A DNA stretch of 64,000 nt from assembly GCF_022045235.1 (NCBI RefSeq), contig NW_027266341.1, positions 2,604,001 through 2,668,000 of the forward strand, written 5' to 3'. The notes under the pieces were generated by a model. It did not search any database. It saw only the letters and a program-made list of their open reading frames with translations, and was not told the DNA's origin. This stretch comes from Haliotis cracherodii (lineage: Eukaryota). Numbering within the stretch: the stretch's first letter is position 1; the number at the start of each line of letters is the position of its first letter. Positions 1-64,000 of this stretch are shown here, one piece after another. The translations under genes were made by a program, and so were the position numbers.

Positions 1-1451
1 AGTCATTTGTGAATGAAACATACACTCTTCCCCATTGTGTTATGGTACTTAGAACAAACCATAATAATATAAATAATGAGAGTTACACACACGACTTTTG
101 TATGATAGTCGTCATTGGCTAGTGTAACCATCGAGGAAATGGAGGGTATTAAAGCTGATGTTGCATGCTTAATTTCTAAGACAGCTATACCACCGAAAAA
201 GTGCGGATATCATATAACATCCATATACTTTATAACGTAATCGCACAAATCCAAACTGCAGTACACAAATTGGGGTAAGGCCTATCAGGAAAAACACACC
301 GCTTCCTCCTGGTGTTAGGTAAACGTTATGATGTTATGATTATAAATGATAAAGGCATAGGCTATTGGAGTACGTTATCAGATTGAGGTACGTGTATGTT
401 TAAAACTCACCTTGAAGGGATGTACACCACAGCATGATGTGATTTGAGAACTAGTATACTTCCCTGTCACAATAGCAATACTTAACAACACCTCTACTAA
501 ATGCTTGTAGTATACAACTTACTCGCTGTACATAGTTGTATGCCTTAGGCATGCCAAAAACCTATTTAAAGTGGGTTCGAATCTGAGTGTGGTTTTAGTT
601 GTATCAGTACATACACCTCTTCGTGGGCTTCACAATGTGGTAAACGTCTGAGACTTGCACCCCGTCGAGCTTTCCTTCATACCAAGCCGTGATATTGCTG
701 AAAGTCTGTACAATTTGGGTGTCACCAAACCCACTCACTTAATCAATGCAACTTACATACATTGTAGAGTGTGAATGTGTCTTCTTATTCCTTATTCAAA
801 TGTGTGGATAGTTATACACGTAATGTCAATGTTGTTTACAGGTGTGGTTTGTGTTTAACTGAATAGGAAACTAGTAAAGAACTTACATCACGTATGCGAT
901 TGTTTGTTCATGATTTACCTATGATATTGATAATCACTTTGCAACAATACAGTCCAATATTTTTTCGGGCGATCGCGCGTATGAACTATAATGCGCGTGA
1001 TACGCGTTGTCCATCAGATTGAAAGCTGCAGGACATATTTGTGCCTCTCTCACTGGTGTCACACTGGCTATGTACAATGATGCATTCATGTACATAAACA
1101 GTGTTGGAATGTTTTACACATTAAGTACATAAGCAACTATATATGATTATTTTATAATGTGAAATTAATGTTTCTTCCTTACATTGGGTCAATACTGGAT
1201 TCTGATTGGCCAATCAGATGTATAAAATCCAAATAACCACCTCTGATTGAAGCAGCTGATTTCACGACGGTATCACCAGGGACGATGTACAAACATTTTT
1301 CTCATTCATTGGTGACAGGCACTTTTAAATGACTAGATATATAGATAGATATATTGCAGATTTGGGGTAACTGTTAATTCAAAGTATATGTTATAATACG
1401 TTTTGTGCGGCCTCAGACGATTGGTATCCATCCCATCTTCTTCGATGGTGC

Positions 1452-1830
1452 TGTAGTATTCACACAATGTCTTTGTTGTATTCAACAATGTCTGTGTTGT
1501 ATTCACACAATGCCTGTGTAGTATTCACACAATGCCTGTGTAGTACTCACACACTGTCTGTGTAGTACTCACACAATGTCTGTGTGGTATTCACACAATG
1601 TCTGTGTTGTATTCACACAATGCCTGTGTAGTATTCACACGATGTCTGTGTTGTATTCACACGATGTCTGTGTAGTACTCACACAATGTCTGTGTAGTAC
1701 TCACACAATGCCTGTGTAGTATTCACACAATGTCTGTGTGGTATTCACACAATGTCTGTGTAGTGCTCACACAATGTCTGTGTAGTACTCACACAATTGC
1801 TGTGTTGTATTCACACAATGTCTGTGTTGA
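1452..1830 (+). repeat. 22-bp minisatellite (TGTAGTATTCACACAATGTCTG), about 17 copies
   Basis: Period read directly, e.g. attcacacaa at 1501 and 1523. Confidence 0.95.
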
Positions 1831-3030
1831 CAGACACACATTCTTTATTTCCTCCAATAATTGAAGAGTACACGCTAATTGTTTATTCGGTTGAATACCA
1901 CTTAGGTTGTGACATTGTGATTGCTACGAAACTGAACCTGAAACTGAAATACAGATCTTTCTCTATGTTAATGAGTATAAATGTAATTAAATAAACAATA
2001 TATGTGTATACATGTATATATGTGAGCCTGCATCAATTGTGTTGGCATCCATTGCCATGGTCTACATGGTTTCGCCATGGCATTTCAACATGTCGACAAT
2101 ATCTGACATAAAGCGAGAAGAATTGCAACTTTTAACAGAAACTGTGGATGTGTAATCAGGATTCCCAACATTCCGTAGCGATGAAAGTAGTCCGTTTTGG
2201 TGGGCGTGGTTTAATATTTTTACATTCATTGGGGAATGAAAGCAATATCGCGTGACCAATTAAGCTACTCAGATCTCACGTATTACAAAGAACACAACGA
2301 ACATTTAATTATAATACATCATGTGTATAAAGAAATATAAATGCATCGAATCAAACGACTCTCATAGCCAAAGTCATTTGGGCTAATCTCCTCATCACAT
2401 GATCCTCATCTAACGCCTTCACATTGTGTTATAATGCATATGTCCAAAGTGAAATAGGGATGATATTAACATTGATAAAAGTAAACGTATTCTGGTCGGC
2501 TCGGATTCAGTATACTGTGGGGTATTCATGTTAAACTGTGACATGGTATCTCAGTGAGCTAGCACTATAATTAGTCCGGACTAGTACAAGCAGTCCACAC
2601 ACGTTGATGAACGTTGCTATATAAATGCAATAATCTTGCACGCGACGTTAAACCCAATTTCATCTCACCTTAAGAACAAATCAATATATATTACAAAACA
2701 AAAAAAATGGTGTAGTTTGGGTCGGACAAATCCCAATGTAAAACGAGTCTGTCAAGCCGAAATACAAACATGGAATCATATGCTAATATTACAAAGACAT
2801 AAGCTGACATGACGACATGAAGACACATGAATGTCTCGTGTACATGTCAATAATCCATGTACATGTATGTGAGGTTATATCGTTCATACACTGTATGTCA
2901 ATCGATTGGAAGAAATGCTTGACCTGTTTCAATCGTTTTTCTCAGCTTGGATAAATTCCTTGTCGGCAATATCAAACGTCACATTAAAGTGTGAGTGAGT
3001 GAGTTAACTGATTAGGTCGCATCAGCAGAG

Positions 3031-3361
3031 TTATGCAATCTTGCCCAATTCACTATATTCACTAATCATATCACGTGATGTGCTGTCAAGTGTTTCATAC
3101 GTCTGTGGTTCTGTTGGCTCGGATATATCTCGATCTGTCATTTCAGCAACTTCAGCAGCTGCCCCACCCTCCAGATCTGGCTTCTCTGTGGTAAGTGTGC
3201 AATATGTCTCTCCTGGTCCCTGGATTTCACGCGACATGACGCTGAGGCCATCGTATGTTCGGTCTTCAAGTTCAGTTTCGTCGTTGTTTCGTGATTGTTT
3301 TGTTTGAACCTTTGACAGATGACTTTTGAGATCATGTGAATGAGATTCCTGCAGTTATGAT
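3031..3361 (-). CDS. Gene 1 last exon: cytoplasmic tail with YDGL, YCTL, YETL and YSEL, preceded by an in-frame TAA
   Basis: Acceptor tattttcag|A TCA TAA CTG CAG GAA... is in the same frame as ORF 3031..3237. Homologous to the gene 2 tail. Confidence 0.75.
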
Positions 3362-6300
3362 CTGAAAATAGGGATATATGAAACATCAGGAATAAAATCT
3401 TTACGTTACTTCATGGCTCTAAAAACCAATCCATATGATGAGTAGCAAATAGTTTTATTACATTACTTGCTATGTTTTTTGAAAAACATGATATCATCAC
3501 GTGTACTGGAAGTGTAATCAATTGTTCAATTTGATTGGGCCAGAGATTAAGTACCTTTGTCTCCTTCTCCAGCAAACAACACCGACGGCAGCCCCTGCTG
3601 CTACCAAGATAACAATTGCTGTCACTGCATGTATAAGTATTTCCTCACCCCCGACTGGGTTGTTTTGCTGAGGTGAAGATGCTGGAAAAAAAGTTATACT
3701 TGTTATGTGGTGATGACAAATTGGTCAATGGAAACTAATATACTGTGTTATCACACATTTGAATATGATCACTTTTGCAGATACTATTTTTTCTTTTGAT
3801 TGAAGATCAATCATATCTGTCACAACACTTATATTCTTAATGCCTGTCTTATATTCAATCTCTTTGTGAACGGTTGCAGCAGGTAATCCCTTCTTGAAGA
3901 CACCTTCCGAACCTTCTGACGCATTTCAATCATCACATTTAGAAGATCAATTAAGTTTGTATTCAGCGTCGATGTTTTGAACGTGGATGTGTGAAAAGTA
4001 TTTGTGATGAGCCAAATAGTTTCAGCGGGTTGAAAGAGCGAATTCACTATTAAAGATCATGTACCCAAACCATAATTGTCACCATTATACTTACACCACT
4101 CCACAGAGACGCAATACAACAACGAAGGCAGATACCCGGAAAGCTTAATTCAAACTGACATCCCCAGTGAAAATGACGCGACCTTTGTAATGTATGTATG
4201 ACGCCATGAAGGTCTACAGATGGAAAACCTAGCATTTTGACAAGATGGACATGACGTGAAAGTACGTGAAAGAGTATCGCCAAAAGCCATGCCATGTTGA
4301 TGTTACTTAATTTTGCAATACACTCTCAATATTGAGATATATTGACACACTTGCTGTAAATAATGTGTGAACTGGACTATTTAGCAACGTTGATGAAAAT
4401 AAGATCAGTATTTGAAGTCATGAAACGGACGGGTTTGCGTAAGAGGTGAATCTAAATAAATATCCATTTTTATCAGTATTTCGATCAACATAGAAAACAC
4501 TACTGTCCGGTCAGAATACGTCATTATAAAATGTCAAGGTAGAATATTGTGGAAGCCCTTTTACTTGTTGTTTTATTGCAATTTAGAGGTCCCGTGGAAA
4601 AGAAATTTTAGCTAGTAACATATATGTTCCCTTCTGTTTTACTCCAAGATTTACGTGTATCACATCCACTGTACCTCCATACCAGTTGGCACCCCGGCAC
4701 GGTGACGTTACATCGCGACATGCACGGGTCGTTCTAGCTTCAGAATCTACTCATTGCCAGTAAATCTAAAGAAATATGTTCTGTTCCAAAATTTGCAAAG
4801 CGCTTTGAACAGCATGGTTGAGAGACTAAGGATCACTGTCATACAGACTCCAACTTTCATTTCGTTCATAGTACATGAACGTTACAGTTGATTGACAGAA
4901 TAAAACTTGACTCATGTTTTCAAGAATCTAGGTTTACGTATAATATGTATATAAATACATTTCAAATGTACCGTGAAGTGATTGCTAAGCTGCTTACTTT
5001 ATAACGTTCTATAATGCATTATTTCAGCAATGAACACAAACAATGGTTGTTATTGTAATAGCCAGATTTACCAATACATCATAAAACCAAGATACGCTCA
5101 CCCTAAACTGAAGATACCTAATACGTGTGTTTATGAACCTGACAGTTGGTACCTGCAATCTGTGATGCTGACCTTTACGCCGGGGTCGCATGTATCCTTC
5201 AACACAGCCAGAGAAACACTCACCTGAACATTTGTTACACATCCTCGATGCTTGAGAATATGTATGGTCATCATGGCTATCCAAAAATATGTCCTTATTA
5301 AAGCAAAGGTGTTTGTACCTGTACAGTCCGCCCCTGTCCACCCTGTCTCACACCAGGTGTCACAGCGCCCTGTTGAGTTACAGGAAGAGTTCCCCTCACA
5401 GTGTCTGGAGGCACAGGTCTTGATACAATCAGGCCCGTAGTGCTGGCTGTCACAGGCTAATAACATAAAAGCAAATCACTTGTTCAACAATCAGGAGATA
5501 AATACTTCATTTTGTGTGATGTGATGTGGCTGTTCCAAGTGCCTCTTTACTATCTGAAATATGTTTCAAGTAGCACAATACAAGTTTGTTATATACCTGT
5601 AGATTCAGGTTGTGTCCGACCTGCCTTACATCCACATAGTGTACTGTTGTGTTACAGGATGGGTTCCCATACAATGTCTGGAGATACAGGTCTTGATACA
5701 ATTATCTCCGTAATGTTGACTGTGTACTATCGATATGCACTGCATTCATCACTACAGACCGACTCCTCTTGGAATTGGCTTACAGAATCATACCTGTACA
5801 GTCGTCCAGTGTCCACCCTGTCTGACATCCCCTGTCACAATGCCCAGTTGTGTTACAGGAAGAGTGTCCCACACAGTGTCTGGAGGCACATGTCTTGACA
5901 CAGTTTGTCCCATAACGATGAGGTTCACAAGCTGCAACATGAACAAATATGAACACAATCATTATTTTGAATTGACATCTTTATTTTTTTTATTAAAATT
6001 AAATAATGCACTAATTGATTGACAGTTTCTCTCAGTACATAGCAAGCTGCAATTCTGTCCATACATGTAGGTCCCAGGGTAACAGTCTGTAAAATTAAAG
6101 TGATATCGTCATATGTGCAAAGTTGGATCTTGATTGACCTAAGATGTACATCCCGAAGGTGACGTGTGTGCATATGTACACAAACTACACGTTCATCTTT
6201 CTGTACACAGTAATCTACGTGACAATGCAACGTTTAAACATGTGTATCTGTCTATTTATACAGAAGAGTGATGATGGTGTACCTTGTTTACAGTCCACCC

Positions 6301-8419
6301 TTGTCCACCCAGGAAGACATCCAGTGTCACATGACCCTGTATGCCGGTCACATGACGACGGAGCAGCAGCACATTTTCCACATGTCTCGTTACAGTTGAC
6401 GCCATAACGGTCCTTATCACACGCTAGAAATGAAAGGTGTGTTGATCAGAATCATTCGGAACATGAGGTAAATGGTTATCATTATACATTTATTATTAAG
6501 ACATAGGTATTCAAGTTTACATCATTTTTTTCATACAAGAAATATATTCATATTACAGCAATAATGTTGTTAGTTCCTTACCAGTAGAACAGTTTTGTCC
6601 TTGCCACCCTGGTCTACAGTCACCAGCACAGATCCCACTGAATCTGTCACAGGGCCTGTCAGAACAATGGCAGAAATGGTTGCAAAGTTCGCCAAAGGTT
6701 CCGTGACTGCAGACTAAAAACAGCATTGGCGTTGTTCATGTCTCTGCCTTAAACATTTGGTAGTTAAGAAATAAGAACTGTACGTTGACGTTTATTGTTG
6801 AAATTGCAGATGTTATTATGAATGTAAAGAGATCTGAAAGTCATAGATGTTTTCAATTTGATGAAACACATAAACCCTAGAATGCCGCTGACCATAATCA
6901 GGATGAATTATGCACAGTGAGCTGTGGAATATTGATCCAACTGACGACTCCTGGCATCAGGGCATCAAGAGCTTGAATACTAGTAATTCAAAGATCTTAT
7001 GCGTGTTACAAGTATTAGTCTATTTATGTAACATGGGTTCTTTCTACGAAGGAACAATGTCTATAGCAACACATCACAGATGGGCAAACGAAACTCAAAA
7101 TATCCTGTTGCATAACACTGCCTCCTGATTAAACAGTCATGGTGGAATGGCATATCTGATTCAAAGATAGATCAACAAAACAAACAAATGTTTATCAATA
7201 CCAAATATTTCCACCTCACACAGATTTAGTGTCTCTGTGCTGTGTGTGATGGTGAAGTATCTCCCTGTGCCGTCACACGTCACGTCGTATACGCTGTTGT
7301 CTGTTTCAGCTGTGTCAGAGGGGAAGGTGTAGCAGGTGACGCCGGGTGTGGAGCTGCTAGAGTTACTCAGGGAGAGGACGGCGGTTTGGAGTCTGTCAAT
7401 AGCTGAAATGGTGATCATTATAAGGCGACAAAAAATCATAAAACATATCTGATAAAAGTCGTTTGTGCGATTCCGACTATATCATAAGCATGTATGTAAG
7501 ACATAGTTGTCCCCTTTTAAGAAATTATGGTCTCAAATTATATATCCTGTGTATGATATGTTAATAAAAACTATGTGCCTTTCATATCTCATCAAAACTA
7601 GCAAAGTTTTTGTGATGATTTGAGTGATGGAGCATTTACATCAAACGAACACACACCAAGCATTTGTGAAAACTGTGATAGCATATTGTTGATACTATGT
7701 CTTGCATCCAGTTTACGTAGAATTCAGGAACGCCATAGCTTTGTGCGTAAATATAAATGGTCAATGCAAGAGAATAACCAGTTTAGATTACTGCTTAACA
7801 GATTCAATTTGGCGGAAAGGGCAAAATAACTGTATAAATAATGATTATATCAATGGAGCGCTGAAAATACGTGGTGACACTAAATGTTCAAAATGCATCG
7901 TACTCTGGTTCTTCCATTCCACAGAGGAGATTCTGAATCATCAATAAGAATATAGTAATTCTTTGAGGCAAATATTAAGGGAGACAGTTATTGTTTGACA
8001 AATGTGAATTCAAAGGGGAACTGGAACTGCAACCTGTAAATTTCGGGGTATTGTGTTCTTATTCCGTTTGACTTTAGTTATGAATAATGAAAATATGACA
8101 AGCGAGGGGACACAATATCCATGTAGGTGCTAATATTCAAATATACGCCCACTAACTAGGTTCCTATCAGAGTCTTCAGGATGGTGCAGAGTAATTCCCT
8201 GAAATGGAATAGTTCGTTAGCCTGTTTTAGGTAAGGTACTAACATATTAAAGGAATAACAAGCTGGTCGAATATTTCAGGTAATCCTTTTCCACAGGTAA
8301 TCCAGACATAATATTAAGACGGCGCCCGAAGTACAATGCATAAAGATGCCCTAAAAAGTCACTTTCTTGACTTTATTGATAAAGATTAGAGTTAAAATTA
8401 CCAACAAGGTTGTGTATAT

Positions 8420-8468
<49 letters not shown>

Positions 8469-11400
8469 CGTGCGTGTATATATTTTTTTCTGCTAAACAA
8501 ATATGACACCGTATACGCTAACTAAAGACACCATAACTAATAATATGTAGTAATTGTTGAAAATGATATTGACAAAAATACCAAATACGAAGTAGTCGCT
8601 TTATCATGCCATGAAGATGATCGAAATATTTGCAAACCAAACACCCACTCACCCAATTACCACATATGAAATCTACATTTGCTAAGATATCCTGATGCAG
8701 GTGTTATGAAATAGAGTATCTTCGTTGCATCTTGCATATATGGGTCTGGAGTTCTGTTCTGTAAATATGTTTACCTAAATATACATGTCAGTAAATGAAA
8801 CCTCTCTACAGTCCAAATATATCACATACATACATCCTGCCCGGTGGTTATTTTTGATCAGCATGAACTAACATGTTTTGTGACGCTTCCACCAATATCC
8901 CAAGAAATCAAATAACATTGTCCGAACTGATACATACAATACAATCGATTGTATATCCTGACGTCGTGTATCCTGTACGGCTGTCCCAGGTCCACGGTCC
9001 ACACACTCGGAGTCCGTTTAGCGTGGAAGCAGGAGAAGTGCAAATAATCCTGGTCCTGGTTCCCATCTACAACCTTGTCTGCAGACCACGAAGGTAAATA
9101 GAGTCCAGAAGGAGTTGTCGCTGATTTTCCTTTCGCAATGTTTTCTGTTTGGATATATATTTTCAAAGACATGTCACACAAAGACTTGACCTGACCAGAA
9201 TGGTTTATATTGTTCAGTAGGAGATGAATCTTTCTAGTGAGGCCCATGTTATGCATGATAAAGACAATGTTTATTCGGTTTGCCTGAGCTGATGTCTCGT
9301 TTTAATAATTTTGGACATATAACTATGATTAAAAGTGATCTTCATAGAAACGAATGTGACATGTCCCCATTTTGTGCGAGAAGCAGGATTTACGTATGCA
9401 AAGTTTCAACATTTAAATGTTTAAACGACCTAATATGAGGGAAAGTAAATGCTGAAACTTCGATGGAATTTGATCTTGATAGGTCCTGTAGGACAGCATG
9501 AAATATTCAGTTTCAAATTTTCTGGAATACGGAATTCTGTGATGACCCTCCGAACGTTATTGGATGGATTATAAAGATATATAACTACAGGTAACTTACT
9601 AAATGGTTCCGTAATGGGTAGGTGTGTCACAGTGAGTGAGTGAGTATGGTTTTACACCGATTATAGCAATGTTCAAGCAATATCACGACGGGGGACACCA
9701 GAAACGGTCTTCACAAATTGTACCCAATGCGGGATTCGACCCCGGGGCTTCGACGTGATGAGCGAACGCTTTAACCACAAGGCTACTCCGCCTCCCGGAT
9801 GTGTCACAATCTGATTGGATGCATCAATAGGATTCAAAGCCTGGGAATCTTCTCGACTTTCTATTGGTGCGAAATTTTAAATTGCGTTTGGCATTAATCA
9901 TAGAATTTCTTTGATTAAAAGTCAAACAAACGTCTTGGAGAGTGTATACAGCATTCTGTTAACCTTGAAGCTTCAGTTGTCATTCTCTGAATCTTAACTT
10001 CATCATAACGTCATGGCATACCAGGGTGACGACATGTATGTCTCACAGCTATTGGAGTACCAGTCGAAAGAGAACATTATGGAAATCAACGATAACTTTT
10101 ATATTTGCCGTGTTGATAAACATTATGTGCTTTCATATTTTAGGTGTCATTGAGGATCCAATGCACAGCAGTTGGAACATTTAAAACCTACTTTCATTAA
10201 AAAGTCTCAGGGAGCCATTATACTAACAAATGTAAATATATAACGTCAACTCCAGAGGCTAGCCTCGATCCTCCACCTGGCGCAAAAGGCAACACATCGG
10301 TGACAACTACACGAACGGATCGCTGAAAATTAGTGATGACACCAGGAGTTCAGGAAAAAGTGAAATCATGTCCTGCTCTACTCGTAGCACCTGCCACTCA
10401 AACAATTTGCATAAAATGTAAGTAAACTCACCAGAATCAAATATATTCTAGCTCATCTGAATCAAAACAGATTCTTTTCAATATTGGAAATGTCATTATC
10501 CATGTCTTGTGTTTATTGTGCATCACACGCAACGTTGATAATTCCACCTTATCGACTGAAAAGTAAATCTACCATATTAGTGTAATATGTCACCATAAGA
10601 GTACATGCAGTTATAAATGTCATGACGCAGAAATATGTATTGCGAAATTATGAAAGACAGTCAACTCTGAAATGAAATAGTCAGATATCAACAATTTAGC
10701 CAATTTTGGAGATTAGGTTGAATCAGTCATATTTCAATATGTATTATATTCATATTCATACTAACCGAAGAAGGCTGTTATTATATTCGTGTACGTGATA
10801 GTGAGTGAGCGAGTAATAATGATGTTGCGCCGCTTTAAGAAGTATTCATTCTCACAATTAGGGGGACCTCATAAATGGGTTTCAGACATTGCACTTACCC
10901 GGGCCTTCAACGTTACGGGCCAACATTGTACCAACAACAGGCAATCCGACTGCCGTCAATATATTTATGCCTAAACACAGCTAAAGTAATAAAGTTTGGG
11001 GATTAACGTCGCATGTAAGATTATTGCACTTATACAATAACGTGTATGCACGTGCGTGTGTGTCTGATTGTACTATTCCGGACAAATGCCGATTTTATAG
11101 TGCTGGCCCAATGAGATACAATGTCGGCAGTTTAACATACCTTAATTCAGACACAGTATACTAACTCCGAGCCGACCAGTTCTTGTTTTAGCCCCTTAAT
11201 GACCAGCACCAGACAGGGGGACAACAAGTACCATCTTTTAACGTCTTTTGGTATGACGAGGACGGGGATCCAACTCCGCACCTTTCGCTCTCCGGGCGGA
11301 GGCTCTACCATTAAATCACGGAGGCGGTACTAATGAAGCAGAATGTTTTAAAATAGGTATTGTAAGTATGTGGCTGGTCATAGAGAATAAGGGCACTTTC

Positions 11401-14400
11401 TGTTTTTGTTTCCAAATCAATTTCATTTTAAATCACACCTTTCTGGCAGTTAGATCCATTTCCTCCCATCCAACCAGACTCACAGCCACCTCCACAAACT
11501 CCTGTTGTCTGGTCACAGGAGTCTCCACAGTGACAGGAGTAGAAGCAGGAGTCTCCGAACTTTCCTGTTGGACAGGAGCCTGTAAAACATACTCAGTGGT
11601 GAAATACATCAAATATTGACAGCAGCAGATGCATACATTTGCAATGAAATTCACAAATATCTTCCAATCAGCACTTGAATAGAGAATTTAAAACTATCTG
11701 CATTACAACCATGCACACACTCGCAGGCAGGCACACATATTCTCTAAAAAAAGGAAACGCAAAGCCAGATTAGTATGAGGTACGAGGAACCGTACAAGGT
11801 ATTGAGCCACAATATTATGGAGAGAACACTTGGTGATTGTAGTCATCTCAGTTATCGGTACATAGAAAAAGTCCAAGGTTAAGGTCGGCTACCATCAATA
11901 ACTCATTTTAACTTAATTCAACGATTTTATAGCGATATTGAAATAGTCCGCCCATGGGCGAGTAAAAGGTTTGGCCAATGGGCAAGAATATTTTCCATTA
12001 CACAAAACTTATGTGTTTGTTTCGCAAATATATTTTAATGCATTCCTTCACGTATCATGACACAAAATTTAACTCATTTTAACTTAATTCAACGATTTTA
12101 TAGCGATATTGAAATATTTCGCCCATGGGAGAGAAAAAGGCTTGGCCAATTGACCTGCCCATGGGCGAAGTTTGGCCCATGGGCAAGAATATTTTCCTTT
12201 ACTCAAAACTCATGTTTTTGTTTCGCAAACATTTAACTTGTATTCCATCAAGTATCATACACAAAATTTAACTCATTTTAACTTAATTCAACGATTTTAT
12301 AGCGATATTGAAATAGTTCGCCCATGGGCGAGAAAAAGGTTTGGCACATGGGCGAGAATATTTTCCATTACACAAAACTTATGTGTTTGTTTCGCAAATA
12401 TATTTAAATGCATTTCTTCACATATCATGACACAAAATTTAACTCATTTTAACTTAATTCAACGATTTTAGAGCGATATTGAAATATTTCGCCCATGGGC
12501 GAGAAAAAGGCTTGGCCCATGGGCGAGCATATTTTCCTTTGCTCAACAGTTTTAGTTTCGCAAATACATTAAGGGATTATAAGCATGACACATGATTCAA
12601 CTCATTTTAATTTAATTTAACTAATTTTTGGCGTTATAATATTTCGCCCATGTTTTCGTCAGTCCCTTTAAAGAATTAACTAATTGTTTACAAAGTATAT
12701 TGTATCATGAGCAACACACTTTGTATTATATCATTACATTACTATTTTAAAAGGGCCTTTGGTTGGATGTTTCCTTTGCAGAAGTTTTACAAATTTCCCC
12801 TTTTTTACATATTGCAACGATCTTTAATGAACCCGGCCTTATCTCTCAAAACGTTTTGACAGTTTATCATACAAATTCACGCGCGTGTACACCAATTCAT
12901 TGGCGTTATTTTTCAACGAAAATTAAAGTTTAGTTTGTTTCTTTTTCACTTCCCATTTTATGTCTCGTAAATACATCACACTGGGAAATTAAGTGACAAT
13001 AGATATGCAATATACAGGTACACGTTCGCGTTTTTTAATGGGAAAAAAACCGATTCGTCTTTCATTGCATAACGTCTAGCTGAATATCTCACATTCTAAC
13101 GAAATAGTTTTATGACCACGTGCCTCGGCACAAGCATGGTGCTGGAAGACAAGTTATACATGTACATCCCATATAGTGACTGATTTTCGCTATTGATACT
13201 CTAGATTCATTCATAATACCACAACATTTAAGTACTCCTTGAAACTTTACAATCACTTCAATATATACAATAGATTAAACGAGAACAAATGATATATTGC
13301 AGATTATTAACTCATTGTCTCTTTTATCAGCTGCTACGTTTGTATCGTTTGCATTGTACAAAGAAATATTGTGTCTGTCCTTTTGCAGATTTAGCCCCAA
13401 AATGTGCTCATTCGAATTAGGAACGAAAATAATTGCTTATCATGAGTATATATGATACAGTTAAAAGTTACTTATACACTGTAGATGTATTCACTTTAAA
13501 GTCGTATTGGCGAGCGAGTTATATGATCCAGGTTAATTGGAACGAAGTCTAGAAAGGATTATAAAGTTTTGTATTTGGTAATGTGTAGGTTTGTTAAATA
13601 TGATTTTTTAAAAATTCCTTTTATTCAAAATGTAAAACAAATAATTATGCGTTGAAAAATAGAGCTGACTTGATGCGAGATGTGGCGTTAGCCACCTGAG
13701 ATTGTCTGGTGGACACGGTTTAACCTTACTGTGCCCTCACCCTGGTTGTTGTTGTCGTTGTTATAAGGGATTGGGAGCTACAGCTCATTGCATTTTTGGT
13801 TACAGTCTGTCTCACTAAAGTGGACATGTGCAGGTGAACTCTGTTCAATTAGTATATGAAATGCCCCAATATATGAACTCAAGACAATAATAACCTGAGA
13901 GTAAATCAACGTGCGTCTGCCTTTCCCCTCGTTCACCTGAAATTCAGTGACAATGTTGCTGAACAGTTGAATCTGATGGACGTATTGTGCATAACCTGTT
14001 TGACACTATTGGTTCCAGGACCACTAACACTGGGAAGAGTGGCACTCTGAGCTGAAAAAAGTTTGGTCCTAACCACCCCAACATCTACAAGTTTGTAAGC
14101 TTTTTGATATCTTTAAGAAGAAATTAACAGTCCCATGCTGAGACCTTTCTAAAAAATTCAGGCCGGTGGCAGGCTGCCAACAAAGAGAAGAAAATATCGC
14201 AACCTCGACACAAGTGTGCTCTGTCAAACGATGAACTTACGACCGGTGTCCCGGTATAAACTCTCCCCCGTACAAATTCTCCCCCCGGAAAGTTTATACC
14301 GGTACAGATTCTCCCCCGGAGAATCTGTTCTGAAATAAAATCACCCCCGGGCGGATATATTTCGCGCCCCCCTCAGTATAAAGTCTCCCCCCTGATTATT

Positions 14401-17400
14401 CGGTTTGTTGCAATGTCTTTAAGTACTATATTCTTTAAATAGATATCTTTAATGTAAGGAGGGTTACTTTAAAAAATAGATTATGAAATATGGTCATAAT
14501 GAATTGATATTTCAGTATATATGTTATTTGGTAACTGTACCTTCCATCCTAAAATAATGATACCAAACAAATATGAATGAAATGACTTAATGTAACAAAT
14601 ACATGTACGGTTACTGGTGTAACTGAATTCAGAAATCTTATTAATCCTCGCAAACATTCGGTTTTAACACTAACTACTTAAAAACTGTCAACATATCCAT
14701 GCGCGCCTCCTGCTCAGGCTGTCCGTTATACTCTGATTTAAGATCTAAAATATATTCCTTAATACAGGCTATAAAATTTAAAAATGGTATCAGTGGCTAG
14801 AATATCATGGTGCAACCAGTTTTCTGTTAAACACCCCCACACATACAAGTAACTAAATGTATATTTAGATAAATATTTAACCCAGAAAAAATAAAGGAGA
14901 GAAAAAAATAAATAAAAAAGTACATGAACAAATAAACATTAAAACCTTGAGGAATGTGAAAAGCCAATGTGTAATGCTAAAGCCGAAGACATGATAAACT
15001 GTACCAACATTACAATGTTCCCCGATATGCATGCATTATCTAAGTTAGAAATATATGACTGATATAAATTTTTTCAAGACGGTAATATCGCATATGCTTG
15101 GATTATCTTTTTTCTCTCAAATGTGCTCCATTCAAGAACATTATATAGAATTATGTATTTACTCTCCCCCATGTATTTTGCTCTTTTATGTAAAAGCTTT
15201 TTACACCTTACACATTTTAATTACAGATTCCGTTGTTTTGATTTTAATGCAAACAAACCAGGCTTTTCAATGTATTTTGTTTCAACAGATTTTTAAATAT
15301 ATTAATGGGGATTGACAAACAAGCTTTACTGGCTTATGTAAAAGCCGCCGCCCTTTAGGCTGAGTTTCCATGTGCACGGTTTGCCACGCGGTTTGGGGCA
15401 CGTTTAGGAAGGCGGGTGAAATGCTATAAACAAAAACTATGCTTAAAATTTCGGCGACTTAGTTTCCATGTGCGCGGTTTGCCACGCGGTTTGCCACGCG
15501 GTTTGGGGCTTGTTGTTTAGGAAGGCGGGTGAAATGCTATATACAAAAACTATGCTTAAAAGTTCGGCGACTTAGTTTCCATGTGCGCGGTTTGCCACGC
15601 GGTTTGCCACGCGGTTTGGGGCTTGTTGTTTAGGAAGGCGGGTGAAATGCTATATACAAAAACTATGCTTAAAAGTTCGGCGACTTAGTTTCCATGTGCG
15701 CGGTTTGCCACGCGGTTTGCCACGCGGTTTGGGGCTTGTTGTTTAGGAAGGCGGGTGAAATGCTATATACAAAAACTATGCTTAAAAGTTCGGCGACTTA
15801 GTTTCCATGTGCGCGGTTTGCCACGCGGTTTGCCACGCGGTTTGGGGCTTGTTGTTTAGGAAGGCGGGTGAAATGCTATATACAAAAACTATGCTTAAAA
15901 GTTCGGCGACTTAGTTTCCATGTGCGCGGTTTCACCAACTGCAAACCGCTAGGGGCTAGCAGTTGGGGAAACCGCGCAAATCGAAAAAGTTCATTTATGG
16001 TGTAGTATTTCCATTGGCAAATCGAAACAGTTCATTTATGGTGTAGTATTTCCATAGGCGCTGTTAGGACCGCTCGGCTAAAAACAAGTCGAACAGTGCT
16101 CGATCATCTTGAACCGCATGGTAAGCCCAAAATTGCGGTTTGACTAATCAGCATTGATTTTTATTCCATAAACTGTCATAAAGTATTCATAAAATATCAG
16201 GGGTCATTTCAACTTGCAAAATGATTGACATAGTCCTTTATAGAGCGAGGATTGGGCTGTTTTCTCACCCGATTGACTGACATACAACATTCACATGGTT
16301 TAGAATGGTACAATGAATGGTAAAGCATGCAAATTACTCTATTACGCGATATTTCATAAGAAAAAAACATATCTCCGTTAAAACATAAAACCAATATTTA
16401 AGAGTCCACATATTGACATAAGACTTTATCACTGTCTTCAATTCCAAAATGTTAGATATAAACTTTCGGACAGTTCAGTTCAAAATTCTTCAACCATTAA
16501 TACACGCAATAATGCACGCAAGTAAAACTTGTTGAGAAGCTGATATTCTCCATCAAAATATACCACAAAGACACCACATAGCAAAAGCAGTTTTAGACAA
16601 TTACAATTGTTGAACTGCATGACAAGTCTATATAAATATATAGTTCGGGGGAGAAAATGTTCCGTGAGTCCTCGTAGAAAAGTCAGTGTCTTGACTTACT
16701 TACTTACTTACTTACTTACTTTGGAGATTTAACGTGCGCTTTCCGACTGATGCTTATTTCGCACACGGGCCCGGCCAGGCCATCTAATGTGTTTCCGAAA
16801 GGGGCGAAGGTGGCCTGTGCAACCTTAAGAGGGGGCTTTAGGGGTTGCTTATATATAATTGGGAATTTTGAGATTTGGAATAGATGCCGATGGGGTTGGG
16901 GAGGAGAACTAAGGGAGCTGGGTATGGTGTATGTTTGTTTGTTTATGTGATTTTGATTCGGTAGGTTATTATGTTTTTAGATGCGTTTTATTAGTTCCGT
17001 TTTGATTAAGAATACGCCTAAGGCCTTGAAGTTTTCTAGTTTATTTTGTGAGTTTAGTATTGCTTCTAGAGTGAGAGCCTTGTTTAGATTGAGGGTGGTT
17101 TGAAATGTGTCTTGACTGTGTGTTTTTTTTTTCATGAGAATGTTTCTCACCGACCTTAGCGTGTAGGGGTGTGATGTCCTGGGCAGGAAATGACAGTGTT
17201 TTGACTACTCGTCTTTCATTAATTAACTTGTTGGGCATCCCTAATTAACCTTTATGATTATTCTAGGGGCGAATATATTTCGTGACACCGGAACTACTGA
17301 TGTAACTGAATTCAGAAATCTTATTAATCCTCGCAAACATTCGGTTTTAACACTAACTACGTAAAAGCTGTCAACATATCCACGCCGTTATACTCTGATT

Positions 17401-20400
17401 AAAGATCTAAAATATATTCCTTAATACAGGCTACGATTTGAAAATGGTATCAGTGTAATACCAGGGGCTAGAATATCATGGTGCAACCAGGTTTCTGTTA
17501 AACATACAACATCATAACTATCTAATTCTGTACTGATTAAATCTACTTTAAAATCTACTAAGCCTGCGTACGTTTATTTGTATAATCTTTATAAGCAATG
17601 TAACCCAAAATATAGATAAATGTGTATCATCTTCCCGAAATGATTAGCATGTAGAATAGATTCAAAAACACCTGTATTGAACAACATCAACCGGCATTGT
17701 CAAAGCAAAGTGTACATGCAATTGTTACAGTGGGGCTGGCGGTGAATATTAATGAAGAACATCTTGTTAAAAAGACACACCGAAACTGATTTGCATAACT
17801 GATGACCACAACATATTGCAAAATATCAAAATAGTAAAAATGATACAGTTTAACCTCACACTGAAGAGAAAGCAAGAACGACACAGAGAAGTAAAATAGT
17901 ACGTCATATAGAACTGAGATAAAGTAATCTGAGAAGGGATTCATACGTTTCAACTTAAAAATATATTATCATGAAAAACGAAAGGAAAGGTGGGACCCCC
18001 CCCCTCCCAACCCCCCTTCCACACCCTCAAAATCAATAAAATAATAATAAAAATCAACAAATACCCCCCCCCACCCCCCACCCCCCCCAACGCACACACA
18101 CAAGTAACTAAATGTTAAACTCAGAAAAAATAAAGGAGATAAAAAAAAATGGATAAAAAAACACATAAACAAATTAACATTAAAACTATTGGCAACTGCA
18201 TGGCAAGTATTTATAAAACGACCGGGGGAGGAAATATTCTGGGGGGAGATTTTATTTCGTAGGGTGGGGGAGAGTTTATTTCGAGAGGGGCGGAACTGTA
18301 CCGGTATAAATTCGGCGGGGGGAGATTTTATTCTCGGGGCGCATATATTTCGTGACACCGGCAGAAAACAACTCCAGTTGAGTATGAGTATGCCGATGCT
18401 GTATCTCAACCGTGTTGGCCTGAAAAACTAAACATGTTAATTAAACCCATAATCGTATAATTCTTTTTAATAGAAACCATATCTTAGTTTGTTCTTGCAC
18501 GGTATCATATCGTGTATTTCATCTGTATATGTGTAATGTGTATATGTATAAATGACTACACTTTTACCGCATATTCTGCAACAGACAATAATTGATCACC
18601 CTATTATTGTCTCTCCATTTACTATGGCTGACTGCAACAATACCCTTTTAACAGTGCACACCGATTTCTGTATACATGTAGGCTTTTTGTTTAAAAAGGA
18701 ATATGCAGGAAATTATATGTAACAATTAACTGTTTGAATGTTATCAGTTTTGCGTTTTGAGATACAGTGATGTAAGCATCTTCTACAATTAACAATACAT
18801 GTATATAATATAATACAGAACTCTCTGCCGGAATTTTTCGTGGAAATCATTCGATCAAGTATAAATGACTGCGTGACAAGACAAATCAACTATTTATACC
18901 CGATAAAAGAAACTGGCTTATTTTAGGAACAGTGCTATATCAGGACATTTGAAATTTCTAACCAAGCAGATACATTAGAGACAGTGACTAGACTACATTT
19001 ACGTAATCCGTATCAATCAAAGGTGTAAAATAACTGAAAATCATATCTGTCGGAGACCTACCAAATTTACCAAGATATTATTACTATATTTATTACAATG
19101 CAAATACTTTAGTGATACATTTTTCAGAGGAGAGGGCATATACACAAGTATATTGCTTCCGTGTGTGAATGCAGGTGATACTTGGCATCTCAGTTCTCAG
19201 TTTTATACAGGTTGTATATCTGAATTTGTATATGGAACCATGCGTACAGCATGACAATTACTTGCTAGACGTCAGTCTACAACGCACAAAACACGGTCAA
19301 ACAATTTTGGGCACCGCTTTTGCAAGTTATTTATTACAATAATGTTTTATTAAAATATATTTCAATTCGTTTCCACCATTTTCCCTATTCCATTCCATGC
19401 CGACACTGTAATCAGATACAACGTACTAATGAGAATATGAGAATTATCACAAGAAGGCTGTTTTTTCTGAACTGTTACCATTTTCATACCAAAAGTGACA
19501 ATGCATTTAAAAGTTGCTTTAGTGTCATAATATTCACTCAATCGCCTGTAAACATCGCACCGCATTTAATGAAATAATTATTTTGAGATTTCGTTAGAAT
19601 GTGAGATATTCATCTAGACGTTATGCAATGAAAGACGAATCGTTTTTTTCCCTATTAAAATACGCGAACGTGTACCTGTCTATTGCATATCTATTGTCAC
19701 TTAATTTCCCAGTGTGATGAATTAACGAGACATAAAATGGGAAGTGAAAAAGAAACAAACTAAACTTTAATTCGTTGAAAAATAACGCCAATGAATTGGT
19801 GTACACGCGCATGAGTTTGTATGATAAACTGTCAAAACGTTTTGAGAGATAAGGCCGGGTTCATTAAAGATCGTTGCAATATGTAAAAAAGGGGAAATTT
19901 GTAAAACTTCTGCAAAGGAAACATCCAACCAAAGGCCCTTTTAAAGTAGTAACGTAATGATAAATACAAAGTGTGTTTCACATGATACAATATACTTTGT
20001 AAACAATTAGTTAATTCTTTAAAGGGACTGACGAAAACATGGGCGAAATATTATAATAACGCCAAAAATTAAAATGAGTTGAATCATGTGCCATGCTTAT
20101 AATCCCTTAATGTATTTGCGAAACTAAAACTGTTGAGCAAAGGAAAATATGCTCGCCCATGGGCCAAACCTTTTTCTCGTTGAATTAAGTTAAAATGAGT
20201 TAAATTGTGTGTATGATACTTGATGGAATACAAGTTAAGTATTTGCGAAACAAAAACATGAGTTTTGTGTAAAGGAAAATATTCTCGCCCATGGGCCAAG
20301 CCTTTTTCTCGCCCATGGGCAAAATATTTCAATATCGCTCTAAAATCGTTGAATTAAGTTAAAATGAGTTAAATTGTGTGTATGATACTTGATGGAATAC

Positions 20401-22740
20401 AAGTTAAATATTTGCGAAACAAAAACATGAGTTTTGAGTAAAGGAAAATATTCTCGCCCATGGGCCTGCCCATGGGCCAAACTTCGCCCATGGGCAGGCC
20501 CAGGGGCCAAGCCTTTTTCTCGCACATTGGCGAAATATTTCAATATCGCTCTAAAATCGTTGAATTAAGTTAAAATGAGTTAAATGTTGTGTCATGATAC
20601 GTGAAGGAATGCATTAAAATATATTTGCGAAACAAACACATAAGTTTTGTGTAATGGAAAATATTCTCGCCCATATGCCAAACCTTTTTCTCGCCCATGG
20701 GCGAACTATTTCAATATCGCTATAAAATCGTTGAATTAAGTTTAAATGAGTTCAATTTTGTTCATTTTTTCATCCTTAGTATGTTCCCATGAAAACAGCA
20801 TGCTTATTTTTGTAAATACCTTTGACCGAGACTGGGAAAAGTCCGTAGAGTTTCTGGACTTTTGGGTTTCCAGAATTAAAATGGGACGTGTTTATTTATA
20901 TTACTTGTAACAGAAACATGTTGTATGGATATGTTGACAGATAAGGGCGAATCCAGAATATGAACCCTCGACACACACCCAAACACCCACCCAACCAATC
21001 GCCCAAGCAAATACTCACTCGTGGGCAAATCCAGAAAACATACGCTCGACACGACGATCGGGACAACACGTAGTACAGCCACCTTTATTCGAATAACCTT
21101 TGAGTACATATATCCTGCATTGCATTATCAAATTTATTTTATACCTTTCAAATGGTTTTGTGAAACCATGTACTCAGACTAAGCATTCAATTCATAGTTA
21201 TCATGATAGTGTTTCTGAGTTTGTTTGCAGCATGCCGGTGTTCTCTGGTTTCATCACACTGGTAAGCATCTTCTGCCTGCATCACTTCCGGTCTTCCTTT
21301 CCGCGAACACCTGGTGTCATTAATATTTGAACGTGATTTGAACACGTGCTCATGATATAGTCGGAATTGTACAATCGACTCTGCTTTATGCACAGAATTC
21401 TATTGGATAAGGAAAGGGTTTTGTCGCTTTATTTACATATCAGTCTGACAGCCTCAACCTGACACGCCCTTATATAAGTGAAAAACTGTCACAGTGAAAC
21501 TCACTTAATCTAACCGGCCATAAACACTCCAAGACACACACTCACTCACACACTCGACCACCCAAACACACACCCACCCGCCAAAGCACACTCACTCACT
21601 CACTCACTGACAGTGCAGTCTTGATAGTGCAATCGCATTTAGATACCATGCATCACTTTAACTCACACACTCGACCACCCAAACACACACCCACCCGCCA
21701 AAGCACACTCACTCACTCACTCACTGACAGTGCAGTCTTGATAGTGCAATCGCATTTAGATACCATGCATCACTTTAACTCACACACTCGACCACCCAAA
21801 CACACACCCACCCGCCAAAGCACACTCACTCACTCACTCACTGACAGTGCAGTCTTGATAGTGCAATCGCATTTAGATACCATGCATCACTTTAACTCAC
21901 ACACTCGACCACCCAAACACACACCCACCCGCCCAAGCACACTCACTCACTCACTGACAGTGCAGTCTTGATAGTGCAATCGCATTTAGATACCATGCAT
22001 CACTTTAACTCACACACTCGACCACCCAAACACACACCCACCCACCAAAGCACACTCACTCACTCACTGACAGTGCAGTCTTGATAGTGCAATCGCATTT
22101 AGATACCATGCATCACTTTAACTCACACACTCTACCACCCAAACACACACCCACCCACCCAAGCACACTCACTCACTCACTGACAGTGCAGTCTTGATAG
22201 TGCAATCGCATTTAGATACCATGCATCACTTTGACTCACACATTGTAAAGCCTCAGAGTCGGGCAGTCCTTACTTTACCCCCAACGCTGAGCCCCAGACA
22301 GGGTAACAGCAAGTGTAATCTTTTAATGTCTTTGGTATGACACGTCTGGGGAATCGAACCATCGACCCCTTCGACCCCTTCCCCTCTTCACACACACAAC
22401 GGAAATGGTAGTAATCAACTTATATTACATGCATTTTCTGTTAGGCTTTGCAAAGATATCATTTTTGAATTACTGCACATCACCATCTTCTACAACTTCA
22501 CTCCCCTATAAGCAAGCCATTAATTGTAATACCGTCGTGCTCAGTGTTGTTTACAGTGATTGTCTAGGCTAAAACTCTCGTGCAACAATAATGCAAAATG
22601 AGGTAGTGACATTACAGTAATCGACCTAAAGATTTAATGTATATCAAATAAGGAAGCATGGTGTGTCACTCACCAATGATAACCTGTATCCAGCAAGACG
22701 ATGTGACCACGATGACAGTCAATATCCACACACCCGCCAT
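3031..22740 (-). CDS. Gene 1: F-type lectin/EGF-repeat single-pass receptor (MEGF10/SCARF-like EGFs plus FTP domain), with an in-frame stop at the start of the last exon
   Basis: Hand-spliced GT-AG exons: 22740-22674, 11579-11439, 9144-8938, 7402-7202, 6713-6582, 6423-6283, 5931-5794, 5456-5319, 3681-3555, 3361-3031. Phases are consistent (1623 nt in total). TAA at 3355-3357 would give 432 aa instead of 540 aa. Confidence 0.8.
3555..3681 (-). CDS. Gene 1 transmembrane exon
   Basis: ttttttccag|..SSPQQNNPVGGEEILIHAVTAIVILVAAGAAVGVVCWRRRQR|gtactt: hydrophobic run followed by a basic stop-transfer motif. Confidence 0.85.
5319..5456 (-). CDS. Gene 1 EGF-like exon
   Basis: ACDSQHYGPDCIKTCASRHCEGNSSCNSTGRCDTWCETGWTGADCT; 138 nt, phase 1-1. 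Confidence 0.85.
5597..5730 (-). pseudogene. Frameshifted EGF pseudo-exon
   Basis: HYGDNCIKTCISRHC, then frameshifts; copy of the neighbouring 138-nt exons, with the donor retained. Confidence 0.7.
5794..5931 (-). CDS. Gene 1 EGF-like exon
   Basis: ACEPHRYGTNCVKTCASRHCVGHSSCNTTGHCDRGCQTGWTLDDCT; phase 1-1. Confidence 0.85.
6283..6423 (-). CDS. Gene 1 EGF-like exon
   Basis: ACDKDRYGVNCNETCGKCAAAPSSCDRHTGSCDTGCLPGWTRVDCKQ; AG/GT flanks. Confidence 0.85.
6582..6713 (-). CDS. Gene 1 EGF-like exon following the lectin domain
   Basis: VCSHGTFGELCNHFCHCSDRPCDRFSGICAGDCRPGWQGQNCST|gtaagg. Confidence 0.88.
7202..7402 (-). CDS. Gene 1 F-type lectin domain, C-terminal exon
   Basis: SIDRLQTAVLSLSNSSSSTPGVTCYTFP...VTCDGTGRYFTITHSTETLNLCEVEIF; the GRY and LCEVE motifs are FTP hallmarks. 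Confidence 0.9.
8420..8477 (+). repeat. (TG)n/(CG)n microsatellite
   Basis: Read directly from the sequence. Confidence 0.95.
8938..9144 (-). CDS. Gene 1 F-type lectin domain, N-terminal exon
   Basis: ENIAKGKSAT...ADKVVDGN...SCFH...WTVDLGQPYRIHDVRIYNR, matching the NxA, VDGN, CxH, WxVDLG and YNR motifs of fucolectins. Confidence 0.9.
9632..9797 (-). mobile_element. tRNA-derived SINE with (CTCA)n tail
   Basis: The minus strand has A-box (TAGCCTTGTGGTTAAAGCG) and B-box-like (GGTCGAATCCC) motifs and a CTCA tail. Second copy at 47929-48105; head fragment at 42694-42752. Confidence 0.85.
11005..11328 (-). mobile_element. tRNA-derived SINE, second family (CGTCATACCAAA..GATGGTACTTGTTG core)
   Basis: The core recurs at about 22250-22390(-), 24770-24930(+), 27790-27950(-), 49930-50085(-), 50730-50890(+) and 61820-61970(-). 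Confidence 0.75.
11439..11579 (-). CDS. Gene 1 N-terminal EGF-like exon
   Basis: GSCPTGKFGDSCFYSCHCGDSCDQTTGVCGGGCESGWMGGNGSNCQK; ttttacag acceptor; paralogous to 42433-42576. Confidence 0.88.
13740..14242 (+). pseudogene. MULE transposase C-terminal relic (continues at 18362-18430)
   Basis: Frame-hopping translation: ..IRDWE..; RASAFPLV; NLFDTIGSRTTN..EEWHSELKK..GPNHPNIYKFVSFL; IQAGGRLPTKRRKYRNLD; after the insertion QKTTPVEYEYADAVS. Confidence 0.7.
15363..15935 (+). repeat. 113-bp tandem repeat, 5 units plus a partial unit
   Basis: AGTTTCCATG at 15363, 15461, 15574, 15687, 15800 and 15913. Confidence 0.95.
16694..17250 (-). mobile_element. Probable 5'-truncated non-LTR retrotransposon 3' end with (TAAG)n tail
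   Basis: The minus strand ends ...GCGCACGTTAAATCTCCAA(AGTA)n and interrupts a transposon subterminal region. Confidence 0.45.
21540..22242 (+). repeat. 113-117-bp tandem repeat (6 copies) built from a SINE segment plus a CA-rich tract
   Basis: TTGATAGTGC at 21621, 21738, 21855, 21968, 22081 and 22194; single copy at the paralogous site 49872. Confidence 0.92.
22674..22740 (-). CDS. Gene 1 signal-peptide (leader) exon
   Basis: MAGVWILTVIVVTSSCWIQVII G|gtgagt; 67 nt, phase 1, compatible with exon 2. Confidence 0.75.
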
Positions 22741-25700
22741 GTTTGACAACCAGGAAGTTGTTTCCGCTTGACTTGAAAGCTGGGACACCTGACCTTGCCC
22801 GCAGTCGAAATATTCATGGACACTATAAGCTAGGGGCTGCTAACATACAATGCGAATGCCTTAGATGCATGTGTGTCTTTGTCTCTCACCATGCAAGTAA
22901 ACGTAGAGGAGGCTCAGAATTCACATTCAAAAAAACATTAAGTCTCATTTTAGTCAACTCGTCAAAAAAAGGATATTTTAGGTGGCCTCAAAATATGTTG
23001 TAACTTGAAGTGCATTGTAATAGATAACGTGGACACGTTAATGGCCAAGTCACAGTTTCTGAGGGGATGTTATTGTTGGGGTCGAGGTTTTTCATAAAGT
23101 AAGAAAACTTTCCTCAGTTTATGAATTAGACATGATCATTGTTTTACATTAGTCGCGTGAATGAGACACACAAACAACTCGTGATCTGTGTGTAGGAATC
23201 AGGCAATATCCATCATTGTATACTGAGGAGGCAGACAAACCGAAATAATATAATTTATGTGAGTTACACAAACGACCTTTGTATTATAGTAGTTGTATGG
23301 AGTCATTGACAGCTGTCGACTAAATGGAGAGTTTGCAGCATATGTTGAATACTTAATTTCTATGCTGGTCATACTTCCTTAATTGTGTGGATAGGTGAAA
23401 AGCATCCATACGTAACATGATACATTGTGACTGCATATCCTGTATTCGAGAGAGGGGAACAACTGAAGTGTGTTTTTGTGTGTAACTTAATGGGACGAGG
23501 TCATGATCAAGCTGCACTAAAAAGATGGGGATACATGTTTTCAGGAAACAACACACAGCTTCCTTCTAGTGTAAGGTAAAAGTTATAACGCCATGATTAT
23601 AAATAATAAAGGCAAAGGCTATTCGAGTACGTTATCAGATTGTGGTACGTGTATGTTTAAAACTCACAATGAAAGGGCGTATATTACAGCATAATGTGAT
23701 TTAGTCTCACTGTACATGAAGAGAACAATATACTTCCCTGTGACATTTTAAGCAGTACCTCTACTACTGGTTGAAAGTTACAACTTACTCACTGTGGATA
23801 TTCCCTAGGTATGTAATAAACATATTATCGTGGGTTCTATTTCGAGTCCGTTTACTATATTATATTTGTCAATATCACACCATCCCATGCTGACGACCCG
23901 TGATGTCATTGTTAGTGAGGAATGCTCAAAGTGGTCGTGAGTGTAATCTCCTCACTCTTATCATGGCGCTTATATTTCATAATAATTAATCATCAATTTC
24001 CGCCATTAGTGAAAGTCTACCATGCTTCAGCACCGTTTCCATATTTGCCACAACAATCATGTGGTATGCAAGCTATTCCAAACTTGGGCTGTCCATTGCG
24101 TATGAGCATTCTTAGCGTTAACACCGTGTGCTAATTTCCTCAGCTCGCCAATGACTGCCCTCGGTAGATAGTTTTACCCATACATCAGCTGCCAACTGAG
24201 AAACAATATACATCTACCATGATTTAGTCGCTTTTTCTATTTATTAACAATATTTATTTGTGAATAACCATCCTCTTTGTTTATATAAATCATTTTAAAC
24301 TTAGTCAGTGTTTGAGTTGTAGATCAGCTGGAACCTCTTACGCTTGGTCATGTTTTCCCTAACCAGTCAGAGTGAGCGGACTAACATCGTCTCGGTCGGA
24401 GGGTCTTACATTAGCAAACTCGGTCATAACTTACACATAATATAGTCAGTAAATGTGTCTCTTTCTTCCCTCATCAAAAAATGCAAATGTGCGGATAGAG
24501 AAATAAGTAAAGAAATTCAGATATTGATTAAATAAAAAGAAGCTTACATGGCTAGGATCATGGTTCATAATTACCTTCACAGTAATGGAACCCGATAGCT
24601 TTCCGGACCACCGAGTGTATGTACTTTTATACGCATGATACGCGTTTTCCATCACATAAGAACCTGCAGGACATGTTTGTGCCTTCCACACTGCTCAGGT
24701 TGAGTCAACTTACCTGTGACACACTTGTCTCACTGGTTATAGCAAGGTTGATACAATAATGTCCTGCTTCGCGACCTGTTTCTGTGGTTTTGTAGACCGT
24801 CAGCCTTAGAGCGGGAGGTCGGCGGTTCGATCAAGTGGCTGCGTCATACCAAAATACATAATTAAGATGGTACTTGTTGTTACCCTGCCCGGCGCTCCGC
24901 ATTACAATCCCAAAACAAGGACAGTTATATTTATTGTAATTGTGTTATTTTTAGAAAGTATGTTTGTGTGTTTTGTGAGGCATATGCTGTCGTCTTGCCT
25001 TTGAGTAATCACAGGAATCGGACAAACACAGCCTGTATGTGTTGGAATGGTTTTAGAATTCAGACAATTACAATTCTTAACGCCATCACCAAGTGTTAAT
25101 ATCATTGTATTACTTGTTACCGCATCAAATGTGAACTTTCTCAGCAGACCGGAGATACCATGTCGACAGTCAGTCATCTAGACACCCGCTATTCCCGACG
25201 ACCGGGAAGTTGTTCAGTGTTTGCCTGCACTAATCACACGGGCCTGGTGTCTCTGACATTATCACAAAAGTACTCGCGCACAAGTACGTTTACAATAGAG
25301 AGTCGATCTTTGGTATTGTGATATTGCAAGTCTCGTGCAATTATTAAGGCCCAGAGCATATAATAGTTTTTGTCGAAGCATCATCACAAAATTCACCACC
25401 ACAGTAGATTTACTAATGTTAACTTTTAGTTGCAAATGAGAGTTGACCCCTTTGAATCCATTCGCCAGGCAATAGAAACATCGTGTTCACTATGTCAGCA
25501 GATGCAATCCCGTATCGTGAATTTGGCTGCTCGTAATTTATGTTGTCCTTAGGAAATTACAAGTTTATAGCAAATATAATATCTGTTGACTTGCATGAAA
25601 TCACATGACACGACGGTATGAGTAGATCGTGTCTCGGACTCCCCTTTCCTACACTAGATCGAGTCTGATATAATGAAGCTAGATAAGTCCTTTGGATGAA

Positions 25701-25920
25701 GATGTTTCTGTTGATGATGTCTGTGGTAAGGCTATTATTAATACATTTTCAGAATCCTATCTTTTCTTATAATTGATATCATGTGCAAAGTTGCGCCCCT
25801 AGGGCACGCCAGGAACCTATGATTGTGGGTTCGAATCCCGGTGCGACACGATTATGTTTCTAGGTTTGTCAGCACCATGCCCGTGCCCTTGGGTTTCACC
25901 GAAGTGGTAAACGTCTGAGA

Positions 25921-27138
25921 GACACTTTTAGTAATGTTTTATTGATTACCTACCGTCAGCCAGTAAGGAGTAAGAAAACACCACCACAAACTGTTACTCA
26001 TATGTTTATTTACAGCACTAAGAATTCAAATGACATGAGTCATATCAACAAAATCTAATTAATGTCAGCACTATCAATTCAAATCGGAGGAGTCATCTCA
26101 ACACTAAAAGTCAATAGCACATGAAAAAACCCTTAAACCACCTTAATGAGTGGCAACGGCATCCAGGTACTTCATTGTCATCTTTTCCCCGCTGTCAAGT
26201 TTTTCTTTCATCTTGCCAGTCGATTGTCAATTACCTTGTATACTCGCTTCCTAGGAGGAGGGGCTGCATCAAAGTTAATCTGAGAAATCTTGAGATGATC
26301 GGCCTTTTTCAATTTTCTTAAAAATATTCAAAAGTCGGTAAACGTTTGGATGTCGGGCCGACAGAGAAGTAATCAAACGACTGTTGTTAGTCCTTGCACC
26401 GAATGTGGCGTGATGGTTCCACATCAGGATCGGGAAGAGGGAGTCGTCATCAACCCAAGTCGTATACATGTCGTCATTGAACTCATTGGCACCGGGGACA
26501 GCAGGGCAGTCATTCATGTCATCAACCCAAAATATCCTGAACCCAACGCAAGGGGACAAGGGTCAGGGCACACGCGCGTCGGATCCATTGCTCCATTACT
26601 CCTGGGCTTTCCTCCACGCGGTTTGACTGAAGTGGAAGAAGTATCCTTTGATGTCGGCAACAGTGGTGCACTTTCCGTTACATGTCTTCACTGTACACCT
26701 CCAATGCGTGCATGTATGGCGGATCTTACTGCGGTTGAAGAGATAACCCTGGAAGTATACCCGTGGTGTCTCTTTACATGACATAACATATTCGACTTGT
26801 TGCAATCCTGCCATCTTAATACAATGCAAGAGTTCAGAGCTGTTGGGATTATATAGGGGTCATATCCTTCATGGTAAGAACACTGAATGTAAATTGGTAA
26901 AATATTGTTTGGTTAACTTAATTAGGAAGTCTCAAATGTAGGTGTGAAATTACTTAAACAAAAGAATAGTTAACAATCTTGTTTAAACTCAAACAATTCA
27001 GTAGTAGTAGTTTTAATCAGTATATAGATATATGGGACTAGCCCATTACAACACAGGTAAGCTCACTTTATTTATTTAGTAAATTGTCTAAAAAATGGGT
27101 GTCAAGCACATGGTGAGTCTGACGGATGGTGTAAAACC
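25921..27138 (-). mobile_element. Internally deleted FLYWCH-MULE element, copy 1 (left TIR partly deleted)
   Basis: ORF pieces 26596..26829 (FLYWCH-like GYLF..HWRC..C fused to GYFFHFSQ) and 26275..26559 (WVDDDSLFP..WNH..RTNN..HPNVY). Confidence 0.8.
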
Positions 27139-30100
27139 GAACTGGAATACATGTACTGTTAAATCGGCGTTAAACCAACTTATTCACTCACTCACGTGTT
27201 ATTGATATCAGTCTACTTTCGAATCATTTGCTACCCATGTTATTCATACGCTACCCTTATACCAGCAATGTCTTTTTGTAAGGTTGAAATTAGAAGATGC
27301 GCCATAATTTCTCGGGTAATAAATAAATTATCACACTTGTCCTCATTAGAAACGTGAAATGAACTCACTGTAGTAAAAACGGTATCTAGCAGGGACTCGT
27401 TTAGTAATCTACATAATTTGCATACATAACCAAAAGAATGATCGTTACTGGTGTTTATAGACATGGCAATTGCTGTAGATAACCAACAATATTTACTTGC
27501 ATGCTATGTGCACGTTGTAGTGTTTGCTTATATACTTATATGTCATTAAGAGTTTTCTTAAACAATTAAATTGAAAATGAGTGAAGCTGAGTGTAAGTAT
27601 GAACATAAATTATTGCAGAGGGTAGGCAAGGGAAATACAGCTATTTGATTAGAGAGGTCAAGTGAAATGAAACGTCACATTCAAGGTTATTTTATTTATT
27701 TTGCATGACCCTGCGTGTCTGGCTGCTTATACTAGTCCTGAATCAATTCGTCTGTAAAGTGCTTACCCGCTGATATACCTCGCCGGTGTTTTACATTGAT
27801 ACACCTTCAGATACATCACAGTGTACACCGAGCCGGTCCGTCCTCGTTTTATTCCGTAAATCGCGAGTGCTAGGCAGCGTAACAACAACTACCAAACGTC
27901 TCTTGGTATGACGCAACCAGGGAATATGAGCACCAAACTTCCGCGATCCACGCCAGGCCGGGTAACATCAACCACAACAGTTCGTTGTAAGCATACACAC
28001 AGCATACATACAGCAAATGCCCAGGATAAAAAGTACTTCATATCCGTCAGTTTGTTATCAGCATGTTCGTTATAAACGTAGTTTACTGTTGCAAGACGCG
28101 ACCAGGGAATCTGAGCACCGAGCATCCACAATCTACGCAGGCGCTGTACCCACTACAACACGGATATGGCCTTGAACCATTGACATTCGTTGACAAATGA
28201 GTTCGCGTTTTTCAAGGTGGTTTTATCAACGCGATGTATCGTTTTATCCAGCACACAAATTATTTGAAACGTAAAGCTAACTGGGCCAATCATGCTCATT
28301 GGTGATGCCATTTATCGTTACTTAAATTGTGTGGCAACAGTGTTACAAGGTAAATGAGAACGTATCTTGTCAGAGAACAGCTTGTATACATGTATTAATG
28401 ATATAAATCAGACACACGTATTATCCCTCTGTGTCCTATAAGTCATGGCAAATGCAAACACATGCCCTCCATGGCATACTTGGTGTATGAATCAGCGAAG
28501 CCCCCGCGGTTTTTCCCGACCCCCGGTGCATGCTCTGTCTACCAAAACCGAGGGAAAGTGTTTTTCCATGCTTATAAACCGAAAAAAGAAACTTAAAACA
28601 ACATTTATCAACATTTTTATGTTTCGAACATACTTTCCAGAAACCTTAGGAAACGCGCGTAAAATATCTGTTGCTGGCGTACGGATCTTGAAAAGGACAT
28701 TCTAAAAACCAGTGACGCACATCAGCACCTCTGTAGCCTCGTGGTACTCTCACTGGGCTACAGATATGAAGGTTGCGAGATCGATTCGCGGGAATATAAA
28801 GAAAAAAACATTTGTCATTTTATTTTACATTTCATTACATGTTACAATCTGAACGGAAGTTATATTAATAAAATCCCTGGGATATTATATAAAATCCCGG
28901 GGACATTACAACGTCCCTGTTAAGGAGATTTAACCCGACTGGAGAGTAAAACCTCACAATAGGTCTTAATGCCTATAGAAAGAAGTCTCTTACTTAATAG
29001 CGACCCCAATGAATAGGTTTATAAAACTAGATATGGAAGGGCAACAGGGGATGTTTGGTAAACCAATACTAATTGGCATTGGAAATTTAAATTAAAAGTA
29101 TATATTATATGTCCACTATTAATTCATCAACAGCTATTGGAGGCTCTATCGTTTTATTTTAAACGTCATAATAGTGGAGACAGACTACTTAGTGAATTGC
29201 ATGATAAGCATGGGTACCTCAACATGGCAGCGCCAGCCAACGAAGATATAAGAGTGCGTGAGTGATTTAAAACTTTACATGTAGACAATATTGCAGTCAG
29301 AACAAGTTAATTACTTATTAAATACCTGTCGAAAAAGGAGGAAAAACAGTGAGGTAAGTATCAAGGTTTACGTATAAAACAAACAAGATCAATATATGAA
29401 AACGTATGATTTTCCATTGGATTATTTAGTGAAAAAAGCTAGGCTACAGACCATAATGAACCAAAGCTACGCCACCTCACTGGGGACTAAGATATAAGAG
29501 GAAGTGTGAACCCTGAAAACATGTTTATACTGTAAACACCTGCAATAATAACACAGGAAAACAGCATTGTCCATTTGGCAATGGAGCATGTGATGAACCA
29601 GACACTCCCCTTATAATAGCTTCCTCTCGTGAAGTGTTATCAACACATCAACATAATACATGCCCAACATTTGAGTTTGCATGTATTTGTTATTGTACAA
29701 GGTAAACATACACCACACGGAAATGGTTAGAGATGAAAACATTTAAGTTCTATCAGCAGGTAAAGTTGATCGAACACTATACTTTAATACGGACACGTGT
29801 TAGCATATATGTACATGTATGTATATATACGAACATTATTACATATATGTGTGAATATGCACTTAAACTTAATTTTCCGAAAGCATAATTTCTTTCATGT
29901 CTAAATTTGTAATAAAATCCGTTTTGAATGACCTGGAAATTACATGTACATGTATTAAACGGCAGTTACTTAATTTCCTGAAGACACTAAAGCCTATATA
30001 AAATGTGTCATCTGTAAGAAAATGTAGCTGGACTAAATCCAAACTCCATGTTAACCTGCCCATTATGATTTGCAGACTCGTCCATTGTGGCATGATCTCA

Positions 30101-31482
30101 CCCTTGGACTCCTCACAACCACGTCTGCTTATGGACTTCAGTCGAGGCGCTCCCTCATACAATTGCAAAATTATATAGGTTACCTGTTTGTGCCTAAGTC
30201 ATGCTTTTACTTTTCACTCTATACTTTACTCGAGATGAACAGCTTAAGGAAACGCCCCACTTCCTGGTGTATTGCAGTGAATATATAGATTGGTTTACTT
30301 AAAAACGTTCAACAGATAGCGAAATCGTGACTTCCTTGATGTTTTTCATGGCTTCGTAACGGTAGAGGCAAATGTTTACTTTTTGGACCTTTTAAAGAGA
30401 AGGAACCGTGAGTTTGGATTCCGTTTATTGATGAAGCGCCAGTGATCGTATATAATTACAAAATAATTGCAAAGATGTATACTAATCAAAAAGCAATAAA
30501 TCAAATAAGTGTTTAAGTTATCTACGTTAAGTAATCCAACCTGTGAGTGATATATTTTAGAATTTGTGTAAATAATTCCAGACTGACTACAGTCGTCACA
30601 CGTTTTCTTATTGACATTGTTTATGCACATAAACATATACTCATATACAGAAAACAAAGCGTGACATTAAAGCAATAACAAACATGTGACTATCATAGTC
30701 AAACAATATTAATGACACTAAAGGCTTCTGGGGCATAGAGATAACAAGCGTGGCCTGAGGCTACGGATGCAATAACCCATTACACATACTACTACTCTGG
30801 GTTTACCTAGCTATAGGTTTACAACATGTGAAAGGTGGTATTTTTGATAAAATATGATTTGTGTCAGTACGACGTAGACTATTTTCCTGTCAGCATAGCA
30901 TGTGAATTTGATATGCCTGATGAAAACATGTAAATGTTTTTACTTTTTTGAAGATTATTTTCAAATATCATCAATATAATAATACATAATCGCAATGCAT
31001 CAAGTGAATCGTCTATTACAAATATTTACAAGTTAACAGATCATATAACTTTGTCCTGTCCATGTATTTCAGTTCACCGTCCACATACAAAGGTGGTGAC
31101 GCCATAATGACAAGGTCTTCATGCATGCAAAGCCAAAACTATAATTATAAGATAAACGCCACCTATAACTTATATTTAGCAAAATATAAATACATTTACG
31201 TTAGGTCTTAAGTATTAATATTATCAGTTCACATCAGGGGACATTGGGTTACAACATAGCTCTCATTGAACTTACACAATTCACATTGTAACTGTATCTG
31301 TGTAGTGTCTGTGCGTCAACAGACATCAGGGTACAGAAATACGTAAATAATTAATTTATTTATTACAATTTTAAACCCACAAACATAGAAATAAATCTTA
31401 GAGCTAAAGGGCACCTTTTGCGAATATACGTTCAAGTACCAATATATCATTTTATTTGAACAGTAAGTTTGTCAATAGAAAG

Positions 31483-31795
31483 TCACTTAACCTTCCCGAT
31501 CTCACTGTATTCACCATCAGTTCCCCGTGACGTGTTGTCAAGGGTTTCATAGGTCCCTGCTGCGATAGAGTCGGACACGTCACATGACGTCAGAACAGTG
31601 GCATCAGTTTTTGCATTTGTTTGGCCAGATTTAACGGTGCAGTAAGGCTCTCCTTTCATCTTGGCGTCATATGAGACGGCATTGAGACTGTCGTATGGCC
31701 TAGTTTCTGGGCCAACGTCATCACTGGCCTGCGGTGGTTCAGTTGGAACGAGTGATACAGTGGTTGGGCGCGATTCAGATGTCTTGTGTAGGCAT
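31483..31795 (-). CDS. Gene 2 cytoplasmic tail exon (YDSL, YCTV, YETL, YSEI)
   Basis: Acceptor cacattccag|A TGC CTA; lies within ORF 31483..31812. Confidence 0.85.
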
Positions 31796-34700
31796 CTGGA
31801 ATGTGAACACAATCGAAGCTTGGTGTAAAGTACATGAAAGACATAGACGCATTATCCAATATGATGTTGTTATTAGATATGATCCTATTTTTTGGACCCC
31901 AAAAAACACAATGCTTTTTGATTTTTTAAAATATATATCTTGGAACTATATATTGTGACCCATTGACCTGTTCCTTCTCCTCCAGATAACAGCACTGACG
32001 ATGGCACCTACTACAGCACCAGCCACGAATGCAAGAACCACTGCGACAGCCAATTGGCTCAAGTTATACCCGGCGGCTTGTACACACCTCGCATCTTCTG
32101 AATACATAAAGGACAAGATCACGCAATGATGTTTATACAAATATGTTTATACATTAAAAAATGTAAATTTAACAAACGATAGAGTATAAGCTGTGTCATC
32201 AAATACAAACGTGGTCCTGCTTTTGAAATAGTTTGTGACAATTCTCAACCTTGTCTGGGATTTGTGGCATTTCATGTTTTAGGGGGTTTATGAACCTCTC
32301 GCTTGCATAGATTTAAAACATAGATTAGTGTGTGAGTAATGCATGTGTACCAGTCGCGACAATTAAAACAGATATGACTTTTTGCATTTTGTTCAGGATA
32401 CAGCCATTGTGCTGATCAGTACTTCCTTATGGAGCTCCGTTATTTCATTTTATTTTGGTCTGACATGGACATGCATATGTTACTACAGATAGAGATGTTT
32501 CATTAACTGCCTTATCTTTTGCATTGAATCAATCTATGAAGGCAGTCTCGAAAAGTAAGAGCTTTACAAATTGACAACAATGTGTGTGTTTGTGTGTGTG
32601 TGTGAGTGAGTGCTATCCCACTGAGATACAATGTCGCTGTCGTTTGGTTTGACTTGGCCAGGAGATCGATCCAAAAGACCACGGAGGGTGTTCAATAGGT
32701 TTACAGATGGGAATGATGATTAAAACATCAACAACTCTACGGAGAAACGGCACCATCAGTTATAGCCGATGTCAGGAACACAAGCTTTAGTGTTTAACAC
32801 ACGCCTGGTATTGTTTCTGAAATGACTGGGGGCTAACACGCTTTGAATAACACACTTGTTGCAGATTGAGAATTCTCTTCTTTGTCCAAAAAGAAATTCA
32901 ACTTTGTATTGAGATAAAAGTTTATAGAAAAGGCTGATTACATTTTATAATTTTCCCCAGGGTTATGCTTGTCTTCTTAGGACTAACTATTGTCAACAAC
33001 ACATATTAAATAATAAGCAGCAACTGCAAGTCAAAGTGAAACTTACCTATGATTTCTAACTATGAACCATATTGCCAAAACAAATAATGTTTATATGACA
33101 ACAAAATGAAGTAACTGTTACAGGAAACATTCAATATTGTGATATGAGAAATCACGCAGATTCAGAGATCGATGCATTGGCCTCTTAACATTATACATGC
33201 ATAGTTCTGAAAACGAGGTGCAAAACAAAATAATGTGCAACAAAATAATGTTCTATCTTTCCAAATTAAAATGATGGTGATCCCTGTGCTTTTTACTTTG
33301 CCTCGAATTCACACCAAAGTCACTGGATACCTCGTAAACATATGAGTATTGATATTATTTTAGTTTTGTTGAATCATCATTTACGTTAGTGTACAAGAAA
33401 ACAATATAGTCTTAATTTGTCAAAGCAAATACATTTCTCACTGACGTATTTCCATCTATTGCAAACGTGCAGTGCACCGATGAGAATGGCTTTCAATTCC
33501 AACTGCTCTTCACAATTTGATTCCAGCGTTTAATGTTGCATTTCTTTGTTTTACAAATATCCGTTACCTATTAAACACATAATACCTTGCCATATTACCC
33601 TCAATCCACTGCCAACTCTACAGTCACTGCCTACCTGTTGCCATAACATAATTACCTGTACAGTCCGCTTGTGCCCACCCTGTATCACATCCTCTGTCAC
33701 AGTCCCCTGTTGAGGCACAGGAAGAGTTTCCCACACAGTGTCTGGAGGCACATGTCTTGTCACAGTTAGCTCCGTAATGATTTATATCACATGCTGTAAA
33801 ATTATCGAAGGAGCATTATGCCATCATATGCCGTGAACCTAAGATTGGAAACATGGCTGAATTTATGTCAATGTTTATCTTCATATGTTAACTCTGATCT
33901 TAGCCTTTTTTAACATGTACAAAATCTAGCCTCCCTAATTTGTTTTTTATGTCTGGAATACTATCATTACATAGTAAGCCTCTCATAAAGGAGAATCATT
34001 ACGTCCAACAGTTGCTTACAGTTGTGATACATATTTCAATGTTTCACTGTGTTCAATTTATAATGTAAACTACGGTTGTCACCTTCTCTGCAGTCTTCAC
34101 TCATCCACCCTGGCGCACACCCGGAAACACATGTCCCTCGTACGTGATCACATGGCGAGTCTCCTGCACACTTCCTGTCTGTGCAATAGTTTCCGCAGCT
34201 CTGTCCATAACTTCCAGTTGAGCATGCTGTGAAATCATAATTTCATAAGTATATTACCAAGCATCTATTGCTAATAAGTGTTATGTTACTGCTTCAAACA
34301 CGTACGGCTACCATAGCTCAGCATCACACCTGATTCATTATAAAGTATTCAGGCCAATTTTTAAGAAATAATTTACTATCTTTCCGAATGAAAACGATGT
34401 TGATCGGTGTTCTTTTTGCTGTTTCACTAATTCACTCCTTACCTTGTCAACATAATTTAGTTTTTCAGAATGATTTAAGTTAGTGTTTTAAGGAAACAAT
34501 ATATTCTTGATATGTCAATGTATCTACATTATAGCAAATAGTTACACACGTCCTCATTGGCGTAATTCCATTAATTTGAACAGTATAATAGTCGGATTTG
34601 TACCATCGACTCTGCTTCATGCAGATATTTCTATTGGATATGGAAAGGGTTTTGTCGCTGTATTTCCATTAATTAAGAACGTGTAGCGCATCGATTACAT

Positions 34701-37700
34701 CAGCTATCAATTCCAACTGCACTTCACACTTCGATTCCAACTCTTGATGTTGTATTTCGTTGTATTACAGCTATTCAATATCTTTTCAAACATATACTAC
34801 CTTGCTATATTACCGTCCAGCCACTGCCAACTCTCTACTCACAGCCAGCCTATTGACATAACATGGTTACCTGTACAGTCCGCTTGTGTCCACCCTGTTT
34901 CACATCCCACTGTCACAGTCCCCGGTTGAGCTGGAATACTATTATAAAATAGTAACCCTCTCATAGAGGAGAGTCACAACATTCAGCAATTGGGTACAAT
35001 TTCGATACATATTTCAAAGTTTTGCTGCGTTCAATATATAATATAAACTACGGTTGTCACCTTCTCTGCAGTCTTCACCCATCCACCCTGGCTCACACCC
35101 GGCAACACATGTCCCTCGTACATGATCACATGGCGAGTCTCCTGCACACTTCCTGTCAGTACAAGCGTTGCTGCATTTCTGTCCATAGCTTCCACTTGAG
35201 CATGCTGTGGAGGAATAACATGAGTATATTACAAAGCGTCTATTGCTAAGAAGTGTTATGTTTATTACTTATCTTAATTATCGCATCTTTAATGTTATCT
35301 AACTCCTCTATAAACATAAATGTAGTTTGTGCCATCGCCATGGATCGGTTAAAACAGGATAGCATCAGCGGTAATGTGTTCTAAATGGTTAGTTTTTAAA
35401 TGTATGATCAAACCGTTTCCCATTGCCCTGAAAGGAAAACCGTAAGCAGGCAACATCACATCATACAATGGTTAAATTATATTTAACAGTGTTTGAACAT
35501 AGCTGTCATGAACATAATACAAAAGGTATTATTTCAGTTTTTCCTGGATGAATCCCTATAGTACTTGTTCTGATTATAAGTCGGTCTCCAAGCAAGAATG
35601 CATCATTCAGAATGCATCTCAGATGTTCTTCATTTTTTTGTTCTTTAAGCGACGTTTCGTGACCTCGATGTTTTTTGTTTGCGATACGTTTTATGTTAAA
35701 ACTCGGGCTTGCATTTGTCTTTAACGACGAAACGTGTCTCAAGAGCCTGTAAACTGATTTTGTCCAAATGTTGGTCGTGTATGTAGACTAAGAATTACAT
35801 ATTCAAAGGTCTCATGAAATAATTAATTTAATATGACATAACTCCATATGACATAACTTCGAACGAAATATGTCCATTACTTAAACTCCATAGCTACTTC
35901 TGGCGTGATTAAGGCAACTCCAGTTTCGGTCGGTTTCGTTATTCTTTCTCAATTTGAAACAGAGATATTAGTACTTCTGGTGCATTACAACTAAAACCCA
36001 AGTCCTATGTCTCTGGTTCACAGTGTAATAAAGGTCTTACTACTTCCGATTTTGTAGAACTCCCTTCCAGTTTCTGAAAACACTACACTAAAACTTTAAC
36101 TATTCAAATTTGTCTAAGAACGTAATTAACTCTTGTTGTAATTAGAGGACACTATGACACCAGATATCGCTGTTTACAGAACTGGACTGACCTTATTTTT
36201 GAAATATGTGAGGCGAGAAAGGGTGTGTGGCGTGGTCTTGGAGACTAGATATTTAATAAAAAATAGATATTTTACATATAAAAGTAACAATATGAGCCTT
36301 ATTGTTCTTAAAGCCAACTGCGTGGTATGTTGCACATAATATACACCCCTAGTATGTCTTATTTAGACTCGAATATTTACAGGTAGAACATAGTTACGTG
36401 CGTCATTAAACATGTGCAAGATCAAGATTGTTTGCAGTGGAGTACGACAGATTTAATGGATGCTCTTTCAATAGTTCCAACCTTGTTTGTCATACATGGG
36501 TCTCACTTGTATGATCACACAATTTTAAGATTAATATATTGAGTTGTTGGGTGTTTGTGGAATAATTCATTGTCATGTTGCCATAACGTAGCTGTAGTGT
36601 TGCTGACTAATATACATTTTACTAACATATACCAATTTATCAATCACGTTTTGTTAATAGCAACGACGTGAAAATAGACCAGGACTCCTAATCCCGAGGA
36701 ATCAATGTTCTGGGCAATGGAGAAGTGGTCTACAGTCTCCAGGACAGACACCACCACCGACTGCATCTCCTCACCTGTATCACACCTGTCTCCCTGCCAC
36801 CCTGATCTACAGTCTCCAGGACACACACCACTAACTGAATCTCCTCACCTGTATCACACCTGTCTCCCTGCCACCCTGGTCTACAGTCTCCAGGACACAC
36901 ACCACTGACTGAATCTCCTCACCTGTATCACACCTGTCTCCCTGCCACCCTGGTCTACAGTCTCCAGGACACACATCACTGACTGAATCTCCTCACCTGT
37001 ATCACGCCTGTCTCCCTGCCACCCTGGTCTACAGTCTCCAGGACACACATCACTGACTGAATCTCCTCACCTGTATCACGCCTGTCTCCCTGCCATCCTG
37101 GTCTACAGTCTCCAGGACACACACCACTGACTGAATCTCCTCACCTGTATCACACCTGTCTCCCTGCCACCCTGGTCTACAGTCTCCAGGACACACACCA
37201 CTGACTGGGTCACACGTTGCTTGGAAGCAATGGCAGGACTGATTGCAGCTATCGCCGAAGACACCTGGGCTACAAACTTGAAATAGGACGATAGTGAATA
37301 TTATTGCTTCCAATGTCTGTATTAACAATTTTATCGGTTAGCTTAACAGTACCAAATATGATATATTATCCAACTTAAGAAAGAAATCAATAAAGATGTT
37401 TGTTGGGTCTTTACTATTTTGTTTTACAGCTTGCTTAATTTAGATGTAGCTGGGTGTGTTGGAGGGTGTTACTGTACATTAAATTTCTCTATATATAAAG
37501 AATGTAGGTCATCCGCCTATGGTCACTAATTAGTATGTTTCAATACGAAAACGTACTTGTTTTATGTGGCTATATTATATTGTCCGCTATGACGTCAAGA
37601 CACGAGGGAGTTGTCAAATATACAAAGAGAAAACGGCACAACTGCGCTATGTTTAACTGTAAGCCATTGTAAATCCGCATGCGTCATGTGCGTGGTGAAA

Positions 37701-40700
37701 ATTTGCTTTGGATCACGACGATGCATTCTATTTTATTTTTGATCCTGTGTACCCAAACAGTTCCCATACAGCTATCGATTTTGATTTAGATTATCATCTT
37801 AAATGTCCTGAGGACATAAGTTGGTAATGATAAAGAAGAGTGTCCAGTTGAAATCAGATACGTTGAGGACAGAAAGTGAGGGTTTCTCAACAAACAGCTC
37901 CCCACTCCCCAGCCGACCAACCAATGTTCACCCAAAGCCAAACAGAACATGACCCGTCTCCACCCAAGAATAGCAAATGGTCGGCCCCAGGAAACGGGTA
38001 AAACAAATTGTTTTGTCCACACTTGTGCATACATAATAAAAATATAATGTGACGACTTTTCTTCAGGTAAACATTTGTTTTAAATTTAAGAAATGAAGTG
38101 GCTTTTTTATTGAACCTACTTATATAAATTCTCACGATTCTCCAGAGGAAATATGTACGTGCTACAGTGTGTTAATTCACAAAGCATCTTTTGGGGAGAA
38201 TATGCGTTACACCACACGATGAATATCATTTCTGTGTTCAAAGAAACAGCAGATGATCAAAGTTTTAAAAAGTGTATGTCATTTTAGAAAATATGGAAAA
38301 ATGTACTATTGAAGCAGAGAAAATACAAATATTCAATTCACGATTGAAACAGTAAACCACTTCATGAAATGAATGTGTTGTGTACTGATTCACCCGCACA
38401 CCAAAGTAAGTAAGAAATATGTACAATGGTGTTGATGTTGACAGTTGGTTTTTCCTTGATGCAGGGATTGCATCAAGCATACACGAGTCATGTAAGTTAA
38501 ATAATCAGAATCAATCTGCGCCATTTGTTTTTATATTACCGTTGATACTAAGTAGAAAGGAAGAGAAGTACCGTTACAAATAAAACTATGAGACGTATAA
38601 CCTAGAGAATGCAAATGACAATTTTTAAAATTTGTCACAGGGTTATCCTACGTACTTCCCTTTCATTGGCCCTATTTTGAGTGGTGACACTTAGGCAAGC
38701 GAAAAGCAGAAGTTACCGACGTAAATCGGAGTAGCCATTTTTTGTTTGAAATTAACGTGTACATATGCTATCAACAATTATCCGTACCATAAATTTCCAC
38801 CTCACACAGATTTAGCCGTATGCTGTGTGTGATGGTGAAGTATCTCCCTGTGCCGTCACACGTCACGTCGTACACGCTGTTGTTTGTTTTGACTGTGTCA
38901 TTGGGGAAGGTGTAGCAGGTGACGCCGGGTGTGAAGCTGCTGGAGTTACTCAGGGAGAGGACAGCAGTTCTAATTAATTGAATATCTAAAACAGGCAATG
39001 AAAGAAATGATATGCTGACTGACGGTGACATTGTGCTCTTGAACAATGACAAATAGCTAGCAAATGACACTTTGTGTGATCCAGTTCACCTGTCATCTTA
39101 TTGCTGAAACATGTGTGAACGTCAAATAAGACCATGTGACCACATTCAGTTTAAATGTGTAGGAAACATTAATTTGTAAGTCGTTTTTGATCAGCATGTG
39201 TGGCAGAGTGATATTTTGTACATAAAAGTTAGGTTTTAATTCTATTTTAGCCATAGCTTTATACACATTCTATTTCAGATTTGGATTAAGTAAATAGTTT
39301 ATTTACTATGCCTTACTTTTGTCATATAATTGTATTTCAGCTTAAACATTAATACCATAGCTTATCTGTTCATTCAGTCTATTATTTATCAAGCAATTAC
39401 TAACCATACAACTGCATGCTTTTCACCCACAGCACTTAGTATCCCACCCAACGTTTAGACTACTCTATTGTTCTCTGTGGTCACTCACAGCTGACCACAG
39501 GTACATGTATACCTTTGTACTCTTGTGATCTGGGGCAGTTGCCAGATTACACATGAAGCATATACATCAGTCATTATGTGTATAGTCCTGGATGGATCTC
39601 GTGTTTAGAATTATATTCATGGATCCAATGGATGTGTTAATTTCATGGATTTTAAGGTTTGTTGTGGTATATTTCTTGTGTGATGCTTTTTTATGTATTT
39701 GTGTATTCTAATTTTTAAAGTTAGAGCTAGTTTATTGCTAGTCAGGTTATGTATTGAATTCACAGTTCAGTGTATTATGGTTATGATAATTTTATATGAT
39801 AACGTATTATAAAGCAGTTTCTTTAATTGATAAATAGCTAATTTAGCCTGGGCTATTATCATCGTACTTGAACATGAACTAAGTAAAACTAAACCCTAAA
39901 TAAACTATACCTCATATCACATTAAGGTAATTGTGCTAATTATGTATAAGAAAGTATGCATATGTGTGAAAGTGCATTATTTAAGTTATTTGATAAATCT
40001 CTGTTTTAAATACCTATTTTACTTTTGTGTTGTGTATAGTGATAGTGTAAATAGTATCTGCATTACTTTATACTTTGTCAATGCAGATGTAACTGGCATT
40101 ATTTTAGAAGCCTTGGTGTCATGGCATAGGTTTCACCAATCTGGTAAGTATTGTTTATGTGTTATTCATGAATGTATAAATGTATGTATCTATATATATG
40201 CTGACGTTGTATATCTTTGTAATTATCACGTAGTCATGTACTTGTCTAATGTTATGACAGTAGACAGGGTTTATGTTTAGTTTACATTGATTATAGCATC
40301 ATAAGCATATATATTACTGTATCATTGTGCAGGTTACTTACTACATGAGTAACATAGGTTTCTCGCTATTTTAAGTTCATATAATTGAATGTCCATTAGA
40401 TGTAAGGCCCTTATCTATATCATAACAATGTCAATGTTCTATATCTTTTGTGCAGTATGTCTTAATATGTATACATTGTTTCAGGCCGTATTTTTCGCCT
40501 CTCACATTTGTCTTCTGAGAGAATAAAAAAAATCAGCTCATTCCCTGTAGCCGTTTGCGGTGTGAAACCGTCTCGACAAATAAGTGCTACTATACATGTA
40601 CTAACATGTTTTGGGACGCCTCATCATAATATCCAAATAAATCAAATAACGCTGTCTAAACTGATACATACATCCTGCCCTGTTGTATATCCTGACGTCA

Positions 40701-43700
40701 TGTATCCTGTACTGCTGGCCAAGGTCCACTGTCCACACAGGTTTAGGGTCCTGATACGCAGAGTGAAAACAGGAGTTGTGGAGCACATCCTGGTCCCGGT
40801 TCCCATCTACAACTTTGTCTGCAGTCCAGCCGTGCCTTGCGTAATCAGTTGGGGACGAGGTTGCTGTCTGGTTGTAGGCAATGTTCCCTTACACGAAAAT
40901 AAGTACGAAGATAAATTACTTTTAAAATTGAAATTTATTATATGTGAAAAGTAAGGGTTTTAACTTCCAAGGAATATGATCTTGGTGGATCCAACAGATC
41001 GTATTTTCAAAGATATGTCATACAAGTACCAGGCCTTCACCAGAACTGGTTGTATTGTCCGGAAGGTGCCTTTTTCTATTGTAGAAAAACTGCTCTGCAT
41101 AAAAAGCAATGTTTACCTATGTCTTATACAAGTTTACATAATTTTGGCATATATTTATTTGAGAGGGCTAACTTCATAGAAAAGAATATTTCCATGAGAA
41201 AGAGAAAACTACGGGAAATCAGCAATTACTTTTTGTATTTACTATGTCCATAAACATGATGTATTTTTCGATTGGTATTGAGTATTGATGCACAGCATAT
41301 TCAACATTGAAGCCCCATCGTCATTTGATAACCTAATCAGGGGGACATCAAAATAACAGATATAAAACAAACCAGGACAAAATTCAATCTAGCTTATCGA
41401 AAATGGCATTGTGATCACTTTCAAATCGTACCCTTATAGGTACCACATACATGTATGCGATGTCGGCAACATGCTGTAATTGTTATTACCCCACTCAGAC
41501 ATAGTATAATGTCTCCGAAACGACTAGTGAATGTTTTTGCCGCTTGATACCGAACGTCAGACAGGTGTTACAACAAGTAGAAGTCTCGTGGTATGACGAG
41601 GACGGTGATCGAAATCCTGACATAACGCTCTCCTGGCGGATGCTGTACCAAAAGACAACAGAGGCGGTCCTTGAAAATATGTAAACTGCTTGGTTCCTGA
41701 ACATGATTGCCTCACCAGTGTCATGTGACGTAAACCACATTTAGACGATCTTGTTGATGAAGCCAGTGAAGTGGCGCTGGAGAGGCTTGTTCGAAAATAG
41801 TCGGAAAGATGAAATAGTAAAGATGCATAGTTGGTCTTAAATAATGCAAGATACGAAAATATACGGAAGTTACGTTTGTAAAAGGGCTATCCAAGTTTTG
41901 ACTAAACTTAGTATCTTATAAATGGTATTTCCATGCTCAATATACGAATCATGTGCAAGAATGTTATGCAGAGTGTCTGGTTGATTATGTTTGGATCTCT
42001 GTATTCTCTATTGATTTTGTGTGAGGCAATATATCGTCCGGAAGACTAAGTTTGGTTTTAAAAGTATGTGAGATAGCAATAGCGGATACTCGGTACTGCT
42101 CTACTTTTATGTGGAGTGCAAGAATCATGTTTGTTTGCCATTTGCGACGGTACTTCTAGACACCGGTGCCGTAAAAATACCACAATGTATGGGTGGTATC
42201 CAGAGCCATGTTCCACAAAGCGATCGTAGCGCTACGACAGTCGTAAGTCTATGTTAAAGTTTGGGAGTTACGATCACCTCACCACTACAATCGCTTTGTG
42301 GAACTGGGCCCATTATCTGTAGATTGGATTGTTCATCATTCGGGACTGATTCAGAAGGGGTGATGGTCTTATAACGCCAGCAGTTCGTTAGGTATCGTCT
42401 TTCAAATCTAACCTTGTGACAGTAACACCCACCTTTCTGACAGGTTTGCCCATTCCCACCAAACCATCCAGGATCACATGCACCGTTACAGACTCCAGTT
42501 GTCTGGTTACAGGGCTGAGTACAGTGACAGGAGTAGCTACAGGTGTCTCCGAACTTTCCTATCGGGCAGCTGGTACCTGTAAAATGTAGAACAAAGGTTA
42601 ATGTTCATGCAATGCTCTCCAAGCCCCATTACCCATAAACACATGTTCAAATGTAAGCATGGCTCAGTCACAAACTTCTTACAGCCAGATAGGATGGTCG
42701 GGTGGTTAAAGCGTTCGCTCGTTACACCGAAGACCCGGGTTCGATTCCCGACAATTGATTTACGTATGTTTCACACAACTGAAGAGATTGAAAGTGATCA
42801 CATTATTAATTAATCTTTCAGATTTACCTGGGTCCAAGATAGAGCTGACATCTTTAGATATAATTTGACAACAGATGAAGTATCTTATTTACTGGAAAGG
42901 GCAGTAAGTACAGCAGTACATACAGCATTCGTTAGCAGAAAGAAATATGGTCACGTTTCTTAGCAGTAAAATTTGATAGTTAATGTGTTGTATGTATCAG
43001 AATGTAAAGGTTTGTGCGCGAAATAACGGTATTGTGTCTGACACATTTGAAAGCGAAATTGGCGTTAAGCATGGATACATTTTAAGTCCGTTTTTGTTCA
43101 CCTTCTTTAACAATGAATTTGCTCAACAAATTCAGCAGAACTGTTCTGATGGCATCCAACTTCACCCGGAAACTATAGAGTTATTTCTTCTTTTGTTTGC
43201 CGATGATATAATAATTTATTTATTGTCATGGAAGTTGCATGCTCACACAGCTGCAGTACAAGCTAAGAAGATCCTAATTGGAATTCTTCAACATATGAAA
43301 GTTCTTGGAAGTATATCCTATAATACATTCTTTAAGATTTTCGATATAAAAATAAGCCCAATTTTGTTATATATAGCAGAGGTTTGGGGATTAGAAATGA
43401 CTGATGTTATGGAAAAGGTACATTTATATGCATGCAAAAGATTGGTGTGAAACTTAGAACGTCTAATCTAATGGTTTATGGAGAATGTGGACAATACCCA
43501 TTAATTATATTTGCAAAGTTAAAGACGATAAAATACTAGATTAAATAAGTTAAAATGGCTCAACAAGATATCGAAAGAAATGTTATAGCATGTTATAACA
43601 GAGTTGAAGTTGTGAGAGAAGTTGGGAATTGGGCATGTCGTCACAATGTTGTCGAGGTGTCTATGAGTAATACATGTATATGCGTTGCAGTAAGCTAAGC

Positions 43701-43923
43701 TGTGTTAACCTTGCATGCATGTTTGTCCAGCGTTACTGTAAATAACGCAAGTTTTTGTTGTTGATATCAGTATAAATTAATAATATTTTCAAAGGATTAT
43801 TTTACAAAGTATCATGTTCGCTGCCCACAAGAAAGAAACCTGTAGTTATTACCTACCCAGCATGAGTTGTATCCACCACCCTGACACAGCCGCAGTAAGT
43901 ATCAGCCACCTCACACCCGCCAT
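31483..43923 (-). CDS. Gene 2: F-type lectin/EGF-repeat single-pass receptor with intact tyrosine-motif tail (about 541 aa)
   Basis: Exons 43923-43857, 42576-42433, 40887-40672, 38985-38788, 37276-37145, 35204-35061, 34226-34083, 33793-33656, 32097-31968, 31795-31483 total 1626 nt with an open frame throughout. Confidence 0.85.
31968..32097 (-). CDS. Gene 2 transmembrane exon
   Basis: EDARCVQAAGYNLSQLAVAVVLAFVAGAVVGAIVSAVIWRRRNR. Confidence 0.88.
33656..33793 (-). CDS. Gene 2 EGF-like exon
   Basis: ACDINHYGANCDKTCASRHCVGNSSCASTGDCDRGCDTGWAQADCT. Confidence 0.85.
34083..34226 (-). CDS. Gene 2 EGF-like exon
   Basis: ACSTGSYGQSCGNYCTDRKCAGDSPCDHVRGTCVSGCAPGWMSEDCRE. Confidence 0.85.
35061..35204 (-). 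CDS. Gene 2 EGF-like exon (duplicate of 34083-34226)
   Basis: ACSSGSYGQKCSNACTDRKCAGDSPCDHVRGTCVAGCEPGWMGEDCRE. Confidence 0.85.
36727..37207 (-). repeat. 74-bp tandem array of an EGF exon 3' half plus splice donor, about 6.5 copies
   Basis: CTCCTCACCTGTAT at 36767, 36841, 36915, 36989, 37063 and 37137. Confidence 0.95.
37145..37276 (-). CDS. Gene 2 EGF-like exon following the lectin domain
   Basis: VCSPGVFGDSCNQSCHCFQATCDPVSGVCPGDCRPGWQGDRCDT|gtgagg. Confidence 0.88.
38788..38985 (-). CDS. Gene 2 F-type lectin domain, C-terminal exon
   Basis: YIQLIRTAVLSLSNSSSFTPGVTCYTFP...VTCDGTGRYFTITHSIRLNLCEVEIY. Confidence 0.9.
40672..40887 (-). CDS. Gene 2 F-type lectin domain, N-terminal exon
   Basis: NIAYNQTATSSPTDYARHGWTADKVVDGNRDQDVLHNSCFHSAYQDPKPVWTVDLGQQYRIHDVRIYNRAG; the acceptor is a weak AAG. 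Confidence 0.85.
42203..42311. mobile_element. Small hairpin MITE (Harbinger-like GGGCC ends)
   Basis: GTTCCACAAAGCGATCGTAG pairs with CTACAATCGCTTTGTGGAAC as an inverted repeat. Confidence 0.7.
42433..42576 (-). CDS. Gene 2 N-terminal EGF-like exon
   Basis: GTSCPIGKFGDTCSYSCHCTQPCNQTTGVCNGACDPGWFGGNGQTCQK. Confidence 0.88.
42900..43620 (+). pseudogene. Decayed non-LTR retrotransposon reverse transcriptase fragment
   Basis: GVKHGYILSPFLF and LLLFADD motifs in ORF 42983..43450, with internal deletions. Confidence 0.85.
43857..43923 (-). CDS. Leader exon C (proximal signal-peptide exon of gene 2)
   Basis: MAGVRWLILTAAVSGWWIQLML G|gtaggt; 67 nt. Confidence 0.78.
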
Positions 43924-45483
43924 GTTTGTGAACCAGGGAGCTTTAACACTAAAATGATTTGTTGACACTTAAAATGCGTACATGCATATATGGCATCTAT
44001 TCAAAGCTCAACATTCAATACAAATTGAACGGGCATTAGAAACCTTTACGATTATTGTTATCATTTTTCATATCGTTTATATATGGCTAACAATATCCTA
44101 AACACTAATGTCGATATGGGCGTATGGTCTATGGAGATAGGTTTGTCTTGTAGTTAAGCATATTGTATCTGTTTGCGACACATCATGAATGTTTAGTCGT
44201 CCAGACTGCGATAGTGCACATGTCAATGTCAAATGCACACCCAGGTCAGATATTGCCTTTGGATAACTGAGAGAGTTTCTCTGATAACGTAATTCACATC
44301 AGCAAGAGAATAAAATGATTTAATTTGTGATTGGGTGTGTGTTTTTCACATGCCACTGTCACAGTCTGAAGGTGCACAGGAAGAAATGGTAAGAAAACAA
44401 AAGAAATAGGCATGTGGCTATAGACTGTCACAAATATTCAAGCTATATATCACGGTGATCTGAAAATAATAAAAGCTAGACCAGATCAATCAGTTGTTGA
44501 TAGCACGACCAACACACATCAACAACACCCGTTCCTTGTTTTATTCTTATTTATAAAGATGATGTACTGGGAACCAATGGAGTAAGAATGATAATTCTTT
44601 GAATGAATGTGTTTAAAAGTTCAAAGTATAATTTCTGGAAATGATGTTTCACCTAAATGAAGTTAAGGCTATATAATGTATTCATCGTTATATGTTAAAG
44701 CAGTTAAACATAAGTAAATGAAACCCATTACCTTTGTTATAGACGACGTAGCGCTATTTTCTGGCCGAAGCAAAAACAAAAGAAAACATTGTGAAAATTT
44801 ATTTAACATGTGATGGGATCTTCAACGTTTATTACTAATTTCCTCTTCTTGAAATGTCTCAAGCTCAGTAATCCTGACGTCTAACACATAGAATTCGCGA
44901 CCTGAGTGTCTTGGCTCTTGTTGAGTTCATGCCATGTGGGGATGCTATTCAAACATTGTCCCCACGACTAACATGCATATGATTAGCTGGATGTTAATAC
45001 ATTTCATGTGTGGGTCTCCTAAACGATTGAGAAACACCATTCGTAAATAAAATTTACACACATCCACACCTTTTGAATTAAATGAACGTTTCCTAACTAA
45101 ATAGTCTTAAGTATTGATAATATTATGTTCTCATTATGATTCTAACACAATAAAATACATTGCTCGGATCATTCAGCAGATCTATTGCTATTGCATACAA
45201 CAATTGTAACAACACTTGAACGAATTTTTAGACCATACAGAAAGTCTGAAATCAGAAAATATTTCGCAGTTTTGTCCGACACATGCATTTTGACGACATT
45301 TAATTAAAAATTGATATTTAATTAGGAAAACCTAGTTTATAAATATATTTTCTGAACAGTGCAATTGTCAATCATACAAGTGTCTAAAATGTGTTCGAGC
45401 AATTAAAATAGGAAAATATAGCAGAAAAACAGAATATGTGATTCACTAAGTATATCTAGAACTATTGATACTCACATTGATGA

Positions 45484-45762
45484 GACCCGTGAAGATTCCG
45501 GGGTAGAATAGATCTTTAGCAACCCATGCTTGCTGTAAAAGGTGACTATGCTTGTCGTAAAAGGCGACTAACGGGATCGGGTGGTCAGGCTCGCTGACTT
45601 GGTTGATGCATGTCATCGATACCAATTGCGTGGATCGATGCTCATGATATTAATCACTGGATTGTCTGGTCCAGACTCGATTATTTACAGACCGCCGTCA
45701 TATAGCTGGAATATTGCTGAGTACTGCGTTAAACAACCAGCCAACCAACCAACCAACCAACC
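45484..45762 (+). mobile_element. SINE with Nin-like domain (CCCATGCTTGTCGTAA.AGGCGACTAA) and (CCAA)n tail
   Basis: Closely similar copy at 61045-61320; degraded copy at about 49430-49610. Confidence 0.8.
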
Positions 45763-46324
45763 ACATTGATGAACGACATGGTCTGGTCTGTCTACCGGAC
45801 TTTTTAAAAAAACCATATATATATATGTTTTAATACACATGCAACCTCGAAATCCTGTCATTATGGAGCAAGAGTTGTGTATGCATTGGTACCCGAGATG
45901 GAATGAGTACGAAATTGACCTTCTGCGCCAATCAACTTTACCTCACTTTACGTGCTTTGCTCTTGTTTCTTATTTATGAATGATTATTGCGTAATTAATT
46001 TACAAACCATTTAATACCAACTGTATACTGTACACAGAAAAACAGCAAATTTACAATATAAGTAAATGGGCGAATGATTGATATGTTATAGGTCGATACT
46101 TTCAGTCACGCACTACAGTTAACAGGTTAATGTTACCAAGACAATATTACCAACTAAATCTTGAAAGATACATCAGTAATCTAGGAACTGACTTCTGCGA
46201 AGTGGATTTACACCAGTTTTTACTTTTGTCACTCAGTAAATGCAAGAACTTAATTGAGGTCATTTCTGTTAAAAAAATCAAAACAAATAATAACAACTTT
46301 CACAGAATTCTTATTAATCACTTA

Positions 46325-47775
46325 ATCGTCTTATGAAACTTGATGTCTTTGTACCTGTGGATGAACCAACAGATTGGGTCAGCTCGTTAGTGATAGTACC
46401 AAAGAAATCAGGGGAAATTAGAATTTGTATTGACCCTAAGCGCTTAAATGAGGCACTTCGTTGTGAGCATTTTAAGATGCCTACGATCGAGGAAGTCTTT
46501 TGTACATGTGACTTGTCTGCTGGATTTTTGCATCTTGAACTTGATCACGAATCCAGTTTGCTGTGTACTTTTGGAACTCCGTTTGGACGGTACAGATGGA
46601 CTAGACTACCATTCGGACCATCCCCTGAAATCTTCCCGAAACCCTCAAACCAAGCTTTGGAAGGACCACCAGGTGTCAAATTCATTGTGGATGACACGGT
46701 TGACCATGATAAGAATCTGGAATGCCTTATGCAGCGTTGTCTTGGTATCAACTGAAGTTGTGCAGAAAGGAGGTTACCTTCCTTGGTCACATCTTCACTG
46801 ATCAAGGACTTAAGTGTGACCCACAGCAAATAAAGGCTGTGTTGGAAATGCCAGCACCACAGAATGTTGAGGACATTCAATGCTTCGCAGTTAGTCAACT
46901 ACCTTGCAAGATATTAACCTCGTCTGTCAGGAGTAATGCAACCACTTCGACAATTAACACATACTGACGTGGACTGGACATGAAGTGAAAACAATGGTCA
47001 GGGAAGCTCCAGAATTGGCATACTACAATGAAGAAGTAGAACAGATACTGCAGTTTGATGCTAGTTCCACTGGACTAGGTGCTGTGCTGTTACAACAAGA
47101 CAACCAAATTGCATACGCTAGCTGTGCCCTAACACCGTCTGAGCCAAGCTATGCACTGATTAATATTGAAAAGGAAATGCTGTCTGACTTCAAAAGTTCC
47201 ATACATACACAATTGGTCGGACAGTTACATTGAAAAACGATCAAAACCACTGGAGGCGATAACCAGCAAACCCTTAAATTGTGCTCCCACATGACTACAG
47301 TCCATCATTCTGGCTATGAAGCAGTATGACGCCACTGTCAAGTACAAGAAAGGTGCAGATGTTGTCTTCGCAGACACATTGTCAAGAGCGTATTTGCCAA
47401 GCACAGAGCGAAAGATTGAAGAGCCTTTCAGACAGGTGAACATGGCAACGTTTGCCGATAACGGATGACAGGATCAAGCAGATCTGAGAAGAGACTGAAA
47501 AAGACGAAACTCAAATAAGTTTTGTTAAGTGGGTTGCCAGAGGAGAGATGCTCTTTGCCGATGGAGTTATACCCATACTTCAACTGTAGAGACGAGATCA
47601 CAGAACAAAATGGTCTCATATACAGGGGAGAAAGGCTGGTCATACCTTACAACCTAAGAACTACAATGAAAACCAGGATCCATCCTCTCTCCAAGGGATT
47701 GAAGGTTGTTTACGGCGTGCAATAGTTGTATTGGCCGCACAAGTCTGACGACATTAAACAGTACATCAGAAAATG
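46325..47775 (+). pseudogene. Decayed Ty3/Gypsy pol (RT, RNase H, start of integrase zinc finger)
   Basis: PTDWVSSLVIVPKKSGEIRICIDPKRLN; TFGTPFGRYRWTRLPFG; VTFLGH; LQFDASSTGLGAVLLQ; ADTLSRAYL; GERLVIP. Many stops and frameshifts; no LTRs seen. Confidence 0.9.
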
Positions 47776-47928
47776 ATGATCAAGAACTTATGGACACCAA
47801 AGTCCTGGCTGACTTGGTCGAGGAGCTAAAGCATCTTTCAAGTCAACAAAGAGAAGCATTGCAGACTATGATCATTGATCACGTTGGCTGCTTTCCAGAT
47901 GCCCCTGATACTGCCAACAGCATAGTGT

Positions 47929-48105
47929 AAGTGAGTGAGTGAGTATGGTTCTACGCCGCTTTTAGCAATATTCCAGCAATATCACGGTGGGGGAACACCA
48001 GAAATAGGCTTTACACATTGTACCCATGTCGGGAATCGAACCCGGGTCTTCGGTGTGACGAGCGAATGCTTGAACCACTAGGCTATCGGGACAACAGCCC
48101 CCCAC
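47929..48105 (-). mobile_element. tRNA-derived SINE with (CTCA)n tail, inserted in a second Gypsy fragment
   Basis: Same family as 9632-9797. The left flank encodes LKHLSSQQREAL..FPDAP, a Gypsy pre-RT segment. Confidence 0.85.
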
Positions 48106-48963
48106 CCTGGTACATTTACAGTTGTAAAATTAGTGATGCAGTTCCGACAGATCAGAGACATACGTGTCTCACTACACATACGTGATTCATGATGTATACT
48201 TATTATATTGTCCACCCATGTCACAAAAACTGGATTGATCATTGCTATTATTCAGGACAACGTAGCTGATCATAAATAATATATATATTTTATAATACCT
48301 CCACTAAAACAGAAGCTTTAGCAAATACACCCCACAATCATCCCGTTCAAATTTCAGTGAAGAAAACAGCAATTGCACTTCTTGGTCCTCCCTCTAATTT
48401 CAGCTTAACAGCTCCACCTTTTGTTAATCAAGAAAACAGTTGGAGATTAAAAGGGTATTTAGGTGAAATTAGTCGTTTCATAACCTTTACATGAATTTCA
48501 CCCCACTGCAATAATGTTCTCAGAACAAGAGGAGAACAAGAATACCAGCAGCTACATGCTTCTTTTAACATTGTGATATTTCCACAAAATGTATAATTTC
48601 GTTGTGCCCTACTTGAAACGTATTGCCCCAGGTATTAATTGAGTTATAATACAAACGTACCACATTTGTGTACCACAAAATGTAGACTTTTCAAGGCCGA
48701 CATCATCCTATTTACGAACTTGCAATTGCTCCACGTTAACAGGGCCTCAGTAAGGTAACCTGCCAGAACATCCACGAAGTGCAGCAAGCTACGTCTATAG
48801 TTACTAAATGATATATGGTATATCAAACTTGTTATAAAATACAAATGATTAGATGTTTAAAATGTTACCCTATCTATAGTTAAATGCTTCCTTATTTGGA
48901 TTTCGATACCATTAGGTATTAGTAACTCTACTTGAAAGAGTAACTCGTCCCGTGACTACTTAC

Positions 48964-49030
48964 CCAGAGTGTGGTGTATCCAACAACCTGACACAGCCGC
49001 CATGAAAACCAACCACCCTTCTCCCGCTAT
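48964..49030 (-). pseudogene. Leader exon B, start codon mutated from ATG to ATA
   Basis: (I)AGEGWLVFMAAVSGCWIHHTL G|gtaagt; 67 nt, paralogous to leader C; internal ATG at 49003. Confidence 0.65.
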
Positions 49031-50363
49031 GTTGACTAACCAGGAAGTAAAGCTCGCACGTATGTTAGAGTAGGCGTGAATGGAAAGTTCCTATTGACAT
49101 GTACAGGAAAGTAGTGTTCATGTCGTACATTTGTTACCAAGAGGATATAGTTTACATGTAAATGCTGGTGCGCTCGCCTTCATTACAAATCCATCTGAAA
49201 ATACCACCAACACTTTCATGATAACTAGGCTGGAATTGAAACATAATTATAATTTTGCCCAGCTTTTCAATAAAGATTTCATCAAGGAAGACTTGGTTAA
49301 GTCATTCAAGGAATGTTAAGGTAGACAATAAGAGGAATTTACTGAAGATGACACGGAGCTTCATAACATGATACGTAAATCTATCCAATACTTTGAGTTT
49401 TCATATTTTACACACTGACACTTGTAAAATTAGGTTGGTTGATCTTGTGGCCAGGCTAAGTGACTTGTATGATCGCGTGATGTTGTATTCCGACGCGTGG
49501 AAGATTGGTCACAATGGCAATCACTAAGTTGTCTGGTCAAGACTCGATTGTTTGCAGGGTGCCGCCATACGGTTGAAGTATTGCCAAGTGTTACTTCAGG
49601 CAACTAGCAGACAAAAGTATGCTTTCAGGACAAAGTGTGTGAATGGTGGGTGCTATCCATAGACCAGGAGATGTTTACCCTTTTCGCGAACAGGTGTTAT
49701 CACACATTTTTCGTCACTAATGATGGGCAGTTAAAGTTGCATGAATCAGGTACATATTCGCTGAAAGGAACCTGGTCAAATGAGGTGAGGTGTGGTGAGG
49801 TGAATGTTAACGTCACGTTCAAGATTATTTCACTCATAAATGAAGTGCATGAATTAGTCCGGACTTATGTCTTGATAGTGCAATCTCATTTAGATACCAT
49901 GCAGCACTTTGTAAGTTTGACTCACACATTGTAGAACCTCCGAGTCGGGCAGTCCTTACTTTACCCCTAACACTGAGCCCCAGACAGCGAAACAGCAAGT
50001 GTAATCTTTTAATGTCTTTGGTATGACACAACTCGGGAATCGAACCATCGACCCCTTCCCCTCTTCAGACACAGAGGCGGTTTGGTCAACAGATGGTAGT
50101 AATCAAATTATATTACATGCATTTTGTCTTAGCCTTTGCTATAAGACATCGTTATTGATTCACTGCAAACCATCATCTTCTACAACTTTACTCCCCTTTA
50201 AGCAAGCCATTAACTGTAATACCGTCGTGCTCAGTGTTGTTTACAATGATTGTCTTTGCTAAAACTCTCGTGCAAGAATAATGCAAAATGAGGTAGTGAC
50301 ATTACAGTAATCGACCTAAAGATACAATGTATATCAAATAAGGAGGCATGATGTGTCACTCAC

Positions 50364-50430
50364 CAATTATAACCTGTATCCAGAAAGCCGATGTGACCAC
50401 GGTGACAGTCAGTATCCACACACCCGACAT
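50364..50430 (-). CDS. Leader exon A (distal; duplicate of the gene 1 leader)
   Basis: MSGVWILTVTVVTSAFWIQVII G|gtgagt; 67 nt. Confidence 0.65.
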
Positions 50431-51497
50431 GTTTGACAACCAGGAAATTGTTTCCGCTTGACTGTATAGCTGGGACACCTGATGTTGCTCACTGTCAAAA
50501 TAAACATGGACATCTATGAGCTAGGGGCTGCTTACATACAATGTAAATATCTGAAATGCATGTCTGTCTTTGTCCTGTATCCGTACTTTGATACGCATGA
50601 TACGCGTTTTCCATCACATAAGAACCTGCAGGACATATTTGTGCCTTCCACACAGCTCAGGTGGAGTCAACTTTCCTTGGACACACTTGTCTCACTGGTT
50701 ATAGCAAGGTTGATACAGTAATGTCCTGCTTCGCGACCTGTTTCTGTGGTCTAGTAGAGCGTCAGCCTCAGAGCGGGAGGTCGGCGGTTTGATCAAGTGG
50801 CCGCGTCCTACCAAGATTAATAATTAAGATGGTACTTGTTGTTACCCTGCCTGGCGCTTGCATTACAGTCCCAAAACAAGGACAGGTATACTTATTGTAA
50901 TTGTAATTGTGTTATGTTTAGATAGTATTTTTGAATGTTGTGTGAGTTATATGCTGTCGCCTTGCTTTGAAGTAATCATTGTTAATTTAATATTTTTGTT
51001 TGTGCAATGATAATACCATCCATGTCATTATATGCAGTTCATCTCGTAGTATCTCAACCCTAACGCCTTTACTTTACCACTCGCCACTGGTATATTTATT
51101 TGTATCCTTTGCCATGTGCTCGTACGGCAGTTTGTTTACACTTCCGGTGGTCTCGCTCTCAGTGTATCTCTTAAATTGTAATAATGTTTGTTTATCACTC
51201 TTGTCAGGCCAATTGACCTTGTTTTAGTATTATTCTCCCATAGCCGTGTTATCGTTAACCAACATCCACGTAGATACATTTCTTATATACTCCCATGATA
51301 TCTTTCACTACCGGGCATGCACAGTGTGAAGGAATGACGTCACATGTGTATTTATGTAAATTCCTTTCAGCCTCCATCTTGCCGTTTAACAATCGTTCTG
51401 TCAAGTCAATTTGGTAAACACCACCATTTGACTTCTTATCCATCTGCAATCTTCATCCCTGTCAGCAGAGGGATACTTTACAGCCTTATGCTTTGAA

Positions 51498-52861
51498 ATG
51501 GCTGACAGGACTACCAGACGTCGCAGCAGATCTGCTAGTTTCAACACAAGTACTGCTAGGGTTAACGTGGCGACCCTTGACCCAAACTAAGATGGCGACC
51601 ACCGCAGCATGCCCAGAACTAGGAAGGCTCCTTATTTCACTTTAGCTGACCTTCGACTTCGTCTCGCCAGTCAAGGTGTCAGCGTGCCTGCATCGTGGAA
51701 CAGACAGTTCCAGCTGTATACTGAAAACAACCGAGGGATTTCCATGTCACATCCCATAACAGAGACGACAAGCAACCTTGGCTTCCGTTTCCGAGTGTCA
51801 ACAAGACTTACCAAGCAGTAATCGCAACACTAACTTGCCGGGTACCATTACTAGTTCATCAGTTCATCCAACAAGTCCCCAGCCTGATGTATCTAGCTTG
51901 ACAGATTCAGTCCCTGTGATCCCCTCGGTGGCGGGATTGCAAAAAGAAATCGCCGAACTTAGACAACTGATCACAACCACAGGGCTCAGCGCGATGCCTC
52001 TACTAGGCCACCCTACACCGAATACCCTGAGTGGTATCGAGACTTCTCTCCTGACCCCCGCTAGCAACTCAACAGAGGTTCCATCAGACTCCTTACCTCA
52101 TATCCACACAGTGTCCCCCACCTTAAGGAAAAAAGATCCAGGAAGATAAGGAAGGAAGGAAGGAAGGAAGGAAGGAAGAAGTTAACTTGGCTTTGTTGAC
52201 ATTACCTAACCAGGACAGTTTGGATACTAGAGTAAATGAATTCGACGGGAATGTATACTCGCTCAAAGATGACCCCAGGCCGAATAGGACACTGACACTC
52301 GGAGAGTTTATCCAGGCATTCGGTATTTACAAAGACATTTATTGTGAGAACAATGATGCCAAAAGGAAACAGCTGGATGGCCACGAGCAGACTGTGATCG
52401 AACTTGCTACTCTGTATGGTGTGACATGCTACTACGACTACCACAAACTTTTCGCAGCTCGTGTGGCAGCTTTTCAAGCAAAAGCAGTTGTCATTCGATG
52501 GGACATGAGAGACTCAAAACTCTACAGCCTGTGTTCCTCAGGGCGCCATACCAGGACGTGTTCAGCGTGTCAAAGTGTAACCCACGGCACCGACGTCTGC
52601 CCGAGTATAGCTACAGCTCGCCGACCAATTGGCAGGCCTCAAGGCAGACATGTTCCATATGACCAAAGAAATGTGGACAGTGATGCCACGTACATAGACT
52701 CCAGAGGTAGACCTCGTGTTCGATGTGATGGACAAGAGATCTGTAACAAATTTAATGATAGCGGCTGTAACCGCCAACAGTGTCCTTTCATACACACCTG
52801 CCTCATTTGCCTTTCAAGAAAGCACGGCAAGACAAAATGCCAGAAAGCACAGAAGGATTGA
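51498..52861 (+). pseudogene. Ngaro gag-like ORF1 (disrupted) with Cys/His fingers
   Basis: VSPTLRK..VNLALL, LTLGEFIQAFGIYK, YYDYHKLF, CSACQSVTHGTDVC, CNKFNDSGCNRQQCPFIHTCLICLSRKHGKTKC. Confidence 0.8.
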
Positions 52862-52879
52862 CTACACTAAGCCTTAGAG

Positions 52880-54460
52880 AGAAAAAGTACTAAGCAGACA
52901 TTGACGTTAACACCTATTAACATTGAGAGATTAAAAGCGGACTTACAATTCCACCCAGACAAGGGTTTCATCGATTATCTCATTTCTGGCCTGGAGACAG
53001 GATTCAATCCAATGTTAGACTCTGTGCCTAAATCGACAGTGGAATGCCGCAACAACCTTAGTGCCAGGAGAAATCCGGTGGATGTGTCCGCAGCTGTCAA
53101 GAAAGAATGTGCCAAGCAGTACGTTATCGGGCCTTTCCAGGAGTCCCACTATGACACATACAGGGTTAGTCCGCATGGACTTGCCGAGGGGAAATATTCT
53201 CGGAAGAAACGTTTGATATTGGACTTATCGGCCCCCCATGATGATGATACCGACCCAAGCATCAACCAACTAATTGACAAGACATGATCATGCCATTTCT
53301 ATCATTATTCAGCTCGGAAGAGAGGCCCTCATGTGTAAGGCAGATATAACTGATGCCTTCAAGCAGATTCCATTAAGCCCTGAATACTGGCCATATTTCG
53401 GGTTCAAGTGGGAAGGACTGTACTATTTCTACACCCGGCTAGCCTTCTAGCCCCAAAATATTTGACACTGTCTCAGGCTCTTTGCTGGATTCTGAGACAC
53501 AATCACGACTTCCTTCATGTGCTACACCTCCTGGACTACTTTCTAGTCCTTGACCCTCCAGGCCACGACGCTGTATCGACCATGAGCACTAGACTGTCTC
53601 TCTTCAAGAGACTCAACATTCCACTAGCTCTCCATAAGACACAGGGACCCCTTACAGAGATCGCGTATTTAGGCATCATTCTTGACTCAAATCTTATGAC
53701 TGCTATGTTACCTCAAGATAAACTGCAACGTATAGCAGAGCTCCTTCGCAGATACTCCACAGAGAGAAGTTGCACCAAGAGAGAACTTCTCTCCCTGCTC
53801 GGACACTTGAACTACACTTGCAGAGTGATCGTGCCAGGCAGGTCGTTTGTCTCCTATTTGATCGAACTTTCCACAACTGTTGATAAGTTGCATCACCATG
53901 TTAGCTTGTCAGGCGATTGTAACATAGATTTAGCTATGTGGAACAAGTTCTTGATAGAATGAAATGGTATTTCCCTCTTCCACGACCTCCACATCTCACC
54001 TACCCCATACATTGAGCTTTTCACTGATGCAGCTGCTACAGTGGGACACGGGGGCTATTACCAAGGTGCCTGGTTCCCTGAAAAATGGTCGGAGGAAGTG
54101 CTATGTAGTATGTCCGGTCAATTGTCTATGGCCTTCATGGAACTCTACCCAATCGTCGTGGCGGCTATTCTCTGGGGTCATCTCTGGGAGAAAAAGCGTG
54201 TTATTGTGATAATCAGGCTACCGTGTTCATCATCAAGAAGGGTAGATCTAAATGTAAAGGTATCATGTCCCTCATACGCCGACTCACTTGGACAACAGTC
54301 CACAACTTTGTGGTACTGGCCCATCACCTTCCTGACTCAGATAATAACATTGCTGATTCACTATCTCGTTTGCAGATCACCAAGTTCCAAGCCCTGGCGC
54401 CACATGCACAACCATGCACACAACAACCCCCCCCCCCCCCCCCCAGTAATGTGGCCCTGA
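52880..54460 (+). pseudogene. Ngaro RT/RNase H ORF, frameshifted
   Basis: TPINIERL, RLILDLSAP, KADITDAFKQIP, LHLLDYFL (catalytic LDD mutated), YLGIILDS, LFTDAA, ELYPIVVA, NNIADSLSR. Confidence 0.9.
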
Positions 54461-55430
54461 ATGCGCATCTCAACAGACTGTGGTCCGCGGTCGTCAGCAA
54501 GGGTACTCAGACCGCCTATTCGACTGGTATGACCTGTTATATAAAGTTCTTGCTGACTTTCGGACTGTTTCAAACCATGTTCTATCACAGACTCCCTCCT
54601 GTGAATGAGGTATATTTACAGTACTTCATTGCCCATTGTTATGGCGTGCTGCAGTTGAAACACGTCACTGTTAAGACCTACCTAGCTGGGGTGAGGTTTT
54701 TTTACCTGCAACGTGGCATTACCACGATATTCGACCATCGTGGATCCGGGGCATTGAACTGACTGCAGTCCATCATGAGAGGTTACAAGAAGTTGCAAGC
54801 TCCGAACCCAAGAAAACGACTTCCCACCACCTACACAGTGTTGGCGCGAATCGTGTGTACACTGCGTGCAGGAGTACTTGGACCGTTAAATGACCTTGTA
54901 ATGGAATGCATGTGCTTAACTGCCTTCTTCGGGTTTCTCAGATGTGGAGAAATCACGTGTGCTGCCAGGTGTGCTGTTTGAGTGACATCAAGTTTGACTT
55001 CGCTAAGAGAAAGTGCACTATCCTGCTGAAAGCTTCCAAGACGGACCCATTTCGAGTAGGCGTCCTCATAATATTGTTTTCTAATAGTCGCTTGTGCCCT
55101 TTCTCAAGTTTGAGGAAGCTCTTCCATACCAGAACTCTTCAGCGAGCTTCTAGTGAGGATGCACTATTTGTGGACGCTCAACACCAGCCCATCACACGGG
55201 CAATGTTTCTGTCCTGGCTCAGCAGAGTGCTGACTAGGGCCGGTTTTAACTCAAACGAGTATAGTGGGCACTCGTTCCGTATCGGTGCTGCCACCACCGC
55301 AGCTAGCGCCCGGGTGGAGGACCACCTAATTAAGACTATGGGCCGCTGGAATTCAGACTGTTTCCAGAGATATATTAGAACTTCAGAAGAGACTCTGCTT
55401 AACGCACAGCGGTCGTTATGTGGACCCTAA
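54445..55430 (+). pseudogene. Ngaro tyrosine recombinase, frameshifted
   Basis: AFFGFLRCGE, LKASKTDPF, HSFRIGAAT, GRWNSDCFQRYIR (R-K-H-R-W-Y catalytic set). Confidence 0.92.
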
Positions 55431-56442
55431 TCTACAATACAGATTCCATGCCATATTATTCATGTATTAGTTCCCAGTTATCAGGTTTCGTGACCGTGTA
55501 TCTTACTCATCTTTTGGGGCACTCGGTCGTACACAACCTCGTTTTGGCGTCTCAAGCCATTGCATGCCTCAGGCAACAGCATTCCATGGCTTGGAGCCCC
55601 CCAAAATTCCTTACCTACCTGGTCCGGCGCAGCCACCAGTTCACATTCCATACCCGCAGGGTACCCTTATCATTCAATCTAATAATAATCTGCTCCTTTT
55701 CCTCAACACCTCTCTACCCGCAGGTGAGCCCTATCCTCGCAGGCCAGCATGGCCCTAGAACTAACCCACGTCCGCTGGACATTCCGTGTACGACCGAGCA
55801 GCCCCCTTGTATATATCATATATATCCCAATGTGTATTAAATTATATTGTTTGCTTTACCCTTTGTCGTGTTTTCATTGCACAAAATGTTAATGTAATAT
55901 TTTTGTTTGTGCAATGATAATACTATCCATGTCGTTATATGCAGTTCATCTCGTAGTATCTCAACCCTAACGCCTTTACTTTATCACTCACCGCTGGTAT
56001 ATTTATTTGTATCCTTTGCCATGTGCTCGTACGGCAGTTTGTTTACACTTCCGGTGGTCTCACTCTCAGTGTATCTCTTAAATTGTATTAATGTTTGTTT
56101 ATCACTCTTGTCAGGCCAATTGACCTTGTTTTAGTATTATTCTCCCATAGACGTGTTATCGTTAACCAACATCCATGTAGATACATTTCTTATATACTCC
56201 CATGATATCTTTCACTACCGGGCATGTGCAGCGTGAAGAATGACGTCACATGTGTATTTATGTAAATTCCTTTCAGCCTCCATCTTGCCGTTTAACCATC
56301 GTTCTGTCAAGTCAATTTGGTACCCTCCATCCACCCTCTAACCACCTTGGGGCTGCTTAGTTTAAGCACATTATGTCTAGAACTAACCCCCGTCCGCAGG
56401 ACACTTACCTACCTGGTCCAGCGCAGCCACCAGTTCACATCC

Positions 56443-57850
56443 ATACCCGCAGGGTAGCCCTATCCCTCTACCCGCAGGGTAGCCCTATCCCTCCAGTCGC
56501 ATGTTAGCCCTATCCCTCCAGCCGCATGGTAGTCCTATCCCTCCAGCCGCATGGTAGCCCTATCCCTCCAGCCGCAGGGTAGCCCTATCCCTCCAGCCGC
56601 AGGGTAGCCCTATCCCTCCAGCCGCAGGGTAGCCCTATCCCTCCAGCCGCATGGTAGCCCTATCCCTCCAGCCGCATGGTAGCCCTATCCCTCCAGCCGC
56701 ATGGTAGCCCTATCCCTCTACCCGCATGGTAGCCCTATCCCTCCAGCTGCAGGGTAGCCCTATCCCTCTTCCCGCAGGGTAGCCCTATCCCTCTTCCCGC
56801 AGGGTAGCCCTATCCCTCTTCCCGCAGGGTAGCCCTATCCCTCTACCCTCAGGGTAGCCCTATCCCACTTCCCGCAGGGTAGCCCTATCCCTCTACCCGC
56901 AGGGTAGCCCTATCCCTCTTCCCGCAGGGTAGCCCTATCCCTCTACCCGCAGGGTAGCCCTATCCCTCTACCCGCAGGGTAGCCTTGCAACTTACCCCCG
57001 TCCGCAGGACACTTACCTACCTGGTCCAGCGCAGCCACCAGTTCACATCCATACCCGCAGGGTACCCCTATCTCACTAGCCGCAGGGTAGCCCTATCCGT
57101 CTTCCCGCAGGGTAGCCCTATCCCACTTCCCGCAGGGTAGCCCTATTCCTCCAGCCGCAGGGTAGCCCTATCCCTCTACCAGCAGGGTAGCCCTATCCCA
57201 CTTCCCGCAGGGTAGCCCTATTCCTCCAGCCGCAGGGTAGCCCTATCCCTCTACCCGTAGGGTAGCCCTATCCAACTTCCCGCAGGGTAGCCCTATCCCT
57301 CTACCCGCAGGGTAGCCCTATCCTACTACCCTCAAGATACCCCTATCCCTCTACCCGCAGGGTAGCCCTATCCCACTTCCCGCAGGGTAGCCCTATCCCA
57401 CTTCCCGCAGGGCAGCCCTATTCCTCCAGCCGCAGGGTAGCCCTATCCCTCTACCCGTAGGGTAGCCCTATCCCACTTCCCGCAGGGTAGCCCTATCCCT
57501 CTACCCTCAAGATACCCCTATCCCTCTACCCGCAGGGAAGCCCTATCCCACTTCCCGCAGGGTAGCCCTATCCCTCTACCCGCAGGGTAGTCTTATCCCA
57601 CTTCCCGCAGGGTAGCCCTATCCCACTTCCTGCAGGGTAGTCTTATCCCACTTCCCGCAGGGTAGCCCTATCCCACTACCCGCAGGGTAGTCTTATCCCA
57701 CTTCCCGCAGGGTAGCCCTATCCCTCTACCCGCAGGGTAGTCTTATCCCACTTCCCGCAGGGTAGCCCTATCCCTCTACCCGCAGGGTAGCCCTATCCCA
57801 CTTCCCGCAGGGTAGCCCTATCCCTCTACCCGCAGGGTAGTCCTATCCTT
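56443..57850 (+). repeat. 25-bp minisatellite (CCCGCAGGGTAGCCCTATCCCTCTA) in two blocks, roughly 50 copies
   Basis: Period read directly. Each block is preceded by a B-repeat fragment (56379-56457 and 56989-57065). Confidence 0.95.
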
Positions 57851-59192
57851 GCAGGCCGGTTGGCATCTCAAGCCATTGCATGCCTCAGGCAACAGCATTC
57901 CATGGCTTGGGGCCCCCCAAAATTCCTTACCTACCTGGTCCGGCGCAGCCACCAGTTCACATTCCATACCCGCAGGGTACCCTTATCATTCAATCTAATA
58001 ATAATCTGCTCCTGTTCCTCAACACCTCTCTACCCGCAGGTGAGCCCTATCCTCGCAGGCCAGCACGGCCTTAGAACTAACCCCCGTCTGCTGGATATTC
58101 CTTGTGCGACCGAGCAGCCCCCTTGTATAATATCATATATATCCCAATGTGTATTAAATTCTATTGTTTCCTTTACCCTTTGTCGTGTTTTCATTGCACA
58201 AACAGGAATTATACAAACGCAGCCTGCATGCGTTGGAATGGTTTTAGAATTTACAATTACAATCGGTGTAGCATTAATAACGCCATCACCAAGAGTTACT
58301 TTCATTGTACTATTTGTCACCGCATCAGATTTGAACTTTATAAGCAGACCGAAGATACCATGTCGACAGTCAGTCATCTAGACACCCGCCATTACGAATA
58401 ACCGGGAAGTTCTTCACGGCTAAGTGTTTGCCTGCACTAATCACACCGGCCTGTTGTCTCTGACATTATCACAAAAGTACTCGCGCACAAATACGTTAAC
58501 AATAGAGAGTCGAACTTTGGGATTATAATAATGCAAAGATCGTGCAATTATAAAGGTTCAGAGCATCAAAAATAAAATAGTTTTTGTCGAAGCATCATCA
58601 CAAAATTCACCGCCACAGTCGATTTACGAATGTTAACATTTTGTTGCAAATGAGAGTTGACCTCTTTGGATCCAATAGCCAGGCAATAGAAACGTCGTGT
58701 TCACTATGTCAGCAGATGCAATCCCGTATCGTGAATTTGGCTGCTCGTAATTTATGTTGTCCAAGGAGGTTACAAGTTCATAGCAAATATAATATCTGTT
58801 GACTTGCATGAAATCACATGACACGACGCTCTGAGTGGATCGTGTCTCGGGCTCCCCTTTCCTACACTGGGTCGAGTCTGATATAATGAAGCTAGATAAG
58901 TCCTTTGGATGAAGATGTTTCTGTTGATGATGTCTGTGGTAAGGTTATTATTAATATATTTTCAGAATCTAATCTTTCCTTATTATTGATATCATGTGCA
59001 AAGTTGCGACCCTTGGGCACGCCAGGAACCTATGACAGTGGGTTTGAATCCCGGTTCGACACGATTATGTTTTTAGGTTTATCAGCGCCATGCCCGTGCT
59101 CGTGGATTTCACCAAAGTTGTAAACGTCTGAGACCTGCATCACTTCGGGCTTTCCTCCCATATTAAGCTGACACGCCGTGATATAACTTGAA

Positions 59193-60504
59193 GATGTCCT
59201 CCCATCTGTCAGACATCCCACTTGTTAGACACTTTTAGTAATGGTTTATTGATTACTAATCCCATGCCTGTTACCTACCGTTTAAGTGGACTCTTTCTTC
59301 ACCTATTTGTCAGCCAGTAAGGAGCAAGAAAACACCACCACAAACTGTTACTCATATGTTTACTTGCTAACAAAATTAAATTAATGTCAGCACTAAAGCA
59401 CACATATCAAGTCATTTACAGCACTATCAAGTCATTTACAGCACATATCAAGTCATTTAAAGCACTATCAATTTAAATCGGAGGAGTCATCTCAACCCCA
59501 AAAAGTCAAAGCACATGAAAGTCACTTAAACCACCTTGATGGGTTTGGCAACGGCACCCAGGTACTTCATTGTCGTCTTTCCCCGCTGTCCAGTTTTTCT
59601 TTCAGTAGTGTCCATCGATTGTCAACCTTGTATACTCGCATCCTAGGAGGAGGGGCTGCACCAAAGTTAATCTGAGAAATCGGAAGTCGCTAAACGTTTG
59701 GATGTCGGGTCGACAGAGAAGTATTCAAACGACTGTTGAATCCCTTAATGATGTTGTTAGTCCTTGCACCGAAGCTGGCGTGATGGTTCCACATCAGGAT
59801 CGGGAAGAGGGAGTCGTCGTCAACCCAAGTCGTAACCATGTAGTCATTGAACTCATTGACACCGGGGACAGCAGGGCAGTCATTCATGGCATCAACCCAA
59901 AATATCCTGAACCTGACGCAAGGGACAAGGGTCAGGGCACACGCGCGTCGGATCCAGTGCTCCATTACTCCTTTGCTTCCCTCTACGCGGTTTGACTGAA
60001 GTGGAAGAAGCACCCTTTGATGTCGCCAACAGTGGTGCAGTTTCCACCACATGTCTTCACTGTACACCTCCAATGCGTGCATGTATGGCGGATCTTATTG
60101 CGGTTGAAGAGATAACCCTGGAAGTATACCCGTGGTGTCCCTTTACATGACATGACATATTCGACTTGTTGCAATCCTGCCATCTTAATGCAGTGCAAGA
60201 GTTCAGAGCTGTTGGGATACAGGGGTCAGTCATATCTTTAATGGTAAGAACTCAATATAAATTGGTAAATTATTGTTTGGGTAACTTAATTAGGAAGTCT
60301 CAAATGTAGGTGTGAAATTACTTGAACGAAAGAATAGTTAACAATCTTGTTTAAACTCAAACAATTCAGTAGTAGTAGTCCTTATCAATCTAGCGAGATG
60401 GGACTAGCCCATTACATCACAGGTAAGCTCACTTTTTTTGTTTAGTAAAGTGTCTAACAACTGGGTGTCTAACACATGGGGTGTCTGACCGATGGGGCAG
60501 AACC
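59193..60504 (-). mobile_element. Internally deleted FLYWCH-MULE element, copy 2, with TIRs and a 9-bp TSD
   Basis: TIR CCCATCTGTCAGACA..TTGTTAGACAC pairs with GTGTCTAACAA..TGTCTGACCGATGGGG. TSD TAACTTGAA (59184-59192) and TAACTGGAA (60505-60513). Protein motifs GCFFHFSQ and RTNN..GFNSRLN. Confidence 0.85.
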
Positions 60505-61044
60505 TAACTGGAATACTGTTAAAATCGGCGTTAAACCAACTTATTCACTCACTCACTTATTATTGATATCAGTCTATTGTCGAATCATAAGCTACACATG
60601 TTATTCATACGCTACCCTTATTCCAGCAATGTCTTTTTGTAAGGTTGAAATTAGATGATGAGCCACATTTTTCGAGTAATAAATAAATAACTACACTTGT
60701 CCTCATTAGAAACGTGAAATAAACTCACTGTAGTAAAAACGGTATCTAGCAGGGACTCGTTTGGTAATCTACATACATTGCATGTTGCATACATAACCAA
60801 TAAAATTATCGTTACTGGTGTTTATAGACAGGACAGTTGCTGTAGAAAGTGCGATAACCAACAATGTTTACATGCATGCTATATGCACGTTATAGTGTTT
60901 GCTCTTATACTTTGACGCATTAATAGTTTTGTTAAACTATTTAATTAAAAATGAGTGCACATATTTTCTAAGACGGTTCATATTGCAAAGTTCCATTGCT
61001 GTACTAACCAGCATTACAGTATTTTTAGTGATTCCTAACAAAAC

Positions 61045-61320
61045 AGACCCGTGAAGATTTCGGGGTAGAATAGGTCTTCAGCAACCCATACTTGTCGTAA
61101 AAGGTGACTATGCTTGTCGTAAAAGGCGACTAACGGGATCGGGTGGTCAGGCTCGCTGACTTGGTTGATACATGTCATCGATCCCAATTGCGTGGATCGA
61201 TGCTCATGATGTCAATCACTGGATTGTCTGGTCCAGACTCGATTATTTTACAGACCGCCGTCATATAGCTGGACTATTGCTGAGTGCGGCGTTAAACAAC
61301 AAACCAACCAACCAACCAAC
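61045..61320 (+). mobile_element. SINE with Nin-like domain, inside a segment absent from duplication copy 1
   Basis: Matches 45484-45762. Copy 1 runs gagtgaagctgagtgtaag at about 27580 without the intervening 640 bp or so. Confidence 0.8.
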
Positions 61321-64000
61321 CTAACAAAACAGCAACCCTGTGTGACGAAGGGATGTGTTCAAATGTCATCATTTATTTCAATTTTCTAACCCAGAGCCTG
61401 TATATAACATAGCATTGCTTCCAGTATCAGTAACGGGTATTGATACATGTCAATGTGTGATGTGTCAACAACATTTTCTACCATTCTCACATTCGATGGA
61501 ACAGTTGGGAATATGTAAGCTTAGATTAATCTCCACACAATTTAGACATTTTAATCTGATGAACAATGTTTTGACAATTCTTGTTATATGTTCAAGGTAG
61601 CTGAGTGTAAGTATGAACCGGCATTATTGCAGAGGGTAGGCAAGGGAAATACAGCTTTTTCATTCGAGAGGTCAAGTGAAATAAAACGTCACGTTCAAGG
61701 TTATTTTATTCATTTTGCATAACCCTGCGTGTCTGGCTGCTTATACTAGTCCGGAATCAATTCGTCTGTATATTGATAACCCACTGACATACCACGCCGG
61801 TATGATACACCTTCAGATACATCATAGTGAACACCGAGTCGGTCCGTCCTCGTTTTATTCCGTAAATCCCGAGTGCTAGGCAGGGTAACAACAACTACCA
61901 AACGTCTCTTGGTATGACGCAACCAGGGAATATGAGCACCAAACTTCCGCGATCCACGCCAGGCCGGGTAACATCAACCACAACAGTTCGTTGTAAGCAT
62001 ACACACAGCATATATGCAGCAAATGCCCAGGATAAAAAGTACTTCATATCCGTCAGTTTGTTATAAGCATGTTCGTTATAAACGTAGTTTACAGTTGCAT
62101 GACGTGACCAGGGAATCTGAGCACCGAGTTTCCACGATCTACGCAGGCGCTGTATCCACTACAACACGGATATGGCTTTGAACCATTGACATCCACTGAC
62201 ACATGAGTTCGTGTTTTTCAAGGTGGTTTTATCAACGAGATGTATCGTTTTATCCAGCACACAAATTATTTGAAACGTAAAGCTAACTGGGCCAATCTTG
62301 CTCATTGGTGATGCCATTTATCGTTACTTAAACTGTGTGGCAACAGTGTTACAAGGTAAATGAGAACGTATCTTGTACTTGGTGAAATAAAGAGAACAGC
62401 TTGTATACATGTATTAATGATATAAATCAGACACACGTATTATCCCTCTGTGTCCTATAAGTCATGGCAAATGCATACACATGCCCTCCATGGCATACTT
62501 GCAGTATGAATCACACACACACAATCCCCTGAGTGTTAGATTACGAATTAGTGTTAGATTCATAAAATAAGTGTGATATATCCTCTGTGTTGCATTGGTC
62601 AAAGGAATCAGACGAACACACTGCGCGCACTCTTCATCCATCTAAGCATACACCATTTGTGTTATGTTGGTAATAGGTCAGACAAAATAACCAGTTTTTA
62701 TGTATTGGAGAAAACACGCTCACGAGGTTTTGGTAGACAGAGCATGCCATGTTTTTCCCGACCCCCAGGGCATGCTCTGTCTACCAAAACCGAGGAAACC
62801 GAAAAAAGAAACTTAAAACAACATTTATCAACATTTTTAAGTTTCGAACATACTTTCCATGAACCTTAGGAAACGCGCGTAAAATATCTGTTGCTGGCGT
62901 ACGGATCTTGAAAAGGACATTCTAAAAACCAGTGAGGCTTCTTAACACATCTGTAGCCTTGTGGTACACTCACTGGGCTACATATATGAAGGTTGCGAGT
63001 TCGATTCTCGGGAATATAAAGAAAACACTTGTCATTTGATTTTTCATTTCATTACATGTTACAATCTGAACGGAAGTTATATTAATAAAATACCCAGGAC
63101 ATTATATAAAGTCCCTGGGATATTATATAAAATCCCAGGGACATTACAACGTCCCTGTTAAGGAGATTTAACCAGACTGGAAAGTAAAACCTCACAATAG
63201 GTCTTAATGCCTATAGAAAGAAGTCTCTTACTTAATAGCGATCCCAATGAATAGGTTTATAAAACTAGATATGGAAGGGCAACAGGGTATGTTTGGTAAA
63301 CCAATACTAATTTGCTTTGGAAATTTAAATTAAAAGTATATATTATATGTCCACTGTTAATTCATCAACAGCTATTGGAGGCTCTATCGTTTTATTTTAA
63401 ACGTCATAATAGTGGAGACAGACTACTAAGTGAATTGCATGATAAGCATGGGTACCTCAACATGGCAGCGCCAGCCAACGAAGATATAAGAGTGCGTGAG
63501 TGATTTAAAACTTTACATGTAGACAATATTGCAGTCAGAACAAGTTAATTACTTATTAAATACCTGTCGAAAAAGAAGGAAAAACTGTGAGGTAAGTATC
63601 GAAGGTTTACGTATAAAACAAACACGATCAATATATTAAAACGTATGAATTTCCATTGGATTATTTAGTTAAAAAGCTAGGCTACAGACCATAATGAACC
63701 AAAGCTAGGCCACCACACTCGGGACTAAGGCATAAGAGGAAGGGTGAACCCTGAAAACATGTCTACACTGTAAACATCTGCAATAATAACACAGGAAAAC
63801 AACATTGTCCATTTGTCAATGGAGCATGTGATGAACCAGACACGCCCCTTATAATAGCTTCCTCTCGTGAAGTGTTATCAACATATCAACATAATACATG
63901 CCCAACATTTGAGTTTGCATGTATTTGTTATTGTACAAGGTAAACATACACCACACGGAAATGGTTACAGATGAAAACATTTAAGTTCTATCAGCAGGTA

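What the first reader, a model, noticed from the sequence alone, without database searches (positions are those of the whole stretch)
3031..50430. Tandem cluster of diversifying F-type-lectin/EGF receptors with ITAM-like tails: candidate molluscan variable glycan-recognition receptor family
Seen: two paralogs with identical exon architecture (SP, EGF, FTP, EGF x4, TM, four-Tyr tail), invisible to the ORF track because the exons are short. Established: FTP domains bind fucosylated glycans, and MEGF10/Draper-type EGF receptors signal through YxxL pairs to Syk/Shark kinases. Inference: fusing these gives a signalling lectin receptor. Variable binding loops, a tailless paralog, alternative leaders and exon turnover together resemble a paired, polymorphic innate-immune or allorecognition receptor cluster.
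Basis: partly seen in the sequence, partly recalled or inferred. Interest (0 to 1): 0.9.

Follow-up and report, generated by a model that had tools for sequence, protein, structure and literature searches.

The report
Abalone lectin-EGF receptors, ITAM-like tails
Two neighbouring black-abalone genes encode membrane receptors with a fucose-lectin-type head, an EGF stalk and a tyrosine-motif tail (one cut off by a stop codon); they belong to a mollusc receptor family already annotated and recently linked to parasite resistance in snails.

Summary
The window (Haliotis cracherodii, contig C78) carries two minus-strand genes. Gene A spans 3034-22740 and gene B spans 31483-50430. Each has a 67-nt leader exon, an EGF exon, an F-type lectin domain split over two exons, four 8-Cys EGF exons, a TM exon and a tail exon.

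Spliced RNA contigs join the lectin, EGF, TM and tail exons at GT-AG sites. These contigs come from close paralogues or orthologues, not from gene A itself.

Gene B's tail has four Yxx[LIV] motifs. The C-terminal pair, YETL-x10-YSEI, is conserved across Haliotis species and in Gigantopelta.

Gene A has an in-frame TAA two codons after the TM junction. The two upstream tandem copies share it, and RefSeq models tail-less products in two species.

Lectin loops next to the sugar-binding residues are hypervariable (pN/pS 0.87 against 0.13 for the framework). Positive selection is not shown.

Sister genes carry a tyrosine-phosphatase domain instead of the tail, and their lectin heads are interleaved with the tailed ones on a tree.

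The family is not new. RefSeq names it MEGF10/draper-like, and Biomphalaria papers from 2025 and 2026 describe fucolectin-EGF receptors with and without PTP domains at schistosome-resistance loci. This scan also met the family on two other pieces of this genome (s1-836061, s1-820426).

Polymorphism, haemocyte expression, glycan binding and Syk signalling remain untested.

The parts
22674..22740 (-). Gene A leader exon (ATG at 22740; 67 nt; donor GTGAGT, phase 1)
   Evidence: 86% identical to the leader region of paralogue product P0172.
11439..11579 (-). Gene A EGF1 exon (8-Cys EGF, phase 1-1)
8938..9144 (-). Gene A F-type lectin exon 1. It holds CDR1-3, the His52 equivalent (CFH) and the Arg79 equivalent (YNR).
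   Evidence: (PF22633, E = 1.4e-8). In one search the joint lies near 8945/8949, with other letters in between.
7202..7402 (-). Gene A F-type lectin exon 2
   Evidence: One search shows joints 6713|7202 and 7402|8945.
6582..6713 (-). Gene A EGF2 exon
   Evidence: One search shows joints 6423|6582 and 6713|7202.
6283..6423 (-). Gene A EGF3 exon
   Evidence: One search shows joints 5931|6283 and 6423|6582.
5794..5931 (-). Gene A EGF4 exon
   Evidence: One search shows joints 5456|5794 and 5931|6283.
5590..5740 (-). Dead EGF exon copy in gene A (stop and frameshift), skipped by the spliced contigs
   Evidence: The joint 5456|5794 skips it.
5319..5456 (-). Gene A EGF5 exon
   Evidence: One search shows joints 3681|5319 and 5456|5794.
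3555..3681 (-). Gene A TM exon (...AVTAIVILVAAGAAVGVVCWRRRQ, donor phase 2)
   Evidence: One search shows joints 3361|3555 and 3681|5319.
3355..3361 (-). Start of gene A's last exon. It reads AG|A TCA TAA, giving R-S-stop, with the TAA at 3357-3355.
   Evidence: Z1 and Z2 share the TAA; neighbour Y reads TCG at this codon.
3034..3354 (-). Gene A residual tail frame: 107 open codons with YDGL, YCTL and YETL-x10-YSEL. It lies behind the stop and is probably 3' UTR.
50364..50430 (-). Gene B leader L1 (67 nt). It is the first coding exon of RefSeq model P0166.
48964..49035 (-). Leader-like exon L2. ATG has become ATA at 49030-49028. P0166 uses it as an internal 72-nt exon; in H. rufescens it is the start of isoform P0167.
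43857..43923 (-). Leader-like exon L3 (intact ATG, 67 nt, donor GTAGGT). It is 95.7% identical to the leader of PTP-type receptor P0177.
42433..42576 (-). Gene B EGF1 exon
40672..40887 (-). Gene B F-type lectin exon 1
38788..38985 (-). Gene B F-type lectin exon 2
37145..37276 (-). Gene B EGF2 exon. It is intact, but RefSeq model P0166 leaves it out.
36726..37207 (.). 74-bp tandem array (6.5 copies, 96% identical) that repeats the 3' half of EGF2 together with its splice donor
35061..35204 (-). Gene B EGF3 exon
34818..34943 (-). Remnant of a type-5 EGF exon in gene B
34083..34226 (-). Gene B EGF4 exon, a duplicate of EGF3 (80% aa identity)
33656..33793 (-). Gene B EGF5 exon
31968..32097 (-). 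Gene B TM exon
31483..31795 (-). Gene B tail exon, coding part, with YDSL, YCTV and YETL-x10-YSEI. The frame stays open across the junction.

Best explanation
Genes A and B are two members of a mollusc-wide family of type I membrane receptors that has expanded in Haliotis. The ectodomain is one 8-Cys EGF, one F-type lectin domain and a stalk of 8-Cys (MEGF/laminin-type) EGF repeats.

Gene B encodes the full receptor (RefSeq P0166, 'protein draper-like'). Its roughly 105-residue tail carries four Yxx[LIV] motifs and ends in an ITAM-like pair, YETL-x10-YSEI.

Gene A belongs to a sub-clade with the two upstream tandem copies Z1 and Z2. In this sub-clade a shared TAA two codons after the TM-tail junction removes the tail, leaving a membrane-anchored receptor with a 6-residue cytoplasmic stub.

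Shown here: the exon structure, the splicing of the lectin, EGF, TM and tail exons in close paralogues or orthologues, the lectin fold, the loop hypervariability, the conservation of the tail motif, the shared stop codon, and the existence of sister genes with a PTP domain.

Inferred: the lectin head binds a glycan, possibly fucosylated, through a pocket whose rim varies between paralogues. Clustering then lets a Src-family kinase phosphorylate the tyrosine pair, which recruits a tandem-SH2 kinase of the Syk/Shark type. This is how Draper and the oyster hemITAM C-type lectin receptors signal. Tail-less forms would bind ligand without signalling, acting as decoys or modulators. PTP-tailed forms would oppose the signal.
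For: Architecture and phases.

Splicing: one search shows GT-AG joints 3361|3555, 3681|5319, 5456|5794, 5931|6283, 6423|6582, 6713|7202 and about 7402|8945 in three RNA-like runs from two species labels, and none in the DNA run.

Lectin domain: PF22633 scores 49.7 bits against a cut-off of 27.8. Sequence matches to solved structures are FBP32 3cqo at 7e-13 and AAA 1k12 at 1.8e-8. The predicted fold hits 1k12, lectinolysin and SpX with target-normalised TM-scores of 0.76-0.81. The His52 and Arg79 equivalents are kept in both genes.

Loop variability: CDR1-3 give pN/pS 0.87, with 19 of 54 pairs above 1. The framework gives 0.13, with none above 1.

Tail: the four motifs align between the A-type and B-type tails, which are only 36% identical. 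The C-terminal YxxL/I-x8-13-YxxL/I pair is kept in H. cracherodii, rufescens, rubra and asinina and in Gigantopelta.

Stop codon. Tail-less RefSeq models exist in two species: P0270 and P0271 in H. cracherodii and P0272 in H. rufescens.

Family size: at least 120 lectin-exon matches and 9 tails of this type in the genome, all on C78 in two clusters.

PTP sisters. Heads of the two types are interleaved on the tree, which needs 6 switches against a shuffled mean of 7.2.

Precedents from papers: Draper's ITAM (PMC6219719, title and abstract only); oyster CgCLec-TM1/HTM hemITAM-Syk signalling (review PMC13027682); Biomphalaria fucolectin-EGF receptors with and without PTP at resistance loci (PMC12297450 and PMC13712769).
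Against: No ligand, expression site or phosphorylation was tested.

The third basic residue of the fucose triad (Arg86 of AAA) is displaced. It is an R/K at +6 from the Arg79 equivalent in most paralogues. In gene B that position is Leu, with an Arg at +8. The vicinal Cys82-Cys83 disulfide is absent. Some paralogues have lost the His and the first Arg altogether. Fucose binding is therefore uncertain.

The first tyrosine pair is 13 residues apart, outside the usual ITAM spacing.

Loop pN/pS below 1 fits relaxed constraint as well as diversifying selection. The loop borders were partly chosen after seeing the variation.

The A versus Z1 ectodomain pN/pS is about 0.7, which is compatible with decay.

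The RNA contigs carry paralogue letters, so transcription of gene A itself is not shown.

P0166 leaves out EGF2 and strings two leaders together, so the true gene B transcript is uncertain.
Confidence: 0.6

Rival explanations
1. The genes are MEGF10/SCARF-type engulfment or adhesion receptors for housekeeping tasks such as corpse clearance and cell contact. The lectin-like domain would be a structural or protein-binding module, and the cluster would reflect ordinary birth-and-death of genes rather than immune diversification.
For: The 8-Cys EGF stalk, single TM and YxxL tail resemble Draper, MEGF10 and SCARF. RefSeq and InterPro-based papers file such genes there (PMC13712769). The fucose triad is incomplete and is lost in some paralogues.
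Against: There is no EMI domain and no NPxY motif. Variation is concentrated in the loops around the sugar-binding residues while the framework is strongly constrained. Comparable gene clusters map to parasite-resistance loci in Biomphalaria.
Confidence: 0.2
2. Gene A, with Z1 and Z2, is a decaying pseudogene lineage. The nonsense codon would be a loss-of-function lesion and the tail-less product would have no role.
For: There is an in-frame TAA. The Z1 and Z2 tails are further broken by insertions. The A versus Z1 ectodomain pN/pS is about 0.7. Transcription of gene A itself is not shown.
Against: About 400 ectodomain and TM codons stay open with canonical splice sites in A, Z1 and Z2. The stop lies in the last exon, so it should not trigger nonsense-mediated decay (established knowledge). 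The same tail-less form is modelled in H. rufescens (P0272), so it has outlived a species split. It has also been duplicated since.
Confidence: 0.3
3. The genes are gamete-recognition receptors. F-type lectin bindins mediate sperm-egg binding in oysters and are highly variable, so these could be reproductive proteins.
For: Variable F-lectin loops are known in oyster bindin (PMC5712786). Abalone reproductive proteins evolve fast (own knowledge).
Against: Bindins are secreted repeats without a TM segment, an EGF stalk or a signalling tail. Nothing here points to gonad expression. Snail counterparts are tied to parasite resistance.
Confidence: 0.05

Closest known systems
Biomphalaria 'scavenger receptor class F-like' single-pass receptors: subgroup 1B (fucolectin/galactose-binding signature) and subgroup 1C (the same plus PTP domains) at LG5R, and the MEGF/GBD receptor-like PTPs of SudRes1 (PMC13712769, 2026; PMC12297450, 2025)
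   Same: Both have an EGF/Tie2-like stalk, a fucolectin-type domain and a single TM, with either a short tail or a PTP cytoplasmic part. Both sit in tandem clusters with gain and loss of genes and exons. Both are proposed to recognise glycans.
   Different: This family is from a different gastropod lineage. I did not retrieve Biomphalaria sequences, so homology rests on shared architecture and on hits in Lymnaea, Bradybaena and Littorina. Those papers do not mention an ITAM-like tail or conserved tail-less forms (0 occurrences of 'ITAM'). No resistance association is known in abalone.
Draper / CED-1 / MEGF10 engulfment receptors
   Same: Both have an 8-Cys EGF stalk, a single TM, and a tail with YxxL/I tyrosines spaced like Draper's ITAM. 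RefSeq names the abalone genes after this family.
   Different: The abalone genes have no EMI domain and no NPxY motif. An F-type lectin domain is inserted after the first EGF. They form a multi-copy, fast-changing family rather than a conserved single gene.
F-type lectins (eel AAA 1k12, striped bass FBP32 3cqo, lectinolysin lectin domain, oyster bindin)
   Same: The fold is the same and the His and first Arg of the sugar triad are kept. Variation sits in the CDR loops, as in eel and oyster isoforms (PMC5712786).
   Different: The abalone proteins are membrane-anchored on an EGF stalk. They have no Cys82-Cys83 disulfide, CDR4 is variable and the third basic residue is displaced.
Syk-coupled lectin receptors (oyster CgCLec-TM1 and CgCLec-HTM, vertebrate Dectin-1)
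   Same: Both have a lectin head and a tyrosine-motif tail on one chain. Mollusc Syk signalling from such tails has been reported (review PMC13027682).
   Different: Those are C-type lectins with a single hemITAM. The abalone genes have an F-type lectin and a double tyrosine pair.
Vertebrate paired receptor families (KIR, Ly49, Siglec, SIRP)
   Same: This is an analogy only. Similar heads are coupled to activating, inhibitory or no signalling parts, in tandem clusters with rapid turnover.
   Different: The folds are unrelated. The inhibitory arm would be a fused PTP domain rather than an ITIM. The tail-less forms have no charged TM residue that could bind an adaptor.

Membership tests
F-type lectin domain (FTLD/FTP) | Profile or sequence match to the family | tested here: met
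   PF22633 scores 49.7 bits against a cut-off of 27.8 for P0166 (gene B). Gene A exon 1 alone scores 35.6 bits. Matches to solved structures: 3cqo at 7e-13 and 1k12 at 1.8e-8.
F-type lectin domain (FTLD/FTP) | Jelly-roll F-type fold | tested here: met
   In the AlphaFold model the lectin part has pLDDT 84-93. The top Foldseek hits are 1k12, 3lek, 2j22 and 3cqo, with target-normalised TM-scores of 0.76-0.81.
F-type lectin domain (FTLD/FTP) | His-Arg-Arg fucose triad (His52, Arg79, Arg86 of AAA) | tested here: inconclusive
   The His and first Arg are kept in A and B. The third basic residue sits at +6 in A and most paralogues. In B that position is Leu, with an Arg at +8. Some paralogues lack the His and first Arg.
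F-type lectin domain (FTLD/FTP) | Vicinal Cys82-Cys83 disulfide that stacks on fucose | tested here: not met
   Aromatic or aliphatic residues take its place: NRLYSIDR in A and NRAGYIQL in B.
F-type lectin domain (FTLD/FTP) | Binding of fucosylated glycans | not testable with these tools
   This needs recombinant protein and a glycan array.
Draper / CED-1 / MEGF10 | Stalk of atypical 8-Cys EGF repeats and a single TM | tested here: met
   The Tie2 EGF region 2gy5 matches at 3.8e-5.
Draper / CED-1 / MEGF10 | N-terminal EMI domain | tested here: not met
   The Pfam scan of P0166, P0172, P0122 and P0156 at E <= 0.01 gave no EMI hit. The N-terminus is a leader followed by one EGF.
Draper / CED-1 / MEGF10 | NPxY motif in the tail | tested here: not met
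   The tails listed contain no NPxY.
ITAM-bearing receptors | YxxL/I-x6-12-YxxL/I in the cytoplasmic part | tested here: met
   Gene B has YETL-x10-YSEI. Gene A's untranslated frame has YETL-x10-YSEL. The pair is kept with spacing 8-13 across the family. The first pair is 13 residues apart.
ITAM-bearing receptors | Tyrosine phosphorylation and binding of a tandem-SH2 kinase | not testable with these tools
   No abalone Syk sequence was fetched and no complex was predicted.
Snail fucolectin-EGF single-pass receptors (Biomphalaria subgroups 1B and 1C) | EGF stalk plus fucolectin signature plus TM, with or without PTP domains, in tandem clusters | tested here: met
   The architecture matches the papers' descriptions. 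PTP sisters were found.
Snail fucolectin-EGF single-pass receptors (Biomphalaria subgroups 1B and 1C) | Sequence homology to the Biomphalaria genes themselves | not tested
   No Biomphalaria protein appeared among the 106 hits. Lymnaea, Bradybaena, Candidula and Littorina did appear.
Paired receptor system | Closely related heads on opposing signalling parts | tested here: met
   The lectin-domain tree needs 6 switches between 8 PTP-type and 22 Tyr-tail receptors, against a shuffled mean of 7.2. Branch support is SH-aLRT 81-100. This holds at family level only, because the window has no PTP gene.
Paired receptor system | Allelic and copy-number polymorphism | not tested
   The single read-laying run used contigs that mix paralogues.

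The most novel reading that the evidence does not exclude
The abalone family is a three-way paired receptor system built on one hypervariable F-lectin head. ITAM-like tailed forms activate, PTP-fused forms inhibit, and a tail-less clade conserved across species (genes A, Z1 and Z2, and P0272 in H. rufescens) tunes the response by competing for ligand. It would be an invertebrate counterpart of the KIR/Ly49/Siglec logic that arose independently, and a candidate for pathogen resistance loci in a threatened species.
Probability: 0.22. Interest if true: 0.8.

Novelty: new member of a known kind. Interest (0 to 1): 0.48.

Why it matters
Black abalone is critically endangered, largely through withering syndrome, so a cluster of variable surface lectin receptors is a reasonable place to look for resistance variation. 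In Biomphalaria, gene clusters of the same build sit under schistosome-resistance peaks.

This window adds two things to that picture. First, it gives a concrete signalling hypothesis: a conserved ITAM-like pair, which the snail papers do not mention. Second, it shows natural tail-less receptors that have been kept across species and then duplicated. Together with the PTP-tailed sisters, these make the idea of paired activating, inhibitory and decoy receptors directly testable.

Tried and rejected
- A third lectin gene or a separate tail-less gene inside the window: tblastn with all exons found only A and B.
- PTP exons downstream of gene A as an alternative 3' end: none in the window or in 80 kb of flank. 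Only leader-like matches to P0177 were found. The PTP genes lie about 35 Mb away.
- Rescue of gene A's tail by another acceptor: CTGCAG|G at 3349 shifts the frame, and a phase-2 AAAAG|T site has no pyrimidine tract. The spliced contigs use 3361.
- Pfam on single EGF exons and on the tail exons: the EGF exons gave only matches below the gathering cut-offs (DSL, laminin EGF), and the tail exon gave none.
- Positive selection: not demonstrated.
- Reading the state of the TAA in transcripts, and polymorphism: read laying listed only the best-supported differences, and its contigs carry paralogue letters.
- The 'ITAM' hit in an abalone speciation paper was the surname Itami.
Its exons were searched one by one by reference, and gene B was studied through its database model P0166.
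- Complex prediction, the protein-atlas search and the RNA-family tools were not used because they had no bearing.


Full report
**What is in the window.** The window is G000:C78:2604001-2668000 of a 1.18-Gb genome. The contig is 61,937,186 bp long, the same length as the contig that carries several Haliotis cracherodii RefSeq proteins. One of these, P0166, maps onto the window at about 100% identity. The genome is therefore black abalone.

Six-frame reading, self-comparison and tblastn of every exon show two minus-strand genes and no third lectin gene.

- Gene A: leader 22674-22740, EGF1 11439-11579, lectin exons 8938-9144 and 7202-7402, four EGF exons (6582-6713, 6283-6423, 5794-5931, 5319-5456), TM exon 3555-3681, and a last exon starting at 3361.
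- Gene B: leader 50364-50430, EGF1 42433-42576, lectin exons 40672-40887 and 38788-38985, EGF exons 37145-37276, 35061-35204, 34083-34226 and 33656-33793, TM exon 31968-32097, and tail 31483-31795.

All ectodomain exons are phase 1-1 with AG/GT borders.

**Splicing.** One read-laying run on 3031-9030 was available. It used three RNA-like contig sets (two from a sister species label, one from the same species label) and one DNA set. GT-AG joints appeared exactly at the predicted borders in all three RNA-like sets and in none of the DNA contigs. The joints were 3361|3555, 3681|5319, 5456|5794, 5931|6283, 6423|6582 and 6713|7202, plus one near 7402|8945.

There is a caveat. The contigs carry a 6-nt insertion and single letters that match the neighbouring paralogues Z1, Z2 and Y rather than gene A. 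Splicing is thus shown for the sub-family, not for gene A itself. RefSeq models from four Haliotis species have the same exon chain.

**The head.** Gene B's product matches Pfam PF22633 above its cut-off. It also matches solved F-type lectins, with FBP32 at 7e-13 and eel agglutinin at 1.8e-8. A model built on a 30-sequence family alignment has pLDDT 84-93 over the lectin part, and its best structural matches are fucose-binding lectins with target-normalised TM-scores of 0.76-0.81.

The alignment to 1k12 places the His52 and Arg79 equivalents in both genes (CFH and YNR). The third basic residue is displaced and the Cys82-Cys83 disulfide is missing (triad as described in PMC5712786). A sugar-binding pocket is likely, but fucose specificity is not assured.

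**Variation.** Across 34 distinct family lectin domains, the entropy peaks fall on the segments that align with CDR1-5 of the eel lectin. The strands are nearly invariant.

Eleven copies of lectin exon 1 from this genome were compared. The CDR1-3 codons give pooled pN/pS 0.87 (median 0.83; 19 of 54 pairs above 1). The framework gives 0.13, with none above 1.

This shows hypervariable loops on a constrained scaffold. It does not show positive selection. The loop borders were partly chosen after seeing the data, and loop alignments contain indels.

**The tail.** Gene B's tail has YDSL, YCTV, YETL and YSEI. Gene A's frame has YDGL, YCTL, YETL and YSEL at aligned positions, although the two tails are only 36% identical.

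The C-terminal pair Y[ED]x[LI]...Yxx[LI], with 8-13 residues between, recurs in all Haliotis sub-families and in Gigantopelta. It fits the ITAM pattern. The tails have no NPxY motif and the proteins have no EMI domain, so these genes are not Draper/MEGF10 orthologues despite their names.

Only nine tails of this type exist in the genome. All are on C78, in the local cluster and in a second cluster at 36.3-37.65 Mb. By contrast, lectin exon 1 has at least 120 matches.

**The tail-less gene.** Gene A's TM exon ends in phase 2. The acceptor used by the spliced contigs reads AG|A TCA TAA, so the protein stops two codons after the junction.

- Gene B reads on at this point.
- The upstream tandem copies Z1 and Z2 read CCA TAA.
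- The next gene, Y, reads CCA TCG and keeps its tail.

RefSeq models the tail-less product for Z1 and Z2 (P0270 and P0271, 483 aa) and for an H. rufescens gene (P0272, 432 aa). All three end in WRRRQRP. The stop therefore predates the split of these species and has since been duplicated.

The Z1 and Z2 tail frames are broken by insertions, as expected for untranslated sequence. Gene A's 107-codon frame is still open and 86% identical to Y's tail. I cannot explain this; gene conversion is one possibility.

The ectodomains of A and Z1 differ with pN/pS of about 0.7, so decay cannot be excluded.

**Leaders and exon turnover.** Three 67-nt leader exons with a shared upstream motif lie before gene B. 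L1 is the start of P0166. L2 has ATA in place of ATG and is used by P0166 as an internal exon. L3 is intact and 95.7% identical to the leader of a PTP-type gene. In H. rufescens, RefSeq isoforms of one gene start with either the L1-type or the L2-type leader (P0161 and P0167).

The EGF sets of A and B differ by independent duplication and loss. Dead copies lie at 5590-5740 and 34818-34943. A 74-bp array repeats the end of gene B's EGF2 exon together with its donor.

**Sister genes with a phosphatase.** Many family members replace the tail with a PF00102 tyrosine-phosphatase domain. One of them, P0177, maps in exon order to C78:37.62-37.65 Mb.

On a tree of lectin domains, 8 PTP-type and 22 tailed receptors need six switches of type, close to the shuffled mean of 7.2. 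Related heads are thus found on both kinds of cytoplasmic part. Branch support is moderate. Gene-model fusion errors are unlikely, given about 20 such models in four species, but cannot be fully ruled out.

**What is known.** Notes from this scan on two other pieces of the same genome (s1-836061, s1-820426) said the family was already described in snails, and I checked this.

- PMC12297450 (2025) reports MEGF/galactose-binding-domain receptor PTPs and related MEGF genes in the SudRes1 schistosome-resistance region of Biomphalaria sudanica. The region has high diversity and gene presence/absence variation.
- PMC13712769 (2026) classifies 'scavenger receptor class F-like' single-pass receptors at the B. 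glabrata LG5R peak into subgroups. These include 1B (fucolectin signature) and 1C (fucolectin plus PTP).

Neither paper mentions an ITAM. Oyster C-type lectin receptors with a hemITAM that signal through Syk give a mollusc precedent for the proposed signalling (PMC13027682).

**Verdict.** The family is a known kind and these are new members. The ITAM-like tail, the conserved tail-less clade and the interleaving with PTP forms are points worth testing.

Noticed in passing
window 51609-55430 (+): A mobile element with long open frames. The last frame (54906-55427) matches the phage-integrase/tyrosine-recombinase family PF00589 at E = 7.8e-7, so it looks like a DIRS- or Crypton-like element. Near-identical short ORFs at 51000-51227 and 55907-56134 may be its terminal repeats.
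   Followed up: partly
window 56444-57848: A 25-bp satellite with 56 copies at 85% identity. It coincides with the GC peak (0.57) and a strong negative GC skew.
   Followed up: no
window 42983-43450 and 46333-47233 (+): Reverse-transcriptase fragments (PF00078) lie between gene B's EGF1 exon and its leaders. The stacked leaders therefore sit in transposon-rich DNA.
   Followed up: partly
window 26275-26829 and 59690-60198 (-): Two copies of a FLYWCH zinc-finger ORF (PF04500, E = 6.9e-6), each with an adjacent ORF. They probably belong to a DNA-transposon family.
   Followed up: partly
window 11900-13000 and 19693-20752: An inverted pair of about 1.1-kb blocks, 90% identical, made of 171-199-bp tandem units. 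They lie inside gene A's 11-kb first intron. Two 113-bp arrays are at 15377-15932 and 21544-22242.
   Followed up: no
G000:C78:2669727-2670373 (window coordinates 65727-66373, outside the window): A B-like TM exon and tail, 97-98% identical to gene B's tail, with a leader-like exon about 7 kb further on. No lectin exon was found there, so it may be a lectin-less or partial copy.
   Followed up: partly
G000:C78:2574300-2603500 (window coordinates about -31400 to -560): Z1 and Z2 are two tandem gene copies about 16.7 kb apart. Several of their exons are 100% identical. They are either a very recent duplication or an assembly duplication of haplotypes.
   Followed up: partly
P0032 and P0151 (H. 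rufescens); G000:C78 window coordinates -62000 to -52700: Some family members carry two lectin-EGF modules in one protein. Neighbour gene Y has two lectin exon sets about 5 kb apart ahead of one TM and tail.
   Followed up: no

What the first reader, a model, noticed from the sequence alone, without database searches (positions are those of the whole stretch)
7202..40887. Lectin paralogs differ almost only in five loops matching the fucolectin CDR1-5 positions
The framework is near-identical, even at many silent sites (7205-7380 vs 38791-38960). Differences and indels cluster in five places: TPSGLYLPS/SSPTDYARHG, QDYLHF/QDVLHN, AKRTPS/SAYQDPKP, LYSIDRL/AGYIQLI and HSTETL/HSIRL. In eel agglutinin five such loops surround the sugar pocket. 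The canonical H-x26-R-x-D-x4-R motif is altered. His and the first Arg are kept (spacing 25 and 27) and the Asp is lost in both. The second Arg survives in gene 1 (DRL) but not gene 2 (QLI). This suggests diversifying selection on ligand specificity with framework homogenisation.
Basis: partly seen in the sequence, partly recalled or inferred. Interest (0 to 1): 0.8.

Follow-up and report, generated by a model that had tools for sequence, protein, structure and literature searches.

The report
Diversifying lectin heads of abalone receptors
Two neighbouring abalone genes for membrane receptors carry sugar-binding F-type lectin heads whose binding-site loops change fast under positive selection while one half of the scaffold has been copied between genes, a pattern already known from eel lectins and oyster sperm bindin.

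Summary
Both genes (minus strand) encode an F-type lectin domain (FTLD) in two phase-1 exons, and every quoted peptide and spacing checks out. The two heads differ at 41 of 137 aligned residues. Of these, 26 fall in the 35 columns that align to eel agglutinin loops (p 2e-10), so "almost only" is overstated. A sixth loop (SDTAETDN/NDTVKTNN) and the N-terminal strand also differ.

Silent-site identity holds only for exon B (dS 0.19). Exon A (1.37) and the flanking EGF exons (0.63, 1.27) are old, and the introns do not align. Across 20 paralogs the exon A and exon B trees conflict (AU p 0.0006-0.016). Gene 1's intron also keeps a relic of an older exon end, so sequence has been exchanged between paralogs.

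Codon site models favour positive selection (M1a/M2a LRT 61.5, M7/M8 79.7, ω about 3 at 12% of sites). All seven sites with P>0.95 lie in CDR1-4, and four align with eel ligand-contact residues.

The heads belong to SP-EGF-FTLD-EGFn-TM receptors of a family with at least 86 exon-A matches.

Oyster bindin and eel fucolectins show the same diversification, so this is a new member of a known kind. Sugar binding and 3D distances to the pocket were not tested.

The parts
8938..9144 (-). Gene 1 FTLD exon A (strand b2 to Arg79-equivalent; CDR1 9089-9115, CDR2 9035-9052, CDR3 9005-9022, first half of CDR4 8938-8944)
   Evidence: Reading of sequence, translation, Pfam PF22633/PF00754 above cut-off
7202..7402 (-). 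Gene 1 FTLD exon B (second half of CDR4 7392-7402 with the Arg86-equivalent, b8-b9 loop 7296-7319, CDR5 7230-7247)
   Evidence: 89% nt identity to gene 2 exon B
40672..40887 (-). Gene 2 FTLD exon A (CDR1 40829-40858, CDR2 40775-40792, CDR3 40739-40762, first half of CDR4 40672-40678)
   Evidence: PDB phmmer hits 3cqo, 4gwi, 1k12
38788..38985 (-). Gene 2 FTLD exon B (second half of CDR4 38975-38985 with Leu at the Arg86 position, b8-b9 loop 38879-38902, CDR5 38816-38830)
   Evidence: RNA-like contigs join 38788 to 37276 and 38981/38985 to 40672
7192..7386 (-). Tract of near-identity with 38778-38969 (gene conversion or exon exchange); stops short of the CDR4 codons
   Evidence: BLASTN 89.2% over 195 nt while introns do not align. 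dS 0.19 vs 0.63-1.37 in the other exons, Fisher p 1e-5
8738..8845 (-). Relic inside gene 1's FTLD intron of an older exon-A end (ACCGGGCAGGAT), its GT donor (8833-8832) and its intron start, displaced by a ~103-nt insert (8846-8948) of gene-2 type
   Evidence: BLASTN of paralog L032 exon end plus intron start against gene 1: 100/116 nt, and 30/30 nt upstream of the insert. Intron-start alignment
11440..11583 (-). Gene 1 N-terminal EGF-like exon, upstream of the FTLD
   Evidence: tblastn with P0030, P0055, P0001
6583..6717 (-). Gene 1 first EGF-like exon after the FTLD; further EGF exons lie down to about 5320 and tail-like coding at 3049-3315
   Evidence: ORF, Pfam EGF_laminin weak hit, tblastn
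42434..42589 (-). Gene 2 N-terminal EGF-like exon (signal-peptide exon at 50362-50430)
   Evidence: tblastn with P0001, P0030
37146..37277 (-). Gene 2 first EGF-like exon after the FTLD; further EGF exons lie down to 33657 and the tail at 31501-31848
   Evidence: tblastn. Splice joint 37276/38788 in RNA-like contigs

Best explanation
The two 'lectins' are the N-terminal heads of two type I membrane receptors. The architecture is signal peptide, EGF-like domain, F-type lectin domain, several EGF-like domains, transmembrane helix and cytoplasmic tail. They belong to a large, tandemly expanded abalone gene family.

Each head is an F-type jelly-roll. Its ligand pocket is built from His and the first Arg (exon A) and a second Arg (exon B). 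This second Arg sits at Arg+6, as in the C-terminal domain of striped-bass FBP32.

Shown here: the loops at the pocket end of the barrel (CDR1-4, the b8-b9 loop and CDR5) accumulate amino-acid replacements faster than silent changes. The strands, the Ca-site motif VVDGN and the four cysteines are held by purifying selection.

The domain's single intron lies inside CDR4, so each exon encodes half a pocket. Exchange between paralogs (gene conversion, or recombination in or near the intron) has re-assorted and partly homogenised these halves. Exon B of genes 1 and 2 is young, while exon A and the neighbouring EGF exons are old.

Inferred, not shown: the loops set glycan specificity, and the family is a repertoire of recognition receptors. 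Gene 2's subgroup (Leu at the second Arg) probably binds something other than fucose in the canonical way.
For: Domain identity:
- Pfam PF22633/PF00754 on exon A.
- PDB sequence hits to FBP32 3cqo, lectinolysin 4gwi and AAA 1k12.
- An AlphaFold model of the 85-86% identical H. rufescens protein P0001 has pLDDT 81-93 in the domain. Its top Foldseek hits are all F-type lectins (3cqo, 2j22, 4gwi, 2j1r, 1k12; TM 0.77-0.82).

Architecture and family size:
- Full-length relatives P0055, P0143, P0097 and P0030, and their tblastn footprints in the window.
- At least 35 exon-B and at least 86 exon-A matches in the genome.

Loop mapping: His52 aligns with the H of CFH and Arg79 with the R of YNR. CDR1-4 align residue by residue with AAA.

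Selection:
- M1a/M2a LRT 61.5 (p 4e-14) and M7/M8 79.7.
- A 12-paralog core gives 67.6 and 81.3. The same core without gap columns gives 38.3.
- 7 of 7 sites with P>0.95 are in the CDR mask (Fisher p 6e-5).
- Four of them align with AAA Glu26, His27, Tyr46 and Asp81 (p 7e-4).

Exchange between paralogs:
- dS between genes 1 and 2 is 0.19 in exon B, against 0.63, 1.37 and 1.27 in the N-terminal EGF exon, exon A and the first downstream EGF exon (Fisher p 1e-5).
- Introns are unalignable.
- The exon A and exon B trees conflict. L032 groups with gene 1's group in A at 95/97 but with L037 in B at 100/99. AU tests give p 0.0006, 0.016 and 0.005.
- Gene 1's intron contains a relic exon end.

Splicing: RNA-like contigs of related organisms carry the predicted joints. 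Database proteins P0015 and P0055 are identical to paralogs L045 and L047 across the predicted junction.
Against: - Taken as a whole, the CDR partition has pairwise dN/dS around 1 (0.56-3.4). That alone would fit relaxed constraint.
- The site models are my own implementation, with branch lengths fixed from M0 and NEB posteriors. Recombination within exons and alignment error in indel-rich loops can inflate such tests.
- No coordinates were available, so 'rings the pocket' rests on sequence alignment to AAA and on strand alternation in the model.
- The canonical fucose motif is degenerate: there is no Asp81 and no Cys82-Cys83, and the second Arg is missing in gene 2. Sugar binding is therefore unproven.
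- Expression was seen only as contigs of runs guessed to be RNA, from related organisms.
Confidence: 0.7

Rival explanations
1. Relaxed constraint only. The loops are simply free to drift, and no adaptive diversification is involved.
For: Partition-level pairwise dN/dS of the CDR mask centres on about 1. Loops tolerate indels in all F-type lectins (PMC5712786).
Against: M2a and M8 fit far better than M1a and M7, which already allow ω=1 or a beta distribution up to 1 (LRT 38-81). The selected sites are few and specific, and they coincide with AAA contact residues.
Confidence: 0.15
2. The positive-selection signal is an artefact of gene conversion, mosaicism and loop misalignment among paralogs.
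For: Exchange between paralogs is demonstrated here, and recombination is known to inflate site-model LRTs (my own knowledge of the literature). CDR1 and CDR3 hold indels.
Against: Separate trees were used for each exon. Removing every gap column and its neighbours leaves LRT 38.3 (p 5e-9), with sites in CDR1, CDR2, CDR3, CDR4 and the b8-b9 loop.
Confidence: 0.1
3. The heads are no longer lectins. They are F-type folds co-opted for protein or lipid binding, or for a structural role, and the loop variation serves that other ligand.
For: The acidic residue at Arg+2 and the vicinal cysteines are absent in both genes. Gene 2's subgroup has Leu at the second Arg, and L040/L042 lack His and/or Arg. 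Fold relatives such as factor V C2 bind lipid, and Drosophila CG9095 (PMC5712786) lacks two of the three basic-triad residues.
Against: 19/20 paralogs keep His, 18/20 keep the first Arg and 15/20 keep the second Arg at +6, the spacing found in the FBP32 C-domain. The review of its structure describes that domain as recognising L-fucose (PMC5712786). The Ca motif and both disulfide pairs are kept.
Confidence: 0.2
4. The similarity of exon B reflects a synonymous-site constraint (for example splicing enhancers or codon bias), not exchange between genes.
For: GC3 of exon B is high (0.52-0.71).
Against: Exon B dS reaches 1.2-1.6 between gene 1 and paralogs L035, L036, L040 and L042, higher than their exon A dS, so there is no general constraint. 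GC3 does not differ between the homogenised group and the rest. The exon trees conflict.
Confidence: 0.05

Closest known systems
Oyster (Crassostrea gigas) sperm bindin F-lectin repeats (Moy et al. 2008, as reviewed in PMC5712786 section 12)
   Same: An FTLD split by one intron in mid-domain. Positive selection at a handful of sites round the fucose pocket. Recombination in that intron yields new half-domain combinations. Some copies lack the His-Arg-Arg triad.
   Different: Bindin is a secreted acrosomal protein with 1-5 tandem FTLDs from few genes, and its diversity is mostly allelic or by splicing. Here there is one FTLD per gene, at the tip of an EGF-stalk membrane receptor, and the diversity lies among at least dozens of paralogs. 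The tissue and the role (immunity or gametes) are unknown.
Eel fucolectins: Anguilla anguilla agglutinin (PDB 1K12) and A. japonica eFL-1 to eFL-7
   Same: Same fold (TM 0.77, rmsd 2.2 Å for the proxy model). Isoforms vary in the loops round the pocket, CDR1 most of all (PMC5712786).
   Different: The eel isoforms strictly keep His52 and the CDR4 sequence with Asp81, Cys82-Cys83 and Arg86. Here CDR4 is itself hypervariable, one residue shorter, split by the intron, and lacks Asp and the cysteines. Eel lectins are secreted single domains.
Striped bass FBP32 C-terminal FTLD (PDB 3CQO)
   Same: Best sequence and fold match. Its CDR4 has no vicinal disulfide, has the second Arg at Arg+6 (R-D-S-F-E-K-R) and has an aromatic residue in place of the cysteines. 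Gene 1 has R-L-Y-S-I-D-R.
   Different: FBP32 keeps an acidic residue next to the first Arg and is a secreted tandem lectin.
Haliotis rufescens 'fucolectin-7-like' / 'fucolectin-like' predicted proteins (P0001, P0002)
   Same: 85-86% identical to gene 2's exons. Same SP-EGF-FTLD order and the same Leu at the second Arg. P0001 ends ...EVEIYGTDNC, which is exactly the read-through of gene 2's exon B donor.
   Different: They are annotated as short secreted proteins. In this window exon B is also spliced to an EGF exon, and relatives are long receptors.

Membership tests
F-type lectin domain (FTLD) | F-type jelly-roll fold | tested here: met
Tested on a proxy. The AlphaFold model of P0001 (85-86% identical to gene 2's exons) has all top Foldseek PDB hits among F-type lectins, including 1k12 at TM 0.77.
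F-type lectin domain (FTLD) | Fucose motif H-x24(26)-R-x-D-x4-R/K | tested here: not met
   Gene 1 reads H-x25-R-L-Y-S-I-D-R, with no acidic residue at +2 and the second Arg at +6. Gene 2 reads H-x27-R-A-G-Y-I-Q-L, with no acidic residue and Leu at the second Arg. Gene 1 keeps the basic triad in the FBP32 C-domain spacing. Gene 2 keeps two of the three.
F-type lectin domain (FTLD) | Cation-binding motif h2DGx | tested here: met
   VVDGN in both genes, and [VA]VDG[ND] in all 20 paralogs.
F-type lectin domain (FTLD) | Disulfide pairs Cys50-Cys146 and Cys108-Cys124 | tested here: met
   Cysteines are present at the aligned positions (SCFH, LCEVE, VTCY, VTCDG) in all paralogs. The bonds themselves were not shown.
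F-type lectin domain (FTLD) | Vicinal Cys82-Cys83 stacking on fucose | tested here: not met
   Absent in all 20 paralogs; Tyr, Ser, Phe or His occupy these positions. It is also absent in one domain of tandem fish lectins (PMC5712786).
F-type lectin domain (FTLD) | Binding of L-fucose or fucosylated glycans | not testable with these tools
   Needs recombinant protein and glycan arrays.
Bindin-type FTLD diversification (oyster) | Positive selection at sites round the pocket | tested here: met
   Site models. The sites lie in CDR1-5 and the b8-b9 loop. Position relative to the pocket was judged by alignment, not by coordinates.
Bindin-type FTLD diversification (oyster) | Recombination at the mid-domain intron re-assorting half domains | tested here: met
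   Conflicting exon trees with AU tests, discordant dS and a relic exon end in the intron.
Bindin-type FTLD diversification (oyster) | Sperm acrosomal expression and tandem FTLD repeats varied by splicing | not tested
   Each gene here has a single FTLD. The tissue of the RNA-like runs is unknown.

The most novel reading that the evidence does not exclude
The abalone FTLD-EGF receptor family would be a germline-encoded, combinatorial recognition repertoire. The intron sits inside CDR4 so that each exon carries half a binding pocket. Patchy exchange at that boundary (as in the relic at 8738-8845) both re-assorts the halves among dozens of genes and creates new CDR4 sequences. Selection keeps the loops different while the scaffold is homogenised. 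This would be a membrane-receptor counterpart of oyster bindin, working in immunity or self/non-self recognition.
Probability: 0.3. Interest if true: 0.65.

Novelty: new member of a known kind. Interest (0 to 1): 0.45.

Why it matters
It adds a gastropod membrane-receptor family to the short list of F-type lectins with measurable adaptive change at the binding loops, alongside eel serum lectins and oyster bindin. It also shows the same genetic trick as in oyster: a mid-domain intron that lets half pockets be exchanged. For mollusc immunology it points to a large, testable candidate family of diversified glycan receptors in an animal that disease has hit hard. For lectin engineering it gives a natural catalogue of tolerated and selected loop variants on one scaffold.

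Tried and rejected
- Exon B alone against PDB sequences gave only chance hits to C1q (E 0.2-0.8), so the alignment of the second half came from the database protein P0001.
- Papers that might give residue ranges of CDR1-5 or the bindin sites are not held (PMC2935320, PMC3682648, PMC2538870). No held paper contains both 'F-type lectin' and 'CDR5'.
- A GC-biased-conversion signature was sought: GC3 does not separate the homogenised exon B group from the rest.
- A general synonymous constraint on exon B was rejected, because exon B dS exceeds 1 against other paralogs.
- More copies inside the window were sought: tblastn finds only the two.
- 3D distances to the fucose site could not be computed, because the tools return no coordinates.
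- The spliced (joined) protein models of genes 1 and 2 were neither searched nor folded, following the operators' rule. Exons were searched one by one, counts were summed across exons without joining, and database proteins served as proxies.
Full report
WHAT IS THERE

The window is a 64-kb piece of a 1.18-Gb animal genome (G000 contig C78). It contains no N. Between 7202 and 40887 the minus strand carries two copies of a two-exon module. Gene 1 has exon A at 9144..8938 and exon B at 7402..7202. Gene 2 has exon A at 40887..40672 and exon B at 38985..38788.

Both modules start and end in phase 1, with AG and GT at the borders. The internal intron (1535 and 1686 nt) splits a codon, giving Ser in gene 1 and Tyr in gene 2. 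tblastn finds no further copy in the window.

I did not search or fold the joined model. Where a whole domain was needed I used database proteins.

IDENTITY OF THE DOMAIN

Exon A passes the Pfam cut-offs of PF22633 and PF00754. Its best PDB sequence matches are:
- striped-bass FBP32 (3cqo)
- lectinolysin (4gwi, 3le0)
- eel agglutinin AAA (1k12)
- SpX fucolectin modules

The word search found two Haliotis rufescens 'fucolectin-like' proteins. P0001 is 86% and 85% identical to gene 2's two exons. An AlphaFold model of P0001 has pLDDT 81-93 across the domain. Its ten best Foldseek PDB matches are all F-type lectins, with 1k12 at TM 0.77 and rmsd 2.2 Å over 148 columns. So the heads are F-type lectin domains (FTLDs).

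GENE CONTEXT

The exhaustive search with exon A returned full-length relatives with the following order: signal peptide, EGF-like domain, FTLD, several EGF-like repeats, a transmembrane helix and a tail. Examples are P0055, P0097 and P0143. P0030 carries a tyrosine-phosphatase-like cytoplasmic part.

P0015 and P0055 are identical to paralogs L045 and L047 of this genome across the predicted exon junction. That supports my splice reading.

tblastn places the matching exons of both genes in the window:
- Gene 1: N-terminal EGF exon 11583-11440, EGF exons 6717-5320, tail-like coding 3315-3049.
- Gene 2: signal peptide 50430-50362, N-terminal EGF exon 42589-42434, EGF exons 37277-33657, tail 31848-31501.

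Contigs of runs guessed to be RNA, from related organisms, carry two joints. One is 37276/38788, joining exon B to the next EGF exon with GT..AG on the minus strand. The other joins 38981-38985 to 40672. The modules are therefore spliced as predicted and expressed, at least in relatives.

The genome holds at least 35 exon-B and at least 86 exon-A matches, in clusters on C78, C5, C8, C34 and elsewhere. I did not verify the species name.

CHECKING THE OBSERVATION

All the quoted peptides are present. Genes 1 and 2 differ in 41 of 137 aligned columns. Of these, 26 fall in a 35-column mask that I took from the alignment to AAA and FBP32 (hypergeometric p 1.7e-10). Every indel lies in CDR1, CDR3 or CDR5.

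Fifteen differences (37%) lie outside the mask:
- four in the first strand (KGKS/YNQT)
- four in the loop SDTAETDN/NDTVKTNN
- seven scattered

So 'almost only' is too strong.

The motif statements are right. The His-to-Arg spacing is x25 and x27. There is no acidic residue at Arg+2. The position of the second Arg is Arg in gene 1 and Leu in gene 2.

Across 20 paralogs:
- His is kept in 19.
- The first Arg is kept in 18.
- The second Arg, at +6, is kept in 15.
- Four paralogs (gene 2, L039, L044, L045) have Leu at the second Arg.

The +6 spacing and the lack of the vicinal cysteines match the C-terminal domain of FBP32.

MAPPING TO THE EEL LOOPS

HMMER aligns exon A to AAA so that the H of CFH is His52 and the R of YNR is Arg79. 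The rest follows:
- TPSGLYLPS/SSPTDYARHG covers AAA 19-29, with Glu26 and His27 (CDR1).
- QDYLHF/QDVLHN covers AAA 43-48, with Phe45 and Tyr46 (CDR2).
- AKRTPS/SAYQDPKP covers AAA 53-59 (CDR3).
- R-LYSIDR/R-AGYIQL covers AAA 79-86 (CDR4).

These residues are the ones named as loop and contact residues in the review PMC5712786.

The fifth place (THSTET/THSIR) is the loop before the last strand. It aligns with LPGTNKV of FBP32. The secondary structure of the model alternates consistently with three anchors taken from the review: the C-terminus at the bottom, the Cys124 turn on the lower side, and CDR4 on top. This alternation puts both the fifth place and the b8-b9 loop (SDTAETDN) at the pocket end of the barrel. 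That is an inference. No coordinates were available, and no held paper gives the residues of 'CDR5'.

SELECTION

I extracted 20 paralogous domains, aligned each exon separately and built a tree per exon.

Pairwise Nei-Gojobori values give dN/dS of 0.56-3.4 (about 1 on average) for the CDR mask, and 0.12-0.93 for the rest.

I then fitted codon site models of my own writing. They use GY94 with F3x4 frequencies, separate trees per exon, branch lengths fixed from M0 and parameters shared across exons. The likelihood-ratio tests were:

| Data set | M1a vs M2a | M7 vs M8 |
|---|---|---|
| 19 paralogs (L049, identical to L048, left out) | 61.5 (p 4e-14) | 79.7 |
| 12-paralog core | 67.6 | 81.3 |
| Core without gap columns and their neighbours | 38.3 (p 5e-9) | not run |

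In the full set, ω is about 3.3 at 12% of sites.

In the full set, the sites with posterior above 0.95 are exon A columns 18 and 19 (CDR1), 36 (CDR2), 44 and 49 (CDR3) and 78 (CDR4), plus exon B column 2 (CDR4). All seven lie in the mask (Fisher p 6e-5). Four align with AAA Glu26, His27, Tyr46 and Asp81 (p 7e-4).

In the core set, exon B columns 28, 31 and 34 (b8-b9 loop) and 64 (CDR5) also pass 0.95.

The caveats are listed under evidence against.

HOMOGENISATION

Silent divergence between genes 1 and 2 differs sharply by exon:

| Exon | dS between genes 1 and 2 |
|---|---|
| N-terminal EGF exon | 0.63 |
| FTLD exon A | 1.37 (0.82 for framework codons) |
| FTLD exon B | 0.19 |
| First EGF exon after the FTLD | 1.27 |

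Exon B differs from the other three with Fisher p 1e-5. BLASTN aligns only exons and short flanks between the genes. Exon B stands out at 89% identity, against 68-78% for the same three exons. The tract (7192-7386) stops just short of the CDR4 codons.

This is not a general constraint on exon B. Its dS against L035, L036, L040 and L042 is 1.2-1.6, and GC3 shows no special signature.

The exon trees conflict. L032 groups with gene 1's clade in exon A (support 95/97) but with L037 in exon B (100/99). AU tests of each exon's clades on the other exon's data give p 0.0006, 0.016 and 0.005.

Gene 1's intron also preserves a footprint of exchange. Positions 8845-8738 match L032's exon-A end (ACCGGGCAGGAT), its donor and its intron start (100/116 nt). 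A 103-nt insert of gene-2 type (8948-8846) now supplies gene 1's CDR4 codons, its donor and its intron start.

So the framework has indeed been homogenised, but only in exon B. Exon A's framework is kept by purifying selection.

COMPARISON WITH WHAT IS KNOWN

The review PMC5712786 reports two precedents. Eel fucolectin isoforms vary in CDR1 and CDR2. [quoted passage not shown]

The present case shows the same mechanism in a different setting. There is a single FTLD on an EGF-stalk membrane receptor, the diversity is spread over dozens of paralogs in a gastropod, and CDR4 is itself hypervariable and split by the intron. I rate it a new member of a known kind, of moderate interest.

NOT SHOWN

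Four things remain untested: sugar binding, the 3D distance of the selected sites to the pocket, the tissue and role of the receptors, and whether the exon B similarity arose by gene conversion or by reciprocal exchange.

Noticed in passing
window 8738-8948 (gene 1 FTLD intron start): A relic of an older exon-A end plus donor (8845-8832) and an L032-type intron start lie about 100 nt inside the intron. They were displaced by a 103-nt insert of gene-2 type that now encodes the first half of CDR4. L033 shows the same BLASTN pattern; L034, whose first 110 intron nt are near-identical to L033's, was not tested. This is a physical footprint of patchy exchange at the CDR4/intron boundary.
   Followed up: partly
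window 38771-38787 and 7161-7201: Reading through the donor of exon B gives short tails: GTDNC* in gene 2 and GIDKHLFVLLIYL* in gene 1. The H. rufescens protein P0001 ends with exactly ...YGTDNC, and P0015, P0002 and P0074 have similar ends. A secreted SP-EGF-FTLD isoform by intron retention may therefore exist beside the receptor isoform.
   Followed up: partly
window 8862-8937 vs 40595-40671: The first ~75 nt of the FTLD intron are conserved between genes 1 and 2 and in L033, L034, L039 and L043-45 (type I). L032, L037 and L038 share another start (type II). The frame stays open through this stretch in both genes (CMYQFGQCYLI... / CMYQFRQRYLI...).
   Followed up: partly
window 38894-38902 (gene 2 NDT) vs 7311-7319 (gene 1 SDT); 40865-40873 (gene 2 NQT): N-glycosylation sequons switch on and off among paralogs at the positively selected column 28 of exon B and at residue 5 of exon A. 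Part of the 'selection' may therefore concern glycan shielding rather than ligand contact.
   Followed up: no
window 36734-37137: A tandem array of ~74-bp units, each encoding a half-EGF-like piece (DSVSGVCPGDCRPGWQGDRCDT), lies just downstream of gene 2's first EGF exon. It was seen as repeated tblastn and BLASTN hits.
   Followed up: no
window 8420-8470: A (CA)n microsatellite lies inside gene 1's FTLD intron. The oyster bindin literature notes microsatellites flanking FTLD exons.
   Followed up: no
G000:C78:2579160-2581411 and 2595897-2598148 (L033, L034); L031; L041; L023: L033 and L034 are near-identical copies 16.7 kb apart, just upstream of the window (a recent segmental duplication). 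L031 is a truncated copy of L032. In L041 no in-frame exon-A start could be found (possibly frame-broken), and L023 has two stop codons.
   Followed up: no
P0030 (database relative, 1093 aa): One family member joins the same SP-EGF-FTLD-EGFn ectodomain to a cytoplasmic part that reads like protein-tyrosine-phosphatase domains (by eye, e.g. VHCSAGIGRTG; no domain scan was run), i.e. a lectin-headed receptor phosphatase.
   Followed up: no
window 22672-22740: A signal-peptide-like exon (MAGVWILTVIVVTSSCWIQVIIG) lies 11 kb upstream of gene 1's N-terminal EGF exon. It may be gene 1's first exon.
   Followed up: no

What the first reader, a model, noticed from the sequence alone, without database searches (positions are those of the whole stretch)
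43857..50460. Three paralogous 67-nt signal-peptide exons stacked upstream of one receptor body
Leaders A (50364-50430), B (48964-49030, ATG changed to ATA) and C (43857-43923) all end in phase-1 donors compatible with exon 2 at 42576. No EGF or FTP exons were seen between them. They are either alternative promoters/first exons or orphan leaders left when paralog bodies were deleted by unequal crossing-over. Gene 1 uses an A-type leader.
Basis: partly seen in the sequence, partly recalled or inferred. Interest (0 to 1): 0.7.

Follow-up and report, generated by a model that had tools for sequence, protein, structure and literature searches.

The report
Stacked start exons in abalone receptor
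An abalone cell-surface receptor gene carries three related signal-peptide first exons that were likely piled up by unequal crossing-over; predicted gene models suggest two are likely still used, which would change where the gene switches on rather than the receptor itself.

Summary
Confirmed. Three paralogous 67-nt signal-peptide exons (A, B with ATA, C) with phase-1 GT donors lie upstream of one EGF–F5/8C(fucolectin-like)–EGF–TM receptor body in a Haliotis genome, with no relic body exons between them. A is a captured orphan: its own intron 1 is cut about 16 nt before its native exon 2. B is an older sister of C, and C is the leader type native to this body clade. Usage favours A and B, not C. 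A red abalone RefSeq gene with a closely related body has B-start (7 isoforms) and A-start (1 isoform) on one body. This gene's own model splices A→B→exon 2. None of 12 models with this exon 2 uses C, and one RNA-guess contig joins an A-type leader to this exon-2 type. Stacks recur: 6 of 18 family units examined have two or more full leaders. Limits: the models are predictions, no raw reads were available, and the leaders are not clearly more conserved than their flanks. Signal peptides are cleaved, so any effect is likely regulatory. It is a known kind of thing (alternative first exons from chimeric duplication).

The parts
50364..50430 (-). Leader A: ATG, 22-codon signal-peptide-like exon (MSGVWILTVTVVTSAFWIQVII), donor gtgagt; captured from an A-type paralog
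   Evidence: first exon of RefSeq model P0001
49723..50363 (-). Remnant of A-type intron 1, cut about 16 nt before the acceptor of A's native exon 2; junction near 49723
48964..49035 (-). Leader B (48964-49030, start codon reads ATA), donor gtaagt; an AG just upstream gives a 72-nt in-frame internal exon 49035-48964
   Evidence: ATG-bearing form in P0013/P0037 and at G000:C78:2560022
45782..47769 (+). Broken Gypsy-like retroelement remnant between B and C, shared with the upstream paralog
   Evidence: RVT_1 E 6e-4, below the curated cut-off; the Gypsy label is recalled
43857..43923 (-). Leader C: intact ORF (MAGVRWLILTAAVSGWWIQLML), donor gtaggt; type native to this body clade; upstream TTCC core changed to TCCC
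42433..42576 (-). Common exon 2 (first EGF-like repeat)
   Evidence: spliced to the next exon in an X1 contig with 0 differences
40672..40887 (-). F5/8C (fucolectin-like) domain, first exon
   Evidence: 5' boundary read from the sequence
38789..38983 (-). F5/8C domain, second exon (approximate bounds)
37145..37276 (-). EGF exon, skipped in P0001; its 3' half plus donor is repeated as a 74-bp array at 36726-37207
33656..35204 (-). Three EGF exons (35061-35204, 34083-34226, 33656-33793)
31483..32097 (-). Transmembrane exon (31968-32097) and cytoplasmic-tail exon (31483-31795); no phosphatase domain
58317..58417 (-). Dead leader-like copy D (in-frame stop at codon 5, no donor); twin at about 25117-25217 upstream of gene 1
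22674..22740 (-). Gene 1 leader (A-type), the counterpart of A in the duplicated block

Best explanation
Three related signal-peptide exons sit in front of one abalone EGF-lectin receptor body; they were likely stacked by unequal crossing-over in a tandem gene array, and the captured outer exon A is predicted to be the main start here, with B likely reused as an internal exon and C likely mostly bypassed. Steps: (1) Shown: each leader comes with a short conserved upstream motif and a phase-1 donor, so any of them fits exon 2 in frame. (2) Shown: C-type leaders belong with this exon-2 clade; B is C's sister; A belongs to another clade and carries its own truncated intron 1. (3) Inferred: a duplication or deletion junction near 49723 put A and its upstream DNA in front of an existing B-C gene, before H. 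cracherodii and H. rufescens split. (4) From predicted models: in H. rufescens A and B are alternative first exons; here B has lost its ATG and is modelled as an internal exon. (5) Inferred: because signal peptides are cleaved, the result is promoter swapping on a nearly unchanged receptor; the A-B form would add 24 residues at the N-terminus.
For: Blocks of 84-95% identity align window 79029-49869 (running into fetched flank) to 49148-22191 in order. A's intron homology to A-type genes ends at 49723, 16 nt before their exon 2. Trees split leaders into A/E versus B+C (100/99) and exon 2 into two clades (100/99). The clade of this gene's exon 2 is directly preceded by C-type leaders at this gene and three other loci, and by an E-type leader at one. 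H. rufescens XP_048237039-46: 7 isoforms start with B and 1 with A; X1 and X2 are identical from residue 23. P0001 (XP_071088038.1) = A+B+exon 2. 0 of 12 models (4 genes) with this exon 2 start with C. The S-A-F-W form of A occurs on this body type in both species. One X3 contig joins an SAFW-type A leader to this exon-2 type (28/30 to window A). In-genome precedent: P0022 splices an A leader over a relic F5/8C exon to a later exon 2. A second H. rufescens gene (XP_048243329-31) has three leader types on an identical 616-residue body. 6 of 18 family units in 864 kb have two or more full leaders (hand count).
Against: The isoforms are RefSeq predictions whose read support I could not see; in paralog arrays mis-placed spliced reads can fake alternative first exons, and A→B in P0001 may be an ab initio search for a start codon (my knowledge of such pipelines). 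Leaders are not clearly more conserved than flanks in duplicated blocks: A 61/67, B 65/67 and 59/66, C 65/67, against 92-93% flank identity. C keeps an intact ORF, ATGGCG and a good donor, and C-type leaders are used on related bodies (P0004-6, P0009, P0014, P0053). A has ATGTCG instead of the ATGGCG seen in 22 of 25 leaders, and a 7-kb retroelement lies about 550 nt upstream of its ATG. TTCC is present in only 17 of 25 leaders, so its loss at C is weak evidence. The X3 contig ties at 28/30 with several other A-type leaders and comes from a different organism label. The H. rufescens locus itself could not be read, so whether C is present there is unknown.
Confidence: 0.6

Rival explanations
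1. One working leader, two relics: only A is used (A→exon 2). B (no ATG) and C are decaying leftovers here, and the multi-leader isoforms are annotation artefacts of paralog mis-mapping.
For: B lacks its ATG here and the B copy at C78:2682936 is frameshifted. No significant excess conservation of leaders. Many dead or partial leader copies litter the family. The only clean leader-to-exon-2 contig for this body sub-type is A-type. Two of three H. rufescens genes with this body have A-only models.
Against: 7 of 8 H. rufescens isoforms of one gene start with B. Apart from the start codon, window B encodes the same 21 residues as those isoforms. All three B copies found in this genome lack a body of their own, so mis-mapping from a separate B gene has no obvious source here.
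Confidence: 0.24
2. A selected promoter-choice system: the stacked leaders are maintained as tissue- or infection-specific, possibly cell-by-cell, promoters, as in UGT1 or clustered protocadherins.
For: Stacks of different leader types arose at least twice independently (A/B/C here; an H+F pair at C78:36342038/36352137 and its duplicate). 3 of 11 multi-isoform H. rufescens groups seen differ in first exon, and one (LOC124147532) swaps leader, EGF and lectin exons on a shared 666-residue C-terminus.
Against: No selection signal; each leader here carries its own lesion; stack make-up differs between recent paralogs and between two close species; the variable exon encodes only a cleaved peptide.
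Confidence: 0.09
3. Only the proximal leader C is spliced to exon 2; A and B are silent relics.
For: C is nearest, has an intact ORF, and is the native type of this body clade.
Against: 0 of 12 models with this exon 2 use C; an A-type junction contig exists; C lost its TTCC core.
Confidence: 0.07

Closest known systems
Chimeric genes from tandem duplication (regulatory shuffling; Rogers et al. 2017, PMC5460883, abstract read)
   Same: A duplication junction places one gene's 5' end in front of a neighbour's body, with expected expression change.
   Different: Here capture is serial, the older leaders stay in place, and it recurs across one receptor family.
Variable-first-exon clusters UGT1, GCNT2, protocadherin alpha/gamma (PMC1885805, passages read)
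   Same: Tandem paralogous first exons, each with a conserved upstream motif, in one frame, spliced to common exons; birth-and-death turnover.
   Different: There the variable exon encodes signal peptide plus the recognition domain. Here it encodes only the signal peptide, the array is 2-3 exons, and it differs between close species.
Hybrid first/internal exons (10.1101/2021.05.27.446076; PMC11797052; search listing only)
   Same: B is modelled as a first exon in H. rufescens and as an internal exon here.
   Different: The switch goes with loss of the ATG; it rests on predicted models, not reads.
Gastropod MEGF + galactose-binding-domain receptors and RPTPs (Biomphalaria sudanica SudRes1; PMC12297450, passages read)
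   Same: Clustered paralogs with EGF repeats, a galactose-binding-like domain and one TM helix; some carry PTP domains (P0005); domain loss among copies.
   Different: This gene has a short tail without PTP. Orthology was not tested, and the passages seen do not mention stacked leaders.

Membership tests
Alternative-first-exon (variable exon / constant exon) gene | Tandem paralogous first exons in one frame with donors fitting a common exon | tested here: met
Alternative-first-exon (variable exon / constant exon) gene | Each first exon is separately spliced to the common exons | tested here: inconclusive
   A and B in H. rufescens models; A→B→exon 2 here; one A-type contig; none for C
Alternative-first-exon (variable exon / constant exon) gene | Each first exon has its own active promoter | not testable with these tools
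   Only motif conservation was seen (TTCC 17 of 25, ATGGCG 22 of 25); the ETS and YY1/TISU labels are inferred
UGT1/protocadherin-type cluster | Variable exon encodes the recognition domain | tested here: not met
   Leaders encode 22 residues only; EGF and F5/8C exons are common
UGT1/protocadherin-type cluster | Variable exons held by selection | tested here: inconclusive
   Identity 0.89-0.97 against 0.89-0.93 in flanks; 67 nt gives little power
Chimeric gene from unequal crossing-over | 5' part and body trace to different paralog clades, with a mappable junction | tested here: met
MEGF/galactose-binding-domain single-pass receptor | EGF-like repeats + F5/8C-type domain + one TM segment | tested here: met
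   PF22633 E 5.7e-13, PF00754 E 1.6e-8; EGF repeats and TM read from the sequence
Receptor protein-tyrosine phosphatase | Cytoplasmic PTP domain | tested here: not met
   No PF00102 in P0001; present in paralog P0005
F-type (fucose-binding) lectin | H-x26-R-x-D-x4-R/K motif (recalled) | tested here: not met
   P0001 reads H-x27-R-A-G-x5-R by eye; ligand unknown
Cleaved signal peptide | N-terminal hydrophobic core and cleavage site | tested here: inconclusive
   Best 9-residue hydropathy A 2.5, B 2.1, C 2.0; no signal-peptide predictor available

The most novel reading that the evidence does not exclude
Abalone EGF-lectin receptors use interchangeable promoter-plus-leader cassettes, and in some loci whole leader-EGF-lectin cassettes spliced onto a shared phosphatase tail, as a regulated promoter-choice system: a molluscan counterpart of UGT1/protocadherin clusters for recognition receptors, caught being built by serial capture of paralog 5' ends.
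Probability: 0.12. Interest if true: 0.75.

Novelty: new member of a known kind. Interest (0 to 1): 0.4.

Why it matters
It is a clear, datable case of how alternative first exons arise: the captured leader, its junction and the bypassed native leader are all still readable, and two close species differ in B (first exon versus ATG-less internal exon). A related gastropod receptor class maps to schistosome resistance in snails (PMC12297450), so promoter swapping could be a route to expression diversity in candidate recognition receptors. It also warns that 5' ends in such arrays are easily mis-annotated. If only A is used, it is ordinary birth-and-death debris.

Tried and rejected
No RNA holder is listed on record; the laid runs are RNA guesses kept as contigs. 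Laying 37250-51000 (X1, X2, X3, X5) was swamped by repeats: no leader-to-exon-2 joint among the 15 joints shown (505 hidden). Cover over B and C was near zero in all four runs and over all three leaders in X1; this is not taken as evidence. In one search the two-contig X9 loose end at 42577 fits an A+B mixture 29/30 and an A+C mixture 28/30 under an assumed tie rule; not decisive, not used. A further X3 loose end (42584) is A-type but its body is ambiguous; 6 loose-end rows were hidden. Two X1 contigs stop at 42575 with no loose end; unexplained. The pairwise line for B_2560 was one base out of register; corrected. Rejected: chance similarity; hidden EGF/F5-8C relics between the leaders; a separate B-led gene body in this genome (three B copies, none directly before an exon 2); receptor diversification by the leaders themselves. 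An exact degenerate pattern for the F-type leader found nothing; the protein search did find it. Earlier-findings look-ups returned nothing. Paper searches listed no description of stacked leaders in this family; the library is partial, only listings were seen, and no supplements were read. More distant family clusters on C34, C8 and C5 were not examined.

Full report
Setting. The window is G000:C78:2604001-2668000. A RefSeq protein named for Haliotis cracherodii (P0001, XP_071088038.1) matches its exons at 94-100% in the segments printed. The gene is on the minus strand: leader(s), one EGF exon, a two-exon F5/8C domain (PF22633, PF00754), further EGF exons, a TM exon and a tail without phosphatase. 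Paralogs form three arrays on this contig; I read 864 kb of them. Some paralogs carry PTP domains, as in the MEGF/galactose-binding receptors of Biomphalaria (PMC12297450, passages; orthology untested).

Observation. All three exons are at the stated coordinates, 67 nt long, with GT donors in phase 1. Similarity exceeds chance: 53-66 of 98 positions against at most 48 in 30 shuffles. No exon-2, F5/8C or EGF relic lies between A and exon 2, while the same HMMs find such relics in paralog introns.

Origin. Leader and exon-2 trees each split in two. This gene's exon 2 belongs to a clade directly preceded by C-type leaders at this gene and three other loci, and by an E-type leader at one. B is sister to C (49/67 identical). 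A belongs to the other clade. A's downstream DNA is homologous to intron 1 of A-type genes up to 49723, 16 nt short of their exon 2, and then switches. Ordered blocks of 84-95% identity pair the 29 kb upstream of this junction with the stretch from B to gene 1's intron 1. The simplest reading (inferred) is a tandem duplication or deletion by unequal crossing-over that set an A-type 5' end before an existing B-C gene. The A-B junction was copied again to C78:2561488-2559091 (88.7%), where C and the body are gone and A-B stands before another A-led gene. The B-C-exon 2 block is also present upstream at C78:2683029-2675301. B's own origin, a local duplicate of C or an older orphan, cannot be told.

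Usage. In H. rufescens one gene has 8 isoforms (XP_048237039-46): 7 start with an ATG-bearing B and 1 with A, and X1 and X2 are identical from residue 23. Its tail is 103/103 identical to P0001, while a second gene (P0035) is closer over the ectodomain and TM segment, so orthology is mosaic. P0001 splices A to an acceptor 5 nt before B's ATA, reads B as an in-frame 72-nt internal exon, and skips C. Of 12 fetched models (4 genes) with this exon 2, none starts with C. In contigs of RNA-guess runs, X1 shows exon 2 spliced to the F5/8C exon with 0 differences, and one X3 contig joins an SAFW-type A leader to this exon-2 type. These models are predictions; I could not see their read support, and grouping isoforms into genes rests on accession order, labels and shared bodies.

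Recurrence. By hand count, 6 of 18 leader-plus-exon-2 units have two or more full-length leaders. Three share B and two are duplicates of each other, so about three origins. A second H. rufescens gene has three leader types on an identical 616-residue body. Of 11 multi-isoform groups seen, 3 differ in first exon.

Against a selected system. Leaders are not clearly more conserved than flanks (A 61/67, B 65/67 and 59/66, C 65/67, flanks 92-93%). Each leader here has a lesion: A has ATGTCG, B has ATAGCG, and C has lost TTCC. The AACATGGCG context resembles the YY1/TISU element (PMC2518114, abstract and passages), which would make each leader a compact promoter unit; this is inference from a mammalian element.

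Mechanism. Shown: in-frame compatibility, different ancestry of A versus B/C, a mappable junction, recurrence. From models: A and B are used. Inferred: orphan leaders keep promoter activity and are spliced to the next intact exon 2; P0022 is a precedent, splicing over a relic F5/8C exon. As signal peptides are cleaved (established knowledge), the effect would be on expression, not specificity.

Comparison. It works like variable-first-exon clusters (PMC1885805, passages) but fails their key feature, since the variable exon carries no recognition domain. It fits chimeric genes from tandem duplication (PMC5460883, abstract). B resembles a hybrid first/internal exon (listing only). Searches listed no account of this arrangement in abalone.

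Verdict. Real, explained by known processes, a new member of a known kind; interest 0.4. The bolder reading, a regulated promoter-choice system for molluscan recognition receptors, has probability about 0.12.

Noticed in passing
G000:C78:2669700-2683600 (L011-L012): Truncated upstream paralog: frameshifted B, two intact C copies, two inverted C copies, exon 2, then TM and tail with no lectin or further EGF exons found. Contigs in X1 and X9 carry the TM exon directly after an exon 2, and the X1 contig's differences match this copy: a one-EGF mini-receptor.
   Followed up: partly
H. rufescens LOC124147532 (P0009, P0034, P0020) and XP_048243326-28 (P0055, P0032, P0008): Isoforms differ in leader, exon 2, lectin and EGF exons but share a 666-residue C-terminus with PTP (or a 35-residue end): a variable/constant layout if real, or merged paralogs.
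   Followed up: partly
G000:C78:36342038-36354378 and 36392107-36404735: Independent stacks of two different intact leaders about 10 kb apart, with two partial copies between them, before PTP-type receptor bodies.
   Followed up: partly
window 50980-58202: Retroelement with split direct repeats and a tyrosine-recombinase ORF (PF00589, E 8e-7), DIRS/Ngaro-like by recall, inserted about 550 nt upstream of leader A's ATG and containing a 25-bp tandem array.
   Followed up: partly
window 11899-20765: About 8.9-kb element with 1.2-kb inverted terminal arms (90% alike) inside intron 1 of gene 1.
   Followed up: no
window 36726-37207; much longer arrays at G000:C78:36517000-36523200 and other paralogs: 74-bp tandem repeat made of the 3' half of an EGF exon plus its donor, expanded to dozens of copies in paralogs.
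   Followed up: no
G000:C78:2555351, 2554382, 2601996, 2585273: Relic exon-2 and F5/8C exons inside intron 1 of A-led genes, showing that those genes are chimeric too.
   Followed up: yes
window 59690-60208 and 26672-26839: FLYWCH/MULE-like transposase fragments (label recalled; no Pfam hit for the one ORF tested) in the duplicated intergenic block.
   Followed up: no
G000:C78:37649179-37652612: Inverted duplication of exon 2 and the first lectin exon inside a PTP-type paralog.
   Followed up: no
P0001 versus P0037/P0035: The lectin domain is the most divergent region between species (107-113/138) while the tail is up to 103/103 identical, as expected for diversifying selection or conversion.
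   Followed up: no
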